Shown here one piece after another: positions 1-64,000 of a stretch of DNA of 64,000 nucleotides. Both the position numbers and the translations under genes were made by a program. This stretch comes from a virus (lineage: Duplodnaviria > Caudoviricetes). Under the pieces are notes generated by a model, which searched no databases, had not been told where the DNA came from, and worked only from the letters and a program-made list of their open reading frames with translations. The stretch's first letter is position 1. The number at the start of each line of letters is the position of its first letter. Location: IMG/VR virus record IMGVR_UViG_3300037400_002947, positions 32,001 through 96,000 of that record; one strand, written 5' to 3'.

Positions 1-86
1 TACGCACTTAGAGTTTTCGCGTGTCCGTACCCATCGTCTTCAAACGTCAGAGCGCCATTATTGACGCTGACTAGCGAATTGCTCAA
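1..86 (-). CDS. 5' end of next tail gene (runs off window)
   Basis: GGAGG then TTG at 86; frame open to window edge; follows the Dit-like gene. Confidence 0.45.
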   Translation of the reverse strand, partial: MSNSLVSVNNGALTFEDDGYGHAKTLSA

Positions 87-101
87 ACGTACACCTCCCT
101 G

Positions 102-884
102 TTAAAGTCCTGTTGTTATCAAATATCTCGCCGTCACCTCAAGCGTCGCATCTCCCGTAAAAGTCCAGACATTCTCGCCGTCAATGAGGTAGGGCCAGTT
201 AAATGAATGTAGGTTGTCAAACGAATATAATGAACCGTCCTCGCGGTACAGTCCGCAATCTCGGATATAAAAGTTTACGCCGTCCGTCATGTCAACAAGG
301 AACTGATCCGTACCTCGCATTGTGATTGACAGAGTTCCCGTGGCATTCGGTCTCACCAGAATAGTCGGATAAACGACCTCTCCGGTCTTTGAGCCATTCG
401 GCGTAATAGTATAAACGCCGTTGTTATCCAGCGTCGCAATTGTATATGTCTGCGGCTTGGTAAAAGCATAGCCGCTAATATTTTCAAAGTGGAACGTCAG
501 CGCATTGTGGTCTCCGTTGAACTGCATGCTCGTGAAACTTCCGATGAAGTCGGTGTTCTCGTACATCACATGATCGCCGTTTCGCGGCACGAGATATAAT
601 ACACGAGGATCGGAGTGAGCAAAAAGCCAGTCGGAGAGTGTCTGCGCATCGGATTTAGAGATGTGATCCTCGGAGCATCTTGCAATCGTGATATCAAACG
701 AGAGGGCAGTATCTGCAATGTGACCATAATAATGCTTCACATAGTTATCGTTTGTAATGCCGCTCTGGTTGATGGTGCGCTGATGCGCCGGATCGGGATC
801 GTTTACCTCGAACGCGACAACAATAAAATCGCTGTTGATTGAACTGAGTGACGTTCCGTCATAGTTAAAGTCTTGTGCGTACAT
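102..884 (-). CDS. Distal tail (Dit)-like protein
   Basis: Immediately downstream of TMP; MYAQDFNYDG..SS start and YAFT motif typical of siphophage Dit; start moved to ATG at 884 after an AGAGG RBS. Confidence 0.7.
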   Translation of the reverse strand: MYAQDFNYDGTSLSSINSDFIVVAFEVNDPDPAHQRTINQSGITNDNYVKHYYGHIADTALSFDITIARCSEDHISKSDAQTLSDWLFAHSDPRVLYLVPRNGDHVMYENTDFIGSFTSMQFNGDHNALTFHFENISGYAFTKPQTYTIATLDNNGVYTITPNGSKTGEVVYPTILVRPNATGTLSITMRGTDQFLVDMTDGVNFYIRDCGLYREDGSLYSFDNLHSFNWPYLIDGENVWTFTGDATLEVTARYLITTGL

Positions 885-940
885 ATTTTTACCTCTATAA
901 AAAGATGAGGTCGCCATTTACGACGACCCCATCGTATCTA

Positions 941-3900
941 TTAGAAAACGCCACGCAGACCCATTTTTCGGAAGGTCTCGCTCATGTCGCGTTTTGTATA
1001 ATCGCATGCCTGCTTCAGGATTTCCTTCAGCCCCGGCAGTGCATCTTTGTCAACGTTGCCGTTGACGGTGAGCAGCGAACCGTAGTTCAGATTGACCGAC
1101 TGTCCGCCGCGCGGTGCTATGTTGCGCAGCACCTGATCAAGATTCATTTTACTCAAATTCCAGAGTGCTTCCGTTTGCGCCTTGGAGAATACGGTGTCAG
1201 AGTCAAGCTGCCTCAAAACACCTTCTTTTGTGATGATTGCTTCGGAGCCGATGCCTTCTTCGTCGGTCAGATACAGACCGCGAGCGTTCCGCGCACCTTT
1301 CGCCGCCTTATGGAGAAACTGAGTATACGCCCAGTACCATGCGCCGTTATACTTAACGTGCGTCCATCCGCCCTTGGTTTGTCCGTCAGTCTCCAGAACA
1401 GTCCCGTTCGCAACCTTTCCCATTTTTGTACCGTTAGGCGAATCCCGAAGGTTGAGGTTGCTACCATCTGTGGTTACCCTCAGCTTATTTCCGGTCGATG
1501 ACGCAGCGGAAGTTGTTGTCGTCTTGGTGACGTTTCCGCCCAACGAGACGATTTTGCTAAGAGTTTTTACACCTGCAATGCCATCCTGAGAAAGACCATA
1601 CTTTTTCTGGAAGTTAATAACAGCAGCCTGTGTCTTTGGACCAAACGCTCCGTCGACAGTAAGACCAGCTCCCATTAACTCGTTGAGCGCCCTCTGAAGA
1701 ACTTTTACATCGTTACCAGAAGAACCGTTTTTAAGATTTTGATTTGTTGTAGAGAATTTATATTTTTTCTCGGTAGTAGTTGTTGTAGTTGTTTGCGCCG
1801 CAGGCTTCGAAGTCGATGTTGTCGTAGAACTCGTAGACGATGACGAAGATGACGATGTCGAAGACGAAGATGACGAAGAACCGTCAGAGCCTACGGACGG
1901 AGCCTTAATGGTCTCGACGTAGTCCTCGACTTTTTCGACGACCTTATCAACATATTTGTCGGTAAGTATTTCAGCCTCACCCTCAGCATTGACAGGACCA
2001 TTCGCACGGTTAGTCTCACTGAGACGTTCCTCTGTAGTTGTTACATCAGAGATGGCATCCTTGTAAGTCTGCACCGCAGCCGTAGCGTTGAGCCACGGAT
2101 TCGTGATGTACTCTTCGAGACTGATGCCAAATACCTGGGTGATTTGGTCGAGCTGTTCGTATGTTGTCGCATACTGTTGCGTTGCAAAGTCAAGAGAAGA
2201 TTGGATGGCGTTCTCTTGGTTGGCGAGAGAGTACTCAAGCGCCTTGGTTGTGGCATCCTGAATCTCTTTGAACTTCTCAAGTTCTTCATCGTAAGTCTGA
2301 GTCACTACTTCATACTCGTGGTCGAGCCGCTGTTCGCGCAGTTCGTCTTCCTTCTTCTGGAGGTCTGCACGAAGCTTCGCCGCTCTAGCCTGAGCAGCCA
2401 TAGTGGTGTCGCCAGACAGCGCCGCAATCTGAGCACGGATGCTGTTGATTTCCGTCGTCTTTTCATTGACGGTCTTAGCCCAGTCGCGTGCCTCTTTCTG
2501 TTTCTTCAAGTCTTCCTTACGCTTGTCGATCAGCTTGGACATCGCCTCGGTCTCGGCGTTTATACCTTCCTTGACGAGACTAATGACAGCGTCGCGGTAC
2601 TTCTTGACTTCGCCGACGGCAGCCATCTGCTGTTCGCGGTAGTCGCGCATCTCTTCATTGTACTGCTTCTGGTTGATTACACCTTTGGCAAGTTCTATGT
2701 CGAGCGTTGCGATTGCGTTGTTGTAGTCCTCAACCTTGCGGCGAGAGTTGCCCATCGCCGAAGCGTAAAGGTCAAGCTGGGTTATTCCGGCTTCGGTAAT
2801 AGAAGCGTTATCACGGAACACCGTCAAATCACCAATGAGGTCGACGGTGCTGTCTATCTGTTTGTTCATGTGCTCAAGGATCGCAACAGCCTCTTTCCAG
2901 TTGCTCCAGTTGACTTCACGAATCAGTTCGTTGATGTTCTTCAGTTCGATTTCGGCTTGAACCATTTCGTCCTGAAGTTTCAGCAAATCTGTCTGAGCCT
3001 GCTTGAGTTCCTGGGAGCCTGCCGCCATTTCGCCGTTGGCAAGCTGTTTCTCCATTTCTTCCTTGAACACTCTATATGCTTTAGTATTATCAGAAATGAT
3101 TTCGTTCTGCCGCGCCGCCATCTCAACCAGCTGTTCGATGCTCTTGACTCCGGTATTCTTCTCATAAAGATCGTTCATGGAAGATGCGAGGTCGTAAGCC
3201 TGCTGTGCGTATTCATTCATCGACTGGAAGTCGTCGAGAATGTCGTCAAGTTTCTGGCGGGAGAGATCGAGTATCTCTTTGTTGAGTTCGCGAATCGTGT
3301 CGGAGCAGGCCAAGGCCTTTTCATCATTTATCTTTAGTCGGTTCGCTACGCCGACCGCAACCTAAGTTGCCTCATGGTTTCCCATGAGATGAGACTATAT
3401 CTTTTACCCATAAATAAAGTCCTTAACAAGTTGTTCGATATTGCCGCCTTCCCAATAAGGGATTCGTAATATCGGTATATTATGTTCCTTACAATAATTG
3501 TTCTTAATTGTGTCATGCTTGACAGTCATTGCGTGATTTCTATTATTAACTTCCTCAAAATGTTGCATGCCGTCAAATTCAATAATTTTATTTTCATTCG
3601 GAAGATAAAAGTCGAACGGCAATTTCCTTTTGTCCCTACAATCATCAAATTTATATTCTCTAATGAACGGTATTGAAATGCTATTAAGACAATCGGATAT
3701 CAGCTTTTCGCCGCGACTAGTCGCCATCGAACAACTCTTGCATTTGTTAACACCCTTCTTTGTATAATTGTAAAACGACGTATGAAACTCATTACCGCAC
3801 GAACATCTTATTCTTAAATTTCGAACATGTGTTCCAGTATAGTCGTCTGGATTAAGAAGGGTATTTCCATTAATTGAATCGACGGTTTTTTTTACTTGGT

Positions 3901-6900
3901 CTGATGACAATCTGAGCTTGTCACCAACAGATTTTCTTCCGCAATAATAACATCCGTGTTCGTGTATCATATTGTCGACGGTTATATTTCGCACTCCATG
4001 TATTGGGCATACATATGAAATTGTAGTTGAACTTTTTAGTGTACAATTTGTTGGAAATAATAATTTATAACCCTTTTTGTTACAAATAGAATCTAACTGT
4101 TTTTTATATAAATTGCTTTGCCTCTCATTTCTTAGCTCATTAGCTTTCTTTGGCGCACAATTTGAGCATGCACACTTCTCGCCGCGAGCAACTGCGCGTG
4201 CAACGGTTCCATATAAAGTAGAATATTCTTTGTAACAATAATCACATTTTACACTTACCGCAGTTCTGCTATATTCTGAAAGATCTTTTGCTTTTATTTG
4301 CACCTCGTCGCCAAAATGAGTAAATTTATATCCAAGGGCTTTTAGTCGAGTTATATTTGAATTGTGCCACTTAACAGTGACCAATTGATTTTCATCAAAA
4401 ATAAAAAGACACCTCCTTTTGGAGATGACTTTAAAATGGGTAATTCACTTTTTCGAATCGCCAATCGCTTGCGATTCTACTCCTATAAGGATAGTCGTTG
4501 AACGTTTCTCTATTCGAGACTTCGCTGCTGATTGCCGACGTATCGTTATTCTTTTTAAACCTTCACGCTTACGCATATTTCATCGTTACGTTGTGGTGAA
4601 TAACGCTTTACGGTTTTCCAGCAATTAAATGAAATTCATTATTACTAAAATAATGGGCATGTTGTAATACCATTCAGTATATTGTTGAATTTGCTCCTTG
4701 AGATTCTCATTCGAAATCATCTCAATGTCTATCGTGCCGTTGCGAACCTTCTTGGCGTATGATTCTGCGAGTCCAACGTCGTTGGCTTCCTGCATGTAGC
4801 GCCAGTACGCTTGCTGATTGTATGTGATATTCTTCTTCGCCTGATCGATGGCGCTGTTGAGTTCTTTAATCTGGTTTGCGTACGTTACCCAGTAGTCGCC
4901 CATGTCTTTGAAGTTGTCAAAGAGTCTGGCGACGCGAGAGAGCAGTACTTCAATCCAGTCTTTTATCTCTTTCTCGATTTCAGACTTAGCGGAGGTTGAG
5001 TTGCCGCCATTTCCAGACGAAGAAGTCTTCGTGGTAGAAGACTTTGTTTTCGCCGTTGTAAATTTTGTGTCGTAGTATTTCCATCGTCCGGACACGCTTG
5101 CATGCGCAGGACCGCCAACCGTACCTTGCGCACGAGCCATTTTTGCATAGCCATGCTGAATATATCCATTCTTTAGAAGCTCTTCGGTCTGCTTAGAGTT
5201 GAAGATTATATCATCCTTCTTGAGCGGATAGCCAATCGTCGGGCGACCGTTATTCGGAATAAACCAGTTACTTCCTCTGACCACCAGCTCGGGGCCGACC
5301 TCGTTGATTAGAGCATTTTCGTCGCGCTTAAGACCCCAGTTGCCGTGACCCTTTGCGAAGGCTGTGCCTTGGGCGTGAGCGGTGCCGTTAGCCTGAGCTG
5401 TTCGAATATTAATAGTTTTTGATGCAACTCTTACTCCTGTGTTTGCAAGTTCTTGTAACTTTCTTACTGCCGTATCTATCTGGCTGAGTCCAGTAACGTT
5501 AATGCCTACTCCAACGGTTCTCCCTGTAACCTGATTGATTGAATTTTTAAGAAGGTTGACATCGTTAGTGCCGATAGCCTTTGCAATGACTTGTACTTTT
5601 CGGTCGTAAACGCCATCCTCAGCCTTCTGTAACGCTAACACTTCTTCCTCGCCAAGCGCTTCAACCAAAATGCGTTTTGCGATTTCTTCTGGAGTTCCTT
5701 CAAATTCACCAAGAATTGTCTGTACTTTGTAGACGTTGGGGTCGGCATTTGCTTCGACGGTAATTTTTGTATGTTCTTCTTTATTATGAACGTCGGTCGT
5801 AGTGTTGTGCACTTCGTTACTTGTAATCTTTGATTCTCTTCGTTCGACGTTCTCCTGTGTTCTGTTTACGGTTTTTTGAGGTTTAATTCGCGCCGCCCCA
5901 AGTTCAACTTTCAGTCCAGAAGATGAGCCGTCAAGACCAAGCTGTTTCATTAACGCTTCTGCGTCGTCTGTTGGCTCAAGACCAAGTTCCTTCTGTATGT
6001 TTTTGTTCGCGAGAAGCAGATCTATAAATTCACGGTCATCGTCGCTCAGAACGACCAGACCGTCATGCTTATTAATAGTTTCTATGTCTTCTTTTAATTT
6101 GCTAAGCGCCGCCTCGTACTGTTTAAACTGGTCGACGGTCAGTGTCCCAGATGTTCCAGGAGCCTCAAGCTCTCCCTTTAAATCAAGACATATCTGAAGT
6201 AATTCGCGAAGTGCTGCCACCTGCGAATCGTCCATGTTGACGGTTGCGGGATCGGCGAGAATGTTTTTAATCGCACTAATCTTTTGTTCCAAATCCGAAA
6301 CGGATCTTACTTTGCTAAGGTCGAACAGTTCTTCTGCGTTGAAATCGCTTGAATAATCGTCGCGACCCTTGCTCGCTTTGTCCCAGTTCTTTTTAGCCTC
6401 GACGGCACGATCACTCATTTCCTTGATTGAGTCAGCCTGTTCGCGCGTCATCCAGGTGAGTTCAGCGCCGTAGTCATTCATCTTTTCGAGAATGGCTTCA
6501 ATCATGTCGACGGACGTATGCATCTTCTTAGCAAGTTCTTCGGTGTCAAGATCGTCGAAAACAATTGCACCATCTTCAAGACTAGCCTCTCCAAGATCTA
6601 CAAGAGCTTTTGCAAAACTGTTGCATCCTTCCTGTCCTTCGGAGAAGAAGTTGCGTAACGTCATGTTTGTGCCATCGATGGCCGTGTCAAGTTCTTTATA
6701 TGCAGATATTACCTGATCAACAGACGCAGTCGAAAGATCCTGCCCAGAGATAAGTTCCGCCAACGCGCGGAATTCGTTTGTGCCGACTAGTCCAGCTTTA
6801 TACAATTCGTCTGCGCGAGAGACCGCTGTCTTCGTGATGTTGTCGTAGATGTCGCCACGTTCTCCGGCGGATTGTGCATCAAGCCATTTCTGGTATGCCG

Positions 6901-9900
6901 ATGTCGCGCCTTCGTAAGCTGTCTTAAGGTAGTCGAGTTCAGAAAGCTGTTTGCGTATATCATCAATTTGACCCTGGGCTTTGCTTCGTGCGGATTCATT
7001 CTGAGCGGTCGCAAGTTGCTTATTCGCTTCCGTAAGTTTCTTTGTCAAATCTTGTTGCTGTTTTAAGAATTTGCTGCGCGTAATTTTATCCTGCTGAGAC
7101 TTGAGTTTGCGGAGCTGCTTCTCATTAAGCTTTACGCCGTTCGCCGTCTTGCGGAAGAGGTCTGCGGGGTTAAATCCTTCGAGGTCTGCGAATGCATTCT
7201 TGATTGTAATGAGGTCGCCTTCGAGCGCTCCGGTTTCCTCGTTGACCGAAAGGCTGAGACCCTTGCCACCTGCTGCCGACGCGAGCGCGGCGTTAACGGA
7301 ATCGAGGGTTGTGAGAGTAGAGCCGATAGATTTCTTAAAATTATTGAATTCGGTGGAGATTGAGTCTCCTACGTCAGCAGCAACAGTTTTAATAGCTCCT
7401 AAATCTTGCGCTATTTTGATAAGTTCTTCATCGGAAAGACCAAGAGCATTTTGCATGTAAAGCAGCTCTCCGGACATTTTTCGTAAATTACCATCAAACG
7501 CCGTAGGATTGTTTATTAGGTTGAGCAAATCAATATCGTCAAAATCGTAATCTTTTAATTCGTCAAACGATTTTTTAAGTATAGTTACTTCGTCAATATA
7601 TGGATTCGTATTTGATGGGTTTTCTGATAATGCGTTTTTGACGTTAAAAATCTTCTCCTCAACTTCATCAACTTGTGAACCTACCTCGGCCAAGCCTATT
7701 TTAATTCCATTGTTATTGGCGAAAGTGTTCAAATCGTTGATGGCACCTTGCATGGTGGCACGCAACGAATCTATCTCTTCTGATTTGCCAGATGTTAACG
7801 CTTCATTGTACTTGTCAACGGCATCGCTAGCAGCATCAAGGACTCCTCTGCCTCCTTTGGAAAGAATCTGCATCTCAACATAGTGATTATACGTGTCGGC
7901 GAGATCTTTATACGAATCAGATATTTTTCCCGTTTGCGCTGACACTTCATTGATAACACTCTCGACGTAAGATGCTTTAGCGACATCTCCGATTTCTTCA
8001 TAGCCAGCCTTAATCTCATATAGCTTTTTTGTAAGAATGTCTGCATTCTCGGCTAGCTTTGAGATGTCTCCACCTTCAACAACGATATTAGACCCAGTGT
8101 CAATATCGCGATAAAAATCCTTGACTATTCCAGTTTCGCGCATTGCTCTTTCCATCTCTTCGGCAAATTCGCGCGTACCATCGTCAGTTATCTGTGGTGC
8201 AATTTGCAATTTGATGTCGTCGTAATTCTTCTCAAAACGCTTTGCAACTTCTTTGTATTCTTTCTTATTTTCTCTTAAATTTGTCCGTGCTTCCTTCTCT
8301 GAAATTTGATCAAGAATCTGAAGCTGTTTATTCAAATCTCCATTTATTAAATCTACGCCTCTGGCTTGAGATCCATATTCATCGGTTATTTTTTGTTGTA
8401 TTGAATATATTTCCTGTTTTATCTGATATCTTTCCGACTCAGAAAGATTTTCAGAATCTAATTGTGCACGTAAATCCGTTAACTGATCGCCATAATCTTT
8501 AAGTGAAATACTTGCAGAATTCCAATCTTCCGCACTAGCCTTAGCGCCTTTGATTAAATCCTCCTTGTAATTCTTGTAAGCGGCATATATCGCACCTCCT
8601 ATAAGAAGAGCAATAGCGCCGCCAGCGAGGACTGGCCCCAAGCCGGACAATATGCCAGAGCCAAGAATACCGCCTACTTTTGGCGCGGCTGAACCAACAG
8701 CAACTGCCGCTCCATTTGCTACCGCCTCTCCGGCCTCTTTACCAATCGCAACGGCAGTACTTTTGTTTATACGTAACAGATTGCCTAATATACTATCTGC
8801 CGTACCTCCTGTTTTATAATCAGTTATTCCTTTTATAAGATTAGCAATAAGACCTTGATTTCCAAGAAACCCCTTCGCAGCATCAATGCCAAGAAACGCA
8901 GTAACGATTGATGTGCCACTCCCAAGCGTTTCTACGATTTTATCTACAATTTGTAAAAACGTATTTGCTGTCTCTATAAGTCCTTTAAGAAGTTCAGAGC
9001 TTAAAAAGTCATTCGCTAATTCTTCAAGACTTGCCCTCGCTCTATCTATGGAATACTGTACTGATTGTGCATAGTTCTCCTGTTCACGAGCGGCCGATCC
9101 GGCAGCGCCCTGTGCAGATTTGTACGCTTTTTCAAGTTGCTGTGTATTGTTTAATACAGCAAAGAGGGCATTGGCCCCACGTTTTCCTGCAAGACTTTCC
9201 GCCAAACTTGCTTGTTCTATATCTGTGAGAGTTTTCCACTCCTTACCTATACCGAGCAGGATTTCATAAATATCCTTGTAAGTATTCTCATCTTCCATAA
9301 TATCAAAGCCAGTGAGCTGTTTTATTAAATCTCTAAGCTTTGATGTAGTCTGTGTAAACTCATCCTCTTCTTCGCCAAGGTCTGCTAACTCTGTCTTAGC
9401 ACCGCGAATTCTAGCGGACATCGTTTTGAATATTGTACCGACAGATTCCGGATTTTGAAGAACTGCATTTGCCGTCGTTACAAGAGCAATCGATTTATTC
9501 AAATCTGTGCCGGAAGCGTTGAATGCTGCGGCAGAACGTTGAAGAGCCTCACCAATTCCTGCCGTATCAATTGCAAAATTATTTGCGACCTCGTTAACCG
9601 AATCAACAACGCGCTCTGCCTGAGAAGCATCAATCTGAAATCCTTGTAACATACTGACTAGAGACTGACTAGCGGTCTCCTGTGTCATATTGTCGCCAAC
9701 GGTTTGATAGAGTTGTGTGACTCTTGCAAGATCCTCGGCCTGATCGATTGAATAGCCAAGTCTAGCCCAATCTGCCGTTGAATTAATAACGTCAGTAATG
9801 GTTGAACCGAGTTCTTGTGCTGTCTCAGATGAGCGTGAAAAACTTTGCTGTATTCGTGTATTCGATGCATCTGAAACTTTCTTTAATTCTGTAAGCGCCG

Positions 9901-12900
9901 AATTCGTCTGGGTGACAGTTTGAGCAAGCTCGCGACCGTAACGGATTATATCTCTGAAACTGAAATATTGGGCAAGGAATTGAGCTGCCTGATTTGTTAA
10001 TGCCGACGAAAACTGATGTTGGAAGCTTTTAATATTTTGCCCGGAATCTTTGATTTCTCCATTGAGGCGAATCCACTCGTTAATAAAATCTTGGAGTTGC
10101 TTCTTGGTAATTGATGAAACACCCTTGGCAGTTCCCTCTTCTCCAACACGGACATCCTCTAAGACACTTCTAAGCTTTTCATAATCAGCCAAGAGCGACC
10201 CAGACAGGCTGCTGCCAGCCATATCTGATTTAACTTTGTTGAGCAGTTTGTCAACTTGTCCAGTAGACGCCATTATATTGTCGGCGTTAGACAGTTTTCC
10301 ACTCTTGAGTTCTTGTTTGATGCCGTCGAGTACATTCTTATACTCGTCGAGTTGCTTTGTGTCCCACGCCTCAGATGCATCGTGGTTTTTTTCTGCATCG
10401 ATAATTTCTTGTAGAGATGTTTTTAAATCTTCGAGATGTTGATTATATTCATCTGAATAGTTGTTTTTGTTTTGAGCAGCATTTATTCGATCATACAATT
10501 CCTTTGCGGAATTCGCTGTCTTTTCGAACTGAGCACCTGCGTCATTCTGCTCTTTTGCAGTTTCTGACACCTGTTGTTTTAATTTAGAAAGACTATCCCT
10601 CAGCTCATCGATGGAATCTTTCGCCTTATCAAAGTTGGCAAATCTATTCTCTAGGTCTTCAATGTCACTTCCGTATATACTGCTTAAATATTCACTGCCA
10701 TTAATCGTTTCTTTTAACTTGTTAAGATTTTTCTTATCTGTCTGAGTTACGCCACGTTTTCTTTTGCCACCAGACTTTTCGCTACTTGACGTCTTACTTC
10801 CATCGTATCCGCCCATTTTATCAAACGCTTCAGCTTCCGCTTTGATATTTGGCAATACATCTTCTATGATTGCGCCAAGATTCACGTTTTCTTCTGTAAC
10901 AAGTTCTTTAGCAGCGGCTGCGTCCAATCCGGCTTCCGCCAAATCCTTAAATGCCTTTGTTTCTGATTCTAATCTTGCGACTGAATACCCGACTTGTGCC
11001 ATTAGCTTTTGGTTGTCTTCGGTGAATAATTCTTTCGCAACAGCCGCATCGAGTGCCGCCTTCTCTATTGAATTAAAAACTTCAGATTCATTGTTAGATA
11101 TTTTGCCGTCGCTTTTTTGTTCAGAAAAGGCATTGGCGGTTGATTGTTCCTTTACATCTTTATTGTTGGCCTTCAGGGCATCAATAACACTTTGTTTTCT
11201 CGCAGATTCTGACTGCCAATATTGATTATCTTCTATGAGCTGATTGTTGTCGTGGGTTAAAGTATCGACGGTCTCTTGTAATTTTCCAAGTTGTTCATCA
11301 TAAAATTTATGATTTTCCCGTATACGTTCGTCGGCCGCCTCCAATTGTTCTTGCAATTCTTCTACCTTGCCCAAAAACGTATCAGATTCGTCAGCCAAGC
11401 CACGGTTTTCATCTTGCAATTGATGAATTTGCTGAACCGCGTCATCATACAACCCAGTTGATTCATCTAGCTTAGCATTAGCATCAGCTAGCTCTTTTTC
11501 TTTAGCCTGAACTTTTTCTAGTAGTTCAGATTCCCTTTGAGATATTTGTTGAGAGGCAGACAGGAAGTCTTTATCGCCCCGTTCGAGAGATTCGGTTGTG
11601 CCAGTACTGGTTTGGCTAACACCATCAATATCTTTATCCGCTTCTTGTAAAAATCGTTGTGCTTCACTTAACGCATTTTGTTTCTGTTCTAATTGTTTAT
11701 AGAACTCCGCCTCTTGCTCTGATACTTGTCGCGCGGATGATACAATATCTGTATTTTCTAAAGATTCAATCCGACCAAGAAATGAATCCATTTGATTTTT
11801 AGACAGATAGGAACCTATATACTCTTTGATTTCAGATGGATCATTAGTGGTGTAATCGCTTGACCTAGTGGCTAGATCAATAAATGAGAAGCCATTTGCT
11901 TTATCGTATAAGACATTATCTCCATTAACATCTACAAACAGTCCTGAATCAGATAATATTTTTATATCGCTTATAAGCTTCTTTATTTGTTCATCAGTTG
12001 CATCCAGAAAATCAAGATTGTCTTGGCCAATGATTTCTCCCTTCGCCGTTTCCTGTATCTCGTAAACAAGACCATTGGCTTCGTCTTTTATCGTTCCGAC
12101 AATACGAGCAACATTTGCGCCTGCTTCCGCAGCTTTGTCAAGCGCCGGGATAAGACTCTGAGTTTTAGCTTCATATTCTAAATCTCTTGCTATGAGCGTG
12201 TAGTCGTCACCTACAAAACCGCCACGATTTGAATAACCATCAGTTATTTCTTTCGCAGTAATTTTACCCTCTTTTAAAAATCCAAGTCTCTCTAAAAGAT
12301 GTTGACCATCTACGGTAGAAGCAATAGACTCTATGCCTTCAACGCCATTTCCAACGTCAGCAATTGCATCAATAAACTTTTTAAAATCATTTATAAAATC
12401 TGACGTTTCATCTTTAACATTCTCAGCTTCCTTTTGAGCTACTTGTACCTTCGTTTTTGCAACATTAATATTCTCAATTGCTTCTTCAATCTCTGGAACT
12501 TCAACAGATTCACTTAAAGATTTAAGCTTTAAATCCTTATTGATTGATTTATGGTCGAAAGTTTTTTGAGATGATTTTGTTTGAATGTCGGTTAATATTT
12601 TATATAATTCAGTTTTCGTGATATCCTGTGGGTACGGATCGTCTTCCGGTGTGAAATCGACCATTAAGCTCTCAATAATGTTTTTGGGATTTTCGGCTTT
12701 TTTACGAAGTATTTTTTCAAATACGGCCCTATAAACAGATTTGGCTAATTCTTCGTTTTTTTTACTATCATTTATTAATCCAAAATCTACAATGGGTGTG
12801 TTTTTCAAATTGTTTAGCCAATCGTATACTACACTTCCCAACATGGTGGAATCACCAGGATTACCAGCGTAGCCAGCGCTAATGCCGTTCAAGCCAAGCT

Positions 12901-14311
12901 GTTTGAAAAAGTCGGTTGAAAAGCTTTCTCTATTTCTTAATTTATTTCTTGCCGTTTCTAATGTGTCGGTTTTATCCAGAATTGAGTCAAGTTCATTTTG
13001 CTTATTTGTAATAAACTCTGAAAACTCTTCTCTTGTAACTTTTAGCCGATTCATTATATTTGAATAATCGGTATAAACATGCTCTATTTGTTCTTCTAAA
13101 CTCAAGTTATTATAGCCAGTAACCTGATCAATATTTCTAAAATTCCTCGAAAATACAAGCTGATTAATTGTAGCAGATAAATCATTAAGGCGGGTAAGTT
13201 CGCCAGTGCTAATTGCATTGTACATATTTTGCACTTTACCCAAATCGGTCATATACAGTCTTTTGGGTTTTCCGTTTCCACCACCGCCTAATGTGCCACC
13301 CCAGTTACCGTCAAGTAAATCATTTAACATTTGTGTAAAATATAAGCCACTACCGAGAGATATGTTTTCACCTATCATATCTCCCATATTGTCTGGAATT
13401 ACATACTCGCTAGATTTTACAACACTGTCTGAAATATCTCCGAGGTGCCAATTGGGAAATTCCATTTTTTCGGCAAGTTCGGTTATTTTCGCCACAAGAG
13501 AATCAAAATCTTTTTCTGCATCATATATCTCTTCGTGTAGACCGTCAAATATTCTTACCTTAGATATACTCTCTAATGATTCTGAGGTCTCTCCAATGCC
13601 TTCATCGACAGTAGCTAAAGATTTTGAAACCGTCTCAGCTGTTTTAGAAATGGTGTTATCAATACCCTTGCCGTCGTTGGAAAGCTTTTTTAAAATTTCA
13701 GAAACGCTGTCTTTGTTTGTTTCTAATTTATTTTTTTTGTTTTCTAATTCAGTGAAATAATCATAATTTTCAGTATATGATTTCTGAAGACTCTTTTTAA
13801 ATTTATCCTGAATATCTTCTAATTTATCTGCGACATTATTCCCTAAATCCTTGCCATATTCTTCAGAGAATGAATTTGATATATTCTTGAGATGTTTAAA
13901 TTTTTCAAATAACACCGACTCATCGATGCCGTCTTTAAAACCTTGATTTATTTCGTCTATGCCAGTTTGGACATAATTTGTTAATGGATTTTTTCCTGCA
14001 ATATTAGCTTCATCAAACGCCTTGCCTAGTACCGATGCTATGTCGTTTATTTCACTATCAATGTTTTTGTATAATGCAGAAAAGATTAGATGTTGTAATT
14101 GCTTCTCAAGGGTTTTGTCTCCTCCAACAACATTTCTGATTCCATCAATAATGTCATCTGATAAATCAGCAAAATTTAAATCAAAATTTAGACCAATTCG
14201 ATTGTTTTCTATATTTTCCGCAACTTGATTAATATACTTTTCTGCATCTTTGGCGGTTTTTATTACTTGTTTATTTTCGCCCAAAATTCGAACTATAAAG
14301 TCTTTAATCAT
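941..14311 (-). CDS. Tape measure protein, ~4008 aa, split by a group I intron: join(14311..4669, 3324..941)
   Basis: TP901-type TMP core (ALTELKKVS..LGSTITDVINSTADWARLGYS..NEVANNFA) at ~9.0-9.95 kb; splicing gives ...TEW-Y-EKALAC in frame (12027 nt = 4009 codons); C-terminal PG-binding (~1560-1740) and SH3b (~1310-1485) domains after a Ser/Thr linker. Confidence 0.9.
3325..4668 (-). mobile_element. Group I intron (1344 nt) in the tape measure gene
   Basis: P AAUUGCUGGAAA (4615-4626), Q AAUCAGCAG (4525-4533), R GUUCAACGACUA (4492-4503), S AAGAUAUAGUCU (3392-3403); P1 GGU|AU pairs with AUGCC giving U.G at the splice site; terminal G at 3325. Confidence 0.92.
3404..4402 (-). CDS. Intron-encoded homing endonuclease, Zn-ribbon repeats plus Vsr-like/EDxHD nuclease domain
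   Basis: Several CxxC motifs; C-terminal LPFDFYLP..IIEFDGMQHF..HD..K..IPILRIPYW; lies between intron R and S elements; start either TTG 4384 or ATT 4402. Confidence 0.85.
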   Translation of the reverse strand: MFDENQLVTVKWHNSNITRLKALGYKFTHFGDEVQIKAKDLSEYSRTAVSVKCDYCYKEYSTLYGTVARAVARGEKCACSNCAPKKANELRNERQSNLYKKQLDSICNKKGYKLLFPTNCTLKSSTTISYVCPIHGVRNITVDNMIHEHGCYYCGRKSVGDKLRLSSDQVKKTVDSINGNTLLNPDDYTGTHVRNLRIRCSCGNEFHTSFYNYTKKGVNKCKSCSMATSRGEKLISDCLNSISIPFIREYKFDDCRDKRKLPFDFYLPNENKIIEFDGMQHFEEVNNRNHAMTVKHDTIKNNYCKEHNIPILRIPYWEGGNIEQLVKDFIYG

Positions 14312-14330
14312 CTTTTATATCACCCCAATA

Positions 14331-14355
14331 AAAAAAGACCGCTATGCGGTCTTTT
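14331..14355 (-). terminator. Rho-independent terminator-like hairpin
   Basis: AAAAGACCGC-ATA-GCGGTCTTTT followed by further Ts on the minus strand. Confidence 0.65.
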
Positions 14356-14377
14356 ACGAATGTGTTAAGTGCTTTGT

Positions 14378-14695
14378 TTACTTACAATATCTTTTACAGA
14401 TATTTATACGCTCAGACATTAAATCGGCGCGGTATATAGAATATGTGTGTTTATTATCTGAAATTCTACTTGGTATTCCGCCGGTGTAAGAAACTACCTT
14501 AAAGGATTCAACCTGTTCTACTTCACATTTATTATTTTTTATGATTTCGTTTGCCGGAAATTCATTAATCATATCATTCGTAAAAACAGAATTATAATAA
14601 CCATCTGGCAACAACATTATTGTATGATTATTTTTTACGCTAACATATCTTTTTATACCATCGCTACAATTTACAGCTATTCTATAATAATTCAT
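14378..14695 (-). CDS. Hypothetical protein (AT-rich, moron-like)
   Basis: 105-aa ORF with GGGGA RBS, followed by a terminator. Confidence 0.6.
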   Translation of the reverse strand: MNYYRIAVNCSDGIKRYVSVKNNHTIMLLPDGYYNSVFTNDMINEFPANEIIKNNKCEVEQVESFKVVSYTGGIPSRISDNKHTYSIYRADLMSERINICKRYCK

Positions 14696-14710
14696 TATAT
14701 CCCCCTATAA

Positions 14711-15292
14711 TTATAATTGATATTTTTCCCATTCTTTTTCTAATAACGTAGGAACAGTCTTTGCAATTTCGTTGTATTTTGTTTTCAGTATCTTTTCTGG
14801 AGAAGGTTTCATTTGTTTAGGCGCTTTATAAGCACCAACGTGGTAACGTTCATCTTTGTTTTTACCATAATTATAACTCATAATTTCGCTCTTTGTATAC
14901 CCGTGTATACCGCTTGAAAATGATCTTTCAAAAATTTCAGCCTTAACAGGAATAAGACCGTGGGGGGGTCTTTTAATATACGGATCACCGGGTATAAACA
15001 TGGCATCGACAAATATTCCTGCGGTATAACAGTTCGTTTTTTCCTGTTTGTAATATGTTTCAAACCCTCCAACGCCCATCACACCCTTAAATAAGCTGTA
15101 TGTTCTTCTATAACTACTTAGCCCTTTTTTATTTTTTGAACGTGATTTAAGAGGATAGTCTTTATAGAATTTCTGAATTGAAGTTTTGTACGCTTCGCCG
15201 AGTTTTATACCAACATCATTCGCAACATGTTTTATCATTTGGTTGGTTGTTATAACAAGATTTTCAACATTTAAATCTATTTTCTTAGCCAT
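14711..15292 (-). CDS. Hypothetical tail-region protein
   Basis: ORF; start moved to MAKKIDL after GGAGA RBS. Confidence 0.6.
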   Translation of the reverse strand: MAKKIDLNVENLVITTNQMIKHVANDVGIKLGEAYKTSIQKFYKDYPLKSRSKNKKGLSSYRRTYSLFKGVMGVGGFETYYKQEKTNCYTAGIFVDAMFIPGDPYIKRPPHGLIPVKAEIFERSFSSGIHGYTKSEIMSYNYGKNKDERYHVGAYKAPKQMKPSPEKILKTKYNEIAKTVPTLLEKEWEKYQL

Positions 15293-15314
15293 ATTTTCAT
15301 TATCTCCAAAAACA

Positions 15315-15347
15315 AAAAAAAGCGCCCTCGCATAAAGCAAGGACGCC
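15315..15347 (-). terminator. Terminator-like hairpin after the tRNA-Ser locus
   Basis: GGCGTCCTTGC-TTTAT-GCGAGGGCGC followed by a T-run. Confidence 0.6.
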
Positions 15348-15511
15348 TCATAAAAAATCAAATTCAGTATCCAGTTGCTTTAAGCAATGTTATAATTAAT
15401 AAGTAACCCCTAGACATTCCTGATAGGATTATCAATTAATAATAACATTGCTTTAAATAGTTCTGTAGCTAACACAGAACAAAGAGGTCGCGTTGCAGCG
15501 CCGCCTCTTAA

Positions 15512-15596
15512 CGCGGCATAGAGGATTCGAACCTCTGCGCCGTTTCCGACGTCTGGTTTTCAAGACCAGTGCCTTCGACCGCTCGGCCAATGCCGC
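15512..15596 (-). tRNA. tRNA-Ser (UGA)
   Basis: Acceptor GCGGCAT/ATGCCGC, anticodon stem CTGGT/ACCAG with loop CTTGAAA, long variable arm, GGTTCGAATCC T-arm, G73; CCA not encoded. Confidence 0.92.
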
Positions 15597-15641
15597 AAAC
15601 ACTCGGATCGCCATATTAATTACGACCCAAGCCCATCACTT

Positions 15642-16133
15642 TTATTGTTCGGTATGTTGTTCGGCCATTGAGGCAATGACCTCTCCAAGAACTGCTTCGA
15701 GAGACGCCAACTTCATCTCGAAAAACGACGTTAAGTCTCGTGTGTTACTAATCTCATCATCGAGGCTCATATTGACAATCGTTTGAAACTCATCAACGTC
15801 TTTTCCGACGGCTGCGAGAATATACTCAACGACGCCAGCTTCATTAAGAATATCGAATTCGTCGGTGACTTCTTCTGTATTTATTTCAATGTCCGTATAA
15901 TACTGAATCACGGTTACAATAAAAAGAAGATAACGAGTAGGAGAGGAGACTTTAAACATCTCTGTTCCGTCGTCGTTTTTAGCATATGTAGACGACCTCA
16001 CAATTCGTGCGGCGTTGCTCATTTTCATTGCATATGGCATATAAGTCTCCTTAACGTGTTTGGAAACAAACCGCTGTTTGTCGGTCGATTTTTCAAATTG
16101 CTCTGCAAAATTCTTAACTTTCATCTTATTCAT
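15642..16133 (-). CDS. Hypothetical protein, possible tail assembly chaperone
   Basis: Acidic helical ORF between tail tube and TMP. Confidence 0.5.
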   Translation of the reverse strand: MNKMKVKNFAEQFEKSTDKQRFVSKHVKETYMPYAMKMSNAARIVRSSTYAKNDDGTEMFKVSSPTRYLLFIVTVIQYYTDIEINTEEVTDEFDILNEAGVVEYILAAVGKDVDEFQTIVNMSLDDEISNTRDLTSFFEMKLASLEAVLGEVIASMAEQHTEQ

Positions 16134-16603
16134 TCTCCATATCTATTTACCATTGCGTCGCCAATACAAATTGAATCAGCAACATCATCATTAACTTCAA
16201 CGTTATATTTTTCTTTAACATATTCTACGCTTGCAGCCTTTAACTCGGCGCGTTTCTTCTTGCCTTGCTCTAATCCACAATATTTGCGCCAGACAGACGG
16301 CGGAATTTCCTCGTAATAGGAATTATTGCGAATACACCAACCGCGAACAATTCCAAGAATCTCAGACAGCTTGCGAACGAGTTCAACATTTCTACCATCG
16401 CCACGGGGAGACTCGATATAAACAGCGGCGGGAGACCAGTCATCAAGATGGTGCAGCATTTCTTTACCCATCATGCTTATCCGAACGTCTGTTTCTTCCT
16501 TGCTGTTAGACAGGTCGACGAGCGTAAAGTTGTGTAATACACCGTCCACAAAAAGTGTCATTCCAGTTTTCTTGGTTGACGAATCAATTGATACCATTCT
16601 CAT
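16130..16603 (-). CDS. RuvC-like Holliday junction resolvase
   Basis: SIDSSTKKTG, VYIE, PPSVWRK and DDVADSICIG RNase H-fold motifs. Confidence 0.8.
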   Translation of the reverse strand: MRMVSIDSSTKKTGMTLFVDGVLHNFTLVDLSNSKEETDVRISMMGKEMLHHLDDWSPAAVYIESPRGDGRNVELVRKLSEILGIVRGWCIRNNSYYEEIPPSVWRKYCGLEQGKKKRAELKAASVEYVKEKYNVEVNDDVADSICIGDAMVNRYGE

Positions 16604-16608
16604 TTTGG

Positions 16609-16878
16609 TTATTCCTCATCATCAAGAAAGCTGTATGTCAAATCAAACGGGACAATCTCATACACCGTCAAATCTTCAGGGTTGTGTTCCCTATATTGTT
16701 GGTACAATACTTCAGCAGATATTTTATTTAAAGTTTTGCTTGCCTTACGAATGTCGTCTGTCAGATAAAAGTTATTCTTTTTTATAGGGTCGAGAGTTAA
16801 AAACATTGGCAGTCCATTTATTGGGGTTGCCAATGCATAGCGCGTCTCGCTTGCAACTTCAATTTTTCTCATTGTCAT
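16609..16878 (-). CDS. Hypothetical protein
   Basis: Tightly packed ORF in the operon. Confidence 0.6.
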   Translation of the reverse strand: MTMRKIEVASETRYALATPINGLPMFLTLDPIKKNNFYLTDDIRKASKTLNKISAEVLYQQYREHNPEDLTVYEIVPFDLTYSFLDDEE

Positions 16879-16881
16879 CCC

Positions 16882-17112
16882 TCATTTCAACATATGTTTG
16901 CACCAGAGATCGTATAACTCGGTGGTATCTTTCCTATTAAAAATGTACACAAGCAGTGGCTCATCAGTCCTAAAATCTTTACCAGGATATATATCAAGCA
17001 ACTCAGCGCCATGAGACATATACGCCGCCGACTGCTTATAATTAATAATACGCACCACCTCAGAAGGATTATACGACTTGCCTGTAGTGGCGCTCATTAT
17101 CGTGTCTTTCAT
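16882..17112 (-). CDS. Small conserved phage protein (DUF5659-like)
   Basis: I.NYKQ..AY...G..L.D.Y....LVYIF...T..LY..W pattern; GGAGGAG RBS. Confidence 0.55.
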   Translation of the reverse strand: MKDTIMSATTGKSYNPSEVVRIINYKQSAAYMSHGAELLDIYPGKDFRTDEPLLVYIFNRKDTTELYDLWCKHMLK

Positions 17113-17202
17113 TATTCTCCTCCAAATATATGAGAGCAAAAAAAGGGGCATGATTACAAGTAATAGCAATCATACCCCTTAGGTAAAAAATCAAATTCAC
17201 TA

Positions 17203-17508
17203 TTACTTTTTATTATTATTGTTGTTCTTTTTTTCTTCAACCGCAGGTTTTGTGAAAAGTTCGCGCACAATCTTTTTAAATCCGGCATCCTGAACAATCG
17301 ATTTTGTCGGATCGAGATGCGAGAGCTTAGACCTTGCCTGATCAGCGGAAATCTGTTCCGCCTTATATGCATTAAGGACGCCATAGATATCCTTACACGT
17401 TTTTGTATCAAACAGGAATTTCCAACGCGGTTCGTTGTCATATGCGGAACAGTTAGGGCAATATTCATAAGCCTTGCCGCAAATGACACATGTTCTTTCA
17501 TTTCTCAT
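17203..17508 (-). CDS. Zn-ribbon hypothetical protein
   Basis: CVICGKAYEYCPNC; AGGAG RBS; terminator hairpin at ~17135-17180. Confidence 0.7.
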   Translation of the reverse strand: MRNERTCVICGKAYEYCPNCSAYDNEPRWKFLFDTKTCKDIYGVLNAYKAEQISADQARSKLSHLDPTKSIVQDAGFKKIVRELFTKPAVEEKKNNNNNKK

Positions 17509-17570
17509 TGGTTTCTCCTATTGACGGGGCAAGCACCGTTAAAGCGCTTGCCCAGATTGTTAAGCTTCTA

Positions 17571-18692
17571 TTAAGCAGTTTCCTCTTCATCGTCAGCGCA
17601 GACATAAATCTCATAGAGGACTTTGTCGGTACCGCAGTAAGAGGTCTGAAGACGTCCGGTAAAGTCGATGGTGGAGTCAGTGGACAGACCAATCGACAGC
17701 TCCGGAGACGGCTGGAAGTTCGGCAGCACCACATAGGCCGCGCGGACAATATCACTTTCGCAGGGCAGTTTGTTATCGTATGGCTTTTTATCCATACTTC
17801 TACATCATTACAATGTAGTTCAGCATATCTTTTTATCATGAGATTCTGCATCTCATTCCATCCGATAGCGATGACTCGTGGGAAGATTATATTCTGATAC
17901 ATCTCAATATCAGTTTCACTTCCTATGCGTTGTGCGTGTCACAATTATTACATTGAGACTTCCGCTCTGATTGCCGTTGCAAACGGTTTTCCAGATTTTT
18001 TCATCACTAATAATCCATGGCTACATGATGGATTCACCATGGACGACCCGCAGTATAATTACGCATTTATTACATTATGCTGCTTGATCGACGATGAGGA
18101 CTTTAAGCGTAAGCTTAACAGATTTCGGGAACGCATCAGATCTGTTAACAATCTTGACGCCGTTCTCGGTAACGTTACGGTCATACTTAATAATCCACTT
18201 CGTGTCGCCAGTACGAGCAGTAATTCTCATAGTAGACGGATTAGATCCACTTCCGGCAGTAACCGTGTATTCACTTGCGGAATACTTGTCGCCAAGCGTA
18301 CCATTCGCTTCAACCGCATTAACAACGATGTGCGCTTCTGCGCCGTCATCATTGATGCCCGGGAGCGAGATGCCAGTTGTCTTAGCGACCATAAGGATAC
18401 GCGGCATAGAAATAGCGGCAGAAACAGACGCATACTGCGCGTCCGTACCACTCATTGCACCGATAATCGGAAGGTTGATTGTAGAGTTAGTCGCCGTGAA
18501 CTCGCCAGTCTTAGCGCGGTAGAACGTCTTGATGACAGCGCCTGTACCGTCAACGGCTTCCTGCGTATCGGCAGTAATATCAATAGTTGCTTCCTGAAGG
18601 TTGGTCAGAGTATAGAGCAGTTCGCCCCTAGAGTTCTCAGCCACACCAGTAACGATTCTATCAACAATCAGGTCACCCAGTTTAAAGGCCAT
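17571..18692 (-). CDS. Major tail (tube) protein, 266 aa, split by an intron: join(18692..18087, 17765..17571)
   Basis: Splicing joins ...KVLIVD to PCESDIVRAAYVVLPNFQPSPE in frame; position between neck genes and TMP. Confidence 0.8.
17766..18086 (-). mobile_element. ORF-less group I intron (321 nt) in the tail tube gene
   Basis: P1 CGAU| pairs with GUCG (U.G); AAAUCUGGAAA and AAUCAGAGC P/Q elements; P7 CAACGCAUA / AAGAUAUGCUG; terminal G at 17766; removal restores the frame. Confidence 0.88.
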
Positions 18693-18721
18693 AACTATTT
18701 TTCTCCTTTTCTTAGAAATAA

Positions 18722-19549
18722 TTAATTTAACGCTCGCATAAAATCAAATTGTTCTTTTGGAACTTTTGAAACATCGCAGAATCCTGAGTTCGCTCCAGTA
18801 AGCAGTGCACGAGTCGACTCATATACCTGAAGTCTCTTTACGCTGTCCATGAATTCGTTTATCCTAATCTCGCGAAGTTCACGAGATTTGTATTTAAATC
18901 CAGGATGGTTAACGCATGCCGATATAAGCGGTTGCAACATCGAAACTGGCTTGCCACCATTTTCTTTTTCGGCTTGCGCTATTTTATTGCGCTCCTCTTC
19001 AATTAAGAGTTCCTTGCTTGTTTTGCCGACTGTGTACTCTGCTTTCGGGAAAATCTGGACCATCTCACGCATCACCGACACAAGTGTGTAATAAACATCT
19101 GCTGAGATCTCGATGTCCTGCTCTTTGTTATAAAAAGACCATGACTTCTCAAATGCTTCAAACAGCTTCTTACGCTTTTCGGTCGCCGTTGGTTTTTTGC
19201 CGTCTTTTGGCGGTTCTTCTTCAGGCGGCTCATAACCAGTCGGTATGAGTTCAAATCCCTCAAAATTAATGTCGCCAAAAAGAATGCGTGTTTTTTCGAT
19301 TGGCAACATTCGAACAAGATTACAAAAGAGTTCGTAATCGCTTACCTTGTTCCAATCGACGCCAATTTCCCAAAGAAATAATCTGCGATATGTACTATTA
19401 CCAATAAACATATACAGTACGGCCCAGAATTCATTCTCGCCGTACTGTATAATTTCATCTATGCTAGGTTGATATAAAGTAATTTTATCAGTGATTGGAT
19501 ATGGATCTCCGAAATAGATTTTTAAAAGATCGACTGAATTACCACTCAT
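18722..19549 (-). CDS. Conserved tail-region protein
   Basis: 275-aa ORF in the structural operon. Confidence 0.65.
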   Translation of the reverse strand: MSGNSVDLLKIYFGDPYPITDKITLYQPSIDEIIQYGENEFWAVLYMFIGNSTYRRLFLWEIGVDWNKVSDYELFCNLVRMLPIEKTRILFGDINFEGFELIPTGYEPPEEEPPKDGKKPTATEKRKKLFEAFEKSWSFYNKEQDIEISADVYYTLVSVMREMVQIFPKAEYTVGKTSKELLIEEERNKIAQAEKENGGKPVSMLQPLISACVNHPGFKYKSRELREIRINEFMDSVKRLQVYESTRALLTGANSGFCDVSKVPKEQFDFMRALN

Positions 19550-20138
19550 GAGAATTGTTCATCATGCCATGCCGGAAGTTGTTGGTATTTGTTGCACGTA
19601 TTAGAAATCTAATAGTGCGAGAGTAATACTTTGTATCCGTAATACCAAACTCGTCGGAATACAGCTTCATACTTATTCCTGCTTTATTGCTCCAGCACAG
19701 CAAATCCTTAACAATATATGCCAGAAGGTCAATGCGATCAATTCCATATTCAGTATCCATATCATCCTCGTGAACAAGGCACATCACAGTGAGATACTGA
19801 TTTTTTATCATCTCACTCGTATACGATGGACGCTCGTCACCTATGTCAAACATCACAAAATTCACAACTTCCTTTTGGATGTCGTTAACTTTCAGAAACG
19901 ATAGTATCTGCGGATGAGACACTTTCTCGTTGTACTCTAATATCCGCGCTCGTTCTTTTAATTCATCCTCTGTCGGGTTCGACTTATCCGCAAACTTATT
20001 AAGCGGAAGAGGAGCTTGCTGTCCGAGTACTTCTTTTAAATCTGGATCAGCATTTAATATTTCTTTTATCTTTTGCTTCTTATAAATAATGTCATTGTTC
20101 TTGACGTCGTCAAGAATCCTTTGTATGTCGATGCTCAT
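19539..20138 (-). CDS. Putative tail terminator/neck protein
   Basis: Position upstream of tail tube; RIDLLAYIV motif. Confidence 0.55.
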   Translation of the reverse strand: MSIDIQRILDDVKNNDIIYKKQKIKEILNADPDLKEVLGQQAPLPLNKFADKSNPTEDELKERARILEYNEKVSHPQILSFLKVNDIQKEVVNFVMFDIGDERPSYTSEMIKNQYLTVMCLVHEDDMDTEYGIDRIDLLAYIVKDLLCWSNKAGISMKLYSDEFGITDTKYYSRTIRFLIRATNTNNFRHGMMNNSHEW

Positions 20139-22744
20139 GATGCCACCTCCAATATTTTTGCGGAGGAGTAATTACCGTTTACATCGCTTACGGACAGTTC
20201 AAATTGTTTCCCTTTAAGCTTATTGGATTTACCAAGCCTAATCGCAATAGTTGAAGCATTGACAGTGCTCATTGTAATGAGACGCTCAATCGTAATACGC
20301 TCATCTTCGGAATAGTCTCCAACGAGAGTAATTCTCCACTGTCGGTCAACCGAGTCGTCAGAAAACCAAGCCCAATAGTAATAAGTTTGACCTATAGAGA
20401 TTGTATTTGATTGATCGGTGTTCTTTTCAAGCTCACCGTCAGCATTAACAATCATATTGCGTATGAAACTACGATTGTCTTCAATTGAACCATCCGGATT
20501 GACCGCAGGCTGCGGCGTTGCAATGTCTCCGCTAGGAGTGTAGTAATCACATATTCGAAGTTCTACGTTGTCTCTGTCTGGATTAAAGTCGTCTGCCTTC
20601 ATCGAAACCTTGATAATTCCAGGCGGGAACATATCAAGAACTTTTGAAACCATATAGCAGTTTGGATTTAAGTCATTATTGGTCACCATCAGTCGGAGCT
20701 GAATGTCTATAGTGCGAGTATCGCTCAGTTCGTATTCAGAAATTTTATCTCCAAATAAATAATGCGTGTCCGGTATCCAGCATCCTGACAGGTTGTCAAG
20801 ACCTGTGGTGTAAAAATCGTTCCAGACGCCCTGTTGTGTTACTTATATGGTCGCAAATCATATAAGATTATTATGCGGCGCAGTTATAAAAGTGCTTTTT
20901 ATATAACGCATATTTTCTTTTAATAAACATATCAGAATCTTTATACATCCAATCTAACAGTTTTTTACATTGATTATTGCCACAAATCGAAATGATCTTG
21001 GTAACGCCATTGTGATTTGAAGCATCGTAAATATTACCACCAATAAAAATATTTTCCCTGATTATTCGAAGGGCTTCTTCACAAAAATCTTTCGTCGACG
21101 TAAACGTTATGAGGCTATTTGGCTTCCATCCCTTTTTATTTGAGTATTCTGAAAGACTTCCATCGCCATCAAAATATCCCCTAATAAAATGTCTGTGTAA
21201 TTCGTTAGGTAAAAATGAGGGATACGAAAGTACGAGACTTTTGTTCCTAACAACGCCTAAATTAGACAACGTATTACACATATGTTTACTATAAAGATCT
21301 AAAGAATACATATTTTTTGAAACATATCCATTGCCATATAACCTTCTAGAACAATCTACGAACGTCAACGGCTTGTTACTGTTAAGCTCTTCGTTGATCT
21401 CCAATAAAATATCGACATCACAATCTTGTAATTGCAATCTTACGGTTGACTTGTCGGGGCAATTATAGCCATCAGCATAAAGTAACCCTAAAATATATGC
21501 TTTTCTAGGAGTATCAATTACGTCAAAATAGTTCTCATTGAGCGTATATTTTCTTACAGACTTATGAGACCTCTTAATGTCATATTCATTTAATACATTT
21601 TCGATGCATTTCCTATTAATACGGTATCGGTCTGCAAGTTTAGGACACGACAATCCGGCGACGTATAGTTCACAAATATCCAACTTTTCATCTTCTGTAA
21701 GAATCCTCGTCGGAATTATTCCGTCAACATTTTTATAAACATCGCTCCATGCTATTCCGGTTATTTCAGATATTTCTTTTATTGAAAGACCACTGTTAAA
21801 AAGATTAATATATTCTGATTTGTCTAATAACTGCATAACAATTCTCCCTAAAAAATTGTATTTTAAAAAGACCATAATCTCCTCGTTAGGGCTTAGAGAA
21901 ATGGGAGCTACCCACTGTCTGGTCTTTTGATTACCACAATATAATTTTCTTACGCTTTCACGTAAGCACTGACTATATCATTCACCGTAGCAATTTCTTG
22001 CCGTAGGAGTCCTGCACTTCGGGACGCTTGTCCCTAACGGTATTTCAACCGATAGTCGATGAGGCCAGCCCTATTCGGACTTTGCCTGCTGATTGCCCAA
22101 TCCTTACATTTTTAACTCTCCATCTTGGCTTATTTCATCCATATGTTTTAGCTGTAAGGCTCTAAGGGTGTCCCAGCATATACGCAGGAATACACTGCAA
22201 TGTTTCCAAATGCAGCGAGCCGTGCAATATACTTTCGCATATCACAACTTGTGTACGAATTCGCATTTCTCGCAATACACCAACAATTTAAAATCCTCTT
22301 TTGGTCGCCATATCCGACGACCCACTTCAGATTCCAGTTACATCTTAATACCAGATATCTGACGAACTGCTTTGCATCGTTTCGTCCAACAATGAGCCAG
22401 AGATTCTTGGTATCACCTTCAAATGGGTGCTCCTCATTAATGTCCAAATCAAAGTCGGTATCATCTGGAATGAACACATAAGTGCCAATCGGATAATGTT
22501 CCTTTGGTCTGAACTGAAGATAAGAATCAACCTCGTCCTTAACAATAGAAGCAGCAGAGTGCTTTGAATAATGAGCGTCGGTATATTTCCATCCCTTTTG
22601 CGGATCAAGAATATACACGCGCTTATATCCAACATCGCCAAGAAACGTCGCATTCATAAGTTTGTCAGACTGGTTTTTTCGAACTTCGGATAAGTTTCTT
22701 CCTTTGGATTTGAGATAGGAGGAGTATGTGCCAAAATCAATCAT
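20135..22744 (-). CDS. Putative head-closure/neck protein, 397 aa, split by an intron: join(22744..22247, 20830..20135)
   Basis: Splicing joins RNANSYTS to GVWNDFYTT; frame open from 20830 into ORF 20135..20689. Confidence 0.8.
20831..22246 (-). mobile_element. Group I intron (1416 nt) with a LAGLIDADG gene in the P9 region
   Basis: P1 AGU|UGUG..GAAA..CACGGCU with U.G; Q AAUCAGCAGG (22085-22094); R CAUCGACUAU (22052-22061); S AUGAUAUAGUCA (21970-21981); terminal G at 20831. Confidence 0.92.
20871..21836 (-). CDS. LAGLIDADG homing endonuclease with N-terminal HTH repeats
   Basis: YILGLLYADGY and FIRGYFDGDGS motifs; ATG at 21836 after GGGAGA. Confidence 0.9.
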   Translation of the reverse strand: MQLLDKSEYINLFNSGLSIKEISEITGIAWSDVYKNVDGIIPTRILTEDEKLDICELYVAGLSCPKLADRYRINRKCIENVLNEYDIKRSHKSVRKYTLNENYFDVIDTPRKAYILGLLYADGYNCPDKSTVRLQLQDCDVDILLEINEELNSNKPLTFVDCSRRLYGNGYVSKNMYSLDLYSKHMCNTLSNLGVVRNKSLVLSYPSFLPNELHRHFIRGYFDGDGSLSEYSNKKGWKPNSLITFTSTKDFCEEALRIIRENIFIGGNIYDASNHNGVTKIISICGNNQCKKLLDWMYKDSDMFIKRKYALYKKHFYNCAA

Positions 22745-22747
22745 CGG

Positions 22748-23083
22748 TCACACCTCCGCTTCTTTTATCTCATCCAAGACATTGTGCGCATCAAGGATAA
22801 ACTTGCGATAGACCTTATAACTATACTCCGGAGACTTCGTTTCGTTATAAGCTGCCTGTAATAAACTCATCATCTCGATGAGCTTAGGCGGATTAAGCAG
22901 AATGTCGTTTAATCCATTCAGCTCTTTCATTAGACAAACGAAGTATTTATCGAAGTCAACGTTCTGATAATCTCCGGAAGTTTTAGGGTCTTTATAAATA
23001 AGAAGCCAAAAAATCTTATTGTGCAACTTATCTTTATATTCGGAGAATTGTAAATCTCCGTACTTACCGTAAAGCGTTTTCAT
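22748..23083 (-). CDS. Hypothetical neck-region protein
   Basis: Coupled ORF in the structural operon. Confidence 0.6.
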   Translation of the reverse strand: MKTLYGKYGDLQFSEYKDKLHNKIFWLLIYKDPKTSGDYQNVDFDKYFVCLMKELNGLNDILLNPPKLIEMMSLLQAAYNETKSPEYSYKVYRKFILDAHNVLDEIKEAEV

Positions 23084-23574
23084 GTGCGCCCCAGTATTTT
23101 TGCGGACGCAGCCTTACCGTCAAGGTAGATATTGTTAAGGTATCCTCGGTCTGATGGTAAGCTTCTCATCTTTTTTTCTGAGTCATCGCGTAAACCGCGA
23201 AGTTGAGCAAGATGGGCCGCTTGCGAATACCATTTTGTATCCGTCTCGCCAAAATGATTTACAATATTTGTAATACTATTTATCTTTGGCTCAGTCCAGT
23301 TGTACACAATACCCCATGCAAGCAAGTCAATAACAAATTCCTTGTCGCTTACCTCATCAATGGAGTATCTCATCTCGAAAGAAACAACTTCTTCTTCCTC
23401 GTCAATACTGACTTCAGAGAATACCTTGCGGACATGCGGATAGAACAGAGTTGCGCGGAGCCAGTTGCACATGAACTCCGCTACAAAATCTGAACTTTCA
23501 ATATCTAACAAATCGTATGCCTCGACCTTTGTATAAAAACGAGAATAAATCTCATCAAAACTTATTGAGGTCAT
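23080..23574 (-). CDS. Putative head-tail adaptor
   Basis: TSISFDEIYSRF start and K.YSQAAHL motif; position after capsid. Confidence 0.6.
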   Translation of the reverse strand: MTSISFDEIYSRFYTKVEAYDLLDIESSDFVAEFMCNWLRATLFYPHVRKVFSEVSIDEEEEVVSFEMRYSIDEVSDKEFVIDLLAWGIVYNWTEPKINSITNIVNHFGETDTKWYSQAAHLAQLRGLRDDSEKKMRSLPSDRGYLNNIYLDGKAASAKILGRT

Positions 23575-23588
23575 TTGGCATCCTCCAA

Positions 23589-24113
23589 TTACTGCGTCAT
23601 CTTTAAAAGCATTTGTGTGCCGAAGATTTCGTCGAGAGCCTTAATACGCTGAATCGAATCAAGAACACCGTCTTCGATTTCGCGGCAAGCGATGTCCCTA
23701 ATGGCTTCTTTTGCGCCAAGCGGGAGAGACTCGATAGCTTCCTTCATCTTCGATGCCGGATATGTCAATATAGCGCGAAGATCGGCAGGAGAGTAGAGGT
23801 CTCCATAAATCTTCTCAAGTTCTTTGTGTTCAGCAAGGAAATCCTTGTCCTGAATTACAAAGCGAGGCTTATAGACACAGGGCTTTCTGGAACGAATGAA
23901 ACTTTTAAGGTCGCGATATTCAACCTCTGTTTCATCGCCAAAGTCTATCCAACGATAGAGATTTTCGCTCTTGTCACCGACCACCAGAAGCTTGCCGTAC
24001 GTGATAGACACACAAGGTATCATGTCGGTATCTTTAAATACTTTCTTTGTAGGCTTCTTTTCTGCAACTACTTCTTCAACTTCAGTTGCTTTTTTTGTTG
24101 TATTAGTAGGCAT
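23589..24113 (-). CDS. Conserved protein downstream of capsid
   Basis: ORF with AGGAG RBS. Confidence 0.65.
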   Translation of the reverse strand: MPTNTTKKATEVEEVVAEKKPTKKVFKDTDMIPCVSITYGKLLVVGDKSENLYRWIDFGDETEVEYRDLKSFIRSRKPCVYKPRFVIQDKDFLAEHKELEKIYGDLYSPADLRAILTYPASKMKEAIESLPLGAKEAIRDIACREIEDGVLDSIQRIKALDEIFGTQMLLKMTQ

Positions 24114-24145
24114 TTTGCAATTCTCCTTTTATTCCAAAGATTAGA

Positions 24146-25261
24146 TTATTCCAGCGTCCATTCGCCGAAGTACTGTCCAAGAACAGTCGCAACGCCGTAA
24201 GCCATCTGAACTTCGTGAGTCTGGAAGTCATCCTTGAGATCGTGCTTCTCAGTAATGTCATAGATAGCCGTCTCGCCTTCATGAACGAGTTTGACAAATT
24301 TATCATCGGTCATCGGAACAATGAGAAGTTTGTCGTTCGGGATAAGCTTGTCAAAAGAACCGTCGAGTTTCAGGCGCTGCGGGACTTCAATAAGGCGCGT
24401 GCCTTCATACATGCCGAGGCGTCCAGTCTCTGATACGGATTCTTTCTGATCAGGAGTAGCCCAATCAACATCGGCCAGACCAGTAATCTTCTTCAGAGCG
24501 GTCTTCGTACCCATAACTGCGACATCGCTGTCGTTGACAATGCTGACTTCTTCAATAAGTGCATCGAAATCTTCCTTGGTGGAAGCACTAAGGGCACCAG
24601 TATCCTTGAAGTTAGACGGAAGGTCATCAGCAGCATCATAAACAGCTGCAAACACTTCTTCCTTGATGTCGCGAACGAATGCTTCGGAAACCTTTGCTAC
24701 CCAATCAGAATAATTGATACGACCAAGAACGATAAGATCAATATCTTTACCAATCTTGATGGCATGATTCTTCATCTGAACCGGGAATGTTTCACCTTCG
24801 CCAAGCTGCTGCATCGTGACATCGTGATGGTCGCCAGACACATCGCCAACGATGAAATACTGTCTTGCCGCTGAATAAAACTCGATGGAGTCGCCAAGAG
24901 CAATGTTACGCTCTTCAACAAACTGATCGAACCATTCAGAATTCTGGAATCCTTCATTAATGCGGAAGATGATGTCTTCTTCAATCAGTTCGTAAAGCTC
25001 GGCGCCGTGCAGTTTCTGCGCACGTTCGCGTTTCTTCTTGGAACGAAGGTCGTCTTCAGAAAGACCAAGAACTTCCATAAAGATTTTGCGGATTGCTTCG
25101 TTTGCCTGACGCTTCGTAACCTGACGCTCATTACCGTTGTCGTCAAGTTCATAGATAGCGTTGCCGCGAACAAGGTTAGAGGCTACGCTTCTGAAATTAT
25201 CGTATTTATTTTCCTCTGCAAAGATATTGCGGAGATATTCAGTTGAGAAAACTTTAAGCAT
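24146..25261 (-). CDS. Major capsid protein
   Basis: 371 aa, strong RBS, position after protease/decoration genes, HK97-like C-terminal pattern (G.YEGT.L.E.PQ). Confidence 0.8.
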   Translation of the reverse strand: MLKVFSTEYLRNIFAEENKYDNFRSVASNLVRGNAIYELDDNGNERQVTKRQANEAIRKIFMEVLGLSEDDLRSKKKRERAQKLHGAELYELIEEDIIFRINEGFQNSEWFDQFVEERNIALGDSIEFYSAARQYFIVGDVSGDHHDVTMQQLGEGETFPVQMKNHAIKIGKDIDLIVLGRINYSDWVAKVSEAFVRDIKEEVFAAVYDAADDLPSNFKDTGALSASTKEDFDALIEEVSIVNDSDVAVMGTKTALKKITGLADVDWATPDQKESVSETGRLGMYEGTRLIEVPQRLKLDGSFDKLIPNDKLLIVPMTDDKFVKLVHEGETAIYDITEKHDLKDDFQTHEVQMAYGVATVLGQYFGEWTLE

Positions 25262-25287
25262 GATTTTTATCCTCCTTCCTTATAAAA

Positions 25288-25773
25288 TTACGAACCAATG
25301 GTCATCTTCTTAGAAGAGACGCCAGTGATAGCTTTTCCAGCAGCCGGATTACCGTTGAAGTTGCTTGCGGAAACTTCGATTCTGTCGAATTTGGACAGGA
25401 CATAGCAACGAACGATGTCGCCTGCTTTGTTGTAGAAAGCTTTTTCCTGAAGCAGTTCGCGCGGAGATTCATACGGTGTAAGCGGTTTCTGATAAACAAG
25501 AAGAGCATCGCCCGGGTTCGTTACGAGAACGAGCCAGTTGCCATTCGGCATCTGTTGTTCAATAACGCCAGTAAAAGTAGTAACAGCAGCTTCATCAAAA
25601 ACATCGAAGTCCGCCCATTTCTTTGAAACGTCAGCTGCAACAAGCATGCCGTTATCCGTGTTTGATGCAAGTTTAACGTTCAGAATGTGGTTGCCATATT
25701 CCTGCGCCAGAGTATTAGACGGGAAACCAGTACCATGTTCGCTAATGGCCCAGTTAATAGACATATAAGCCAT
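25288..25773 (-). CDS. Capsid decoration/stabilising protein
   Basis: DNGMLV motif; between scaffold and capsid; AGGAGG RBS. Confidence 0.6.
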   Translation of the reverse strand: MAYMSINWAISEHGTGFPSNTLAQEYGNHILNVKLASNTDNGMLVAADVSKKWADFDVFDEAAVTTFTGVIEQQMPNGNWLVLVTNPGDALLVYQKPLTPYESPRELLQEKAFYNKAGDIVRCYVLSKFDRIEVSASNFNGNPAAGKAITGVSSKKMTIGS

Positions 25774-25834
25774 AATTGTTATTCCTCCTATATATTTTTG
25801 TGCAATAAAAAAGAGCCTATGCACAGGCCCGTAA

Positions 25835-27418
25835 TTATTTTACGATTCCATCAAATAAAGAACCGTACCGTTTAGTTTTCTTTGCATTCGGCGCAAGCGG
25901 TTTAACACTAGCACCTTTCTTGCCTTGTTCCGACAGAGAGAACTTATGCGCCTTTGCGGCGTTTGTAAGAATCTCGTCCGCTCGTTTCGTCACTTCTTCA
26001 ACAGAAAGATTAAAATGATTCTTTTGCTCCATAAGACTTTGGAATTCTTCACTGTCAGCAACTAAAGAATAGTCGTCAGAATTCAGAATTTCCATCTTTT
26101 GCGGCTCTGCCTCATATTTTGCAAGCTTGTCCGCATTGTCATCATATGTTGACTTCATTCTATCAAGCTTGGCAATTTCATCAGAAGTAAGCCATCGAGC
26201 AAAAACTTCAACACGGTCTCCAGTGAGTGTGTACGCATCGTTCTTAACCTTGAAAGACTGTTTGTAACCTTTGTTGTTGTACCAGTCAATCATGATTACG
26301 TATCTGTCCTCATCATACACGGTAACTTCGTACCAAGTCCCATCATCTGCATATGTATCGTTGACCAGTTGATAAAGGGCGTTAATCTTGTCCTGAAGGG
26401 ACACGCTCATATTTACCGTTCTATCGTTGAATGTAACAGAATAATTTACGGCAAACTGTTCACCTTCGTCTTCGGAATCTTCTTCGTCATCGTCGTTAGA
26501 GTCAAAATCTTCTTCGTCTTCCGGTTTCGCTTGACCTTCTTCATCCGGATCGTCGCCTTCGTCCGGATCACCTTCGGAAGACCCGAACACCTCTTCGAAC
26601 TTCGCCTCCAGCTCTTCGTCGGAAAGTCCTTCGTAATCGAAGTCAACTTCCTCGGCCGTCTTGCCATACTTTTCAAGAAGTTCTGCAAACTTGTCCATTG
26701 CGGTATTTCCTCCTTCCTTAGATTTTTGGTCGCCCATAAGAGCAGTATAGTTATTGAGCGCCTCTGTCAGTTCGCTCATTACTATCATTAACTGAGACTG
26801 AATATTGTCACCCTCTGTAGAAAACATTTGAGCATTCGCGCCTTGCATACCTGGGCGTATATCGTCACCAAGCAAGGTTACTCCAGACATACGCATCTTC
26901 CCGACTTCTATCACCTGAGTTTGTGCATTGACAGACAATTCGTCACAATAAATCTCAGCTGACACGTCTGTAATTCCGCCCTTTGCCTCAAGGATGTCAG
27001 CCGCGTAGCCGCCGTATTCACGATAGAGATAACCGTCGACGTATACATAGTCGACGCCTCTTTCGTCGTCACGTACGATTTCAAAATTGTTTGTCTCAGG
27101 AATAATTCCGACGACGCGTTCTTCATAAATCATCTTCTGTTCACCGGGATGCATCAGGTCTTCCTCAAGATGCATGTCGTGCGAGTGATAGTCTAAAATT
27201 ATATTTCCGTCTTCGTCTTCATAGGAAACAACGGTCGCCAAAATCGGAATGTTTGCAAATGTGTTCTTTGCGTCACGAATGACTTTGGTTGAGAATGATG
27301 ACTTGTTGCGGTTTTCTCCAGAATGCATAACTGCAATTCTGACTTTCATATAACGCTCATCGTCAAAAGCATTATCAACCTTGAACAGAGAGGGAGTATG
27401 GATTATGAGTTTTTCCAT
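25835..27418 (-). CDS. Prohead protease plus scaffold
   Basis: H.G.NRN.S, SAEI and G..LLG....PGM motifs, then an acidic scaffold region; terminator hairpin at ~25806-25830. Confidence 0.75.
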   Translation of the reverse strand: MEKLIIHTPSLFKVDNAFDDERYMKVRIAVMHSGENRNKSSFSTKVIRDAKNTFANIPILATVVSYEDEDGNIILDYHSHDMHLEEDLMHPGEQKMIYEERVVGIIPETNNFEIVRDDERGVDYVYVDGYLYREYGGYAADILEAKGGITDVSAEIYCDELSVNAQTQVIEVGKMRMSGVTLLGDDIRPGMQGANAQMFSTEGDNIQSQLMIVMSELTEALNNYTALMGDQKSKEGGNTAMDKFAELLEKYGKTAEEVDFDYEGLSDEELEAKFEEVFGSSEGDPDEGDDPDEEGQAKPEDEEDFDSNDDDEEDSEDEGEQFAVNYSVTFNDRTVNMSVSLQDKINALYQLVNDTYADDGTWYEVTVYDEDRYVIMIDWYNNKGYKQSFKVKNDAYTLTGDRVEVFARWLTSDEIAKLDRMKSTYDDNADKLAKYEAEPQKMEILNSDDYSLVADSEEFQSLMEQKNHFNLSVEEVTKRADEILTNAAKAHKFSLSEQGKKGASVKPLAPNAKKTKRYGSLFDGIVK

Positions 27419-27430
27419 ATATTTCCTCCA

Positions 27431-27607
27431 TCAGATTTCTATTTTATTTGTATACACTAATCCTTTTGTTTGCTCGAAGCCCTGTGGCTTGTTGACATCG
27501 TTAATAAATGTAGTAACGCCATTTTCTTCGGAGTAAACAATAAAGCCAAGCTTTTTCAGCTTGGCCGCAGACTCCGGATCGGAGCATCGTATAAACGTTT
27601 TATTCAT
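27431..27607 (-). CDS. Small protein (58 aa, MNKTFIRCSDPESAAKLKKLGF...), not in ORF track
   Basis: AGGTGA RBS, ATG 27607, TGA 27431; fills the portal-protease gap. Confidence 0.65.
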   Translation of the reverse strand: MNKTFIRCSDPESAAKLKKLGFIVYSEENGVTTFINDVNKPQGFEQTKGLVYTNKIEI

Positions 27608-27618
27608 TTTTGCTCACC

Positions 27619-29172
27619 TTAATTCATGTTATCAATCTTGTCTCTTGAAGCCTCGCCGTCATCAGTAAGGCTCGAATCGTCAGACTTCGGTCTGCCAGAG
27701 GTATTATTGGAAGACGTATAACTCGAACGAAGTGGGGTAACAAACTTGTCGCCAAGCTTGAGAATCCCGTCCTCAAGATGATTTAGGCTAAGAGAATCTA
27801 ATTCAGTCAGACCACTAAGAGCCAACACAGCAAGCTTAGTAGGAAGAGAGTACTGCGCATTTTCAAGCAGTTCCTTTCTTACATCTTCTCGGTTAAGTCG
27901 TCCAACATGGTAGAAATGAATCTTACTCGGATTTGATACTTCAAATCCAACAACACGATTGAACCACCCCTCGATTTGTGGCAGAAGGTTCGAGATTGCA
28001 AATTCAGTATCAGCAAGAATCGCCGCTTTGAACGCCGTCGTTCCAGATACTTCAGCCGAATTCAAAATCTGCGCACCGCCAGAAGTGTTTAGAACAGACT
28101 TAGTTGCTTTCAACACTTTGTTGGTTTCGTTTGTTTTGTCCGAACTTGAAAAGTCAATTACTCCGAGATCTTCACTCCCAGGAACAATTGCAGCGGAAGC
28201 GTATGATGGAAGTGCTTCTTCGACCATGCGGTTAAAATACTCAACTGCAACATCCGGCGAAACTTCGTAGTCGTCCGGCACCTTCGTTCCGGTAAGCGTC
28301 TTAAGCTTCATGTAAACAAGTTTGTAAATCTCAAGCTTGTCTGCAATTGCTTGGACATCTCCAATGTCATTAAGATTAATCAAATCACAGAGTAAGCCGC
28401 TGAACGGCGGCATAATAGTTGCCCAATCGTCGTTGCGATATTTAAAGCAGGCTGCATATTCATCGGGAACGCGTTGCCATCTTGCCTTGATAGTTTTTCC
28501 CTGGCGCTCATATTCACGCCACATTGACGTGAATGGTTCGCCCCATTCTTCAAGAAGATATGCGCGCTGACCAGTAAAGTAATCCATTGAAATACTAAAC
28601 GCAAAATCGCCAGTAGGATACTGACCATATATCCGACAGTACTCAGGCGGTAGTGCCAAGAAAAACAATCCGGTTTCATCGTAATAGGCTATATTGTAGC
28701 TTACGTCTTGAATAAAACACGTTTTAATAACTTTAAGAAATTCATTCTGAATATTCCATTTGTTAATCAGCTTAACAGTGTCATTATACGATTTAAGAAT
28801 CTTATCATCACTGTCCGGATTAACGAGGTCGTAAGTAGGAATCACAGAACGAGCTTCTAGACAAAACAGAGTAGAGAAGTAGTGGATTATTCTCTGGTAT
28901 ATCTGGTTGCGATAATAAATGTACCAACTTGCATTACGAATATTATTCTCGTTTACAGATGGGTTCTGTAAAAACGTTACAATCCTATCTTTTGTGATAG
29001 AATCAATCCTTTTATTAATTGATGAAGATTTTGTAATATCTCGTAAAGCAAGAAGAGGATTGTGAGAAGCGGCGTATTTACTTAGCTGCTCCTCATGTGT
29101 TTCAATCCATTGCTGCATTTCAGCAGCGGTCATTTTCTTAGGTGCAAGAGCACCAGTGCTTTCTTGTGCCAT
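27619..29172 (-). CDS. Portal protein
   Basis: ~517 aa directly after terminase; C-terminal SSYT..GRP motif. Confidence 0.8.
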   Translation of the reverse strand: MAQESTGALAPKKMTAAEMQQWIETHEEQLSKYAASHNPLLALRDITKSSSINKRIDSITKDRIVTFLQNPSVNENNIRNASWYIYYRNQIYQRIIHYFSTLFCLEARSVIPTYDLVNPDSDDKILKSYNDTVKLINKWNIQNEFLKVIKTCFIQDVSYNIAYYDETGLFFLALPPEYCRIYGQYPTGDFAFSISMDYFTGQRAYLLEEWGEPFTSMWREYERQGKTIKARWQRVPDEYAACFKYRNDDWATIMPPFSGLLCDLINLNDIGDVQAIADKLEIYKLVYMKLKTLTGTKVPDDYEVSPDVAVEYFNRMVEEALPSYASAAIVPGSEDLGVIDFSSSDKTNETNKVLKATKSVLNTSGGAQILNSAEVSGTTAFKAAILADTEFAISNLLPQIEGWFNRVVGFEVSNPSKIHFYHVGRLNREDVRKELLENAQYSLPTKLAVLALSGLTELDSLSLNHLEDGILKLGDKFVTPLRSSYTSSNNTSGRPKSDDSSLTDDGEASRDKIDNMN

Positions 29173-29184
29173 TCGCACCTCCCA

Positions 29185-31221
29185 TTATATAGTTTTTCCG
29201 CCGTATGAGCCGCGGCGAATAGTTAATTGTTGCACCAAAGACTTGGAGTTGGTCTTTGGCTTTTGATTGAGAAGAAGTTTGCGCCGCTCTTGTGCAAGGC
29301 CGTAACTGGCCATTGCCAATGTATAACTGCGGTCGTCGTGTAGAACATGCTCTTTTTCAGGAGTGAGTTCAAAGCTATCTCTACCAGAGTCGCGCTTCTT
29401 TCGAATCATGTTCACGACCTCTTCCTTCATGGCGTCTATATTTGCAAGAGCCAACTCTTCTTGCCAAGTGAGCCTAATAGTCCTTGTATTAACCGACTGG
29501 ACCTTCCCTAGCTCTTCTTTGAGCTGCTCTTCAAATTGTTCCTGATTCAGTTTCTTCTTTTTGAGTTCAGCAGAAATTCTTTCTCGCTCCTCATCAAGTA
29601 GCTTCTGATCTATATCAAAGACGGTAAGATATTGTTTGTTATCATATGTAGCCGTAAAACTAATCTTGTCCTGATTGAGCATTTCAATCATTGCTTCATA
29701 AATAATAGATTTATAACCAGATGGAGAGAGAAGTCTAACCTTATCTACTGCGTTTGGAAACCTCGAAACATATTCGGAAGAATACTCTTTATCTATGAGT
29801 CCTCTATGAACAATGCCGTCGGCAGTTTCCCAATCTTGCATCAGGTAGTCTGCAATATTGACGCCGCCTCCGCCAGAACCAGCATCAATATAGACTCCAA
29901 GAATATTGCCATAAGCATCCGCTCCACCATTGTAGTCAAGTATCATCTGCTTAAGGTATTTAATCTGGTCTGGCGTTTGCATAGGAGATTTCGTCTTCTT
30001 ACCAACGTCCATCAAATTGACACAGTTTACAATTCTGGCACGAAGATCTTCGCTGCCATCGACCTGTGTTACACTATACACCTCAAACACGGTGATTACG
30101 GAGTTATCCATGCTTCTAGCCGGATCGTATGCCAGTATAAACTTCTTATCACCAGTATCATTATATAAAAGAGGTTTTCGAGTTTCTTCGTTTCTTGTAA
30201 TAACACCGCGCTTAACAATGGCGTTGGTCCCGGCCTCAGTTGTGAATATACAATAATATTCTCTACGAGCCTTCTCAGGGTTGATTCTCATTTCTGATTC
30301 CACCTGAGACTTTTGTAGAAGAGGAGCAATCACTTCTCCGTGTAGAGTCGGATGAAACGCTTGTTCGCAGTCAATATGAAGCACGCAATAATCAGGATCT
30401 CCCTCGATTTGCTTTTTGGCGAAATCTCTATACAATTTAAAAAAGCGCATGTCCACAGAACTTGCGCTTCCTATATAAAACTTTTGGTTTGGAACATCAG
30501 TAGCGAAAGTGCGCTGTCTAATAGGATCAATTGATTTGCCAGAAGCATCTTTACCAGTACGCAGGTTTTTGTCGACGATGGCAAACGCACTGTAAACGTT
30601 CATCATCTCGTCTGAGAGATGCTGCGCCTCATCAAATATTACAGAGCCGCGCATTCCGCGCTTTTTGTCTATGTTGGAGTTCAATGTCCACGTAGCACTT
30701 CCATTATAGCAGGAATACGTAAAGCCATTTGAGCCATGACTGAAACCATCTCCGGCAGCGTTCTTTATCTCGACTTCGTCCTTGAATATTTTTCCGGTCG
30801 ACCCTTGAAACGTATCTATGTTATCATTGGCGAGTCTCTCAAGCGTCGTAAAGGTTTGCTCCGCCTGAGAGCCAGATCCGCTTGCAATATAACTCCAAAG
30901 ATTGCACCACAGCATGTCCTTGCTCATTGTCTCTAGACCTATGACTGTCGACTTGCCGTAACCACGAGCACAGCACACAAGAACATTAGGACAATTCCAG
31001 GAGCGCTGAACAATCAGAGCTTGTCCATCAAGCAACTCGATATTAAACATGATGTCAATAAAACGAATCGGATTGCACTGAAAATATCTCTGGAGATTCG
31101 CAATGCTGACTAGAGAATCAATTTTTTTACTAGACATAATATAGTCTACAGGCTTAATAAAGACTCCATAGTCATTATAGAATTCCTCATCATAAGGAAG
31201 AATTATCTGACTCATAGTCAT
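29185..31221 (-). CDS. terL: Terminase large subunit
   Basis: CARGYGKST Walker A, VIFDEA Walker B, LAYDPA and HDDRSY nuclease motifs. Confidence 0.9.
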   Translation of the reverse strand: MTMSQIILPYDEEFYNDYGVFIKPVDYIMSSKKIDSLVSIANLQRYFQCNPIRFIDIMFNIELLDGQALIVQRSWNCPNVLVCCARGYGKSTVIGLETMSKDMLWCNLWSYIASGSGSQAEQTFTTLERLANDNIDTFQGSTGKIFKDEVEIKNAAGDGFSHGSNGFTYSCYNGSATWTLNSNIDKKRGMRGSVIFDEAQHLSDEMMNVYSAFAIVDKNLRTGKDASGKSIDPIRQRTFATDVPNQKFYIGSASSVDMRFFKLYRDFAKKQIEGDPDYCVLHIDCEQAFHPTLHGEVIAPLLQKSQVESEMRINPEKARREYYCIFTTEAGTNAIVKRGVITRNEETRKPLLYNDTGDKKFILAYDPARSMDNSVITVFEVYSVTQVDGSEDLRARIVNCVNLMDVGKKTKSPMQTPDQIKYLKQMILDYNGGADAYGNILGVYIDAGSGGGGVNIADYLMQDWETADGIVHRGLIDKEYSSEYVSRFPNAVDKVRLLSPSGYKSIIYEAMIEMLNQDKISFTATYDNKQYLTVFDIDQKLLDEERERISAELKKKKLNQEQFEEQLKEELGKVQSVNTRTIRLTWQEELALANIDAMKEEVVNMIRKKRDSGRDSFELTPEKEHVLHDDRSYTLAMASYGLAQERRKLLLNQKPKTNSKSLVQQLTIRRGSYGGKTI

Positions 31222-32491
31222 TCTCCTCCTCGCCAGTAAATTCTATATCTCCGCTAAATACGGAATACAAGTCTCTAAGATTCTTAAGACTACCTTTTGG
31301 TTTGATTCCCTTTTCATCAAGATAGTCTTTAAGGTCAAGATTTTCTTTAAGTAGAATACGATTGATCTCTTTATAACTATCCTTCTCTTTGCGTAACCGC
31401 TGATTGGTCTCGCGCATGTTCGCAACAATGTCAGACCATTCCGATTCGTCAAGGGCAAGCTGTTTCATAATGGATGCGTCGCTGATTTCCTGCACCTGCT
31501 GCATTCCTTTGCAAGTAGCAACATCAAACCCATTCATCTCGCCTTCGCGAAGATTCAGATCTTTAATACGTTTAATTTTTCCAGTCCAGGTGTTCTCGCC
31601 TTTAACCTGACGTTTACTATTTTTTAAGCTTAGACAACTTTCCGCCGCAAGATTAGTAATCATACTTGTGATTTTCTGTTTAGAATCTTGCAGAGACTTG
31701 ATGGTAGCAGAGTTGTCCTGCACCTCGTTTATATTCCCCATCAGTTTTGCCATCGTATCATCAATTTTCTGAAGCTGTAAAAAACCTCTGACAATCTGAA
31801 TAGCAGAAGAGACGCGCATCATATCATCGTTGGCGTCTTCAGAAGCGTCCAGCATTCCAAGAAGCTGAGAGTATAAGAATGGCTGATCGCTGACTGGCTC
31901 TTTTTCAAACGGGTCATAGTCAAGCAGACGAATAACGTCTTCTTTATTCTTTATATAACTATCATACGTATCCATTCCGGCGTGTTCTTCGACTATCTCC
32001 TGTTCGGTTTTTTCATCCTCGTATTTAATCCGAACTTTAAACATGTCGGAATCTTTCCAACCAAGACCGTTGTATTGCCCCATTTGGATATTTTTCATAT
32101 AGGCTCTATAGGCATTGGTCTTGACCTTGCCAGATGCCAGATTTTCACTTTCCTGAATACTTGCATTCCATACCGTCTCAATAAACGGCTTATCCAAATA
32201 TCTTAGGGCGAGCTGTGCAGATTCTTTGGTCGGCTCGTGAGAGTCACCAAACTTATCAACACGCTCCGCAATCTTTCGAGCGCATTCTTTACAAATCGGA
32301 GTAACGCCACCTTTGCACATAGGATCGGTACTCACATAAAACTTTGACCTATCCTTGATAGAATCGCACATCCGACAGTAAGCGCTTTCCTTCAGTTTCG
32401 CAATTTCCTCACGCATCTTTACGTTTTCGGCGCGAATCTGCGCAATCGGAACCTTCTTATCAGTGATAGGCTCTATTTTTTTTGTAGCCAT
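31190..32491 (-). CDS. Zn-ribbon protein upstream of TerL (putative small terminase)
   Basis: CRMC...ICKEC; overlaps the terL start; start moved to MATKK, which excludes the tRNA-like element. Confidence 0.6.
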   Translation of the reverse strand: MATKKIEPITDKKVPIAQIRAENVKMREEIAKLKESAYCRMCDSIKDRSKFYVSTDPMCKGGVTPICKECARKIAERVDKFGDSHEPTKESAQLALRYLDKPFIETVWNASIQESENLASGKVKTNAYRAYMKNIQMGQYNGLGWKDSDMFKVRIKYEDEKTEQEIVEEHAGMDTYDSYIKNKEDVIRLLDYDPFEKEPVSDQPFLYSQLLGMLDASEDANDDMMRVSSAIQIVRGFLQLQKIDDTMAKLMGNINEVQDNSATIKSLQDSKQKITSMITNLAAESCLSLKNSKRQVKGENTWTGKIKRIKDLNLREGEMNGFDVATCKGMQQVQEISDASIMKQLALDESEWSDIVANMRETNQRLRKEKDSYKEINRILLKENLDLKDYLDEKGIKPKGSLKNLRDLYSVFSGDIEFTGEEENDYESDNSSL

Positions 32492-32517
32492 ATCATCTTT
32501 CTCCTTTTCTTTCCAAT

Positions 32518-32594
32518 TGCCCGCGGCAGGATTTGAACCTGTGAACCCCCGCTTTAGAAGGCGGTGCTCTAGACCGAACTGAGCTACGTCGGGC
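32518..32594 (-). tRNA. Irregular tRNA-like gene (anticodon loop CUUCUAAA)
   Basis: TAGCTCAG..GG..AGAGC D-arm and GGTTCAAATCC T-arm; bulged acceptor stem; 4-bp anticodon stem with 8-nt loop. Confidence 0.65.
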
Positions 32595-32668
32595 ACATAG
32601 ACCTGTCGCCATAATGGCACTCTAGGGTGGCAGGTAACCCTTTCCGGTTTAGTAGCTCCGGCAAGCTT

Positions 32669-33850
32669 TTATAATTGAATCGGATAAAACGCTTTTATCC
32701 CATCGTCATTAATGACTGCAACCGCCTGTGAAGGCGAGCCAACAAGTCTATGCTCAATACAATAATTCGATCCACTCCCAGCAAATGTTCCGGACTGAAT
32801 AACCTTAACCCCACTTATTTCGGAATAAGCTGTACTGTGTCTATGCCCGATGACAATTGCATACGGGACTTCTCCAATCATCATAGTTAATTTCTGAACA
32901 CCAGAAGCATCGGCCGTGTCATAATCTCCGTGGCAAAGAATGAATTGCAGTCCACAAATATTAAAAAAGGCTATTGTTGGGTCATATTTACAATGATCGA
33001 AAAACTTAACATTCGACACATTAGCAAGTTTTGCCTTCGCATACCAGCAGACAATAGAGTCAAGCCGTTCGCCACGCATGACTTCATTTTTCTTTCCAAG
33101 GCGAGAATGATTGCCAGATACATCGTTTACATAGACAACATTTACCAGCTTGCTCATTTTGAATATAAATTCAGAAATAAGTTCGCTGACAGTCTGAACT
33201 TGCTGTATAACATTTTCGCCGTTTTCAAGTATTGTCGTGTAATGAATGATTCCGTTAACAGAATCGCCAAGTAAAGCAATGTATGCTTTATCAACATCAT
33301 GCTTTTTCACAATGTCGCAAATCTGAAGATAATACTTGTCGAATGTTTCCTTGGCGATTTTTACATTATACTCGCCAAAAAAAGAATCACCCGTGTCCAG
33401 ACCGAGATGAACGTCTGACAGACATATAAGAATGTCGTTAACGCCAGAAGAGGAGATAACTATATTAGAAGACTCATAGGGCGATGTTTCCCTGATAAGC
33501 GATTCAAGATAATCTAGCTTTTCTTCTATCCGTGCAGAATCGCGATTCTGTCTCTGCCAAGCGTTGCGCTCGTCTCTGAATTTTACTTTTTCACGTTCAA
33601 GCATTCTCCGCTGATTTTCCATATCCTTCAGCTGATCTTCAGATTCAGTGAACAATTTTTGATTAGCAACGAACATTTTCTGAAATGCAGCGTATTTTTT
33701 GCGATATGTGCTTTCTCCGTAGTCATTGCCCAGAAGCTCGTTTAGAATGTCAGCGACATCCTGCCACGATCCAATTATTTCCTTGTCTTTACAAATTCGA
33801 AAAATCAGTTCATCGTCTGACTCTCCAAGATATCTTTTGTATTCAGCCAT
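32669..33850 (-). CDS. Calcineurin-like metallophosphoesterase with N-terminal coiled coil
   Basis: LSDVHLG, LGDSVNG, GNHSR, HGD and GHRH motifs. Confidence 0.85.
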   Translation of the reverse strand: MAEYKRYLGESDDELIFRICKDKEIIGSWQDVADILNELLGNDYGESTYRKKYAAFQKMFVANQKLFTESEDQLKDMENQRRMLEREKVKFRDERNAWQRQNRDSARIEEKLDYLESLIRETSPYESSNIVISSSGVNDILICLSDVHLGLDTGDSFFGEYNVKIAKETFDKYYLQICDIVKKHDVDKAYIALLGDSVNGIIHYTTILENGENVIQQVQTVSELISEFIFKMSKLVNVVYVNDVSGNHSRLGKKNEVMRGERLDSIVCWYAKAKLANVSNVKFFDHCKYDPTIAFFNICGLQFILCHGDYDTADASGVQKLTMMIGEVPYAIVIGHRHSTAYSEISGVKVIQSGTFAGSGSNYCIEHRLVGSPSQAVAVINDDGIKAFYPIQL

Positions 33851-33869
33851 TCATTATTCTCCATAAAAC

Positions 33870-34500
33870 AATGCAGCATTTTATAACAGCCATAAATAGG
33901 ATTTCTCCTTACAAGCAAATAACGTCGTAATATTCAGTCATGGTGTCAACAAGTCCGAGCCACGCCAGCGTCCCAGCGAGACTTCTTGCCGAACAAACCA
34001 ATCAACCGATGCAAAACACCAGTCAAACGATTCGCAAATCACCAAAGAGATTGATACTCTCAACTTTCACCCGTCATTCGGAAAGAAGTCATCCCAATGA
34101 CAAATGTGCTACACGTCATAATTTCCGTTGGTTGAGCTACTCGTCCGGCAAACAGTTCTTATAGTCGCATTTCTGCAACGTCACAACGGTAGTAGCGGCT
34201 TATTTGGATTTCCCTTACTTACCACTCCAACAGTTTTCCACACCGTTGGCATCAGGGTTGTTCTCACACAGTGAGCGTCTATTGTGCCGCCGAACTGAAT
34301 CCGACTTTTTACGGTCATATTTGTTTGTGCCAGAGCTTGGCTTTTGCGGTTTCCGCATTTCCTATACAGGCATCACTGCCACTCGGAGATCACCAACTCA
34401 AAGTATCCCATGAATCAACGACCCGTCATACGCTCTGCCTCGGCACGGTGACTAACCGATCTTCACCGAGGTATTAATGGATGTTATAAAATGCTGCATT
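33870..34500 (-). ncRNA. ROOL-like large structured ncRNA (~631 nt)
   Basis: ORF-free gap closed by a perfect 19-bp inverted repeat; segments GUGAAGA, UGGGAUACU, ACAAUAGACGCUC, ACGAGUAGCU, GUGAAAGUU and GACUGAAUA occur in the order I recall for ROOL RNAs. Confidence 0.8.
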
Positions 34501-34509
34501 CACAGCTAG

Positions 34510-35109
34510 TTAAATTATTTCATCAACAATTCCGAGCCGAAGCATTTCATCGGCATCAAGCCATAATTCTTTACGCTCAATCTTGTCGTAGTATTCTTCG
34601 TCAATTTTAGTATGAGAGAGTATATAGTCTTTGATTTTATCCTCATAGTGTTGACTAAAATCAAAGGTGTCTTTAACGGCGTGTGCCGAACCTTCCATAT
34701 ACTGCGAACCACTATGAATGAGGCCAACGCTAAACGGATGGCACACTGTTTTAACGTTCGGATTACTTCTGCCTGCCATTGCAATCAACGTACCCATCGA
34801 AGCAGCAAGCCCAACAATATGAATTGTCGTTGGGGTTTTGGCTTTTTCGATTGCGTCAACTAGCGCAAATCCAGCGTAAATATCACCACCAACCGTAGAT
34901 ACAATGATTTCGATAGGCTTTCCACTTCCATCTGAATCCATTTCAATAAATGGAAGGATGGCCATTTCTAGAATCGAATCATCAATTTCCTGGTTAATAA
35001 TGATTCTTCTGTTGTTCAGATTGTTATAATACTGATATGACACAGGATCCGGAAGACATCCGTTGTCAAATACAGTGCTTAGAAGCTCACCTACTCCTAC
35101 TACATTCAT
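34510..35109 (-). CDS. clpP: ClpP-family protease
   Basis: STVGG, GLAASMG (catalytic Ser), LIH (His), G.VDEII. Confidence 0.85.
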   Translation of the reverse strand: MNVVGVGELLSTVFDNGCLPDPVSYQYYNNLNNRRIIINQEIDDSILEMAILPFIEMDSDGSGKPIEIIVSTVGGDIYAGFALVDAIEKAKTPTTIHIVGLAASMGTLIAMAGRSNPNVKTVCHPFSVGLIHSGSQYMEGSAHAVKDTFDFSQHYEDKIKDYILSHTKIDEEYYDKIERKELWLDADEMLRLGIVDEII

Positions 35110-35314
35110 TCCTTTTTTTCTCCTTATATTGAAATGTGGAGAGCACAGCACGCACTCTCTTTGACGGACCCCAATCACAATCAATCAGACCTTGTATGCA
35201 TAATCTGACGTATATTATTTTCCAATCGGAATCCATCAACTTTGTAATCGCACGAATAACACAATCCCCAGTACGTTTGTACCGGGGATTGGGATTATAA
35301 AAAACATATGCCAT
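35087..35314 (-). CDS. Hypothetical protein (YNPNP..GDCVIRAI family), probably truncated
   Basis: N-terminal motif present, but only 75 aa and running into the clpP start. Confidence 0.5.
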   Translation of the reverse strand: MAYVFYNPNPRYKRTGDCVIRAITKLMDSDWKIIYVRLCIQGLIDCDWGPSKRVRAVLSTFQYKEKKRNECSRSR

Positions 35315-35592
35315 TATCTTACATAGTCTCTAAAAGATCTGCTTACCAGAACTTTGATTCTTGTGATTGGTTCGGAACGCTGCATGCAATTTTCTTTTGG
35401 ATTGCGCACCATTCTTTCGCCTAGCCTATCACCCCGAATACCAAGTCCTTCAAACAGTTTCACCTCGTCACATTTTCTAACATGATCGTAAACCAAATCC
35501 TTCATTGTGCCGATGATAAATTTCAATTCGCCTAACGTGTAACCAGTTCGATCACGGATCTCTCTGATCAAATCATCATTACTTATATACAT
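35314..35592 (-). CDS. HU/IHF-like DNA-binding protein
   Basis: DLIREI..TG, EVKLFEG and R.VRNP arm motif; 92 aa. Confidence 0.75.
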   Translation of the reverse strand: MYISNDDLIREIRDRTGYTLGELKFIIGTMKDLVYDHVRKCDEVKLFEGLGIRGDRLGERMVRNPKENCMQRSEPITRIKVLVSRSFRDYVR

Positions 35593-35667
35593 TTAACTCC
35601 TTTTGCTCTGAAAAGGTCTCCTTTCTCTCATAAGGGAACCTTGACCGACTTAAAAATAGAACAATAA

Positions 35668-38301
35668 TTATTGAACTGACAATTTGTCAGAATCGTTCAG
35701 GTGTACAGATTTTGAGGCATTTTTTGAAAAAACCTGAAGGAATTGCCGCGGACTAACATCGTATAAAACCTTCATCAGTAAAGAACGGTTCTTATTTAAT
35801 GTCGTTTTAATTTCTCTTTGATTCTTTTGAATACTTGGTGTGATTGAGAAGGCTCGATTGATAAGCCATGATATGAGAGGAAGATAATTGTTTGAGAGGT
35901 ATACGCCACGAATATCTGAAATCATTTCATCAAAGTCTTGTCGTAGCAATAAATATTCTTCCTCGTCTGAAATGTCATCTGCGTTGTATTTATAAAGATT
36001 GAATGAATACTTTTGAATTAATTCTTCGACCTTCTTGCACTTCCGGCGATCGCCAGTCATTTCGTAACGATTGTAAAAGGTGTCGATCGGAAGAGTGGAT
36101 TCGTCCGAGCGGTTCAGTGGTGATCTGTACATAAACAGGCAATTCATCGGACATTGTAAATCTGGATTTATTAGGTGGATTGCTTTTTCTTTAGTGTATC
36201 TAATCGGGCTGAACTCCGGCTTAATAATTCGCCAGAAACTCGGATAGAGATTCTCGTTGAGTTCCATGGCCCGTTTTATTCTTTTTATCTCCGAAGGTAT
36301 GTCACAATCATAAGTGCGTTTTGCATTGTCAATTGCCGCCTGGGCAAGAACCGACAAAATACAAACAAAGTCCTCGAACTTTTGTTCTGAAAAATTGTAA
36401 GTATACGTCAGAGCTATCTGCGCCAGATTGCTAGACTCACCGATTGCGAGCTGTGCCTTTGCCAGTTTGTTATCAATTGCCGCAAAATTTTCAAGCGTAT
36501 TGTTGTAGTGGTTCTTTTCTTTTGGTATATTGTTTACTATTGTTGGATAGTCAAACTTACATAGTTTTGCGTGTGCGACTATCTGCGGTTGGTTTGTTAC
36601 ATACAGACTGTCAGAGTCTTGATCGCTTCCGTTCGCGCGATCCTGAAAGTCTGTGTGATTTAAATTCACTGCAATTATCTGCTTGCCAAAATTAAAATAT
36701 CTATCAAAGAGTTCATGATAGTGGTTGCGCAGAGAAATAATATTATTACACGAGTTATGCGGAGATCTGAATCCCGCAATGCTTTCCCCATTCTTAAACC
36801 TGCCAGTGAAGCATTGTATTGCATCCTCTTCTTGTAAGAATGTTGGGTCATCATCTGGATTAAGACCAACCGTATACATCAACATTGCGTACGGGCTACC
36901 TACGATTACAAGATTGTCCGCATTCTGGATCAGCTTCCCAGACTTCATGTTCGTTACATATGTGTTTATGATTTTTTTCTTTCTCTCGCGAAAATAATCG
37001 CATCGCAAGAAGTCCCTGTCTTGATTCACAAGCGCAATAAGCACTTCAAAGTCGTTGCTGAAATTTTTGTTATTGTCGAGATAACGAAGAAACTCGTCGT
37101 CATCTGTCTGTAACTTTTGCAAATACAAATCGGTTTCGGCAATTACCTCTGTCATATTATTAATATCAAGAGTGTTGACCATTTGATAGCTCATCTTCTG
37201 AACATCGCCAAGCTTAGAAGGATGGGCGGTCTTAACTATGCCAAACAGCGAATCATTTTTTCGAACCCATTCACACCAGTAATCGTATGAGATATCAAAC
37301 TTTAGCCACTTGATTGCATTGTCCGTGGTAACCATCTTTATATCTTTGACGAGATGATCGTTACCCCACATATCTTTGATGGTGGCGTCTTGATAATCAC
37401 CGCCATAATGATCTCGGAAGAACTCTTGCAGGTTCGTGCTAAATGCGGCGGCTTTGAACATGTGTTGCCGAAGCAGAATGTATCCGTCGCCCCAGGGCGG
37501 AAACACACTTGAGTCAATCAATGCCTGCCCATCGAACATCGTATTCTTTAGACGGTAATTGTCTTTATGAATTGCAACACACTCTCTGTTTTCGTTTGTT
37601 TCAATGCTCACAACATTTGTTTCAAAAAATGAATCTACGTCTTCGAGAATTAGAATGTTTTCCGGCTCAATTTTTACTCGCCCAACAATAGTACTCGTGA
37701 TGAGAGAAGAGTAGGCACCAATCTCTACAATTTGCGCATTCTCTTTTGGTAGTTTGATTCCCATATACAAGAAGTCACGCGCCTTGTTGTAAAGCCTATC
37801 ACATATAAAATACACCGTGCCTTTTTTTGCTTTACCTGGGGTCCGGTACAGCATTTTATAATGTATTGATTCTTTTTTGATCACGTCGCCATGTTTATTG
37901 TGAGTTTTATATGTTACTGAAACACCATTGACGTAGAACATGGTTCTTAATTCGGCTTTTGACTTTTTGTCGTAACGATGTTCGTTCCGCTTTGCCTCAG
38001 CAATTAAATTGGTTATACGTTCAATCCGAGCCTCATCATCCGGATTGGTTTCGCCTAAAAGCTTTTCCAGATGTTTTATCTCATCTTCGTAACTGCGAGA
38101 CCCGTATCCGAATTCAAGACATACGACGTCGCGCGTTGATCCATCCTTCCATATTCGTATGCCATTGTCCATGAGAAAGTCCAGAAACAATGAGTTTGTC
38201 AACATTGCATCCTTGGTGTCAAGATTATCTCTAACACCAAGGTTGCATTCATAAATAGAAGAGGCTTGGATGTTTTTTATCTTAAGTCCATACTCATTCA
38301 A
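35668..38301 (-). CDS. YonO-like single-subunit two-barrel RNA polymerase
   Basis: MFDGQ, LLRQHMFKAAAF, FRSPH, GSDQDSD (DxDGD-type metal site), Q.AID.AKR; TTG start at 38301 overlaps the upstream stop. Confidence 0.88.
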   Translation of the reverse strand: MNEYGLKIKNIQASSIYECNLGVRDNLDTKDAMLTNSLFLDFLMDNGIRIWKDGSTRDVVCLEFGYGSRSYEDEIKHLEKLLGETNPDDEARIERITNLIAEAKRNEHRYDKKSKAELRTMFYVNGVSVTYKTHNKHGDVIKKESIHYKMLYRTPGKAKKGTVYFICDRLYNKARDFLYMGIKLPKENAQIVEIGAYSSLITSTIVGRVKIEPENILILEDVDSFFETNVVSIETNENRECVAIHKDNYRLKNTMFDGQALIDSSVFPPWGDGYILLRQHMFKAAAFSTNLQEFFRDHYGGDYQDATIKDMWGNDHLVKDIKMVTTDNAIKWLKFDISYDYWCEWVRKNDSLFGIVKTAHPSKLGDVQKMSYQMVNTLDINNMTEVIAETDLYLQKLQTDDDEFLRYLDNNKNFSNDFEVLIALVNQDRDFLRCDYFRERKKKIINTYVTNMKSGKLIQNADNLVIVGSPYAMLMYTVGLNPDDDPTFLQEEDAIQCFTGRFKNGESIAGFRSPHNSCNNIISLRNHYHELFDRYFNFGKQIIAVNLNHTDFQDRANGSDQDSDSLYVTNQPQIVAHAKLCKFDYPTIVNNIPKEKNHYNNTLENFAAIDNKLAKAQLAIGESSNLAQIALTYTYNFSEQKFEDFVCILSVLAQAAIDNAKRTYDCDIPSEIKRIKRAMELNENLYPSFWRIIKPEFSPIRYTKEKAIHLINPDLQCPMNCLFMYRSPLNRSDESTLPIDTFYNRYEMTGDRRKCKKVEELIQKYSFNLYKYNADDISDEEEYLLLRQDFDEMISDIRGVYLSNNYLPLISWLINRAFSITPSIQKNQREIKTTLNKNRSLLMKVLYDVSPRQFLQVFSKNASKSVHLNDSDKLSVQ

Positions 38302-39457
38302 GCTTACATATTCCCCCTTCAATGTGTTTGCGGATTGAGTCAACCAGTAACTTTACTTCGTAAGGTTTAGTGTCCGGTTCAAAACTGATGCGCACCGTCT
38401 GCCTTGCCTTTTCGTCGCTGTACATCATTGCTTTAAGAATGCGGCTAGGCTTATTTTCTCCTGTCGAACACGCCGATCCGGCTGAAAGTGCAAAGCCATC
38501 CATGTTGAGAGCGGCGACCAGTTTGTTTGCGTCGACACCGTCAAAGCTTACGGACAGAATATTTGGCGCACTGCCAACGACGAATGGCGGCAAAGACAGG
38601 GCCTCAATGCGACTATCATGCAACTCGCAATAAAGCAGCTTCTTAAGGTGATTGAGATTCCACAAGTTTTGTTCTACAGAATCTCTGTAGCTCTTAAGCG
38701 CTTTCGACATTGCAACAATTGCCGCTACGTTTTCGGTCCCAGGGCGTAGACCGCCCTCTTGATGTCCACCGTACATAAACGGCCGGAGAGAAGATGGATC
38801 TTTTGCATATAAGAATCCGCATCCTTTGAAGCCGCCGAACTTATGGGCGCTGGCAAATGCGTAGTCAACGCCCAGATTGACTTTGCGGTCATATGCAATA
38901 CTCTGCGTCATGTCACAAAGAAACAACACTTCGGAATCCATCTCGACCATCTCAACGATTTTGTCGACAGGCTGAATTACGCCTGTCTCGTTATTGACGC
39001 TCATTACGCAGATAAGAACATGCTTTTTATACATCGATGGATCTAACAGAATTGCCGCAATTTCTTCGTGCGACACGCGACCGCGCTCATCGACCGAGAG
39101 CCATCGTGTAAGAACGCCGCAGCTTTCCATATATTTGACAGTGTTGTAAACACATGGATGTTCAATAGGAGAGCAGATGATGAGCCAGTCGTCTTCTTCA
39201 CCACGAGGAATCTGCCCCTGAATAATCCAGTTTGCAGCTTCAGTCGAACCGGAAGTAAAGAATATCTGCTCCGGATTAGCACCTATGCTGTCTGCTATCG
39301 TACGCCGCGCATCTTCAAGGGCGACTCGTGCATCCAGTCCGCCGTCATAAACGGTAGAAGACGGATTGTACCATTTACCAAAGCTGATATCAGCAAACGC
39401 ATCGATTGCTTCAGTAGAAGGTGCAGTTGTGGCGGCATTGTCAAAATAGTAAAGCAT
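38294..39457 (-). CDS. iscS: Cysteine desulfurase (IscS/NifS family)
   Basis: YFDNAATT, FTSGSTEA, VNNETG, SAHKFGG (PLP Lys), SAGSACS (catalytic Cys). Confidence 0.92.
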   Translation of the reverse strand: MLYYFDNAATTAPSTEAIDAFADISFGKWYNPSSTVYDGGLDARVALEDARRTIADSIGANPEQIFFTSGSTEAANWIIQGQIPRGEEDDWLIICSPIEHPCVYNTVKYMESCGVLTRWLSVDERGRVSHEEIAAILLDPSMYKKHVLICVMSVNNETGVIQPVDKIVEMVEMDSEVLFLCDMTQSIAYDRKVNLGVDYAFASAHKFGGFKGCGFLYAKDPSSLRPFMYGGHQEGGLRPGTENVAAIVAMSKALKSYRDSVEQNLWNLNHLKKLLYCELHDSRIEALSLPPFVVGSAPNILSVSFDGVDANKLVAALNMDGFALSAGSACSTGENKPSRILKAMMYSDEKARQTVRISFEPDTKPYEVKLLVDSIRKHIEGGICKLE

Positions 39458-39717
39458 CAGTTCTGTACCCTTTCGAGAGTGTATACGCTGTTTTCGGTAA
39501 CTACGGTAATTGTTCGTGTAGCCTGATCCATAGCGTCCATGACCACGGGAGATGTCAGCATCGCCTTACCAACCCGTTCGCCAACGGCATACTCCGCATA
39601 CATGCGCTCCTCGCCGTCTGAACAAAGCTTGAACTCAGGATCATAAATTATTTCACCAATCCGCTCCGGCTTTTGGGTTTTGCCAGAGCGGTCGGTAACG
39701 TTTGCTATTCTGTACAT
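39457..39717 (-). CDS. Hypothetical protein
   Basis: Coupled ORF ending V.TENSVY. Confidence 0.6.
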   Translation of the reverse strand: MYRIANVTDRSGKTQKPERIGEIIYDPEFKLCSDGEERMYAEYAVGERVGKAMLTSPVVMDAMDQATRTITVVTENSVYTLERVQN

Positions 39718-39720
39718 TAA

Positions 39721-40059
39721 CTACTCCTTATATTCATCTATCCGAAATAGAACGCCGTTGTCTGCTACGGATTTGAAGGTTATACTAACGTCGCAGCCTC
39801 TGCTGATTACAATCCTAGCCAATTTATTTTCATGTGCGTCAAAAGCACATACTTCATCTTCGTGCAACTCAATTGATGTCTCACCACCAACAACGACCTT
39901 TGACGTAAATACTGCTCCGTTAAACTTTAATTTAAGGAAGAACGGTTCGTCGCATCCGATGTCTATGGCTGTAAGGTCAAAATAACTTGTCTTGCAATAC
40001 GGACATGTATCAGCATTAATGTCGTATGGCGCTCCACAGTTTGGACAGTTGCGGTTCAT
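39721..40059 (-). CDS. Zn-ribbon hypothetical protein
   Basis: NCPNCGAP..CPYC. Confidence 0.65.
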   Translation of the reverse strand: MNRNCPNCGAPYDINADTCPYCKTSYFDLTAIDIGCDEPFFLKLKFNGAVFTSKVVVGGETSIELHEDEVCAFDAHENKLARIVISRGCDVSITFKSVADNGVLFRIDEYKE

Positions 40060-40071
40060 AGCTACTCCTTA

Positions 40072-41235
40072 TTAATGATATTTCAATAAATAATCGTTGC
40101 TTACAGCCTTGAATGACTGCTTGCCGTCCATGCTGCGGAACACAATTCCTTCGCGCATGCCGTCGTATAGCTGGGACTTGCCGTCCGCCATTGCAACAAC
40201 AGCATCAACGTCGTCCGGCAGTTCAACGCCAAAATCAAGAATCGGCACACATGGAATTCCAAACCTGTCCATTACGCGCACCATCTCGACAGAGCTTACA
40301 CGACCACACGAAGAATAAATCAGATTAAACACAGCAAGCCGACGCTCGTGCAGTCCATATGTTGTTTTTTGAACGCCCTCTCCGTAAACTTCTCCCTGAA
40401 TCGTAATATATGATTCGTTAGAATTCTCTTCGAGAAGCTTTCCAAGAACCTCGCGCATCTTGTACTTTTCAGCCATTTCGGTATAGATGTTCGTATCATA
40501 GTAACAAGATTCTTTTCCGGTCTCGAAACAAACGTTGCGAGAGCACACGAGAAATTCCGGCTTGCTCCACACATGCTTGCCACGACGGATAGTAAATGTG
40601 CTGCTTGAGCCGTCAATCTTCTCTGTGGCAATCCAATGAGTGTCTCCGTGGAGAATATATGGTACGTTTTGGATTCGATCCTCGTCTGTTTTGCGCACCC
40701 AGTCCGGCCATCCGTGATCCTTTTTCTTTTTGCCAAAAAACAGGAACAGCAGTTTCCTTCCCCAGGTCCTTTTCATCATCCACCGGAACGGCTGTTTGGC
40801 AAACAGCTTTCCGTGACGTTGTGCCATCTTTTTGTACTTGTCGCCAGAAGGAGCCTTGCGAATGTTGTCCTGCGGCTCGTAATATTTGACACCAAGTTTT
40901 TCGGTTACATAATCTCCGACGGCGCACGACGCAAGCTCCGGAAATTCTGAGAGCGGCATCAGCAGTCCTTGGGAAATAACTTTGCCTTTGCACATCCGCT
41001 GAGTCTTCACGCGGTATTTATACTTCTCGCAGAATGCGAAGCGCTCGTCGGTAGCGGGAAGGAGAGAGTCGATCTCAAAATATACGGCGGCGTCTCCGGC
41101 TCTCATTTCTTTACCAACGACGCAGTGCCAACCATTTACTGTGGCAAGAGCAATGCGGTCGTACCCTTCAATCGGCTCGACAGCATCGACAGTGACGATG
41201 TATGCGAGTTCGCGCTCGCCTTTTTTGTTAAGCAT
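40072..41235 (-). CDS. RNA ligase (Rnl2/DRB0094-like) with N-terminal OB-like domain
   Basis: TEKIDGSS motif I, IQGE, EGIVFR, FKAVSNDYL. Confidence 0.88.
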   Translation of the reverse strand: MLNKKGERELAYIVTVDAVEPIEGYDRIALATVNGWHCVVGKEMRAGDAAVYFEIDSLLPATDERFAFCEKYKYRVKTQRMCKGKVISQGLLMPLSEFPELASCAVGDYVTEKLGVKYYEPQDNIRKAPSGDKYKKMAQRHGKLFAKQPFRWMMKRTWGRKLLFLFFGKKKKDHGWPDWVRKTDEDRIQNVPYILHGDTHWIATEKIDGSSSTFTIRRGKHVWSKPEFLVCSRNVCFETGKESCYYDTNIYTEMAEKYKMREVLGKLLEENSNESYITIQGEVYGEGVQKTTYGLHERRLAVFNLIYSSCGRVSSVEMVRVMDRFGIPCVPILDFGVELPDDVDAVVAMADGKSQLYDGMREGIVFRSMDGKQSFKAVSNDYLLKYH

Positions 41236-41392
41236 CTACTTCATCCTCCCTTACAAGCTTTGCCTCTTTTAGCTTGTTCCGCATATCACGCATCTGCGCG
41301 ACGTTGTATGCGTTAAGGTCAAACATATAATGAGGAATTGTCTTGAAGTGTCTGCGCTGACTTCTCTTCTTGTGCTTCTGTGCTGTAGCCAT
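41228..41392 (-). CDS. Small basic hypothetical protein
   Basis: MATAQKHKKRSQRRH after GGAGA RBS. Confidence 0.5.
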   Translation of the reverse strand: MATAQKHKKRSQRRHFKTIPHYMFDLNAYNVAQMRDMRNKLKEAKLVREDEVDA

Positions 41393-41557
41393 AAACTCTC
41401 CTTTCACCCGCAATTCGGGCACTCATAATAGCTGAAAGATTCCATGTGTTCGCCAATATCAAAAAACTCGGTGCATCGGTGCATCACCGCGCCGCAAACA
41501 GGGCAGTAGTGAACGCGGCCTTCTGCATCGGCAATTTCGAAAGGACTCATATCATAT

Positions 41558-42052
41558 TCATTCATCGGTACTTCCTATACCCCCCTTGCGCTTGCCAGTC
41601 GAAGAGTCGTCCTCGACGGTCTCGTACTTCACAATGATGCCCTGGGCAATTCGATTACCAGAATCGAGATACTTCCACTCGTCGTCTCTGTTGTAGACAC
41701 AAAGAATAATGTGTCCCTCGTTGTCAGAGTTATCATAGTAATCAGCATCGATGACTCCGATGGTGTTGGCCAGAGATAACCCGCGCTTGATTCCGATGCT
41801 TGAACGAATATCAAGAAGTAGAACGCAGTCGTTGTCGAGTCTGCACTTTACTCCGGTATAAATTTTCTTTGTGCCGCGCGGCGGAATTGACACGTCATAT
41901 GGTAAATAAAAGTCATATCCGGCAGAGTGTGCCGTTAACCGTTTCGGCAGGATGATGCCGCTCCAGCAGTGACCGACCCAGTCTTCGTCGTTTTCGGACG
42001 GCGCAAGGTCGGCAAGAAATTGGCTTTTTGTTACTCTTTCAAATTTATTCAT
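41558..42052 (-). CDS. dut: Trimeric dUTPase
   Basis: SAGYDF, RSSIG, GVIDADYY, RIAQGI, RKGGIGST. Confidence 0.93.
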   Translation of the reverse strand: MNKFERVTKSQFLADLAPSENDEDWVGHCWSGIILPKRLTAHSAGYDFYLPYDVSIPPRGTKKIYTGVKCRLDNDCVLLLDIRSSIGIKRGLSLANTIGVIDADYYDNSDNEGHIILCVYNRDDEWKYLDSGNRIAQGIIVKYETVEDDSSTGKRKGGIGSTDE

Positions 42053-44474
42053 TGATATCCTCCACTGTTATATTGACATCTATTCGACGCGCCAAATCAT
42101 AGACTACGTCTACGGTTACTCCATTTCCGGCTTGTTTGTAGAGCTGCGAATCGCTGTTGACCAACTCAGCCTTTACAAAATAGTCATCGCTCCAACCCTG
42201 AAGTCTGAAACACTCTTTGGGAGTTAGTTTACGAATGGCAATGTAGCAATCATACTTTGGATACCAAATTGCACTTACAGTCTCACCATTCGGAAGCTCG
42301 ACATCGATTATGTTGTGCTCTCCATCCCCATCAATACCGATTGCAACACCATGCCTGTCTATGCTTGTAAGCGTAAAAGAGCACTCGCCATCCTCTTTGA
42401 ATCTGCGACCATTTTGGCGCTTAACGCTTCGCTCTGGAGTCAGAACAGGAATTACGACACGGTTCATAGTCTGGTGCGTCCTCATTCCTTCTTTGGCAGG
42501 TCCACTTGAAGAAAGACATTGGGCAACGTCCGACTCATCTCCAATTATTCCGTTTGCGAATTTTACGAGGACTGCACTCGCACCGCGATCGCCGTCCATA
42601 GTGAAATTAGTCAGACTGTTTTTCTGGTACTGGTATTTGAGAGTACGACACGTTCCGTCGGGCATTGTATTAAACCCGACAGGAAGAGCGGTGTAGTGTT
42701 CTCGTCCGCCGCCTTGACATGTCGAGAGAGCCTCTGTAATTCCGTCCTGGGCAAATATCTGCGTATTCCTACGGTACGCTTTATGGTGACCAAGTATTTT
42801 TACTGGAACACTATTCGCTTCATTTGCTGAGCAGAGAGGAAATACTTCGCGTCCGCCTCTCGATCTAAGATGTCCGACAAGATATACGCGTTCCCTGTTT
42901 TGGGGGACGAAATATTTCGAGTTGTACATCTGCCATTCGCAGTCGTACCCTAGGTCATCCATTTCAGACAGAATGGCAAGGAAGTCAAATCCGTTATTGC
43001 TGCTAAGCATGCCTTTAACGTTTTCATACACAAGCCATTCGGGGCGATCGTCTTCGCCGATTTCTTTAAGGATGCGAAAGACTTCTCGGACAAGAGAGCT
43101 TCGATTTCCTTCGAGACCTGCTCGCTTTCCGGCGACGCTAAAATCCTGGCAATTGTGCGCTGCAAGTCCGTTTGCCGTGTAGCTGTGGTCATCCTCAACC
43201 TCCATGTTGTAAACAATTTCTTTCTCTTTTGGGTGGTAATCAATTTGTTTTAATGGCATCCAAAGATTTCCATCAACAATATATCCATTATTCTGCTTTT
43301 TAATTTCCTTATGGAATTGCAAACAGTACTGATCTTTCTGATTTACCAGTCGCCCTTCAATAATATGCTGATCTTTTGTTTTATAATGATGAATGGAAAA
43401 CGGAGTGGCGTATGCCTTAAGCACGCATTGTCCCATTTGATAAATTAAGCCTTCGCTAACGCTCTGAGCCTTGAAGTATCCGTCCTTTTCGCATCCATCG
43501 CCACTCATGTATCCATCAATAAACACGGTTAGTTTTTCCGGAGGCAAATCCATAACGAACTGAGGAATGCGTTTATTTTCTGCGCCCCTTCCACATTCCG
43601 AGCAAAGACCAAAGAGCCGTTTATCCGTTGTGGTATATTTCAAACATGTTCCCGCACTGCTGTCGACGGCAAAGCTGTACGTCTCAATGTGCTTATTGAA
43701 TTCTGTACTCTTGTCAGAACCAATACAAAATGCGGTTCTTCGTGCAAGCGTATTCCTGTCTTTGCGCTCATATTCCTGGAGATAACCATCGGCAACAAAT
43801 CTTCCAAGAAACCAACACTCTTCGTCGGTAAGATTCATTGCATTACAAGAATTCTCGTTATGCGGGAACATGATATATTCGTCTCCAGAGAAATCTTCGA
43901 CTGCCTTCCATTCTGGGGATGTCCATATAACGTCGTAATTTCTTGTAGCACTATTAAACTTCCTTTTCTTATAGCGCACGTAAAACCTATGGTTTCCGGT
44001 TACTTTTGTGCTCGGAGAACCTTGAACCTTAATCGTGTACAGGTTGCCTTTGTAGTTGATCATCTTCTCGGTGACCCGCTTAAACCTATTTGTATGAGTA
44101 AGAACAAAATCACCAACACAAATATCTTCAATGGGTACAAGACCGCGGTGTGTAGAAACTAAAGTGCCAGCAACAAAGCAAGGCGCTCCGAAGCACCAGC
44201 AGTCCGCTTTCGGGATAGTGTCTCCGGTAATGCTCCGGACGTCGTCGCAGTACCATTCTCCGTTTCGGTATTTCTCATTCAGTATCTCCTTGACTCTTTT
44301 ATTTTTAGGAAGCGACGCAATATATGAGAGCTGATCATCAGAACATAGGTGCATCGCCGTATATGACGCCGTCGCATATTTGTCAAACTCGCAGAAGCCG
44401 ACGCACTCGTGTCCGGCCATCTCCATGCCGCGCCTAAAGCCGCCAATTCCGGCAAATAGGTCTATAAATTTCAT
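42045..44474 (-). CDS. DNA cytosine-5 methyltransferase containing an intein (466-aa extein)
   Basis: DLFAGIGG, GAP|CQDFS.AG, YENVKG, QNRERVY, RKLTP.EC.RLQG, YKQAGNGV. Confidence 0.92.
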   Translation of the reverse strand: MKFIDLFAGIGGFRRGMEMAGHECVGFCEFDKYATASYTAMHLCSDDQLSYIASLPKNKRVKEILNEKYRNGEWYCDDVRSITGDTIPKADCWCFGAPCFVAGTLVSTHRGLVPIEDICVGDFVLTHTNRFKRVTEKMINYKGNLYTIKVQGSPSTKVTGNHRFYVRYKKRKFNSATRNYDVIWTSPEWKAVEDFSGDEYIMFPHNENSCNAMNLTDEECWFLGRFVADGYLQEYERKDRNTLARRTAFCIGSDKSTEFNKHIETYSFAVDSSAGTCLKYTTTDKRLFGLCSECGRGAENKRIPQFVMDLPPEKLTVFIDGYMSGDGCEKDGYFKAQSVSEGLIYQMGQCVLKAYATPFSIHHYKTKDQHIIEGRLVNQKDQYCLQFHKEIKKQNNGYIVDGNLWMPLKQIDYHPKEKEIVYNMEVEDDHSYTANGLAAHNCQDFSVAGKRAGLEGNRSSLVREVFRILKEIGEDDRPEWLVYENVKGMLSSNNGFDFLAILSEMDDLGYDCEWQMYNSKYFVPQNRERVYLVGHLRSRGGREVFPLCSANEANSVPVKILGHHKAYRRNTQIFAQDGITEALSTCQGGGREHYTALPVGFNTMPDGTCRTLKYQYQKNSLTNFTMDGDRGASAVLVKFANGIIGDESDVAQCLSSSGPAKEGMRTHQTMNRVVIPVLTPERSVKRQNGRRFKEDGECSFTLTSIDRHGVAIGIDGDGEHNIIDVELPNGETVSAIWYPKYDCYIAIRKLTPKECFRLQGWSDDYFVKAELVNSDSQLYKQAGNGVTVDVVYDLARRIDVNITVEDINE
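43152..44180 (-). mobile_element. Intein (343 aa) with LAGLIDADG endonuclease
   Basis: CFVAGT N-terminus, VTGNH block B, LGRFVADG and FIDGYMSGDG, VYNMEVEDDHSY..NG..AHN|C C-terminus. Confidence 0.93.
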
Positions 44475-44713
44475 TCGTTCTCCATACTCTCCTGATTAAA
44501 TCCGTAGCGCTTTTCAAGCTTCAGCCGCTCGTACGCATCGATCAGCTTGGTCGCCTGCTCCGCGCGCATCGTCGCCTCGCAGTACTGACAGCGCATGCAT
44601 TTCGAAAAATCCTTCTCCTTACATCTTAAGAACCAGATCGCAGCGGTCGGGTCGTAGCATCTGTAGTTGATGGTAAACCCAGATCTGGTGATAGTTCCTC
44701 CGCCCCGGCTCAT
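44471..44713 (-). CDS. Cys-rich hypothetical protein
   Basis: Coupled ORF, C..C..C..C. Confidence 0.5.
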   Translation of the reverse strand: MSRGGGTITRSGFTINYRCYDPTAAIWFLRCKEKDFSKCMRCQYCEATMRAEQATKLIDAYERLKLEKRYGFNQESMENE

Positions 44714-45186
44714 CGGCCGTTCCTCCTAACTATGTATACTCGCTGAGGAACCCGCTCGGCAAACGCCAGAATGAGCGGCTCGACGGCACTCCAGTCGCCC
44801 CCGGCCAGTCCGCACCCCATTCCGTACGGGAATGCGACGACCTTCGAATGCTCAAGATTCTCGACGCAGAATTCGGCGAAAGCGTCGAGACACTTTTGAA
44901 GCTGTCGATAATTCGTATGGATTGCACCGCGACCAAAGCCGTACTGGGCGTACATGTTCACACACGTTCTGCCGTCACCTGTCTTGATGCAGCGGATCGT
45001 GCCGTACAGCTCGTCGGCTCCAAGAAGGCGGTACAGCCTGCGGTCGGTGTTCGCAACCTCCGGATATTTCTTTGCAATCTGTTTCGCCAGTCCGGCGCCC
45101 ATCGTGCCGAAGCAGTTGGTCTGATGACAGAAGACGTCGAACCGGTTGTCTTTAACCAAATCGCCGTAAATATATTCAGCCTTCAC
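44710..45186 (-). CDS. Macro domain protein (ADP-ribose hydrolase-like)
   Basis: GDL, HQTNC.G.MGAGLA and FPYGMGCGLAGGDW motifs. Confidence 0.88.
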   Translation of the reverse strand: MKAEYIYGDLVKDNRFDVFCHQTNCFGTMGAGLAKQIAKKYPEVANTDRRLYRLLGADELYGTIRCIKTGDGRTCVNMYAQYGFGRGAIHTNYRQLQKCLDAFAEFCVENLEHSKVVAFPYGMGCGLAGGDWSAVEPLILAFAERVPQRVYIVRRNGR

Positions 45187-45443
45187 CGCTTAACTCCTTT
45201 CATCCGCTCGCGAAGCTTCTCGCGCTGCTCGTCCGAAATCTTCCGCGGCGCTGAAATCTTTATATATGAGAGAGGGATGGTTGCAAAGACCGAGCCGTCC
45301 TCGTTATTAGTTAAGGTAACTTCTGCCGGATTTGCTTTGGCTAGCCTTCGCAGCCTGTTGATCCATTTCGTCTGCGAGACGGTTGCTGCGGCGCTGTCAG
45401 ATCCGGTAATCCACTCAATTGCGTTTTCCTGACTTCGCTCCAT
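45183..45443 (-). CDS. Conserved phage hypothetical protein
   Basis: ENAIEW..N.DGS....P..YIKI..PR pattern; first gene of the left arm. Confidence 0.7.
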   Translation of the reverse strand: MERSQENAIEWITGSDSAAATVSQTKWINRLRRLAKANPAEVTLTNNEDGSVFATIPLSYIKISAPRKISDEQREKLRERMKGVKR

Positions 45444-45465
45444 ACAAATTCTCCTTTCTGAAACC

Positions 45466-45493
45466 AGTATACCAATAACAGTTATATTGTCAA
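45466..45493 (-). promoter_or_regulatory. Host sigma-A type promoter for the left arm
   Basis: TTGACA-16 nt-TATACT with TG extension, just upstream of the AGGAG RBS. Confidence 0.75.
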
Positions 45494-45529
45494 GCGGCGG
45501 AGAAGCCGGGATGGGGGAGAGGAGAATCT

Positions 45530-45870
45530 ACTATTATATTATATAAATAATATATAGTAGTAATATTATATATAATAATATATTGAAGCCAGATAATTAT
45601 TAATAGAAGCCTATTAATATATTGAAGCTATATATTATATATAATAAATAGAAGCCAAATAGAAATTATATATGGAAGCCATATTGTAATATGTATTAAT
45701 ACAATATTGCAGTATGGCTTTAATACTATTTTTATATATTGTATTAATACTATTATTCAGTATTGTTTTAATACAATACCGTTATATGTATTTATATCTA
45801 TTAGAAAAGTATTTTATATTCAACATATTGTAGTTATATCTATATTGCTTACTACCATATAAAATACTTT
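45530..45870. repeat. Very AT-rich tract with five GAAGC(C/T) iterations (putative origin or terminus region)
   Basis: GAAGCC/T at ~45585, 45606, 45624, 45651 and 45675 in near-pure A/T sequence, at the strand switch. Confidence 0.5.
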
Positions 45871-46609
45871 TCGTTTTGCCGATCTGATTTATCCCTCTGG
45901 CATTCAAATTTAATGATCAACTGTACTGAGTGTGATAGTACAGTATGACACGCGAAAATCAGGAATGATTACTGAGTTGTAATAATTATTGCAGTGTCGA
46001 TGTGCCGGGGGAAGGAAGAATTTGAAGTCAGTGTGGGTGTGGAACACCCGTATGGTGGGGCAGAAAAAATGCCGACTTTTTAGGTTTAAAATACCCCCAA
46101 ACTTTAGCACTTTAAAGTGCGCTTAAAGCCGCATAGATACTGGCAAAAATGAACATTTTTGACATTATTTCCAGCATATGTTTTTATATAATTGTCCAAA
46201 GGGACAGGCGAACAGGAAACGGTCAGACCGCCCTGCTCGGAATATATCGAAGCGGAAACAGTCCGACTGCCCGTTTCACCTCTACCCGTCAACCAGTCAC
46301 CGTAGCACGCTACGAGTATGTCCTTTGACAGTCGAATAAAAGGTGGCACACGACCGGAAAAGTGCGCTCATTTTGCGGGATTTTTACGCAATGAGTCTGT
46401 GTAAACCTATGGCGGAAGTTCAGGAGAGTTCAGGGTAACCATAGTCTGTGAAGGGTGAAGTATGCGATGACCGCAGAATAATGACGGTGCAATTCCGTCC
46501 ACGAGCCGATAGATGCTAATGCTACCATTATGACGGTGACAAGTCCGTGTAAAAGCAGAGTCAGCACAAAAATCATGTATCGCCCAAAATGGGCAGAAAG
46601 GGGGACATT

Positions 46610-47230
46610 ATGTCCAAAAACGCTAACATGAAATCCGCAGACCGTACCATGAACGAGAGAGTCAGCGAGTACGCTACCGTACGACTCAGCGACATCACGG
46701 ACAAAACGCGCCACAAGGCCGCCGTCGAAGCAATCGAGAACTCTATCAGAGGTCTCGAAAACTGCAAGGGTTCTGTGCTGTCGTCTGACGACATCGACCT
46801 TGCCATTGCTGCGAAACGTGACGAACTTGTCAAACTTGAAGAGGACTACAAGGAAGCGCTCAAAAAGCGTGAGCGCTTTGTCTACACCAAGGAAGACATC
46901 GAACTGTACAATGCGTACAAGAACAATGAGAATCTGGAGACCGCCCTGTATAATTGGGCAATGGCATGGAATCTCGATTTGTCTGGCACGAAACAGTTGA
47001 GCCAAATGGCAGTAGATGTCTCTGGCAAACAGGGCAAGGCGTCTGCCCGTACCATGATTAACACCGGATTCGGCACAATGACCAGAGACCGCAGTAAGCA
47101 GAACTTCTTAGACCTCGTATACGGTCTCATGACCGAGGCGTGCGTCAAGCAGGGTCTCAAAATGGACATTCCGGACGACATTCGTGTAGCTTATGCGCCG
47201 AAAAGGGCACAGAAAAAGGCTGACAAATAA
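46610..47230 (+). CDS. Hypothetical protein, first gene of the right arm
   Basis: GGGGA RBS, ATG 46610; downstream hairpin ~47265-47293. Confidence 0.7.
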   Translation: MSKNANMKSADRTMNERVSEYATVRLSDITDKTRHKAAVEAIENSIRGLENCKGSVLSSDDIDLAIAAKRDELVKLEEDYKEALKKRERFVYTKEDIELYNAYKNNENLETALYNWAMAWNLDLSGTKQLSQMAVDVSGKQGKASARTMINTGFGTMTRDRSKQNFLDLVYGLMTEACVKQGLKMDIPDDIRVAYAPKRAQKKADK

Positions 47231-47335
47231 TATCAGCCTTTCCGCATAGCATAGCGCATAGATTGGGGCGACAAGTGGCAGCTTGTCGCTCTTATTGTAT
47301 GCACTATCATTATATCACTACGAAAGGAGTATGCA

Positions 47336-47740
47336 ATGAGTAGAGGATGGTGTGCGGAAAAAATCCGCAAAGTCAAGATGTACGATGCGCAAATTGCCCG
47401 TCGTCAGGCAGATTCTGAGGTGTGGTGGGATCACGTCGAGGGTCGCAAAATCTTTCCGATGACCGCATCGTCGGAAGAGGAGTACGATGCGTTTCAAGAG
47501 GCACATCCGTTCACATCGCACGACAAGTGGGCCGTAACCGTAATGACTAAAGCCGGTGTGCATGTCAATATTGCGCCAAAACAGCGCAAGAAGCACGTTG
47601 GCTTGAGGTTTCCCGTATACTTCGACAACGGCTGCAGAGTGCTCTTTGACAACGTCGACGCCGCTCTTGAACGGCTGTGCTGCGACGAGCACGCCGTCAA
47701 AATGTGGGACGGCACAACCAAGACATATCTGACGAAATAA
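47336..47740 (+). CDS. Hypothetical protein
   Basis: AAAGGAG RBS. Confidence 0.65.
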   Translation: MSRGWCAEKIRKVKMYDAQIARRQADSEVWWDHVEGRKIFPMTASSEEEYDAFQEAHPFTSHDKWAVTVMTKAGVHVNIAPKQRKKHVGLRFPVYFDNGCRVLFDNVDAALERLCCDEHAVKMWDGTTKTYLTK

Positions 47741-47768
47741 GCACAGATTCGAGAGGGGGAGTATAACT

Positions 47769-47936
47769 ATGAAGCGCTTCATCTTAAAGACGCTGAACTG
47801 GACCGCTGGCATAACGCTTGCGATTTGCGCATGTAGCATGGACTCTGAGGATTTGCGTCCGTTTGCAATTGCCGCCGTAATTTCGGTCGCATGGCTTGCG
47901 CTGTCGTACTACGCCAACTACGGTCGCAGAGAATGA
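47769..47936 (+). CDS. Small two-TM membrane protein (55 aa), not in ORF track
   Basis: GGGGGAG RBS; MKRFILKTLNWTAGITLAICACSMDS..FAIAAVISVAWLALSYYAN. Confidence 0.6.
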   Translation: MKRFILKTLNWTAGITLAICACSMDSEDLRPFAIAAVISVAWLALSYYANYGRRE

Positions 47937-47959
47937 CAATATAACATACGAGGTGCGAT

Positions 47960-48190
47960 ATGACTGCGACTATTCTTGCTGTGGCTATGTTTATGCTGTT
48001 TGCAAAGCCTGCATCCGTTGTCGAGGTGAACGCTCTCACAGATACTGTTGTTTATGAGGATTCGTGCGGACATATGTTCGCAACCACATATAACGGCACG
48101 TCTGTGGGCGATGACGCTGTACTTCTTATGAACGGGAACTGCACAGTATCACCAAACGACGACATCATTCTAGGTATTAAAGTTAGGTAA
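47960..48190 (+). CDS. Hypothetical protein with hydrophobic N-terminus
   Basis: GAGGTG RBS. Confidence 0.6.
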   Translation: MTATILAVAMFMLFAKPASVVEVNALTDTVVYEDSCGHMFATTYNGTSVGDDAVLLMNGNCTVSPNDDIILGIKVR

Positions 48191-48196
48191 GCAAAA

Positions 48197-48415
48197 ATGA
48201 ACGATGAGCATATTCTGATTCGTCCGTGCGTAAACGGACTACAAATCTACCATGAGCGAAACCGCGAATGGTATCTCATCCAGAAGGGAAACCTTCTCCC
48301 GTATATTGAGCACGAAGAGTTCGACCCGTTCTGGCATGTCTACGTGAAGGTAAGGGAGTATCTCCGCGAAAATCAGATCAACGCATATGACAAAGCGGTA
48401 AAAATCTTTAAATAG
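48197..48415 (+). CDS. Hypothetical protein
   Basis: Packed ORF; ends in TAG. Confidence 0.55.
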   Translation: MNDEHILIRPCVNGLQIYHERNREWYLIQKGNLLPYIEHEEFDPFWHVYVKVREYLRENQINAYDKAVKIFK

Positions 48416-48418
48416 TGC

Positions 48419-48447
48419 TTTACAATATAACTGCAAACATCTACAAT
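48419..48447 (+). promoter_or_regulatory. Sigma-A type promoter
   Basis: TTTACA-17 nt-TACAAT upstream of an AAAGGA RBS and a 54-aa ORF (48468-48632). Confidence 0.6.
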
Positions 48448-48886
48448 AAGAAAGGAAACGAAAACCATGATTCGAATCGAAATCACGCCTTGCGACGTCG
48501 GCGAATACAAGTTCCGCGCCGCCAAGGCAAAGCTGTTTCACAACGGAAACTGGTATCACGTCGGTTTCCCGAAGTTCTTCGCAACGCTTGCGGAAGCTCT
48601 GGCGTACTCTCGAAGTGCGTCCAAGGCATGACAATATAACGGATTCTTGCCAGACCACGCTCATAAGCGAAACGGTTTGTGGGTGTGAGTGTAGCAATAA
48701 TTGCTTCTAAGCGAAAGGAGACCACTATGAGCGAAATGATCAAAATGTATAACTATGTCTGCGAAATGCGCGACGAGAACGCCGCACAGGCAACGGAACA
48801 GCAGAAGGCTGCATACTACATGTATGCGCTCCTTGCGAGAGCATACGCAAGGGAAATCGAGGCGATGGCGTAAGCGAAGGGAGCTG

Positions 48887-49369
48887 ATGCAAATGAAAAT
48901 AAACATGTACCGCTCATGCCTTGAGCGGAACGGCTATGTCTCTGTCGTAGCCGAAAAGGGAAAGCAGTACGTTTGCGACGGGCGGAAGCAGTTCAGCAAC
49001 CCGGAGATCATAGCAAACTTCTGCCGAACGCAACTGAAAATTGACGAGTGCGCCGAGGAGCACGTTTTCGTGTTCGCGCTCAACAACCGAAACCATCTGA
49101 TGGGTGTGTTCGAAGCGTCGATAGGAACCGCGGACGGAAGCATAGTCCCCGTAAGGGAGATCCTGCGCAACCTGCTTGCGCTCAACGCTGTGCGGTTTGC
49201 CTTGGTTCACAATCATCCTACAGGATATCCGTTTCCGTCTGGCGATGACGTCGCTGTAACGGAACGGCTGAAGCGGGCAGGAGAGGATGTCGGTGTCGGA
49301 ATCCTCGACCACGTAATTATAGGAAATTACGGAAACTATTACAGTTTCCAGGAAGAAGGGGTGATGTAA
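48887..49369 (+). CDS. JAB/RadC-family domain protein
   Basis: EEHV, HNHPTG.P.PS.DD and LDHVIIG motifs. Confidence 0.88.
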   Translation: MQMKINMYRSCLERNGYVSVVAEKGKQYVCDGRKQFSNPEIIANFCRTQLKIDECAEEHVFVFALNNRNHLMGVFEASIGTADGSIVPVREILRNLLALNAVRFALVHNHPTGYPFPSGDDVAVTERLKRAGEDVGVGILDHVIIGNYGNYYSFQEEGVM

Positions 49370-49597
49370 ATGACCGACGAAAGGGCGGTGCGCTACGCAG
49401 AACAGCACGGCATCATCGAGTACCATCTGGAAGAAGGGAAGATGATTTTCTACACTTCCTTCCCGATGGAGCACATGACATACAAGGCAACGGTTGATTT
49501 AAATCAACTGACGGAAACAAGAGAACCGCTTGACAGATACTACGTCGCATACGTAGACCTCGTCGAAGGCAAATATGCAGCCAACTATATGGCGTAA
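49370..49597 (+). CDS. Hypothetical protein
   Basis: Coupled ORF. Confidence 0.6.
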   Translation: MTDERAVRYAEQHGIIEYHLEEGKMIFYTSFPMEHMTYKATVDLNQLTETREPLDRYYVAYVDLVEGKYAANYMA

Positions 49598-49623
49598 TCA
49601 CAGGATAAAAAGGAAACGATACT

Positions 49624-50913
49624 ATGACAAATGAACTTCTGAAACAGCTTGCGCTTGAAGCGCGCGAACTCACCGGAGAGGCAACAAAGACGGCCGCAAC
49701 GCCAAAGGCAAAGCCGAGCGTCGAATTCACAATCACGCTCGCCGAGTATCCTGACCTCATCGTCACTCGCAAACAGCCGAAGGTAACGAAGCACCTCGTA
49801 ATCCTGTTCACTGCCGGAACTGCGTTCATCAAAACGGAAAGCACAGGTAAATCTGTCCTACTTACGCCACAGAACTATGCGGCCTTTGTATCTGGCATGG
49901 ATGATCTCGCCCTTCCGGACGGTTACTGGACGGCGAGATTGAAGAAGGGAAAGGCTTTCGGCGAACTCCTGTGCGACGCAATAGGCGACAAAGTGGTCTG
50001 CGAAGCGGCAAAGCGTGGTTACCTGAATGAGTTCGGCTGCATCGACACGTACGTTGGGGGAAATCTATATAGTGTGTTTAAGCATATCCCGAAACTCCTT
50101 GAGGAGTTCCATGACAAACCGAAATGCATGGCACTTATGAAGAATAACTGGATTTTCTGCGCCGACATTGTTCACCGCTTCGGCATTCAGAACGCAAGGG
50201 ACTTCATGAACAGCTTCGAGGAATCGCTTCTTGTGCCACCCGAAAATCGTTGGAACGCATTGGAGCGCGACGCAATAAACTTCGGCGAAAACGCCGTGAT
50301 TGCCTACAACGGAAACAAGAACAGAGACAGCTGGAGAGAGCAGTACTCTGCGATTCCGGCATACAAGATGACGTACGACTCTTTTAAGAACTACGTACTT
50401 TATTCCTCTGTGCGATTTGGCTACGGAGACAGCATGAAGAGCTTCTTCCGTGAGTGGGAAGATACCCTGTATATGCAGAATCAGATTTACGGCAAGGTAA
50501 AGGAAAAGTATCCGGATAACCTGCCGACATACCACAATCAGCTTGCGTATAAGGCACGGCTGATGCGTGAAGAGATTGACGAACGCAACTTTGCGAAGCA
50601 GGTCGAGGTCGCAAAGGCATACGAGGGAAGCGTCGGCGACTACGTATTCCTTGCGCCGAAACAGAAGCAGGATTTCTACGACGAAGCGACCGCTCAGGCG
50701 AACTGCCTTGCAAGCTACATCAGGTCCTTCACGGACGGCAGATGTATCATCCTGTTCATGCGCAGAACAAGTGAACCGGAACGCTCATACATCACCATCG
50801 AGGTTTCGAACGGAATCGTCCGGCAGGCGAAGCTCGCCTTTAACAAGAATCCGGATCGGGCCACAAGAGAACTCATTGACGCTTATGTTGCGATGAAAGC
50901 CGCAGAAGCATAA
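49624..50913 (+). CDS. PcfJ-like domain protein
   Basis: C-terminal YP..L...H, EA..Q.NCLASY, I.FMR...P...YITIEV, Q....N pattern. Confidence 0.7.
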   Translation: MTNELLKQLALEARELTGEATKTAATPKAKPSVEFTITLAEYPDLIVTRKQPKVTKHLVILFTAGTAFIKTESTGKSVLLTPQNYAAFVSGMDDLALPDGYWTARLKKGKAFGELLCDAIGDKVVCEAAKRGYLNEFGCIDTYVGGNLYSVFKHIPKLLEEFHDKPKCMALMKNNWIFCADIVHRFGIQNARDFMNSFEESLLVPPENRWNALERDAINFGENAVIAYNGNKNRDSWREQYSAIPAYKMTYDSFKNYVLYSSVRFGYGDSMKSFFREWEDTLYMQNQIYGKVKEKYPDNLPTYHNQLAYKARLMREEIDERNFAKQVEVAKAYEGSVGDYVFLAPKQKQDFYDEATAQANCLASYIRSFTDGRCIILFMRRTSEPERSYITIEVSNGIVRQAKLAFNKNPDRATRELIDAYVAMKAAEA

Positions 50914-50955
50914 GCAGAGCATAACAATATAACATATAAAGAAAGGAAAACAACC

Positions 50956-52692
50956 ATGACAAAAACAGAAACAATCAACGAAATGATCAAATTCCTCAGC
51001 CGCTACGAGTACGAGGACGGATACAACTACACGCCGACCGAGTACGGCTGCGGTGTCATCTTCGACACCGAGATGCGTAACAAGGGAGCGCTCATCTCGA
51101 AGCTTGAGAAGCATCCGCGCTACAACGGACGCTTCCAGATTGTGCTCGACGAGAGCTTCCACCGCGACGTCGACCGCTGTGCTGTCAATAGATTTAAAGA
51201 TTACATCTCGGGTTTCACGGTGAAAAGTTTCCATTACACCTTTGTACAGGGCGAAGTAGTCCGCGTCAAGAGCGAAATCCCCGTCAAACCCAGCAACTGG
51301 GTCGAGCCGATGGATGATTGGGTTGGAAAGGAAGTGGTTACGATTGACGACGGGAATACTTCTGTCCGGTGCAAGCTTGTCGATGACCCTGACACTTCAA
51401 CATGGGCAGAGTCATGGTGGTTCCAGATCGACACGCTTGAGCGCCTTGACGGAAGTAGCTATGTTACGGAAAGCGCCGACAAGAAGATAACCAGAGACGA
51501 CTGGTACTTCGTCTGCGACCTCATCGATGATGGGCAGTACCTGTCTCCGGAAATGACCGAGAAGGCAAACGAACGTTTCGACTGGCTCCGTGCGCACTCC
51601 GGTCAGAAAATGAGCCGCATCGTCAAGAAGATCTGCGACCACTTCGGAATCTCGAAGGATGGCGCATGGAATCGGCAGTACACGCGGTTCGCCGACGCCT
51701 GCAATCCGCTCGAAGTTAAGACCTGGACAATTATCTCTTGGCATCCGGTTGACTACTGGGCAATGTCGTTCGGCAATTCGTGGACGTCTTGCCATTCCGT
51801 CGACAAGACCGACCTCAACGGAGTCTACTCAGGCTCTTATCACGGGTGCTATTCCGGCGGAACGGAAAGCTACATGCTCGACCCGTCGTCCGTGGTCGTC
51901 TACGTGGTCGACCGCAGTTACGAAGGGAACGAGTTCGAGCTTCAGCCGAAGGTGCTGCGGCAGATGTTCCACATCGCCGAGGACGGAACGTCCTTTGTTC
52001 AGGGTCGGCTGTATCCGCAGGACAACGACTGCGGCTCGAAAGAGAAGTACGACAAGATGAGAGCCATTATGCAGAGAGTCATCTCTGAATGCTTCGGCAC
52101 CCTGAATTACTGGGACGTCAAGAAGGGAACCAGCACATGCTCCAGAGCAATCTGTTCCTGCGGTGTCCACTACCGTGATTACGAGTACTTCGATAACTGC
52201 ACGCTCTCGACCTTAAAGGAAGGATACACCGGAGCCTGCATCACAGTCGGTCACGACCCGATCTGCCCGAACTGCGGCGAAGAGCACGGTGACGAGGAGT
52301 GCGTCCAGTGCTCGGACTGCCGCGAAGAGGGACCGCGCTGTGAAGAGTGCGGCGATCCGGTTGATTTGGACGGAAATGGAATCCGCACCGCCGATGACCA
52401 CTACTTCTGCAGCACATACTGCGCAGAGCGGGCAGGCTATGTCTGGTGCTCTAACGACGAAGAGTGGCACTACAACAACAACGAGGTGTGCTATGACGAC
52501 TGGCTTGGCGAGTATGTCTATGACTACTACGAGGATTTCGTAAGAACGGAAGACGGTCATACATATCTGGATGCGGATAATGCCGAGGCTGACGGGTACC
52601 GCTACGTCGAAGGAGACGGCTGGTATTATGTGGACGAAGTTAAATGGAACGAAGAAACATGCGAATACGAACTCAGCGAGGAGGTGGCGTAA
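50956..52692 (+). CDS. Large hypothetical protein with C-terminal CxxC repeats
   Basis: IS.HP.DY..MS.G.SW.SCH and GRLYP motifs; Cys/acidic tail. Confidence 0.7.
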   Translation: MTKTETINEMIKFLSRYEYEDGYNYTPTEYGCGVIFDTEMRNKGALISKLEKHPRYNGRFQIVLDESFHRDVDRCAVNRFKDYISGFTVKSFHYTFVQGEVVRVKSEIPVKPSNWVEPMDDWVGKEVVTIDDGNTSVRCKLVDDPDTSTWAESWWFQIDTLERLDGSSYVTESADKKITRDDWYFVCDLIDDGQYLSPEMTEKANERFDWLRAHSGQKMSRIVKKICDHFGISKDGAWNRQYTRFADACNPLEVKTWTIISWHPVDYWAMSFGNSWTSCHSVDKTDLNGVYSGSYHGCYSGGTESYMLDPSSVVVYVVDRSYEGNEFELQPKVLRQMFHIAEDGTSFVQGRLYPQDNDCGSKEKYDKMRAIMQRVISECFGTLNYWDVKKGTSTCSRAICSCGVHYRDYEYFDNCTLSTLKEGYTGACITVGHDPICPNCGEEHGDEECVQCSDCREEGPRCEECGDPVDLDGNGIRTADDHYFCSTYCAERAGYVWCSNDEEWHYNNNEVCYDDWLGEYVYDYYEDFVRTEDGHTYLDADNAEADGYRYVEGDGWYYVDEVKWNEETCEYELSEEVA

Positions 52693-53588
52693 TGAAGTAC
52701 AAAAACTTTATCAAACTTTGCAGAATGTCTCAGGAAGAACTGCGGATTCACCTTGCGGAACAGCTTGCGCTATATGGATATCTTCCGGTAATCGGCGACG
52801 GATTTGTGTACGCAAAGGGAGATGTGTGCGACGTCCTGCTCACAGCGCATCTTGATACCGTCCATCAGGAAAAGCCGAAAGACATCGTGATCAAGAAGGG
52901 AACTATCTCGTCTCCACAGGGAATAGGCGGTGATGACAGATGTGGAATTTACATCATCCTTCGAATCTTAAGCGAAACAGATTACAGACCAAGCATCCTG
53001 TTCTGTGAGGACGAGGAGATCGGCGGCGTAGGCTCGTCGAAGTTCGTAGACTCAGACTACATCACCGACCTGTCGCTTATGAAATTCCTTGTTGAGATCG
53101 ACCGTCATGGAAACAACGATGCGGTGTTCTACTCCTGCGACAATCCGGACTTTACAGACTTCATTCTGGACACGACCGGATACAAAGAGAACTGGGGAAC
53201 GTTTTCTGACATCGGCAACCTGTCTCCGGCGAGCGGTGCGGCCTCGGTGAATCTCTCGTGCGGATATTACAAAGAGCACACAAAGGAAGAGTACGTCGTT
53301 TATGACGAGATGATGCACACGAAGAATGTGGTTGTGAAGCTGCTCAAGGCGGCGAAGTCGTGTGACTTCTTTGAGTACATCGAAGAGGAAATCACATGGT
53401 CGACGAGTCCGAAGACATACGGATACAGCATGGAACAGCAGGTATGGATTATGTATCAGGACGGCGGACAGGATCTTGAGGAGTTCTACACCGGAAGCAG
53501 TATGTACGAGGCGTTCGGGATGTTCTTCTATGACCATCCACACCTCAGATTCAATGACATTCTCGACTACGACGTATATCTCGTATGA
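52692..53588 (+). CDS. M28/M20-like zinc peptidase
   Basis: AHLDTV, GGDDRCG, DEEIGG, EIDR, NLSCGYY.EHT. Confidence 0.8.
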   Translation: MKYKNFIKLCRMSQEELRIHLAEQLALYGYLPVIGDGFVYAKGDVCDVLLTAHLDTVHQEKPKDIVIKKGTISSPQGIGGDDRCGIYIILRILSETDYRPSILFCEDEEIGGVGSSKFVDSDYITDLSLMKFLVEIDRHGNNDAVFYSCDNPDFTDFILDTTGYKENWGTFSDIGNLSPASGAASVNLSCGYYKEHTKEEYVVYDEMMHTKNVVVKLLKAAKSCDFFEYIEEEITWSTSPKTYGYSMEQQVWIMYQDGGQDLEEFYTGSSMYEAFGMFFYDHPHLRFNDILDYDVYLV

Positions 53589-53974
53589 GAAAGGAGACGA
53601 TGGAAATGATTACGGTTTATTACGAGGAGTACGTAAACGACTATAACCGCCGAAACAAGACAAGAGACTTCCTTACACTTGGCGGGTTTGAAGACTGGTT
53701 CTTCGGGCTGTGTAAGGGAGATTACAAGAGAGACATCTCAGTTCCAGATCCGGAGAGCAAAATCTTCAAGCCAGCGGAGCTTCCATACTCGCTCGATGTA
53801 AACGCAATGTGGACGGATGGATGTTGTTACTGGATTCACATGATTCGCAATAAGGGAATCGTATTCTCCGACGGCAAATATACGAATCGTCAGAAACACT
53901 GGAACGACGACATGAAGGATATGTGCCGTCGCATGCTTGAGCGGCGTAACAACCCTAAGTTTGACTTCGTATGA
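53585..53974 (+). CDS. Hypothetical protein
   Basis: Coupled ORF with AAGGAG RBS. Confidence 0.6.
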   Translation: MRKETMEMITVYYEEYVNDYNRRNKTRDFLTLGGFEDWFFGLCKGDYKRDISVPDPESKIFKPAELPYSLDVNAMWTDGCCYWIHMIRNKGIVFSDGKYTNRQKHWNDDMKDMCRRMLERRNNPKFDFV

Positions 53975-54157
53975 AAGGTGGTGAAGAAGGATGTATGGAA
54001 TTACAGGCATTCAGATGAAGGTGATTGACGTTCATGGAACCGATGCTATGGACGTTAATCTCTTTCTTGAAGAGTATGACGGAAACATCATTGACATCCG
54101 GACGGAGCAGATGCTCTATGGTGTAACTCGGTACGTAATTATTTACAAGGCAAAGGA

Positions 54158-54490
54158 GTGATGCAAATGGCGTACAAGGTAAAAGACCCCTGGTTTGGTC
54201 AGACGATTGATGTGGAGCTTGAAATTGCGGAGTATTGCAGCCCGAGAGGAAGGGTTGCACTCCAGCTTTGGTGCGACGACGGCCCATACGCAACGCTCTC
54301 GGTTAACCTGCCGGACGAGCGGTGCGGCGAGAACGAGTTCTTTGTTGACGTCAACAACTGCCCGTGGGCTTGCGGTTTTCTGGAAGAGAACGGAATCGCC
54401 GAGGATACATACATATTCGGGTTCAGCGGATTCTGCTGTTATCCGAAGTACAAGCTGATCAGAAAGGAGTTAGAAGAAGATGGACGATGA
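54158..54490 (+). CDS. DUF4313-like protein
   Basis: PYATLSVNL..FVDVNN..FL..NGIA..SGFC.YP.Y pattern. Confidence 0.65.
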   Translation: MMQMAYKVKDPWFGQTIDVELEIAEYCSPRGRVALQLWCDDGPYATLSVNLPDERCGENEFFVDVNNCPWACGFLEENGIAEDTYIFGFSGFCCYPKYKLIRKELEEDGR

Positions 54491-54662
54491 AAGGAAGGTC
54501 GCAATCGTAATGGCTTTGATTGCCATTGGTTTTGTTGCACTAATCATAATTGCTTACATGTGCGACAAAGGAACTGGAGCGGCGTACGAACAGAATCCGG
54601 CACAATGGGTTTCTAATCCGTCTAATCCTGCAAGTCCACTGTATTGGTTATTGTTTGGTTAA
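54480..54662 (+). CDS. Small membrane protein
   Basis: N-terminal TM segment; NPSNPASP. Confidence 0.55.
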   Translation: MDDERKVAIVMALIAIGFVALIIIAYMCDKGTGAAYEQNPAQWVSNPSNPASPLYWLLFG

Positions 54663-54683
54663 TTGTTTGAAAGGAGAACTGAT

Positions 54684-55214
54684 ATGGAAATCACAAAAGA
54701 ATTCATCTACAAAAACGCAACCATCGGCTTTCAGCGCGCAACGGAGAACGACTTGGTTAAGCGCCAGACTGACTTTGACGGAATCGAGCAGTACATCTGG
54801 GTTCTCGTTGACAGCACGAAATCATTCAAGCTGAATCGCTCCACACTTGACGCTCTCGGTCTCGACGAAATGGAACTGTGGGATGCCGCAGAGCGCAGCC
54901 TGCTTGGGTCTACAACCGTAATGACAATGCAGGATGCCATTGGTGCGCCTTCTGGACCCATGCCGATGTTTGTCGTAACTACTCATCTTGGCTATCGCGG
55001 AGCCGCCGCTGTTCTCGACACAGAAATGCTGAGGGGTAGACTTGGTAAAGGTAAATATGTAATGTTACCGTCTTCGATTCACGAAGTCATTCTCGTGCCG
55101 TACGAAAGCGATACGAATCTTAACGCTCTCAAAGAAATGGTTATGAGCATCAACGCTTCAATGGTTGACGGCGAGGAACAGCTTGGAAACGAAGCGTATT
55201 TGATTGAACTCTAA
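54684..55214 (+). CDS. DUF5688-like protein
   Basis: GAAAVL and LPSSIHEVILVP..MV..IN. Confidence 0.7.
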   Translation: MEITKEFIYKNATIGFQRATENDLVKRQTDFDGIEQYIWVLVDSTKSFKLNRSTLDALGLDEMELWDAAERSLLGSTTVMTMQDAIGAPSGPMPMFVVTTHLGYRGAAAVLDTEMLRGRLGKGKYVMLPSSIHEVILVPYESDTNLNALKEMVMSINASMVDGEEQLGNEAYLIEL

Positions 55215-55452
55215 TCGAAAGGAGTTTGTAGCATGAAATTATTAATGGCATTGTCCAATCCGCATCAGATTGGATCTCTCGTCGAAATAGACGAGGAAGG
55301 CAAAATCACAGTAACTAGGACGATTATTTGCGACGGAACGCTCGCCGCAATGAAGGTAGGGAAATCATGGCGAGAGGTATCAGCGTAAGAAATCACATCA
55401 AATTACAACAGTAATTATCGTGATTTGAAAAATTCTAAAGGAGATATAAGAC

Positions 55453-56139
55453 ATGGGTTGGAAGGAGAAGTACAACGAAGTGTTCCTGTCGGGCAATTAT
55501 CACGGCAGAAAGGAAAAGATTGTGAGGCTCGCACAGCTTAACTACCGCCACAATAGAGCGGATCCGAAAGTATACGCATTGTGCGAAGCACTTGAACAGT
55601 ATGAGGCAATGAGCGGCGACTGGCTTGACCCGACCGCAGATGAACTTGATGAGATGCTTATGGAAGTCTATTAATCAACGGAAAGGAAAATAACTTATGA
55701 CAATCGATCTGAAGAAAATGTATGAAGCTTTCGGCGAAAACCTTGCGTACGGCATGATTGAGAACGGCGGTGACTATCTCGATCTCTACAATGAAGCCGG
55801 AGAACTGGTCGCAATGGACGGAGACGAGGTTGACATCTGGCGGTGCGACGACAAGAAAATCATCCTCGAAAACATGTTTGACGGAAAGCATTTCGCCATC
55901 AGTGCCGATGAGTTCGGTGCGTCGGTATTTGCGTAATGCGTACCGTAATCGCAAGGTGGTTGGTAAGCTTGGCGAAAAAGAACTCGCTGGGCGGAAAGTT
56001 CTATGTAGCATTCGAAGTTGTTGCGCAGAAATTCGGAAAACCCAAGTCATGGGTAAAGGCAAATGCCAAAAAGATAGTCGCCGAGTGCGGAGTAACTGCG
56101 GATGTTAGCGAAAACGATTTTGAAATAATAGTGAGGTAA
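55453..56139 (+). CDS. Three small hypothetical ORFs (55453-55674, 55697-55936, 55936-56139)
   Basis: RBSs and TAATG coupling. Confidence 0.55.
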
Positions 56140-56144
56140 AGCGA

Positions 56145-56669
56145 ATGGGAATGATTGATATTCAGAAACTGAATGCAGAAGTTGAGCAGATGATTGCGAG
56201 CCAGCAGAAGGAAATCGAAGCGTACAAGTCAGCCGCTCTTGTTGCAAGAGAAGAAAAATTCTACAAGTTTATAAGCGACATGGCAAAGTACTCCGCTGAT
56301 GCGAAAACAATTTCAGGAGTTGGAAGCATCTTCGTAGGATCTTACGACGATGGATATGGAAGCATGCGTGGCTACGATGTCAACTTCAGGAAGCGAAACG
56401 GTCGGATTGTGTTCTCGTACTCGACGACATTAGGAGACACTTATGACCACTTCTCTGTAGGTTATGCGGCAAACTACAAAGAGGTAATTGGCGGACACGC
56501 AAGGATTATTGATAACATTGTCGACTGGTACATAAATAATCCGGATGTATTCCGTCAACGCTTTGAAGAAGCATGTATCAAAGCCATTAAGGCAAAAGCA
56601 GAGAAGGCAAATGCGGCGTATGCTGCGGCGAAAGGAGAGTATGAGAGGGCGACACATTCCAATCAGTAA
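56145..56669 (+). CDS. Hypothetical protein
   Basis: GAGGT RBS, 174 aa. Confidence 0.6.
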   Translation: MGMIDIQKLNAEVEQMIASQQKEIEAYKSAALVAREEKFYKFISDMAKYSADAKTISGVGSIFVGSYDDGYGSMRGYDVNFRKRNGRIVFSYSTTLGDTYDHFSVGYAANYKEVIGGHARIIDNIVDWYINNPDVFRQRFEEACIKAIKAKAEKANAAYAAAKGEYERATHSNQ

Positions 56670-56844
56670 CTGTATATGTCCGACGTGCGGAAGCGCTTTC
56701 CCGATTCCGAGAAGGCCAGGAAGAGCAAGGGAACGGAATCATCTCAAGCGACTGTACTGTCCGTTTTGCGGAGTAGTGCAGAATATGACTGAGATTAGGG
56801 AAAATGATTTCACATTAGGATGCAAATATAACAGAAAGGCGTAA
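56641..56844 (+). CDS. Small Zn-ribbon protein
   Basis: CPTCG..FPIPR..RE.NHLK.LYCPFC; AAAGGAGAG RBS. Confidence 0.6.
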   Translation: MRGRHIPISNCICPTCGSAFPIPRRPGRARERNHLKRLYCPFCGVVQNMTEIRENDFTLGCKYNRKA

Positions 56845-56845
56845 T

Positions 56846-57544
56846 ATGAAAGTATTAGTAGCATGCGAAGAATCACAACGTGTGGCAAAAGCATTTAGAG
56901 AACTTGGTCAAGAGGCGTACAGTTGCGATATTCAAGAGCCGTCTGGAGAAATGCCGGAGATACACATCATGCATGATGTACTTCCTTATATCAACGGAAA
57001 CTGTGTTTTTAAGACCATGGATGGAGTTGAACATCGCATTGATAAAAAATGGGATTTAATTGTTGCGCATCCTAGCTGTCAATACCTCACGTCGTCGGGA
57101 AATCGTTGGTTCAACGTTGAGCGGTACGGAGACAAGGCAAGGGAAAGGATGAAGAGACGCGACGAAGCCGCCGAATTCTTTATGAAGATTGCCAACGCAG
57201 ATTGCGACCATATTGCAATCGAGAATCCGTCCGGATTCATGTCGAGCATCTGGCGCAAACCGGATCAGACGATTCAGCCGTGGATGTTCGGCGACCCGTT
57301 CGAGAAGCGAACCTGCCTGTGGCTGAAAAATCTGCCGCAGCTTGTTCCGACCGACATTGTTGAACCGCCGCCAAGACAGGTTCTGTCGTCGGGGAAAACG
57401 ATGCCGCGATGGTATTCAAACTGTGGCGGTGACCGTCCGAAGGCAAGGAGCAAAACCTTCCCTGGAATTGCGAAGGCAATCGCAACACAGTGGACGAATT
57501 TTTTATTAACAAAGGATGCAAATATAACAGAGGAGTATAAATAA
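56846..57544 (+). CDS. Short phage C5 DNA methyltransferase-like protein
   Basis: MKVLVACEES, WDLIVAHPSC, IENP, QPWMFG, K.TCLWL, RSKTFPGIA.A.A.QW. Confidence 0.75.
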   Translation: MKVLVACEESQRVAKAFRELGQEAYSCDIQEPSGEMPEIHIMHDVLPYINGNCVFKTMDGVEHRIDKKWDLIVAHPSCQYLTSSGNRWFNVERYGDKARERMKRRDEAAEFFMKIANADCDHIAIENPSGFMSSIWRKPDQTIQPWMFGDPFEKRTCLWLKNLPQLVPTDIVEPPPRQVLSSGKTMPRWYSNCGGDRPKARSKTFPGIAKAIATQWTNFLLTKDANITEEYK

Positions 57545-58014
57545 TGCCGAGAAGATCAAGTATTGTAATTGGGGATGTATATGGAAGCCTGACGGTAGAA
57601 AAAGACCTTGGTCTTAGAAGAGGGAAGAACGGGAGAAACGCCCGTTACTTCCTCTGCCGATGCAAGTGCGGAAACTCAACGGAAGTTAGGGGAGAAAATC
57701 TGAAGAGTGGAAACACGAAGTCATGCGGATGCAGTTACAAAGAAGACAAAATCTATGACTGCATTGCCGGAATCGACGACGCATACGACAGACTGCGGTA
57801 TGCGATTGTGATTGACGCAATCGAAACGGCGAAATCTGCAACGAAAAAACTTGACGACATCAAATCGGGAAAGCGAAAGCTGAAGTACAAGGATCAGGCC
57901 GTTGAAGAATGTAAGGAAAGCATCGACGAAGCAATACGCTTTATCAAGAGCGACTGGTTCGCCGAGCTTTGCGATATAGATGCAGACACAATCATTAGAA
58001 GAATAGGAGCGTGA
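57544..58014 (+). CDS. Chimeric protein with a homing-endonuclease-type Cys-rich N-terminal module
   Basis: G.LTV..C.C.CGN..L.SGNTKSCGC followed by a helical domain; no nuclease motif. Confidence 0.6.
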   Translation: MPRRSSIVIGDVYGSLTVEKDLGLRRGKNGRNARYFLCRCKCGNSTEVRGENLKSGNTKSCGCSYKEDKIYDCIAGIDDAYDRLRYAIVIDAIETAKSATKKLDDIKSGKRKLKYKDQAVEECKESIDEAIRFIKSDWFAELCDIDADTIIRRIGA

Positions 58015-58889
58015 TAAGAATGAAGGGAACTGAATTCAAGTTCAAAGGTATGACATTCATCACCGGGATCAGCGTGAAATTCGACAGAGATCTTAAAAGG
58101 GTTGTTGAACTTCTTTCAAACGGCGAGCCGAATGCAAAAGAAAGATTGGAACTTCTTTCAATCTACCATGTCGCGTTTCACGACGACGGAAAGATCGAAG
58201 GGATTTCATCCTGCGATTCTTCCTGCACGAACTGCGAATTCTGCCAGAGCATGCTGAAGGCAGCCGAGGGTGATATGTCTATCATCTGTGCGCTCTGCTA
58301 CGACAAGGCGCAGGAAGCGTACAAGATCCACGGGCGTAATCGGCACAGCCTTGACATGCTGATTATGTCTTCGGTCGAGTTTACGGAAAGCGAACTCGCC
58401 CGAATTCCTCTTACGGGAATCACTCGAATTAATTCATCGGGTGACACGCCGAATCTTACATACGCAAGAAACATGATTAAGCTTGCCAAGGTAAACGGCT
58501 GGGTTCATGTAGGCTACTGGGCTAAGAACACCGGCCCTGTCGTCAGAGCTTGCGACGAACTTGGCAAGCCGTCAAACCTCGTGTTGATTCAGTCGAGCGT
58601 TCACATCGGCAAGCCTGCAAAGCTGTGCAAATACTTCGATTACACATTCACGGTGTATCCGGATGACGAGACGACGGAAGCGGCGATTCGTTCAGGCTCG
58701 GCAGAGTGTAACGGAAAGAAGTGTAGAGAGTGCGGCTTCAAGTGCTACTACGGAACGCATCTGTCGACGGACATCGCAGAGGTACTGCGCGGAGTCAACA
58801 AGACAAAACGTAAAGCCATAATTGAAGCATGCAAATATAACAGAAAGGAGAACGCATGCAGAGATTTACATCAGCAAATACCAGCGTGA
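58011..58889 (+). CDS. GP88-like Cys-rich protein
   Basis: GK, C..C..C, ICALCY, RINSSGD, YWAK, PSNL....S, C..C..CY. Confidence 0.6.
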   Translation: MIRMKGTEFKFKGMTFITGISVKFDRDLKRVVELLSNGEPNAKERLELLSIYHVAFHDDGKIEGISSCDSSCTNCEFCQSMLKAAEGDMSIICALCYDKAQEAYKIHGRNRHSLDMLIMSSVEFTESELARIPLTGITRINSSGDTPNLTYARNMIKLAKVNGWVHVGYWAKNTGPVVRACDELGKPSNLVLIQSSVHIGKPAKLCKYFDYTFTVYPDDETTEAAIRSGSAECNGKKCRECGFKCYYGTHLSTDIAEVLRGVNKTKRKAIIEACKYNRKENACRDLHQQIPA

Positions 58890-59332
58890 ACAGCGGCAGG
58901 ATGCCGAAGATTTATTCTCTGGCGTCCGACCTTATCAAAGGCAAATCAGTGATCGACTACGGTTGCGGAAAGTACTTTGACAACTACGTCGGAAATGTCG
59001 ACTGCGACCTGCACGGATACGACAAGTACAACCGACCGGATGAGAACGAAATCGAGGGCGAGTACGACATCGCTCTTTGCTCGAATGTGCTGAATGTAAT
59101 CGCCGAAAGAGACGAACGCATCAAGGTTTTAAGGGAACTCAAGCGGCTTGCACCGAAGGTGTTGATAACCGTCTACGAGGGTGACCGGAGCGGAAACGGA
59201 AGAGAAACAAAGGCAGATTGCTACCAGCTTAACCGAAACGCAAGCGAATACAATCCTGAGATTTCTCAGGTGTTCGAAAAGGTCACATGGTCGCGCAAAA
59301 GATTTTGGATTTGTGAGAGGAGAACTGCTTAA
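58856..59332 (+). CDS. Class I SAM-dependent methyltransferase
   Basis: VIDYGCGK, YD.Y, YD.ALCSNVLNVI. Confidence 0.78.
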   Translation: MQRFTSANTSVNSGRMPKIYSLASDLIKGKSVIDYGCGKYFDNYVGNVDCDLHGYDKYNRPDENEIEGEYDIALCSNVLNVIAERDERIKVLRELKRLAPKVLITVYEGDRSGNGRETKADCYQLNRNASEYNPEISQVFEKVTWSRKRFWICERRTA

Positions 59333-60600
59333 TGAAAGTACTTGAGTTATTCGCCGGAACAAGATCGATAGGGAAAGCGTTTGAGGCGAGAGGGCACGAA
59401 GTCTTCTCGGTCGAATGGAACAAAGACTTCGAAAACATCGACCTGTATGCAGATATTGGTCAGCTTCCAGCAAGCGAAATCATCGAGAAGTTCGGACATC
59501 CGGACGTTATCTGGGCATCACCAGACTGCACGTCTTATTCGGTTGCGGCAATCAGTAAGCACCGCAGAAAGAATCCTGTTACCGGATCTCTCGACCCGAT
59601 CAGTGATTACGCAAAGTTCTGCGACAAGGTAAATCAGCATGTGCTCGAACTGATTCGAGAATTGAAGCCGACCTACTGGTTCATCGAGAATCCTCGTGGC
59701 GGTATGCGGAAAATGGAGTGGATGCAAGGGTTGCCGAGATATACGGTTACTTACAACAATTATGACAAACTATACGAAAGAGAGATACTAAATAATATGC
59801 AAGAGAAGAAATGTCCACAATGTGGACTTATTAAACCGCTTGATCAGTTTTATAAGAACTCGCATAGGAAGGACGGCCTTACGACATATTGTAAAGAGTG
59901 TATAGCACACAACAGTCACGATTATTATGTCAGAAACAAAGAGGAGTGCAGAGATAGACTTAACAAATGGAGAGCGGAAAATAGAGAGCGTGTTAGAGAG
60001 CGAGATAAGAAATATAGGGAGGAAAACCCTGAAGTAGAGTTTAAGAAACAGCAAAGATACAGGGAGACCCATAAAGAACAACTGTATTTAAAAGGAAAAA
60101 GGTATCGCGAAGAAAACAAAGAATATTTTTATGACAAGATGAAAGAAAGAAAGGAACAGATAGCGAAGGTTGACGATGGCACCGTAACGAAAGAGTTTAA
60201 ACAGTATCTTTTCGATGAACAGGATGGCAAGTGTGCATATTGTGGCTGTGATTTAAACGAAAGCGGAAAACACATCGACCACATCATCCCTATTTCTCGT
60301 GGAGGAAAACATACAGCAAATAATGTTCAGTGGACATGCCCTACGTGTAATCTTTCGAAAGGAGACAAGTTGGAAGAAGAGTGGCTTGTAATGGGACGTC
60401 TTAAACCTACCGACCTGTGGACCAATCATCCTGACCCGAAGTTCTTGCCGCCGAGCAAGAACGGAGATCCTGACCACGTTGCTGCGCCAAGAGGTGCGAG
60501 AACAGGAACCCAGGGGTTAAAGGGAAGTGTCGAGCGGTCGAAGATTCCGGTGCTTCTGTGTGAACACATTGTAGATATATGCGAGGAGGGATGCAAATGA
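59332..60600 (+). CDS. C5 DNA methyltransferase-like protein with an in-frame HNH endonuclease insertion
   Basis: LELFAG, IWASPDC and FIENP motifs; insert with CPQC..CKEC and CAYC..HIDHIIP..GG.H...N....C..CN..K; resumes at KPTDLWTN. Confidence 0.85.
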   Translation: MKVLELFAGTRSIGKAFEARGHEVFSVEWNKDFENIDLYADIGQLPASEIIEKFGHPDVIWASPDCTSYSVAAISKHRRKNPVTGSLDPISDYAKFCDKVNQHVLELIRELKPTYWFIENPRGGMRKMEWMQGLPRYTVTYNNYDKLYEREILNNMQEKKCPQCGLIKPLDQFYKNSHRKDGLTTYCKECIAHNSHDYYVRNKEECRDRLNKWRAENRERVRERDKKYREENPEVEFKKQQRYRETHKEQLYLKGKRYREENKEYFYDKMKERKEQIAKVDDGTVTKEFKQYLFDEQDGKCAYCGCDLNESGKHIDHIIPISRGGKHTANNVQWTCPTCNLSKGDKLEEEWLVMGRLKPTDLWTNHPDPKFLPPSKNGDPDHVAAPRGARTGTQGLKGSVERSKIPVLLCEHIVDICEEGCK

Positions 60601-61751
60601 AGAACTACGTAGTAAAAGTTGTCCGTAACACAGTTGATGTAGGGTACATCACCATCAAGGCAGATAGCGCCGCAGAAGCTGTGCGGAAATATTATTATCC
60701 AATCGCCGGAGTTGAAGACATTGTCTTTGACGATGAGATTGATTGGGAAGAAACGGAAATGGAATATACGGCAACAGCTGAGGAGGATTGATCATGGAAA
60801 ACAGAATCGAGTTTATCAAGGAAATGGAAACATTCTGCCGTAAGTGTCGCGCACTCGAAGACCTTGTCATTGAGCGTGGTTATGTAGCGTATCACTTCGA
60901 CCGCCCCGAGTGGGAACAGAAAGAGTTCGTTAAGACAAACGGAGAGATTCCGGTCGGAAATGACGAGTGCATCTGCATCAGATGGAAGGATCAGTCGCCG
61001 AAGTTCGGAATCATTCAGCCGATTAACGGAGACAGCTGCTACGGAATTCTGATTGATGCGATGAAACATATCACTAGGATTGGCTGATTGCCAAGAAAGG
61101 GGACAATGTTATGAAGAATTATTTGTTAGATGCGGTAAAGGAGTTCGCGGAGTACAACTTTAATCTTCCGGACGAAGAACAGGTGACGGTAGAAACAGAA
61201 TTTGTCAACCTGTCAAATCCGTGGATGGATCAGTCGGGGCGCTTCGAACTGACCGACTACGAAGCAGTGAAGGAATGGGGATTACCTGCCGTTGTTGCTT
61301 TCTACGAGAAAGCGATGTCGTTAAGGCAAATGGTGAAGTGGATTGCGGAAAGGATGGAAATGAATGGCTAATTACAGAACTGTTCGTGAACTGAAACCGT
61401 ATAAAGGAGCCGAGATTACTCGGCTTCACAAGGATGGAATCTTTAGTTACTTCGCATTCATGGGTGACGGAACGACTCTTCGGGCGAGGACATTAAAAGA
61501 ACTGAAGGGAAAGGTAAGAGAGTATGACAAAGCGGAGCTGTGCTAACTGTGAACATCGTGCGTGGAGCAGTTGGAGTGGCATCGATTACTGTATGTGGTA
61601 CGAGATGGTGACGACAGATGAGGAGTACGAAAAAGAAGCGGCGGTTTGCCAGAAGTATGAAGAAGGAACACCATACTGCTTAACGGAAGAGGCGCTGCAT
61701 GAGAATGACCGTGACGAGTGGGATTACTACTGGTCGACACGGGGTGTCTAA
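60597..61751 (+). CDS. Run of five small hypothetical ORFs (60597-60791, 60788-61087, 61111-61371, 61364-61546, 61524-61751)
   Basis: Overlapping start/stop coupling and RBSs. Confidence 0.55.
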
Positions 61752-61769
61752 GCGAAAGGAGATTTAATT

Positions 61770-62312
61770 ATGGCATCTATCAACGGTATTGAAATTAAGA
61801 ACCTCAAAACATTTCGTGACCACGAAGGAGCGCAGATTGCACAGGGAGACGTATGGTGTGATGGAAAGAAGGTCGGCTTCTGGTCGCAGGATTCCTGGGG
61901 CGGACCCGATTTATTCGACGGTTGCGAGAAGATTGTTGCGCAGCGAGCGAAACTGTTTGCGGAAGGGTATCCGAAGGAAGATAAATACGCAGACTTTCAA
62001 GATGATCCAGCCATCTTTATGGGTCATCTTTTGGCACTCAAAGAGGACGAGAAGACCTACAACAAGTATTTCAAGAAAGGATATCCGAGCCTTGTATGTG
62101 TAACTGATGGTTGGCATTACAGCGCACAGGCTTTTGCGCAACGTCTCACAAAAGCAAGTCTCGAATCTGATGTGCTGAAGCCGTACATCGACGAGATGTT
62201 AAAGGGAATGTTTATGGGTAGCGACAAGAAAGTGTATATGTATACAGCCAAAACAGATTTCAAGATTGTGTGCGACAAGAATCATCCGGTTCCAGATCGG
62301 TTTGTCGGATAA
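61770..62312 (+). CDS. Hypothetical protein
   Basis: AAAGGAG RBS; QDSWGGP motif. Confidence 0.65.
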   Translation: MASINGIEIKNLKTFRDHEGAQIAQGDVWCDGKKVGFWSQDSWGGPDLFDGCEKIVAQRAKLFAEGYPKEDKYADFQDDPAIFMGHLLALKEDEKTYNKYFKKGYPSLVCVTDGWHYSAQAFAQRLTKASLESDVLKPYIDEMLKGMFMGSDKKVYMYTAKTDFKIVCDKNHPVPDRFVG

Positions 62313-62331
62313 TAGGCAGAAGGGAGCACCA

Positions 62332-62703
62332 ATGAAAGTCATTACCATAAGGGAACCGTATGTGACACCGATCATGCTGGGACTGAAGCATTACGAAACC
62401 AGAAGCTGGAAGACGAACTACCGAGGAGAGATTTACGTCCACACGGCAAAGACGCTTTTACACAGTGACGTAACTGTAGTTCCGCAATTGCCACTTGGTC
62501 ATATTGTATTGAAGGCAAAGCTGACTGATTGTATCTACATGGACGATGAATTTGTAAACGCCATTAAGAAAAATGAAACAGAATACAATCTCGGCTTTTA
62601 CGAAGTTGGTCGATATGCATGGAAGCTTGAAGATGTCGAATTAATTACGCCAATTGAGGCAAAAGGAAAGCTAGGTGTATGGAATTTTTACAAGCAGATG
62701 TAA
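62332..62703 (+). CDS. ASCH domain protein
   Basis: ITIREPY..I..GLK.YETRSW.TNYRG.IYVH..YAW.L..KGKLG.W. Confidence 0.88.
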   Translation: MKVITIREPYVTPIMLGLKHYETRSWKTNYRGEIYVHTAKTLLHSDVTVVPQLPLGHIVLKAKLTDCIYMDDEFVNAIKKNETEYNLGFYEVGRYAWKLEDVELITPIEAKGKLGVWNFYKQM

Positions 62704-62727
62704 AACGCAGACAGAGGAGAAAAACAT

Positions 62728-63194
62728 ATGACGATTTATGTGGTAAGTAAAACGCTTTACGGAAAAGATGTTGTAGATGATCTCGGCTACAGAGGATGCT
62801 CAACGGAAATCATCGGCGCTTTTCTCAACGAGGATTATGCGCGAGACTTGCAGGAAGACACACTGAACGCAAGCGACTTAAATATCTATCCGTATGAAGG
62901 CGAAGCGGATCCGGACGAGACGTACATTGACGTCGTCCTTGAAGAAGTGGAGGTGGGCGAATGATTGATTATATTGAATACAACGGAAAGTGCTGGCGTG
63001 TCGAATGGGTATATGTCGAAGGTTGGGGCAACCGCTTAATCGGAACCGAATCTTTAGAGCGAGAGTTAATCCCCAATGGAAAGTACAGGGACGAAGAGGC
63101 AGAGCATATTGATGATTCTATCTTCTATTATGTGCCAGACAAAGAGATCAATAGAAAGGATCTTGGGCAATATGTCTCGCAGGAAGTTGGATGA
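62728..63194 (+). CDS. Two small acidic hypothetical ORFs (62728-62964, 62961-63194)
   Basis: GAGGAG/GGAGG RBSs, ATGA coupling. Confidence 0.6.
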
Positions 63195-63250
63195 ATAATT
63201 ATGCATAAAGAGAAAACGTTGTGCACATTTAACAAAAGGAGAGGGTGCAT

Positions 63251-63832
63251 ATGTATAAGGAAATGAAGCTGATGGATCTGGCAAAACTCGTATACGAAAT
63301 GCGAAGCGGAGAAACAATCGACTTCGCAAACGGAACGGCTGATGAAGCTAATTTGTATGGTGGATGGTGCGGCGTCAAGATGATCGAAGATTTCGGTCAG
63401 GACAATCTTCAGTACTTAATTGGGCATTACGGCGGACAGGCCTATGTAAAACATTACGCCATCAGCGAGTATGATGAAAGAATTGGAGATTTTTGCGAAT
63501 CTCACACGAGAGATGTTGATTGCATCGCTCGAATGCTTGCCGACTTCATCATCTTCTATGATGACGTTGTAAGCGAAACCGTCACCGTTGACCTTCCGGA
63601 TACGGAACTAGTTGAGATTTGCCCACACTGCTACCATGAAAACCACGTCTTAAACTGGGACGTTGAAAAGCGCGGTTATATTGCGGAATGTGATGAATGC
63701 GGAAAGAAAATGTTCCTTTGCGACGCATGCTTACATGCTGACGATAATCCTCAACAGACATGTGACTGGCACACGGAAACAATGTGCGGAGTAACGTTTA
63801 GCAGCTGCAAAAGAGGGAGATATAAAGAATGA
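63251..63832 (+). CDS. Hypothetical protein with C-terminal Zn ribbon
   Basis: EICPHC..EN..C..CG..MFLCDAC. Confidence 0.6.
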   Translation: MYKEMKLMDLAKLVYEMRSGETIDFANGTADEANLYGGWCGVKMIEDFGQDNLQYLIGHYGGQAYVKHYAISEYDERIGDFCESHTRDVDCIARMLADFIIFYDDVVSETVTVDLPDTELVEICPHCYHENHVLNWDVEKRGYIAECDECGKKMFLCDACLHADDNPQQTCDWHTETMCGVTFSSCKRGRYKE

Positions 63833-64000
63833 GAGTAAAAGAACTTAAGAAAATCCTTGATGGGATGAACGAAGAAGCGATCGTATATATCAGTAATCCT
63901 AATCTTTACGGAAGTGATTATCAGACGGCGCATGAGACGTGCGGCATCCGGTATGTTGTCAGCGCAAACGAAGAAGTCTGGTTCGAAACGTACGCAGACG

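Follow-up and report, generated by a model that had tools for sequence, protein, structure and literature searches.

Group I introns in three virion genes of the tail module of an uncultured phage

Three genes within one late tail module of an uncultured phage are interrupted by inserts that are very probably all genuine group I introns, selfish mobile elements lodged in late virion genes and not a regulatory device. The window analysed here, a stretch of 64,000 nt, belongs to IMG/VR record IMGVR_UViG_3300037400_002947, a metagenome assembly of 119 kb with an estimated completeness of 72%; the genomes of close relatives are roughly 145-160 kb. All three interrupted genes are located on the minus strand and correspond to a tape measure protein (TMP), a putative tail tube protein and a 397-aa virion protein.

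Interrupted genes and their intronless alleles

A sequence-only reading of the window had placed introns at 3325-4668 (intron 1), 17766-18086 (intron 2) and 20831-22246 (intron 3), and comparison with intronless relatives confirmed these intervals and their junctions exactly. Recomputation of the ORFs returned the same unspliced lengths (3228, 205 and 198 aa), with an in-frame stop located 14, 3 and 32 codons past the 5' splice site of introns 1, 2 and 3, respectively. A full-length protein from each gene is thus expected to need a spliced mRNA, as had been proposed, the spliced frames being 4008, 266 and 397 aa. Removal of each intron restores the frame exactly, and the joined exons are colinear with uninterrupted homologues. 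Intronless alleles were found for all three genes and are common among close relatives. Related contigs carry each exon pair as a single ORF with nothing between the two parts, which fixes the junctions at single-nucleotide precision.

The TMP gene consists of exon 1 (4669..14311, minus strand; 3214 codons + 1 nt) and exon 2 (941..3324, minus strand; 2 nt + 794 codons including the stop), which carries PG_binding_1 and SH3-like domains. Joining 14311..4669 to 3324..941 yields a 4008-aa frame in which the exon boundary divides a Tyr codon (T|AT), with a predicted ligated junction of GAATGGT|ATGAAAAG, while the unspliced exon-1 ORF continues to a stop at 4625. Aligned with single ORFs of 2798-3061 aa in relatives G001, G004 and G005, the spliced product (...QQYTEW-Y-EKALA...) is gap-free and colinear, and the relatives read YYEKALA, YYNKAVA or LYDKA at the junction. 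Exon 1 matched the tail length tape measure protein family phrog_4211 (5e-65) and PF10145 (2e-24, 87 bits; cut-off 33.2). The gene lies downstream of the tube gene, as expected for a tape measure.

For the tube gene, exon 1 (18087..18692, minus strand; 202 codons) and exon 2 (17571..17765, minus strand; 64 codons + stop) join as 18692..18087 + 17765..17571 into a 266-aa ORF with a predicted ligated junction of GTCGAT|CCCTGC. In six related contigs the two exons fall on consecutive bases (tblastn). Exon 1 matched the virion structural protein family phrog_2729 (2e-7), and a tblastn search of the GenBank phage collection with this exon gave no match. Neither the tube protein nor the 397-aa protein matched a Pfam family, and PDB sequence searches with them returned no useful match. 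An intronless tube homologue was considered at the level of its modelled fold (pLDDT 69.6), for which the ten best Foldseek matches all came from phage tails: tail tube chains in seven cases, the major tail protein of YSD1, and chains from reconstructions of the JBD30 baseplate and the Chi neck. The best E-value was 9e-6, but TM-scores were low (~0.26). By the predicted fold of this homologue, the gene product matches a siphophage-type tail tube protein.

The third gene joins exon 1 (22247..22744, minus strand; 166 codons; phrog_5251, 3.6e-13) to exon 2 (20135..20830, minus strand; 231 codons + stop) as 22744..22247 + 20830..20135, giving 397 aa and a predicted ligated junction of ACAAGT|GGCGTC. 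Exon 1 retrieved nothing in a viral-contig search, and relatives of this gene were reached via the records holding tube homologues. In G001, G002 and G004 exon 2 follows directly on exon 1, with no base in between; in G003 and G005 this codon boundary is occupied by an insertion of 1469 nt. Structure comparison placed a C-terminal Ig-like domain after a tail-tube/FII-like fold (lambda gpV, Z 8.5; lambda neck chain 8k37_M, Z 7.5), with Z values in the range of common arrangements. The earlier label of 'neck gene' was only loosely right.

Ribozyme cores and encoded endonucleases

The sequence-only reading had attributed to each insert a U.G pair in P1, a P7 and a terminal G. On the minus strand, each intron is preceded by U and closes with a terminal G, at 3325, 17766 and 20831. 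The U.G pair was recovered in each intron, with comparative support for introns 2 and 3; in intron 1 (1344 nt) U(-1).G occurs only in the thermodynamic (MFE) fold of a single sequence, with one bulged C. A P7 and core were likewise recovered, by covariance-model alignment for introns 1 and 3, including the P7 strands AAGAUAUAGUC / GACUA, and by comparative folding for intron 2.

Searches against the Rfam group I model RF00028 supported this in part. At the gathering score of 50 bits, an operational cut-off, no intron was found in the whole window, and permissive scans were needed; these matched introns 1 (47.3 + 30.5 bits) and 3 (42.3 bits, E 5e-9 in a local search), all below the cut-off, whereas intron 2 gave no match even then. 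The P3-P9 core of introns 1 and 3 aligned over the full model. Large insertions depress such scores, and the ORF of intron 1 splits its match into two flanking pieces, one of 47.3 bits at 4383-4676 and one of 30.5 bits at 3371-3515, the latter spanning AAGAUAUAGUC, aligned as J8/7-P7', and P9. Related introns in relatives also matched the model, with 50.7 bits in L035 (also labelled G003), 38.2 in L006 and 37.6 and 36.9 in L013.

Introns in two relatives share 84% and 81% identity with intron 2 (321 nt, no ORF). Its P1-P9 structure comprised 12 helices with 97.1% of cells paired, compared with 30-45% in slid controls, and 19/70 pairs were compensatory, i.e. changed on both sides, a count reached in 0/500 shuffles. 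RNAalifold returned the same helices. P7 was invariant in this comparison and the compensatory pairs fell in other helices; in P1 the U.G pair was invariant and its neighbouring pair covaried with the exon (A-U versus G-C). Helices 8 and 9, positioned between P7 and P3' as P7.1/P7.2, held 1 and 3 compensatory pairs. By the presence of these extra helices in the comparative fold, intron 2 is subgroup IA-like.

Intron 3 (1416 nt) has a full ribozyme core at 21949-22256. The intron at this site in G003 and G005 shares 77% identity with it, and pairs in P2, P3, P6 and P9 show compensatory changes. The P1 U.G of intron 3 is common to the window and contig L027, the next pair changing from U.G to U-A. 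Junctions, RNA structures, RF00028 matches and intronless alleles together support the earlier proposal of three separate group I introns.

It is very improbable that at least one of these introns no longer splices and has left a broken gene in a defective or mis-assembled genome. The incomplete, metagenomic nature of the record and the sub-threshold Rfam scores would fit such a reading. However, the intact exons match their homologues from one end to the other (45-69% identity), the ribozyme helices stay paired through compensatory changes, and related introns occur in several independent contigs, some rated 96-100% complete.

Two introns carry ORFs. In the P8 region of intron 1, the ORF at 3404..4384 (minus strand; 326 aa) matched phrog_559 'HNH endonuclease' (5e-52), phrog_9084 'homing endonuclease' (8e-31) and phrog_7140 'intron encoded nuclease' (5e-18). 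Matches to Pfam were weak, with no family past its cut-off, and a PDB sequence search gave no relative. The translation contains Cys-rich repeats and a C-terminal FDF...IEFDG..H motif. These PHROG matches suggest a homing-endonuclease-like protein of an unclassified family. The ORF in the 3' extension of intron 3 (20871..21875, minus strand; 334 aa, N-terminal HTH) encodes a LAGLIDADG homing endonuclease, judged by matches to PF14528 LAGLIDADG_3 (33.5 bits; cut-off 22.5) and the endonuclease family phrog_4645 (1e-59) and by two LAGLIDADG motifs read from the translation (LLYADGY and YFDGDGS).

Other explanations of the interruptions, namely natively split genes, inteins, group II introns or programmed frameshifts, have hardly any chance of being correct, and beyond the interrupted ORFs themselves nothing favours them. 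The first had been named as a finding that would speak against introns; the homologues are single ORFs in which the two parts are adjacent to the base. In-frame stops inside the inserts, together with the LAGLIDADG ORF being out of frame with its exon 1, rule out inteins. Group II introns were rejected since the inserts contain no reverse transcriptase ORF and the group I matches leave no room for them, and programmed frameshifting does not involve inserts of 321-1416 nt.

Selfish spread versus regulation

The introns were sporadic among relatives, and their insertion sites coincided with the most conserved motifs of the three genes: VD|PC in the tube gene, NSYTS|GVW in the 397-aa gene and YEKA in the TMP gene. 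Relatives also carried introns elsewhere, at tube sites 64, 211 and about 240 and at another TMP site. Sporadic presence, conserved-codon sites and two endonuclease ORFs therefore constitute a signature of selfish homing and not of gating. Likewise, the current view in review of phage group I introns regards them as selfish and benign (PMC3984707).

The sequence-only reading had suggested instead that splicing gates or sets the ratio of tail components, such that the phage would use the splicing efficiency of three ribozymes to time or ration its tape measure, tube and neck proteins. We consider this improbable. The three introns do share one late tail module whose full-length products need splicing, and a domesticated group I intron acts as a regulator in Clostridioides difficile (PMC3984707). 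However, nothing in our data supports gating here: with intronless alleles of all three genes common, close relatives produce these proteins from genes without interruption and have introns at other positions. Furthermore, no sensor or aptamer element was seen, and endonuclease ORFs with conserved-motif targets account for the intron positions without any function.

For selfish introns of this kind, we infer splicing, guanosine-dependent catalysis, homing and neutrality from the sequences as follows. Each pre-mRNA would fold into a P1-P9 core, in which exogenous guanosine would attack after the U of the P1 U.G pair and the terminal G would then direct exon ligation. Ligation would restore the frames of the 4008-aa tape measure, the 266-aa tail tube and the 397-aa tube-fold/Ig virion protein. 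The putative homing endonucleases of introns 1 and 3 may cut intronless alleles in co-infecting relatives, and repair would copy the intron in, whereas the ORF-less intron 2 would be reliant on other routes of spread. The introns would thus be selfish passengers, harmless thanks to efficient splicing.

One such route is hinted at by the distribution of the intron-2 family, whose members are inserted in the tube gene behind Gly64 in two relatives and behind Asp202 in the present phage, with 81-84% identity over nearly their whole length. The guide sequence differs accordingly (GCCG to GUCG), matching the exon change (GGU versus GAU). A pattern scan for further members recovered only the two contigs already known, and no additional full copy came up when this phage's record and five relatives were searched at the DNA level. 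We tentatively raise the possibility, which we regard as less probable than its alternatives, that reverse splicing at the RNA level carried intron 2 from one codon of the tube gene to another. If true, a phage group I intron would have undergone ectopic transposition naturally and recently, and the tube gene of this clade, in which four alternative intron sites occur, would lend itself well to studying the process. One intron at two sites with a matching guide change is a natural experiment on the spread of ORF-less introns.

Relation to known phage introns

The introns of the T4 td, nrdB and nrdD genes and of the SPO1 DNA polymerase gene belong to subgroup IA2; they have extra P7.1/P7.2 helices and endonuclease ORFs looped out of the core, and spread by homing. 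The introns described here resemble them as phage group I introns with P7.1/P7.2 (in intron 2) and endonuclease ORFs (in introns 1 and 3), whilst T4 and SPO1 introns interrupt genes for nucleotide metabolism and replication and those described here interrupt tail genes.

Closer precedents exist. An intron in a tape measure gene had been regarded as especially unusual, a claim that does not hold, as group I introns in both tape measure and tail tube genes were reported in 2008 for Bacillus cereus-group prophages (TMP-IVS1/2/3 and a tail-tube intron; Tourasse and Kolsto 2008, PMC2504315). An early in-frame stop after the 5' splice site is typical of phage and prophage introns (PMC2504315). By description, the present introns are like those of the B. 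cereus-group prophages in that the genes which they interrupt in siphophage-type elements encode a tape measure and a tail tube, in their alternative positions within one gene, in the presence of an endonuclease gene in some, in their early in-frame stops and in their sporadic occurrence. They differ in belonging to an uncultured, metagenome-derived lineage with different host genes (e.g. a 4008-aa TMP) and in that a single genome has introns in three genes of its tail module.

Spliced introns, confirmed by RT-PCR, are also present in capsid and tail genes of Cluster J mycobacteriophages (LittleE capsid, BAKA/Optimus minor tail; PMC3706429). As here, virion structural genes are the targets, one intron has an endonuclease ORF and one does not, and a related intron segment occurs in two different genes (PMC3706429). 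Unlike the present phage, these are high-GC actinophages in which other genes are interrupted and the intron type was tentatively assigned (PMC3706429). Group I introns in phage tail genes are therefore already known and the present case is a further example, leaving the general picture of phage introns unchanged. With it, the tail module of one uncultured phage is well documented as holding several group I introns, in a clade whose tail tube, tape measure and neighbouring virion genes are repeatedly targeted by introns.

Annotation is affected in practice: such genes are broken up by gene callers, and the default Rfam threshold misses all three introns. Public protein sets contain dozens of truncated tube ORFs of 211-220 aa.

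Interrupted late genes and their exon junctions

All features discussed lie on the minus strand of the window, which covers bases 32001-96000 of an IMG/VR virus record 118,998 bases long and rated 72% complete. In order of descending coordinate, the late module comprises head genes, then the 'neck' gene (from 22744; a label carried over from the sequence-only reading) and two small ORFs, next the tail tube gene (from 18692), followed by several small ORFs and a tRNA-Ser, and last the giant tape measure gene (from 14311). The ORF table bore out the three truncated frames reported earlier, of 3228 aa (tape measure, 4625..14311), 205 aa (tube, 18075..18692) and 198 aa ('neck', 22148..22744); downstream of each comes an open frame that lacks a good start. 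Excising exactly 3325-4668 (intron 1), 17766-18086 (intron 2) and 20831-22246 (intron 3) yielded uninterrupted ORFs of 4008, 266 and 397 aa, respectively. The base before each intron is U and the last intron base is G. An alternative 3' G three bases downstream in the tape measure intron would create TAA, so the junction first proposed is the only workable one.

The junctions were compared with relatives among public viral contigs (loci prefixed L, records prefixed G). Sixteen related tube loci were found, and tblastn placed the tube exons adjoining to the base and in the same frame in six loci (L019, L007, L012, L015, L011 and L014). The 'neck' exons 1 and 2 were base-adjacent in G001, G002 and G004, and G003 and G005 carried a 1469-nt insertion exactly at the exon boundary of the window. 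The tape measure junction with its flanks (400 residues) aligned, gapless at the junction, with single ORFs of 2798-3061 aa (QQYTEW-Y-EKALA in the window versus NEYKTYYEKALA in G004, QEYQNYYNKAVA in G005 and QEYMDLYDKA in G001). The proposed junctions therefore hold, with frames intact on excision, tube and 'neck' exons base-adjacent in relatives and the tape measure colinear. Homologues that are natively two genes, one stated ground for rejecting the introns, were thus not what these relatives showed.

The tape measure gene is assigned with confidence (phrog_4211, 5e-65; PF10145), and its exon 2 encodes a peptidoglycan-binding domain (PG_binding_1) and an SH3-like domain at the C-terminal end. 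The spliced protein (941-14311) is 4008 aa long, ~1000 aa longer than its relatives. Tail length scales at ~0.15 nm per tape measure residue as a rule of thumb, implying a very long tail. For the tube, the intronless homologue in L019 was modelled with AlphaFold, and the best ten Foldseek hits of that model were all in phage tails, the majority being tail tube or major tail proteins; the family also bears the precomputed Pfam label PF27173. The modelled 'neck' protein (pLDDT 80.8) carries an Ig-like domain at the C-terminus, and its N-terminal part is similar to lambda gpV and to a lambda neck chain of 114 residues, with Z scores of 7.5-8.5 that are too low to name a role.

Group I identity and intron-borne ORFs

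A default Rfam scan at the gathering threshold reported no intron in the window because every match there to RF00028 (Intron_gpI) scored below its 50-bit gathering score. Beneath that threshold the model agreed with the proposed group I identity for introns 1 and 3, and intron 2 had no Rfam match. Intron 1 gave two matches, at 4383-4676 (47.3 bits, P1 to P7/P3') and 3371-3515 (30.5 bits, containing the hallmark AAGAUAUAGUC J8/7-P7' segment and P9). These flank its ORF (3404-4384), which thus sits in the P8 region. Minimum free energy folding predicts a plausible P1 for this intron, in which the terminal U of the exon would pair with G beside one bulged C. In intron 3 the core is complete (21949-22256; 42.3 bits, with E 5e-9 when 1.7 kb was searched), and the ORF of this intron is placed after the core, in a 3' extension. 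Intron 3 is 77% identical to the same-site intron of G003; between the two, P2, P3, P6, P9 and peripheral hairpins stay paired through double changes, and the splice-site U.G is kept while the neighbouring pair goes from U.G to U-A.

Evidence for intron 2 came from the tube genes of L004 (from G001) and L018, whose insertions of 320 and 323 nt are 84% and 81% identical to it. A hand-drawn fold of the three-sequence alignment (P1-P2-P3-P4-P5-P6-P7-P7.1-P7.2-P3'-P8-P7'-P9-P9.1) left 97.1% of cells paired, with both sides changed in 19 of 70 pairs; none of 500 shuffles was as good, and slid-register controls reached merely 30-45% pairing. RNAalifold independently recovered P1 with its U.G, the P1 extension, P2-P6, P7.1, P7.2, P8 and P9. 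P7 is invariant in the alignment, and so is consistent with the structure but shows no covariation. The extra helices P7.1 and P7.2 place intron 2 in subgroup IA, as in classical phage introns.

The product of the intron-3 ORF (20871-21875) is a LAGLIDADG endonuclease of the double-motif type, with a helix-turn-helix at its N-terminus (PF14528 above cut-off; phrog_4645, 1e-59). No Pfam family matched the intron-1 ORF above cut-off; the ORF did match phage families that carry HNH, homing or intron-encoded nuclease annotations (phrog_559, 5e-52, and others). An intein reading of either ORF was ruled out by in-frame stops in the inserts and by the frame of the LAGLIDADG ORF, which differs from that of its exon 1.

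Intron polymorphism, probable mobility and precedent

Intron presence is polymorphic across the clade, where the tube gene is interrupted at four places. Introns resembling intron 2 follow residue 64 (Gly64) in L004 (2681-3000) and L018 (1011-1333); intron 2 itself, after residue 202 (Asp202), occurs in this window only; a second family follows residue 211 (LRA/VYIV; slashes mark insertion points) in L005, L006, L008, L009, L010, L016, L013 and L017; and L013 (4097-4432) and L017 have a further interruption at residue ~240, giving two within one gene. The site-211 family and the second L013 insert matched RF00028 at 36.9-38.2 bits. The tape measure gene of G003 carries a group I intron at another position (L035, 2114-2507; 50.7 bits), 75% identical to the core of intron 1. 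Insertion sites fall in invariant motifs (L-x-V-D/P-C and R-N-A-N-S-Y-T-S/G-V-W). The cores of introns 1 and 3 are weakly similar; intron 2 belongs to a separate lineage. The 119-kb record contained no additional copy of any of these families. In public protein sets there are dozens of tube fragments of 211-220 aa at 87-97% identity (clusters P0019-P0078), as well as 237-aa 'neck' fragments (P0199/P0206/P0207); most likely these come from intron-bearing alleles whose introns went unrecognised and cut the gene calls short.

Within the tube gene, the nearest relatives of intron 2 thus occupy another codon than intron 2 itself. The site-64 flanks (AAGCAAGGT/GAATTT and AAAACTGGT/ACCCTT) are unrelated to that at site 202 (ATCGTCGAT/CCCTGC), and the guide differs opposite exon base -2 (GCCG with GGU versus GUCG with GAU). 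A site shift with a matching guide change is what reverse-splicing-mediated transposition predicts. An endonuclease acting in trans would, however, produce an identical pattern, as would illegitimate recombination with later adaptation of the guide. We regard a move by reverse splicing tentatively, as a rather doubtful possibility.

Overall, the textbook account of self-splicing, mobile group I introns is most likely. Each element would act as a self-splicing ribozyme whose removal the full-length protein requires, and the two ORF-bearing introns would spread through endonuclease-driven homing during co-infection, accounting for sites that are filled in some alleles and vacant in others. Splicing would leave the introns near-neutral, a view summarised in PMC3984707. 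The suggestion that tail assembly depends on splicing is sound insofar as full-length proteins would need it, but nothing here favours gating or setting of component ratios, because sister phages do without each intron.

Introns in terminase genes are common. Tourasse and Kolsto (2008; PMC2504315) described a prophage tape measure gene with group I introns at three positions, together with a tail tube gene that has one and terminase genes that have others; among the matches to intron sequences they list one whose annotation is the TMP gene of Lactobacillus phage JCL1032. Pope et al. (2013; PMC3706429) showed that Cluster J mycobacteriophages have spliced introns in genes for capsid and minor tail proteins, and they cite the capsid intron of Tuc2009. 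Given these reports, the three introns are of a known kind, real and well documented yet no surprise for a specialist.

Among structured RNAs, the tRNA-Ser(UGA) between the tube and tape measure genes lies at 15511-15597, and ARAGORN could not assign the irregular anticodon loop of a second tRNA-like gene at 32517-32595 (Rfam 31.4 bits). The phage genome also encodes a full-length ROOL RNA at 33879-34494 (RF03087; 308.6 bits, gathering score 99.1 bits).

Follow-up and report, generated by a model that had tools for sequence, protein, structure and literature searches.

A probable selfish HNH homing element nested in frame within a predicted C5 DNA methyltransferase gene of an uncultured phage

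Architecture of the interrupted gene

The locus lies on the plus strand of the window, i.e. the whole stretch of 64,000 nucleotides of phage DNA analysed here, and consists of one reading frame of 422 codons plus stop that is open throughout according to the ORF list. In profile searches the entire 422-residue protein matches phrog_757 ('DNA methyltransferase') with E 4.7e-35, and its two ends do so separately, residues 1-145 with E 1.4e-26 and residues 356-422, which cover phrog_757 positions 159-219, with E 6.2e-07. Both halves align at 70-71% identity with uninterrupted homologues of 210-224 amino acids. In the Pfam search the window protein fails to reach E 0.01 for PF00145, whereas close homologues do reach it. 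From its sequence, the interrupted gene is assigned to the small phage C5 cytosine DNA methyltransferases (MTases), with DNA methylation as its predicted activity. The middle of the protein exceeds the curated Pfam cut-offs for HNH_5 (PF14279; E 7.5e-15 to 2.6e-14, 53.3 bits versus a cut-off of 27.5) and HNH (PF01844; E 3.2e-12, 44.3 versus 21.4 bits), and the insert matches phrog_1035 with E 1e-41 to 5e-41. The initial annotation had described an HNH endonuclease in frame in a methyltransferase, devoid of any stop, intron or intein, and the ORF list, the Pfam matches and an Rfam scan all agree with this description. The features are listed below in window coordinates.

59332..60600, +: whole nested gene, C5 MTase plus in-frame HNH insert, as predicted from the ORF list and two phrog profiles on one protein
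59332..59766, +: N-terminal MTase half, residues 1-145 (alignments; model pLDDT >90; dN/dS 0.089 versus L085)
59755..59757, +: N142, a Cys in nearly all homologues (TVTY-C); Cys in 115/121 sequences, Asn only in the window and P0001
59767..60396, +: inserted element of 210 codons replacing 2 of the empty allele (empty L175 versus filled L085 and window; GC drop)
59776..59784, +: purine-rich Shine-Dalgarno-like run GAAAGAGAG, 12 nt before the internal ATG (10 fused DNAs compared)
59797..59799, +: internal ATG, M156, the putative native HNH gene start (conserved in all fused alleles aligned)
59812..59901, +: N-terminal zinc ribbon, CxxC 161/164 and CxxC 187/190 (four Cys invariant in the alignment; weak Stc1 match, 1.6e-04)
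59926..60219, +: charged helical linker with YR..N.E-type repeats (model helices 199-296, low to medium pLDDT)
60232..60381, +: HNH catalytic core, CxxC 301/304, D316-H317, N331, CxxC 336/339 (HNH_5 at residues 301-350; invariant columns)
60397..60597, +: C-terminal MTase half, residues 356-422, RLKPTDLWTNHP ... APRGARTGTQG ... IPVLLCEHIV (phrog_757; dN/dS 0.040 versus L085)
60454..60474, +: S375 ... D381-H382, mostly C ... C-H elsewhere (C..CH in 112/121 sequences)

The boundaries of the insert were set against an allele in which the site is empty (L175) and the filled allele nearest to the window (L085), in the former of which the site reads TVTYCKYG-EE-RMKPTD. Up to the junction these two share 90.5% of 1318 nt, and past it 81.6% of 190 nt. 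In the alignment with insert-free homologues, the insertion site falls between TVTY-C(Q/K)YG and R-M-KPTD, and across the insert the GC content drops from about 0.50 to 0.35-0.40. An insert had previously been placed at 59755-60390; its existence is borne out, but its limits are refined to 59767-60396 by comparison with the two alleles, since NNYD, encoded by 59755-59766, represents the diverged homologue of C(Q/K)YG and hence belongs to the host gene. The N-terminal half carries, in this order, the motif I-like FAGTRS, the catalytic SPDC (Cys66), ENP (119-121), the strand RYTVTY and NNYD. The first three of these motifs are invariant or nearly so among 24 aligned sequences, and in this alignment the catalytic Cys66, ENP and R..K-P are invariant. 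As for the insert itself, the zinc ribbon, charged helix and intact HNH motif recognised at the outset are corroborated by the CxxC pairs, the model helices and the above-threshold HNH_5 and HNH matches. The HNH reading frame takes up 594 of the 630 inserted bases, so that 30 nt before and 6 nt after it are the sole non-HNH sequence.

The element appears to have brought its own start signals. At equal spacing from the internal ATG, a Shine-Dalgarno-like motif (AGGAG, AAGGAG, GAAAGG, GGAG or GAGAG) occurs in all ten fused DNAs, although 12 nt is a long spacing and the window's own GAGAG a weak motif. Where this site encodes Gln-Glu, it does so by CAG-GAG in six of six alleles; both are minority codons in these genes (GAG, 32% of Glu codons; CAG, 37% of Gln codons), and in L169 the CAG at this site is the sole one of the gene. 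Moreover, M156 aligns with the start of the free-standing HNH protein of phage BCP8-2. Judging from these signals, the nuclease is probably also made from the internal start, as HNH with a 67-residue MTase tail. Methionines had been reported at both module boundaries, and their positions are correct (59797, M156; 60391, M354), but conservation holds for the first only. Other alleles read K/T-K-E/A at the second, so that a conserved second start at 60391 was discarded and a separate C-terminal start finds no support.

The AF2 model aligns with M.HhaI (2i9k_A) with Z 15.5 and rmsd 2.7 Å over 178 residues; the aligned model range extends from 1 to 422 and both halves therefore contribute to the class I MTase fold. 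M.HaeIII, DNMT3 and HhaI were the top Foldseek matches, while a profile search against PDB sequences aligned motifs I-IV only. In the C-terminal half the model places a strand at residues 359-364. Model pLDDT amounts to 45-80 over the insert and to 51-71 around residues 370-400.

Distribution of filled, empty and intein-bearing alleles

Among the best 120 of more than 1300 homologues, which constitute the best matches to this one query and not a random sample, about 25 protein clusters of 340-445 amino acids bear an HNH at the same site, with identities of 44-82%. These nested clusters come from independent Logan, ENA and NCBI assemblies, in contigs of up to 83 kb, and occur in unrelated phage contexts. 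Scans of IMG/VR returned insert-free or intein-bearing alleles only, with the BCP8-2 protein as sole close HNH relative, and a scan of species-representative genomes yielded no close HNH relative.

Besides the nested form, closely related nucleases occur as free-standing genes. The BCP8-2 HNH, 54% identical to the insert, is flanked by two MTase genes whose counterparts in phage Deep Blue are directly adjacent; an impression from tblastn that it interrupts the MTase was dismissed upon inspection of the annotation, which shows a separate gene upstream of an intact MTase. With 63% identity, the HNH of P0124 overlaps the beginning of an MTase gene that has no insert and is itself 71% identical to P0028, an insert-free member of the family. 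A further state is represented by P0029, P0039, P0068 and P0112, in which LAGLIDADG inteins (C...THN|C) reside at TVTY^CQYG, four codons upstream of the insert site; these true inteins match PF14528 and PF14890. The insertion site is thereby a hot spot in the sequences compared. Degenerate inserts are found as well: most of the helical linker is gone in P0013, P0015, P0018 and P0022, all four of which keep the MTase frame open, and P0015 and P0022 read DY where the catalytic DH is expected. Among the matches listed, the flank R-C-KPTD is present in 13 of 25 HNH alleles, in none of 92 insert-free alleles and in none of the 4 intein alleles; going by these counts, this flank marker seems to travel with the insert.

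On a tree of the MTase portion alone (119 rows), the HNH state requires at least 8 changes, and three HNH alleles (P0005, P0012, P0001) group within well-supported clades that also contain insert-free alleles. An AU test on 44 rows, picked after the first tree was seen, rejected monophyly of 19 HNH alleles (p 0.013; delta lnL 101.8). The identity matrices of the two modules are discordant, pairwise MTase and HNH identities being correlated with an r of only 0.35. P0021 has the most divergent MTase (35-47% to other fused alleles), yet its HNH is 60-69% identical to the main group, while P0016 combines a typical MTase (about 70%) with another HNH type at 43-50%. Sporadic presence among related host alleles, together with the occurrence of both filled and empty sites, is the distribution by which homing elements are recognised.

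Explanations for the nested nuclease

In the usual view, a homing endonuclease depends on an intron or intein when inside essential coding sequence, or else lies between genes. For the present locus we favour, with a probability of roughly 0.7, that a selfish HNH homing element has lodged in frame in the C5 MTase gene as a tolerated extra loop domain. This reading, which coincides with the initial proposal of a splicing-free homing strategy, is preferred because of the patchy distribution, the empty/filled pair, the neighbouring inteins, the free-standing relatives, the degenerate inserts and the purifying selection on the MTase. A homing endonuclease gene of the free-standing HNH type would have entered a conserved MTase coding site in frame and without a stop codon. 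According to the model, the two MTase halves would still fold into one C5-MTase domain, from which the nuclease would hang at the turn between the strands RYTVTY and KPTDLW; presumably this corresponds to C5-MTase motif VIII, a placement taken from the model and general knowledge rather than from sequence alignment. During mixed infection, the nuclease would cut insert-free alleles at or near TVTY-C(Q/K)YG / R-M-KPTD, and recombinational repair from the filled allele would copy the insert along with adjacent markers. After fixation, the nuclease would be free to decay, while the methylase frame would be held open by selection. What we infer from the sequences is the specificity of cleavage, the occurrence of homing, methylase activity despite the interruption, and initiation at the internal ATG.

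Together with its about 25 relatives, the locus would represent a third way of residence, namely an in-frame nuclease in a surface turn of a host gene under selection. As the nuclease belongs to the host polypeptide and also retains a ribosome-binding site of its own, the predictions are clear: two proteins should be produced, a defined empty site of 20-40 bp should be cut, and the insert should be passed on in crosses. Moreover, free-standing, nested, decayed and intein-bearing states surround one site, which therefore offers a good system for studying nuclease entry and the origin of nested domains.

It is unlikely that the HNH has been domesticated, i.e. kept as the useful part of a single-chain nuclease-methylase that resembles a restriction-modification system or serves as a weapon against competing phages or host DNA, with the methylase shielding phage DNA from its own nuclease or the HNH adding DNA binding. 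The state of preservation fits such an enzyme, given that the HNH core and zinc ribbon are intact and that, between window and L085, the HNH is conserved as well as the MTase (dN 0.108 versus 0.093, with dS saturated for the HNH); decayed HNH cores in other alleles with an intact MTase frame speak against it. Likewise, the nested form is retained in pairs of alleles whose synonymous sites are saturated, but the HNH is present in only the about 25 clusters mentioned above and its state is scattered on the MTase tree. Close HNH relatives repeatedly adjoin this MTase family, and in BCP8-2 and L178 the adjoining genes also resemble a restriction-modification pair; PADLOC matches, however, are generic only (HNH, MTase_II). 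Functional fusions are usually found at a terminus, whereas this insert lies within a conserved core motif, four codons from the intein sites, and retains a Shine-Dalgarno motif and ATG of its own.

A shade less probable again is the more elaborate proposal that the nested HNH exceeds the role of a passenger, in that the full-length single-chain methylase-nuclease and a methylase-free nuclease from the internal start would jointly form a weapon distinguishing self from non-self. The phage's own DNA would then be methylated, whereas DNA of a co-infecting phage or of the host would be cut, and the series from free-standing via nested to decayed forms would record the conversion of a selfish nuclease into a lasting internal domain of another enzyme, as in Cas9/IscB. 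The purpose-built methylase-nuclease of the initial annotation is improbable too, little in the data speaking for it specifically.

Plain disruption, in which the insertion, and here also the loss of three cysteines, inactivated the methylase and left the open frame as a leftover, is quite improbable. N142, S375 and D381 of the window do stand in place of cysteines found in over 90% of homologues, and in the fused allele P0014 the C-terminal part is frameshifted. Between window and L085, however, which both already lack the cysteines, dN/dS over the MTase halves is 0.072, which places these halves under purifying selection, as the HNH module is too; other fused pairs are saturated at synonymous sites and hence unusable for this purpose. 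Because of this selection, the MTase gene is not regarded as decaying, in contrast to a decay of the methylase half that had been considered at the outset. Furthermore, all catalytic motifs are kept, and about 25 alleles whose dS is saturated read in frame through both junctions. Still, the window methylase could be impaired despite its low dN/dS through loss of these three conserved, possibly zinc-binding cysteines.

The initial annotation was right in stating that uninterrupted homologues read TVTYCQYG..RMKPTD and C.NG..CH where the window has N, S and D, as the alignment confirms. The ensuing suggestion that the cysteines were remodelled after insertion does not hold, given that all 16 other fused alleles aligned keep the first Cys, that all of them except the frameshifted P0014 keep the C..G..CH pair, and that the insert-free P0051 and P0063 already read S..D.H, being without two of the three cysteines. 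Among the 121 sequences, S..DH is found in the window, P0001, P0051 and P0063. A second phrog_757 MTase is encoded in the window at 56846-57544; it is devoid of all three cysteines, and the Cys cluster is therefore dispensable for the fold, a further point against disruption.

That the insert is spliced out of the RNA or the protein in some novel way is very improbable, although Rfam and Pfam hold described families only, and splicing could not be fully excluded by the authors of the ShiLan study either (PMC11855218). An Rfam scan of 58500-61500 in E-value mode, at E up to 1, revealed no intron family and just two chance-level matches to one snoRNA and one lncRNA family. A group I or II intron was rejected on this account and because about 25 alleles keep the frame open across both junctions, only 36 nt of the insert lying outside the HNH frame. 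Pfam yielded no Hint or intein family match on the window protein, and the insert, which runs from K146 to G355 and is followed by R356, displays neither an N-terminal nucleophile nor an HN-C/S/T signature, with junction residues that differ among fused alleles. Hence an intein was rejected too, the true inteins of the same family being obvious and wholly different in appearance. Since nothing removes the insert, the methylase would be made as a 422-residue protein. A search for target-site duplications and terminal repeats gave short chance repeats only. The chance of an assembly chimera or sequencing artefact, named initially as a possible cause and favoured by no point found, is practically nil because the nested architecture recurs, with both junctions in frame, in about 25 metagenomic protein clusters from independent samples and assemblers.

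Comparison with known systems

With the homing element as the preferred reading, the nearest counterpart in the literature is the recently described ShiLan domain (PMC11855218), of which this locus is a variant; like the Pacc40 insertion, it is an HNH-encoding insertion in a mycobacteriophage DNA methylase (PMC9957025; PMC11855218), and this precedent is itself computational only (PMC11855218). In both cases a phage DNA methylase gene is interrupted at a conserved position by about 200 codons that encode an HNH nuclease; the methylase frame has no stop, no intron or intein is detectable, the disjunct distribution suggests homing, an intein is present elsewhere among genes of the family, and the structure is predicted to loop out. 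Free-standing HNH genes just upstream of related methylases are shared as well (Tiff81 and Sashimi there; BCP8-2 and L178 here). On the contrary, the HNH of ShiLan is out of the methylase frame, begins with GTG, ends with TAA within the insert and has no detectable ribosome-binding site, whereas the HNH of the window is in the methylase frame, lacks a stop and is preceded by a conserved Shine-Dalgarno motif and ATG. Being in this frame without a stop, the nuclease of the window forms a physical part of the methylase chain. In addition, the methylase families differ at BLAST level, and a search with the insert-free MTase matched no Mycobacterium phage record; the phages of the present alleles are uncultured and known only through assembled metagenomes and viromes, their MTases having their nearest cultured relatives in Bacillus phages, while ShiLan belongs to the actinophages.

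A lone LAGLIDADG endonuclease insertion was described in the same actinophage methylase family as ShiLan (PMC9957025). There, too, a homing endonuclease lies in frame in a methylase and neither a splicing domain nor an intron is detectable, yet it is not of the HNH type and was reported to be vertically inherited in one clade instead of patchy (PMC9957025). Inteins with a homing endonuclease resemble the insert in their in-frame position at a conserved host-gene site and in their homing-type distribution, but the insert is without a Hint domain, N-terminal nucleophile and HN plus C/S/T end, and would remain part of the protein. Free-standing phage HNH homing endonucleases that lie beside or split their targets are exemplified by T4 mobE and by the Aeh1 nrdA gene split by mobE. 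They share own start signals, a conserved target gene and intron-free spread with the present element, but they reside between genes or split the host into two polypeptides, whereas here a single open frame is kept. Finally, Cas9/IscB also harbour an HNH nested in the catalytic fold of another enzyme (RuvC); theirs is a fixed, functional, ancient and non-mobile arrangement in another host fold, and the likeness is one of analogy only. PADLOC returned weak Cas9 matches.

Architecture and limits of the nested gene

The window corresponds to positions 32001-96000 of a single 118,998-bp contig (GC 0.44), seemingly the genome of a large phage, and contains the following feature:

59332..60600, plus strand, nested MTase-HNH gene, a 422-aa ORF that is stop-free throughout

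In profile searches, residues 1-145 and 356-422 of the protein match phrog_757 ('DNA methyltransferase', MTase), while the middle part is matched by phrog_1035, by other HNH families and by Pfam HNH_5 and HNH, the last two above curated cut-offs. Across this middle part, GC drops from about 0.50 to 0.35-0.40. In Bacillus phage Deep Blue and in a human-faecal phage contig, uninterrupted methylases of 210-224 aa share 70-71% identity with the MTase flanks; where they read TVTYCQYG-xx-R(M/Q)KPTD, the window has ~210 extra residues. The gene belongs to a tightly packed cluster with overlapping stops and starts, which also comprises a second phrog_757 methylase (56846-57544, 232 aa, 25% identical), a small SAM-MTase-like ORF with a weak Methyltransf_23 match (58856-59332) and a GP88-like ORF (58011-58889).

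The limits of the insert are defined by a pair of empty and filled alleles. Contig L175, with an insert-free allele, and contig L085, whose fused allele P0001 is the closest to that of the window (82% protein identity), share 90.5% DNA identity across the 1318 nt preceding the junction and 81.6% across 190 nt downstream of the insert; beyond this 3' flank the following genes differ, and both the identity drop and the differing genes suggest a recombination boundary located at the insert or close by. According to the alignment of both junctions, the empty site reads TAC TGC AAA TAC GGC / GAG GAA / CGC ATG AAG CCA, and the insert in the window comprises 59767-60396, where two codons are replaced by 210. 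The initial annotation was right about the presence of an insert but not about its exact limits (59755-60390), NNYD (59755-59766) being the diverged counterpart of C(Q/K)YG outside the insert. Neither flanking duplications nor terminal repeats were found at the insert.

An AlphaFold2 model was built from a 24-sequence alignment (mean pLDDT 76.9; N-half above 90). Because it matches M.HhaI (178 aligned residues across model residues 1-422; Z 15.5, rmsd 2.7 A) as well as the M.HaeIII and DNMT3 catalytic domains, the two MTase halves are predicted to form one C5-MTase domain, whose fold the insert exits between strand 136-140 (RYTVTY) and strand 359-364 (KPTDLW).

Evidence for mobility of the insert and a proposed splicing-free route

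With the insert columns removed, an MTase-only tree of 119 rows requires no fewer than 8 changes of the HNH state, and the HNH alleles P0005, P0012 and P0001 are placed within well-supported clades of insert-free alleles. A single clade of 19 HNH alleles was rejected by the AU test (p 0.013, delta lnL 101.8) on a 44-row subset that was picked after the first tree had been seen, from a sample of best hits to one query. Moreover, in pairwise comparisons the identity of the MTase parts tracks that of the HNH parts only weakly (r 0.35). The MTase of P0021 is the most divergent (35-47% to other fused alleles), yet its HNH is of the main type (60-69%), and P0016 combines a typical MTase (about 70%) with a second HNH type that has 15 extra residues and 43-50% identity to the main type.

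Free-standing relatives exist as well. The HNH of Bacillus phage BCP8-2 is 54% identical to that of the window, and its gene separates two methylase genes that directly adjoin each other in Deep Blue, while the gene of P0124 (63% identical) overlaps the start of an uninterrupted methylase with 71% identity to the insert-free member P0028. The uninterrupted methylase just downstream of P0124 (L178:3659-4306) reads CQYG-YPY-MKPTH at the insertion site, without the otherwise invariant Arg, and may represent a target-site variant beside its own nuclease. In P0013, P0015, P0018 and P0022 most of the helical linker is gone, and DY replaces the catalytic DH in P0015 and P0022, with the methylase frame still open in all four. 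Directly after the insert, 13 of 25 HNH alleles have a Cys (R-C-KPTD), as against 0/92 insert-free and 0/4 intein alleles, where Met is read; such linkage would result from co-conversion of flanking sequence. The patchy tree, discordant modules, empty/filled pair, free-standing relatives, decayed forms and flank marker argue for a mobile, selfish element.

At a probability of about 0.70, the favoured reading is that a free-standing-type HNH homing endonuclease has lodged in its own target site in the methylase and is tolerated without splicing. Its gene would have entered the site in frame and lost its stop codon, and the methylase would tolerate the HNH as a loop-out domain, so that splicing would be needless. 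Translation of the full 422-aa protein would yield the nuclease as one of its domains; a second form, the HNH with a 67-residue methylase tail, would probably be initiated at the nuclease gene's own SD and ATG. During mixed infection the nuclease would cut empty alleles, over which repair would copy the insert, and it would decay once the insert is fixed.

Selection, a probable internal start and competing explanations

Between the window and L085, dN/dS is 0.072 across the two MTase halves (dS 1.3), and the HNH has a dN of 0.108 at saturated dS. In all other fused pairs synonymous sites are saturated; therefore, both modules have been kept over long divergence. This retention would also suit a domesticated methylase-nuclease, a rather improbable alternative when weighed with the decayed nucleases and the patchy distribution.

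Simple disruption with an inactive methylase could be read into the cysteines absent from the window, but is unlikely: across the 24-sequence alignment, Cys66 of SPDC, ENP and the R..K-P following the insert do not vary, and the host MTase gene is, judging from substitution patterns, still under selection. As stated in the initial annotation, homologues have TVTY-C and C..G..C-H where the window reads N, S and D. The loss had been ascribed to remodelling after insertion, which is contradicted by 16 other fused alleles in this alignment that keep the first Cys and, except for the frameshifted P0014, the C..G..CH pair. Conversely, the closest relatives of the window's MTase, P0051 and P0063, are insert-free and also read S..D.H; only C142N is peculiar to the window and P0001, and the second phrog_757 methylase of the window lacks all three Cys. 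Because other fused alleles keep these residues, while insert-free relatives lack two of them and the second methylase all three, a probable Cys3-His metal site disappeared from one lineage independently of the insertion, with dN/dS remaining low thereafter.

M156 (ATG at 59797) is conserved in every fused allele and lines up with the position at which the free-standing gene of BCP8-2 begins; the other boundary Met noted initially (60391) is non-conserved. AGGAG, AAGGAG, GAAAGG, GGAG or GAGAG precedes this ATG by 12 nt in 10/10 fused DNAs, and BCP8-2 has GAAGGA at matching spacing. The residues encoded there vary (QE, KE, ER, ME, RE), and all 6 alleles with Gln-Glu use CAG-GAG, against a background in fused genes of only 32% GAG among Glu and only 37% CAG among Gln codons; in L169 (GC 0.26) this is the gene's only CAG. 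Since the motif is kept while residues vary, and CAG-GAG is preferred against codon usage, nucleotide-level constraint points to a retained ribosome-binding site.

An intron is ruled out by an Rfam scan (E-value mode, 58500-61500) without any intron family and by the HNH ORF, which from its own ATG takes up 594 of the 630 inserted bases. An intein is likewise ruled out by the lack of Pfam Hint or intein matches on the 422-aa protein and by junction residues (K146 ... G355/R356) without intein signature, as initially proposed. LAGLIDADG inteins (C...THN/C; PF14528 and PF14890) do occur in P0029, P0039, P0068 and P0112 (one locus being L042:3001-4611) at TVTY^CQYG, which precedes the HNH site by four codons; two kinds of mobile element thus share this short stretch of the MTase gene as a hot spot. 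Splicing of an unrecognised kind is highly improbable beside the negative searches.

An assembly artefact is dismissed, as independent Logan, ENA and NCBI assemblies have the same nested architecture. Among best hits to the window query it recurs in about 25 protein clusters (44-82% identity), on contigs whose gene contexts are unrelated to one another and include a temperate-type module with resolvase and HTH genes and a large phage encoding NrdD and three methylases. One fused allele is found on L167 (1853-6257 and 8681-9064), a contig of a large phage, where it follows a SAM synthetase gene and two more methylase genes of PF00145; nrdD on this contig is directly followed by an HNH_3 gene.

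Known insertions and variant methylases

The closest published parallels are the ShiLan domain and Pacc40 insertion of mycobacteriophage methylases (PMC9957025, PMC11855218). Both systems share HNH-encoding insertions of about 200 codons that are open in the methylase frame, without intron or intein, patchily distributed, and with free-standing relatives upstream of related methylases. In ShiLan and Pacc40, however, the HNH lies in a different frame from the methylase, with a GTG start, a TAA within the insert and no RBS found (PMC9957025, PMC11855218), whereas in the window family it follows the methylase frame without a stop and is therefore part of the methylase polypeptide. The window family further differs in its conserved internal SD and ATG, its methylase family and its phages, and the insert-free MTase had no match among Mycobacterium phage records. 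Hence, ShiLan-like insertions are already known, though described only computationally, and the in-frame HNH with its own SD/ATG is what differs here.

Other variants occur among the methylase relatives. On three IMG/VR contigs of 114-160 kb (L008:2615-3522, L012 and L030), the gene is broken after ...NHPKPK and the C-terminal piece (CKNGDPCH...) is encoded upstream, on the other strand, as if by an inversion whose breakpoint falls about 20 codons beyond the HNH site. The homologues P0071, P0079, P0110 and P0114 (503-516 aa) carry a C-terminally fused DUF1351 domain, assigned by Pfam in P0071 and by precomputed annotation in the others, while P0033 has an N-terminal extension of about 125 residues and P0117 a Lar_restr_allev match.
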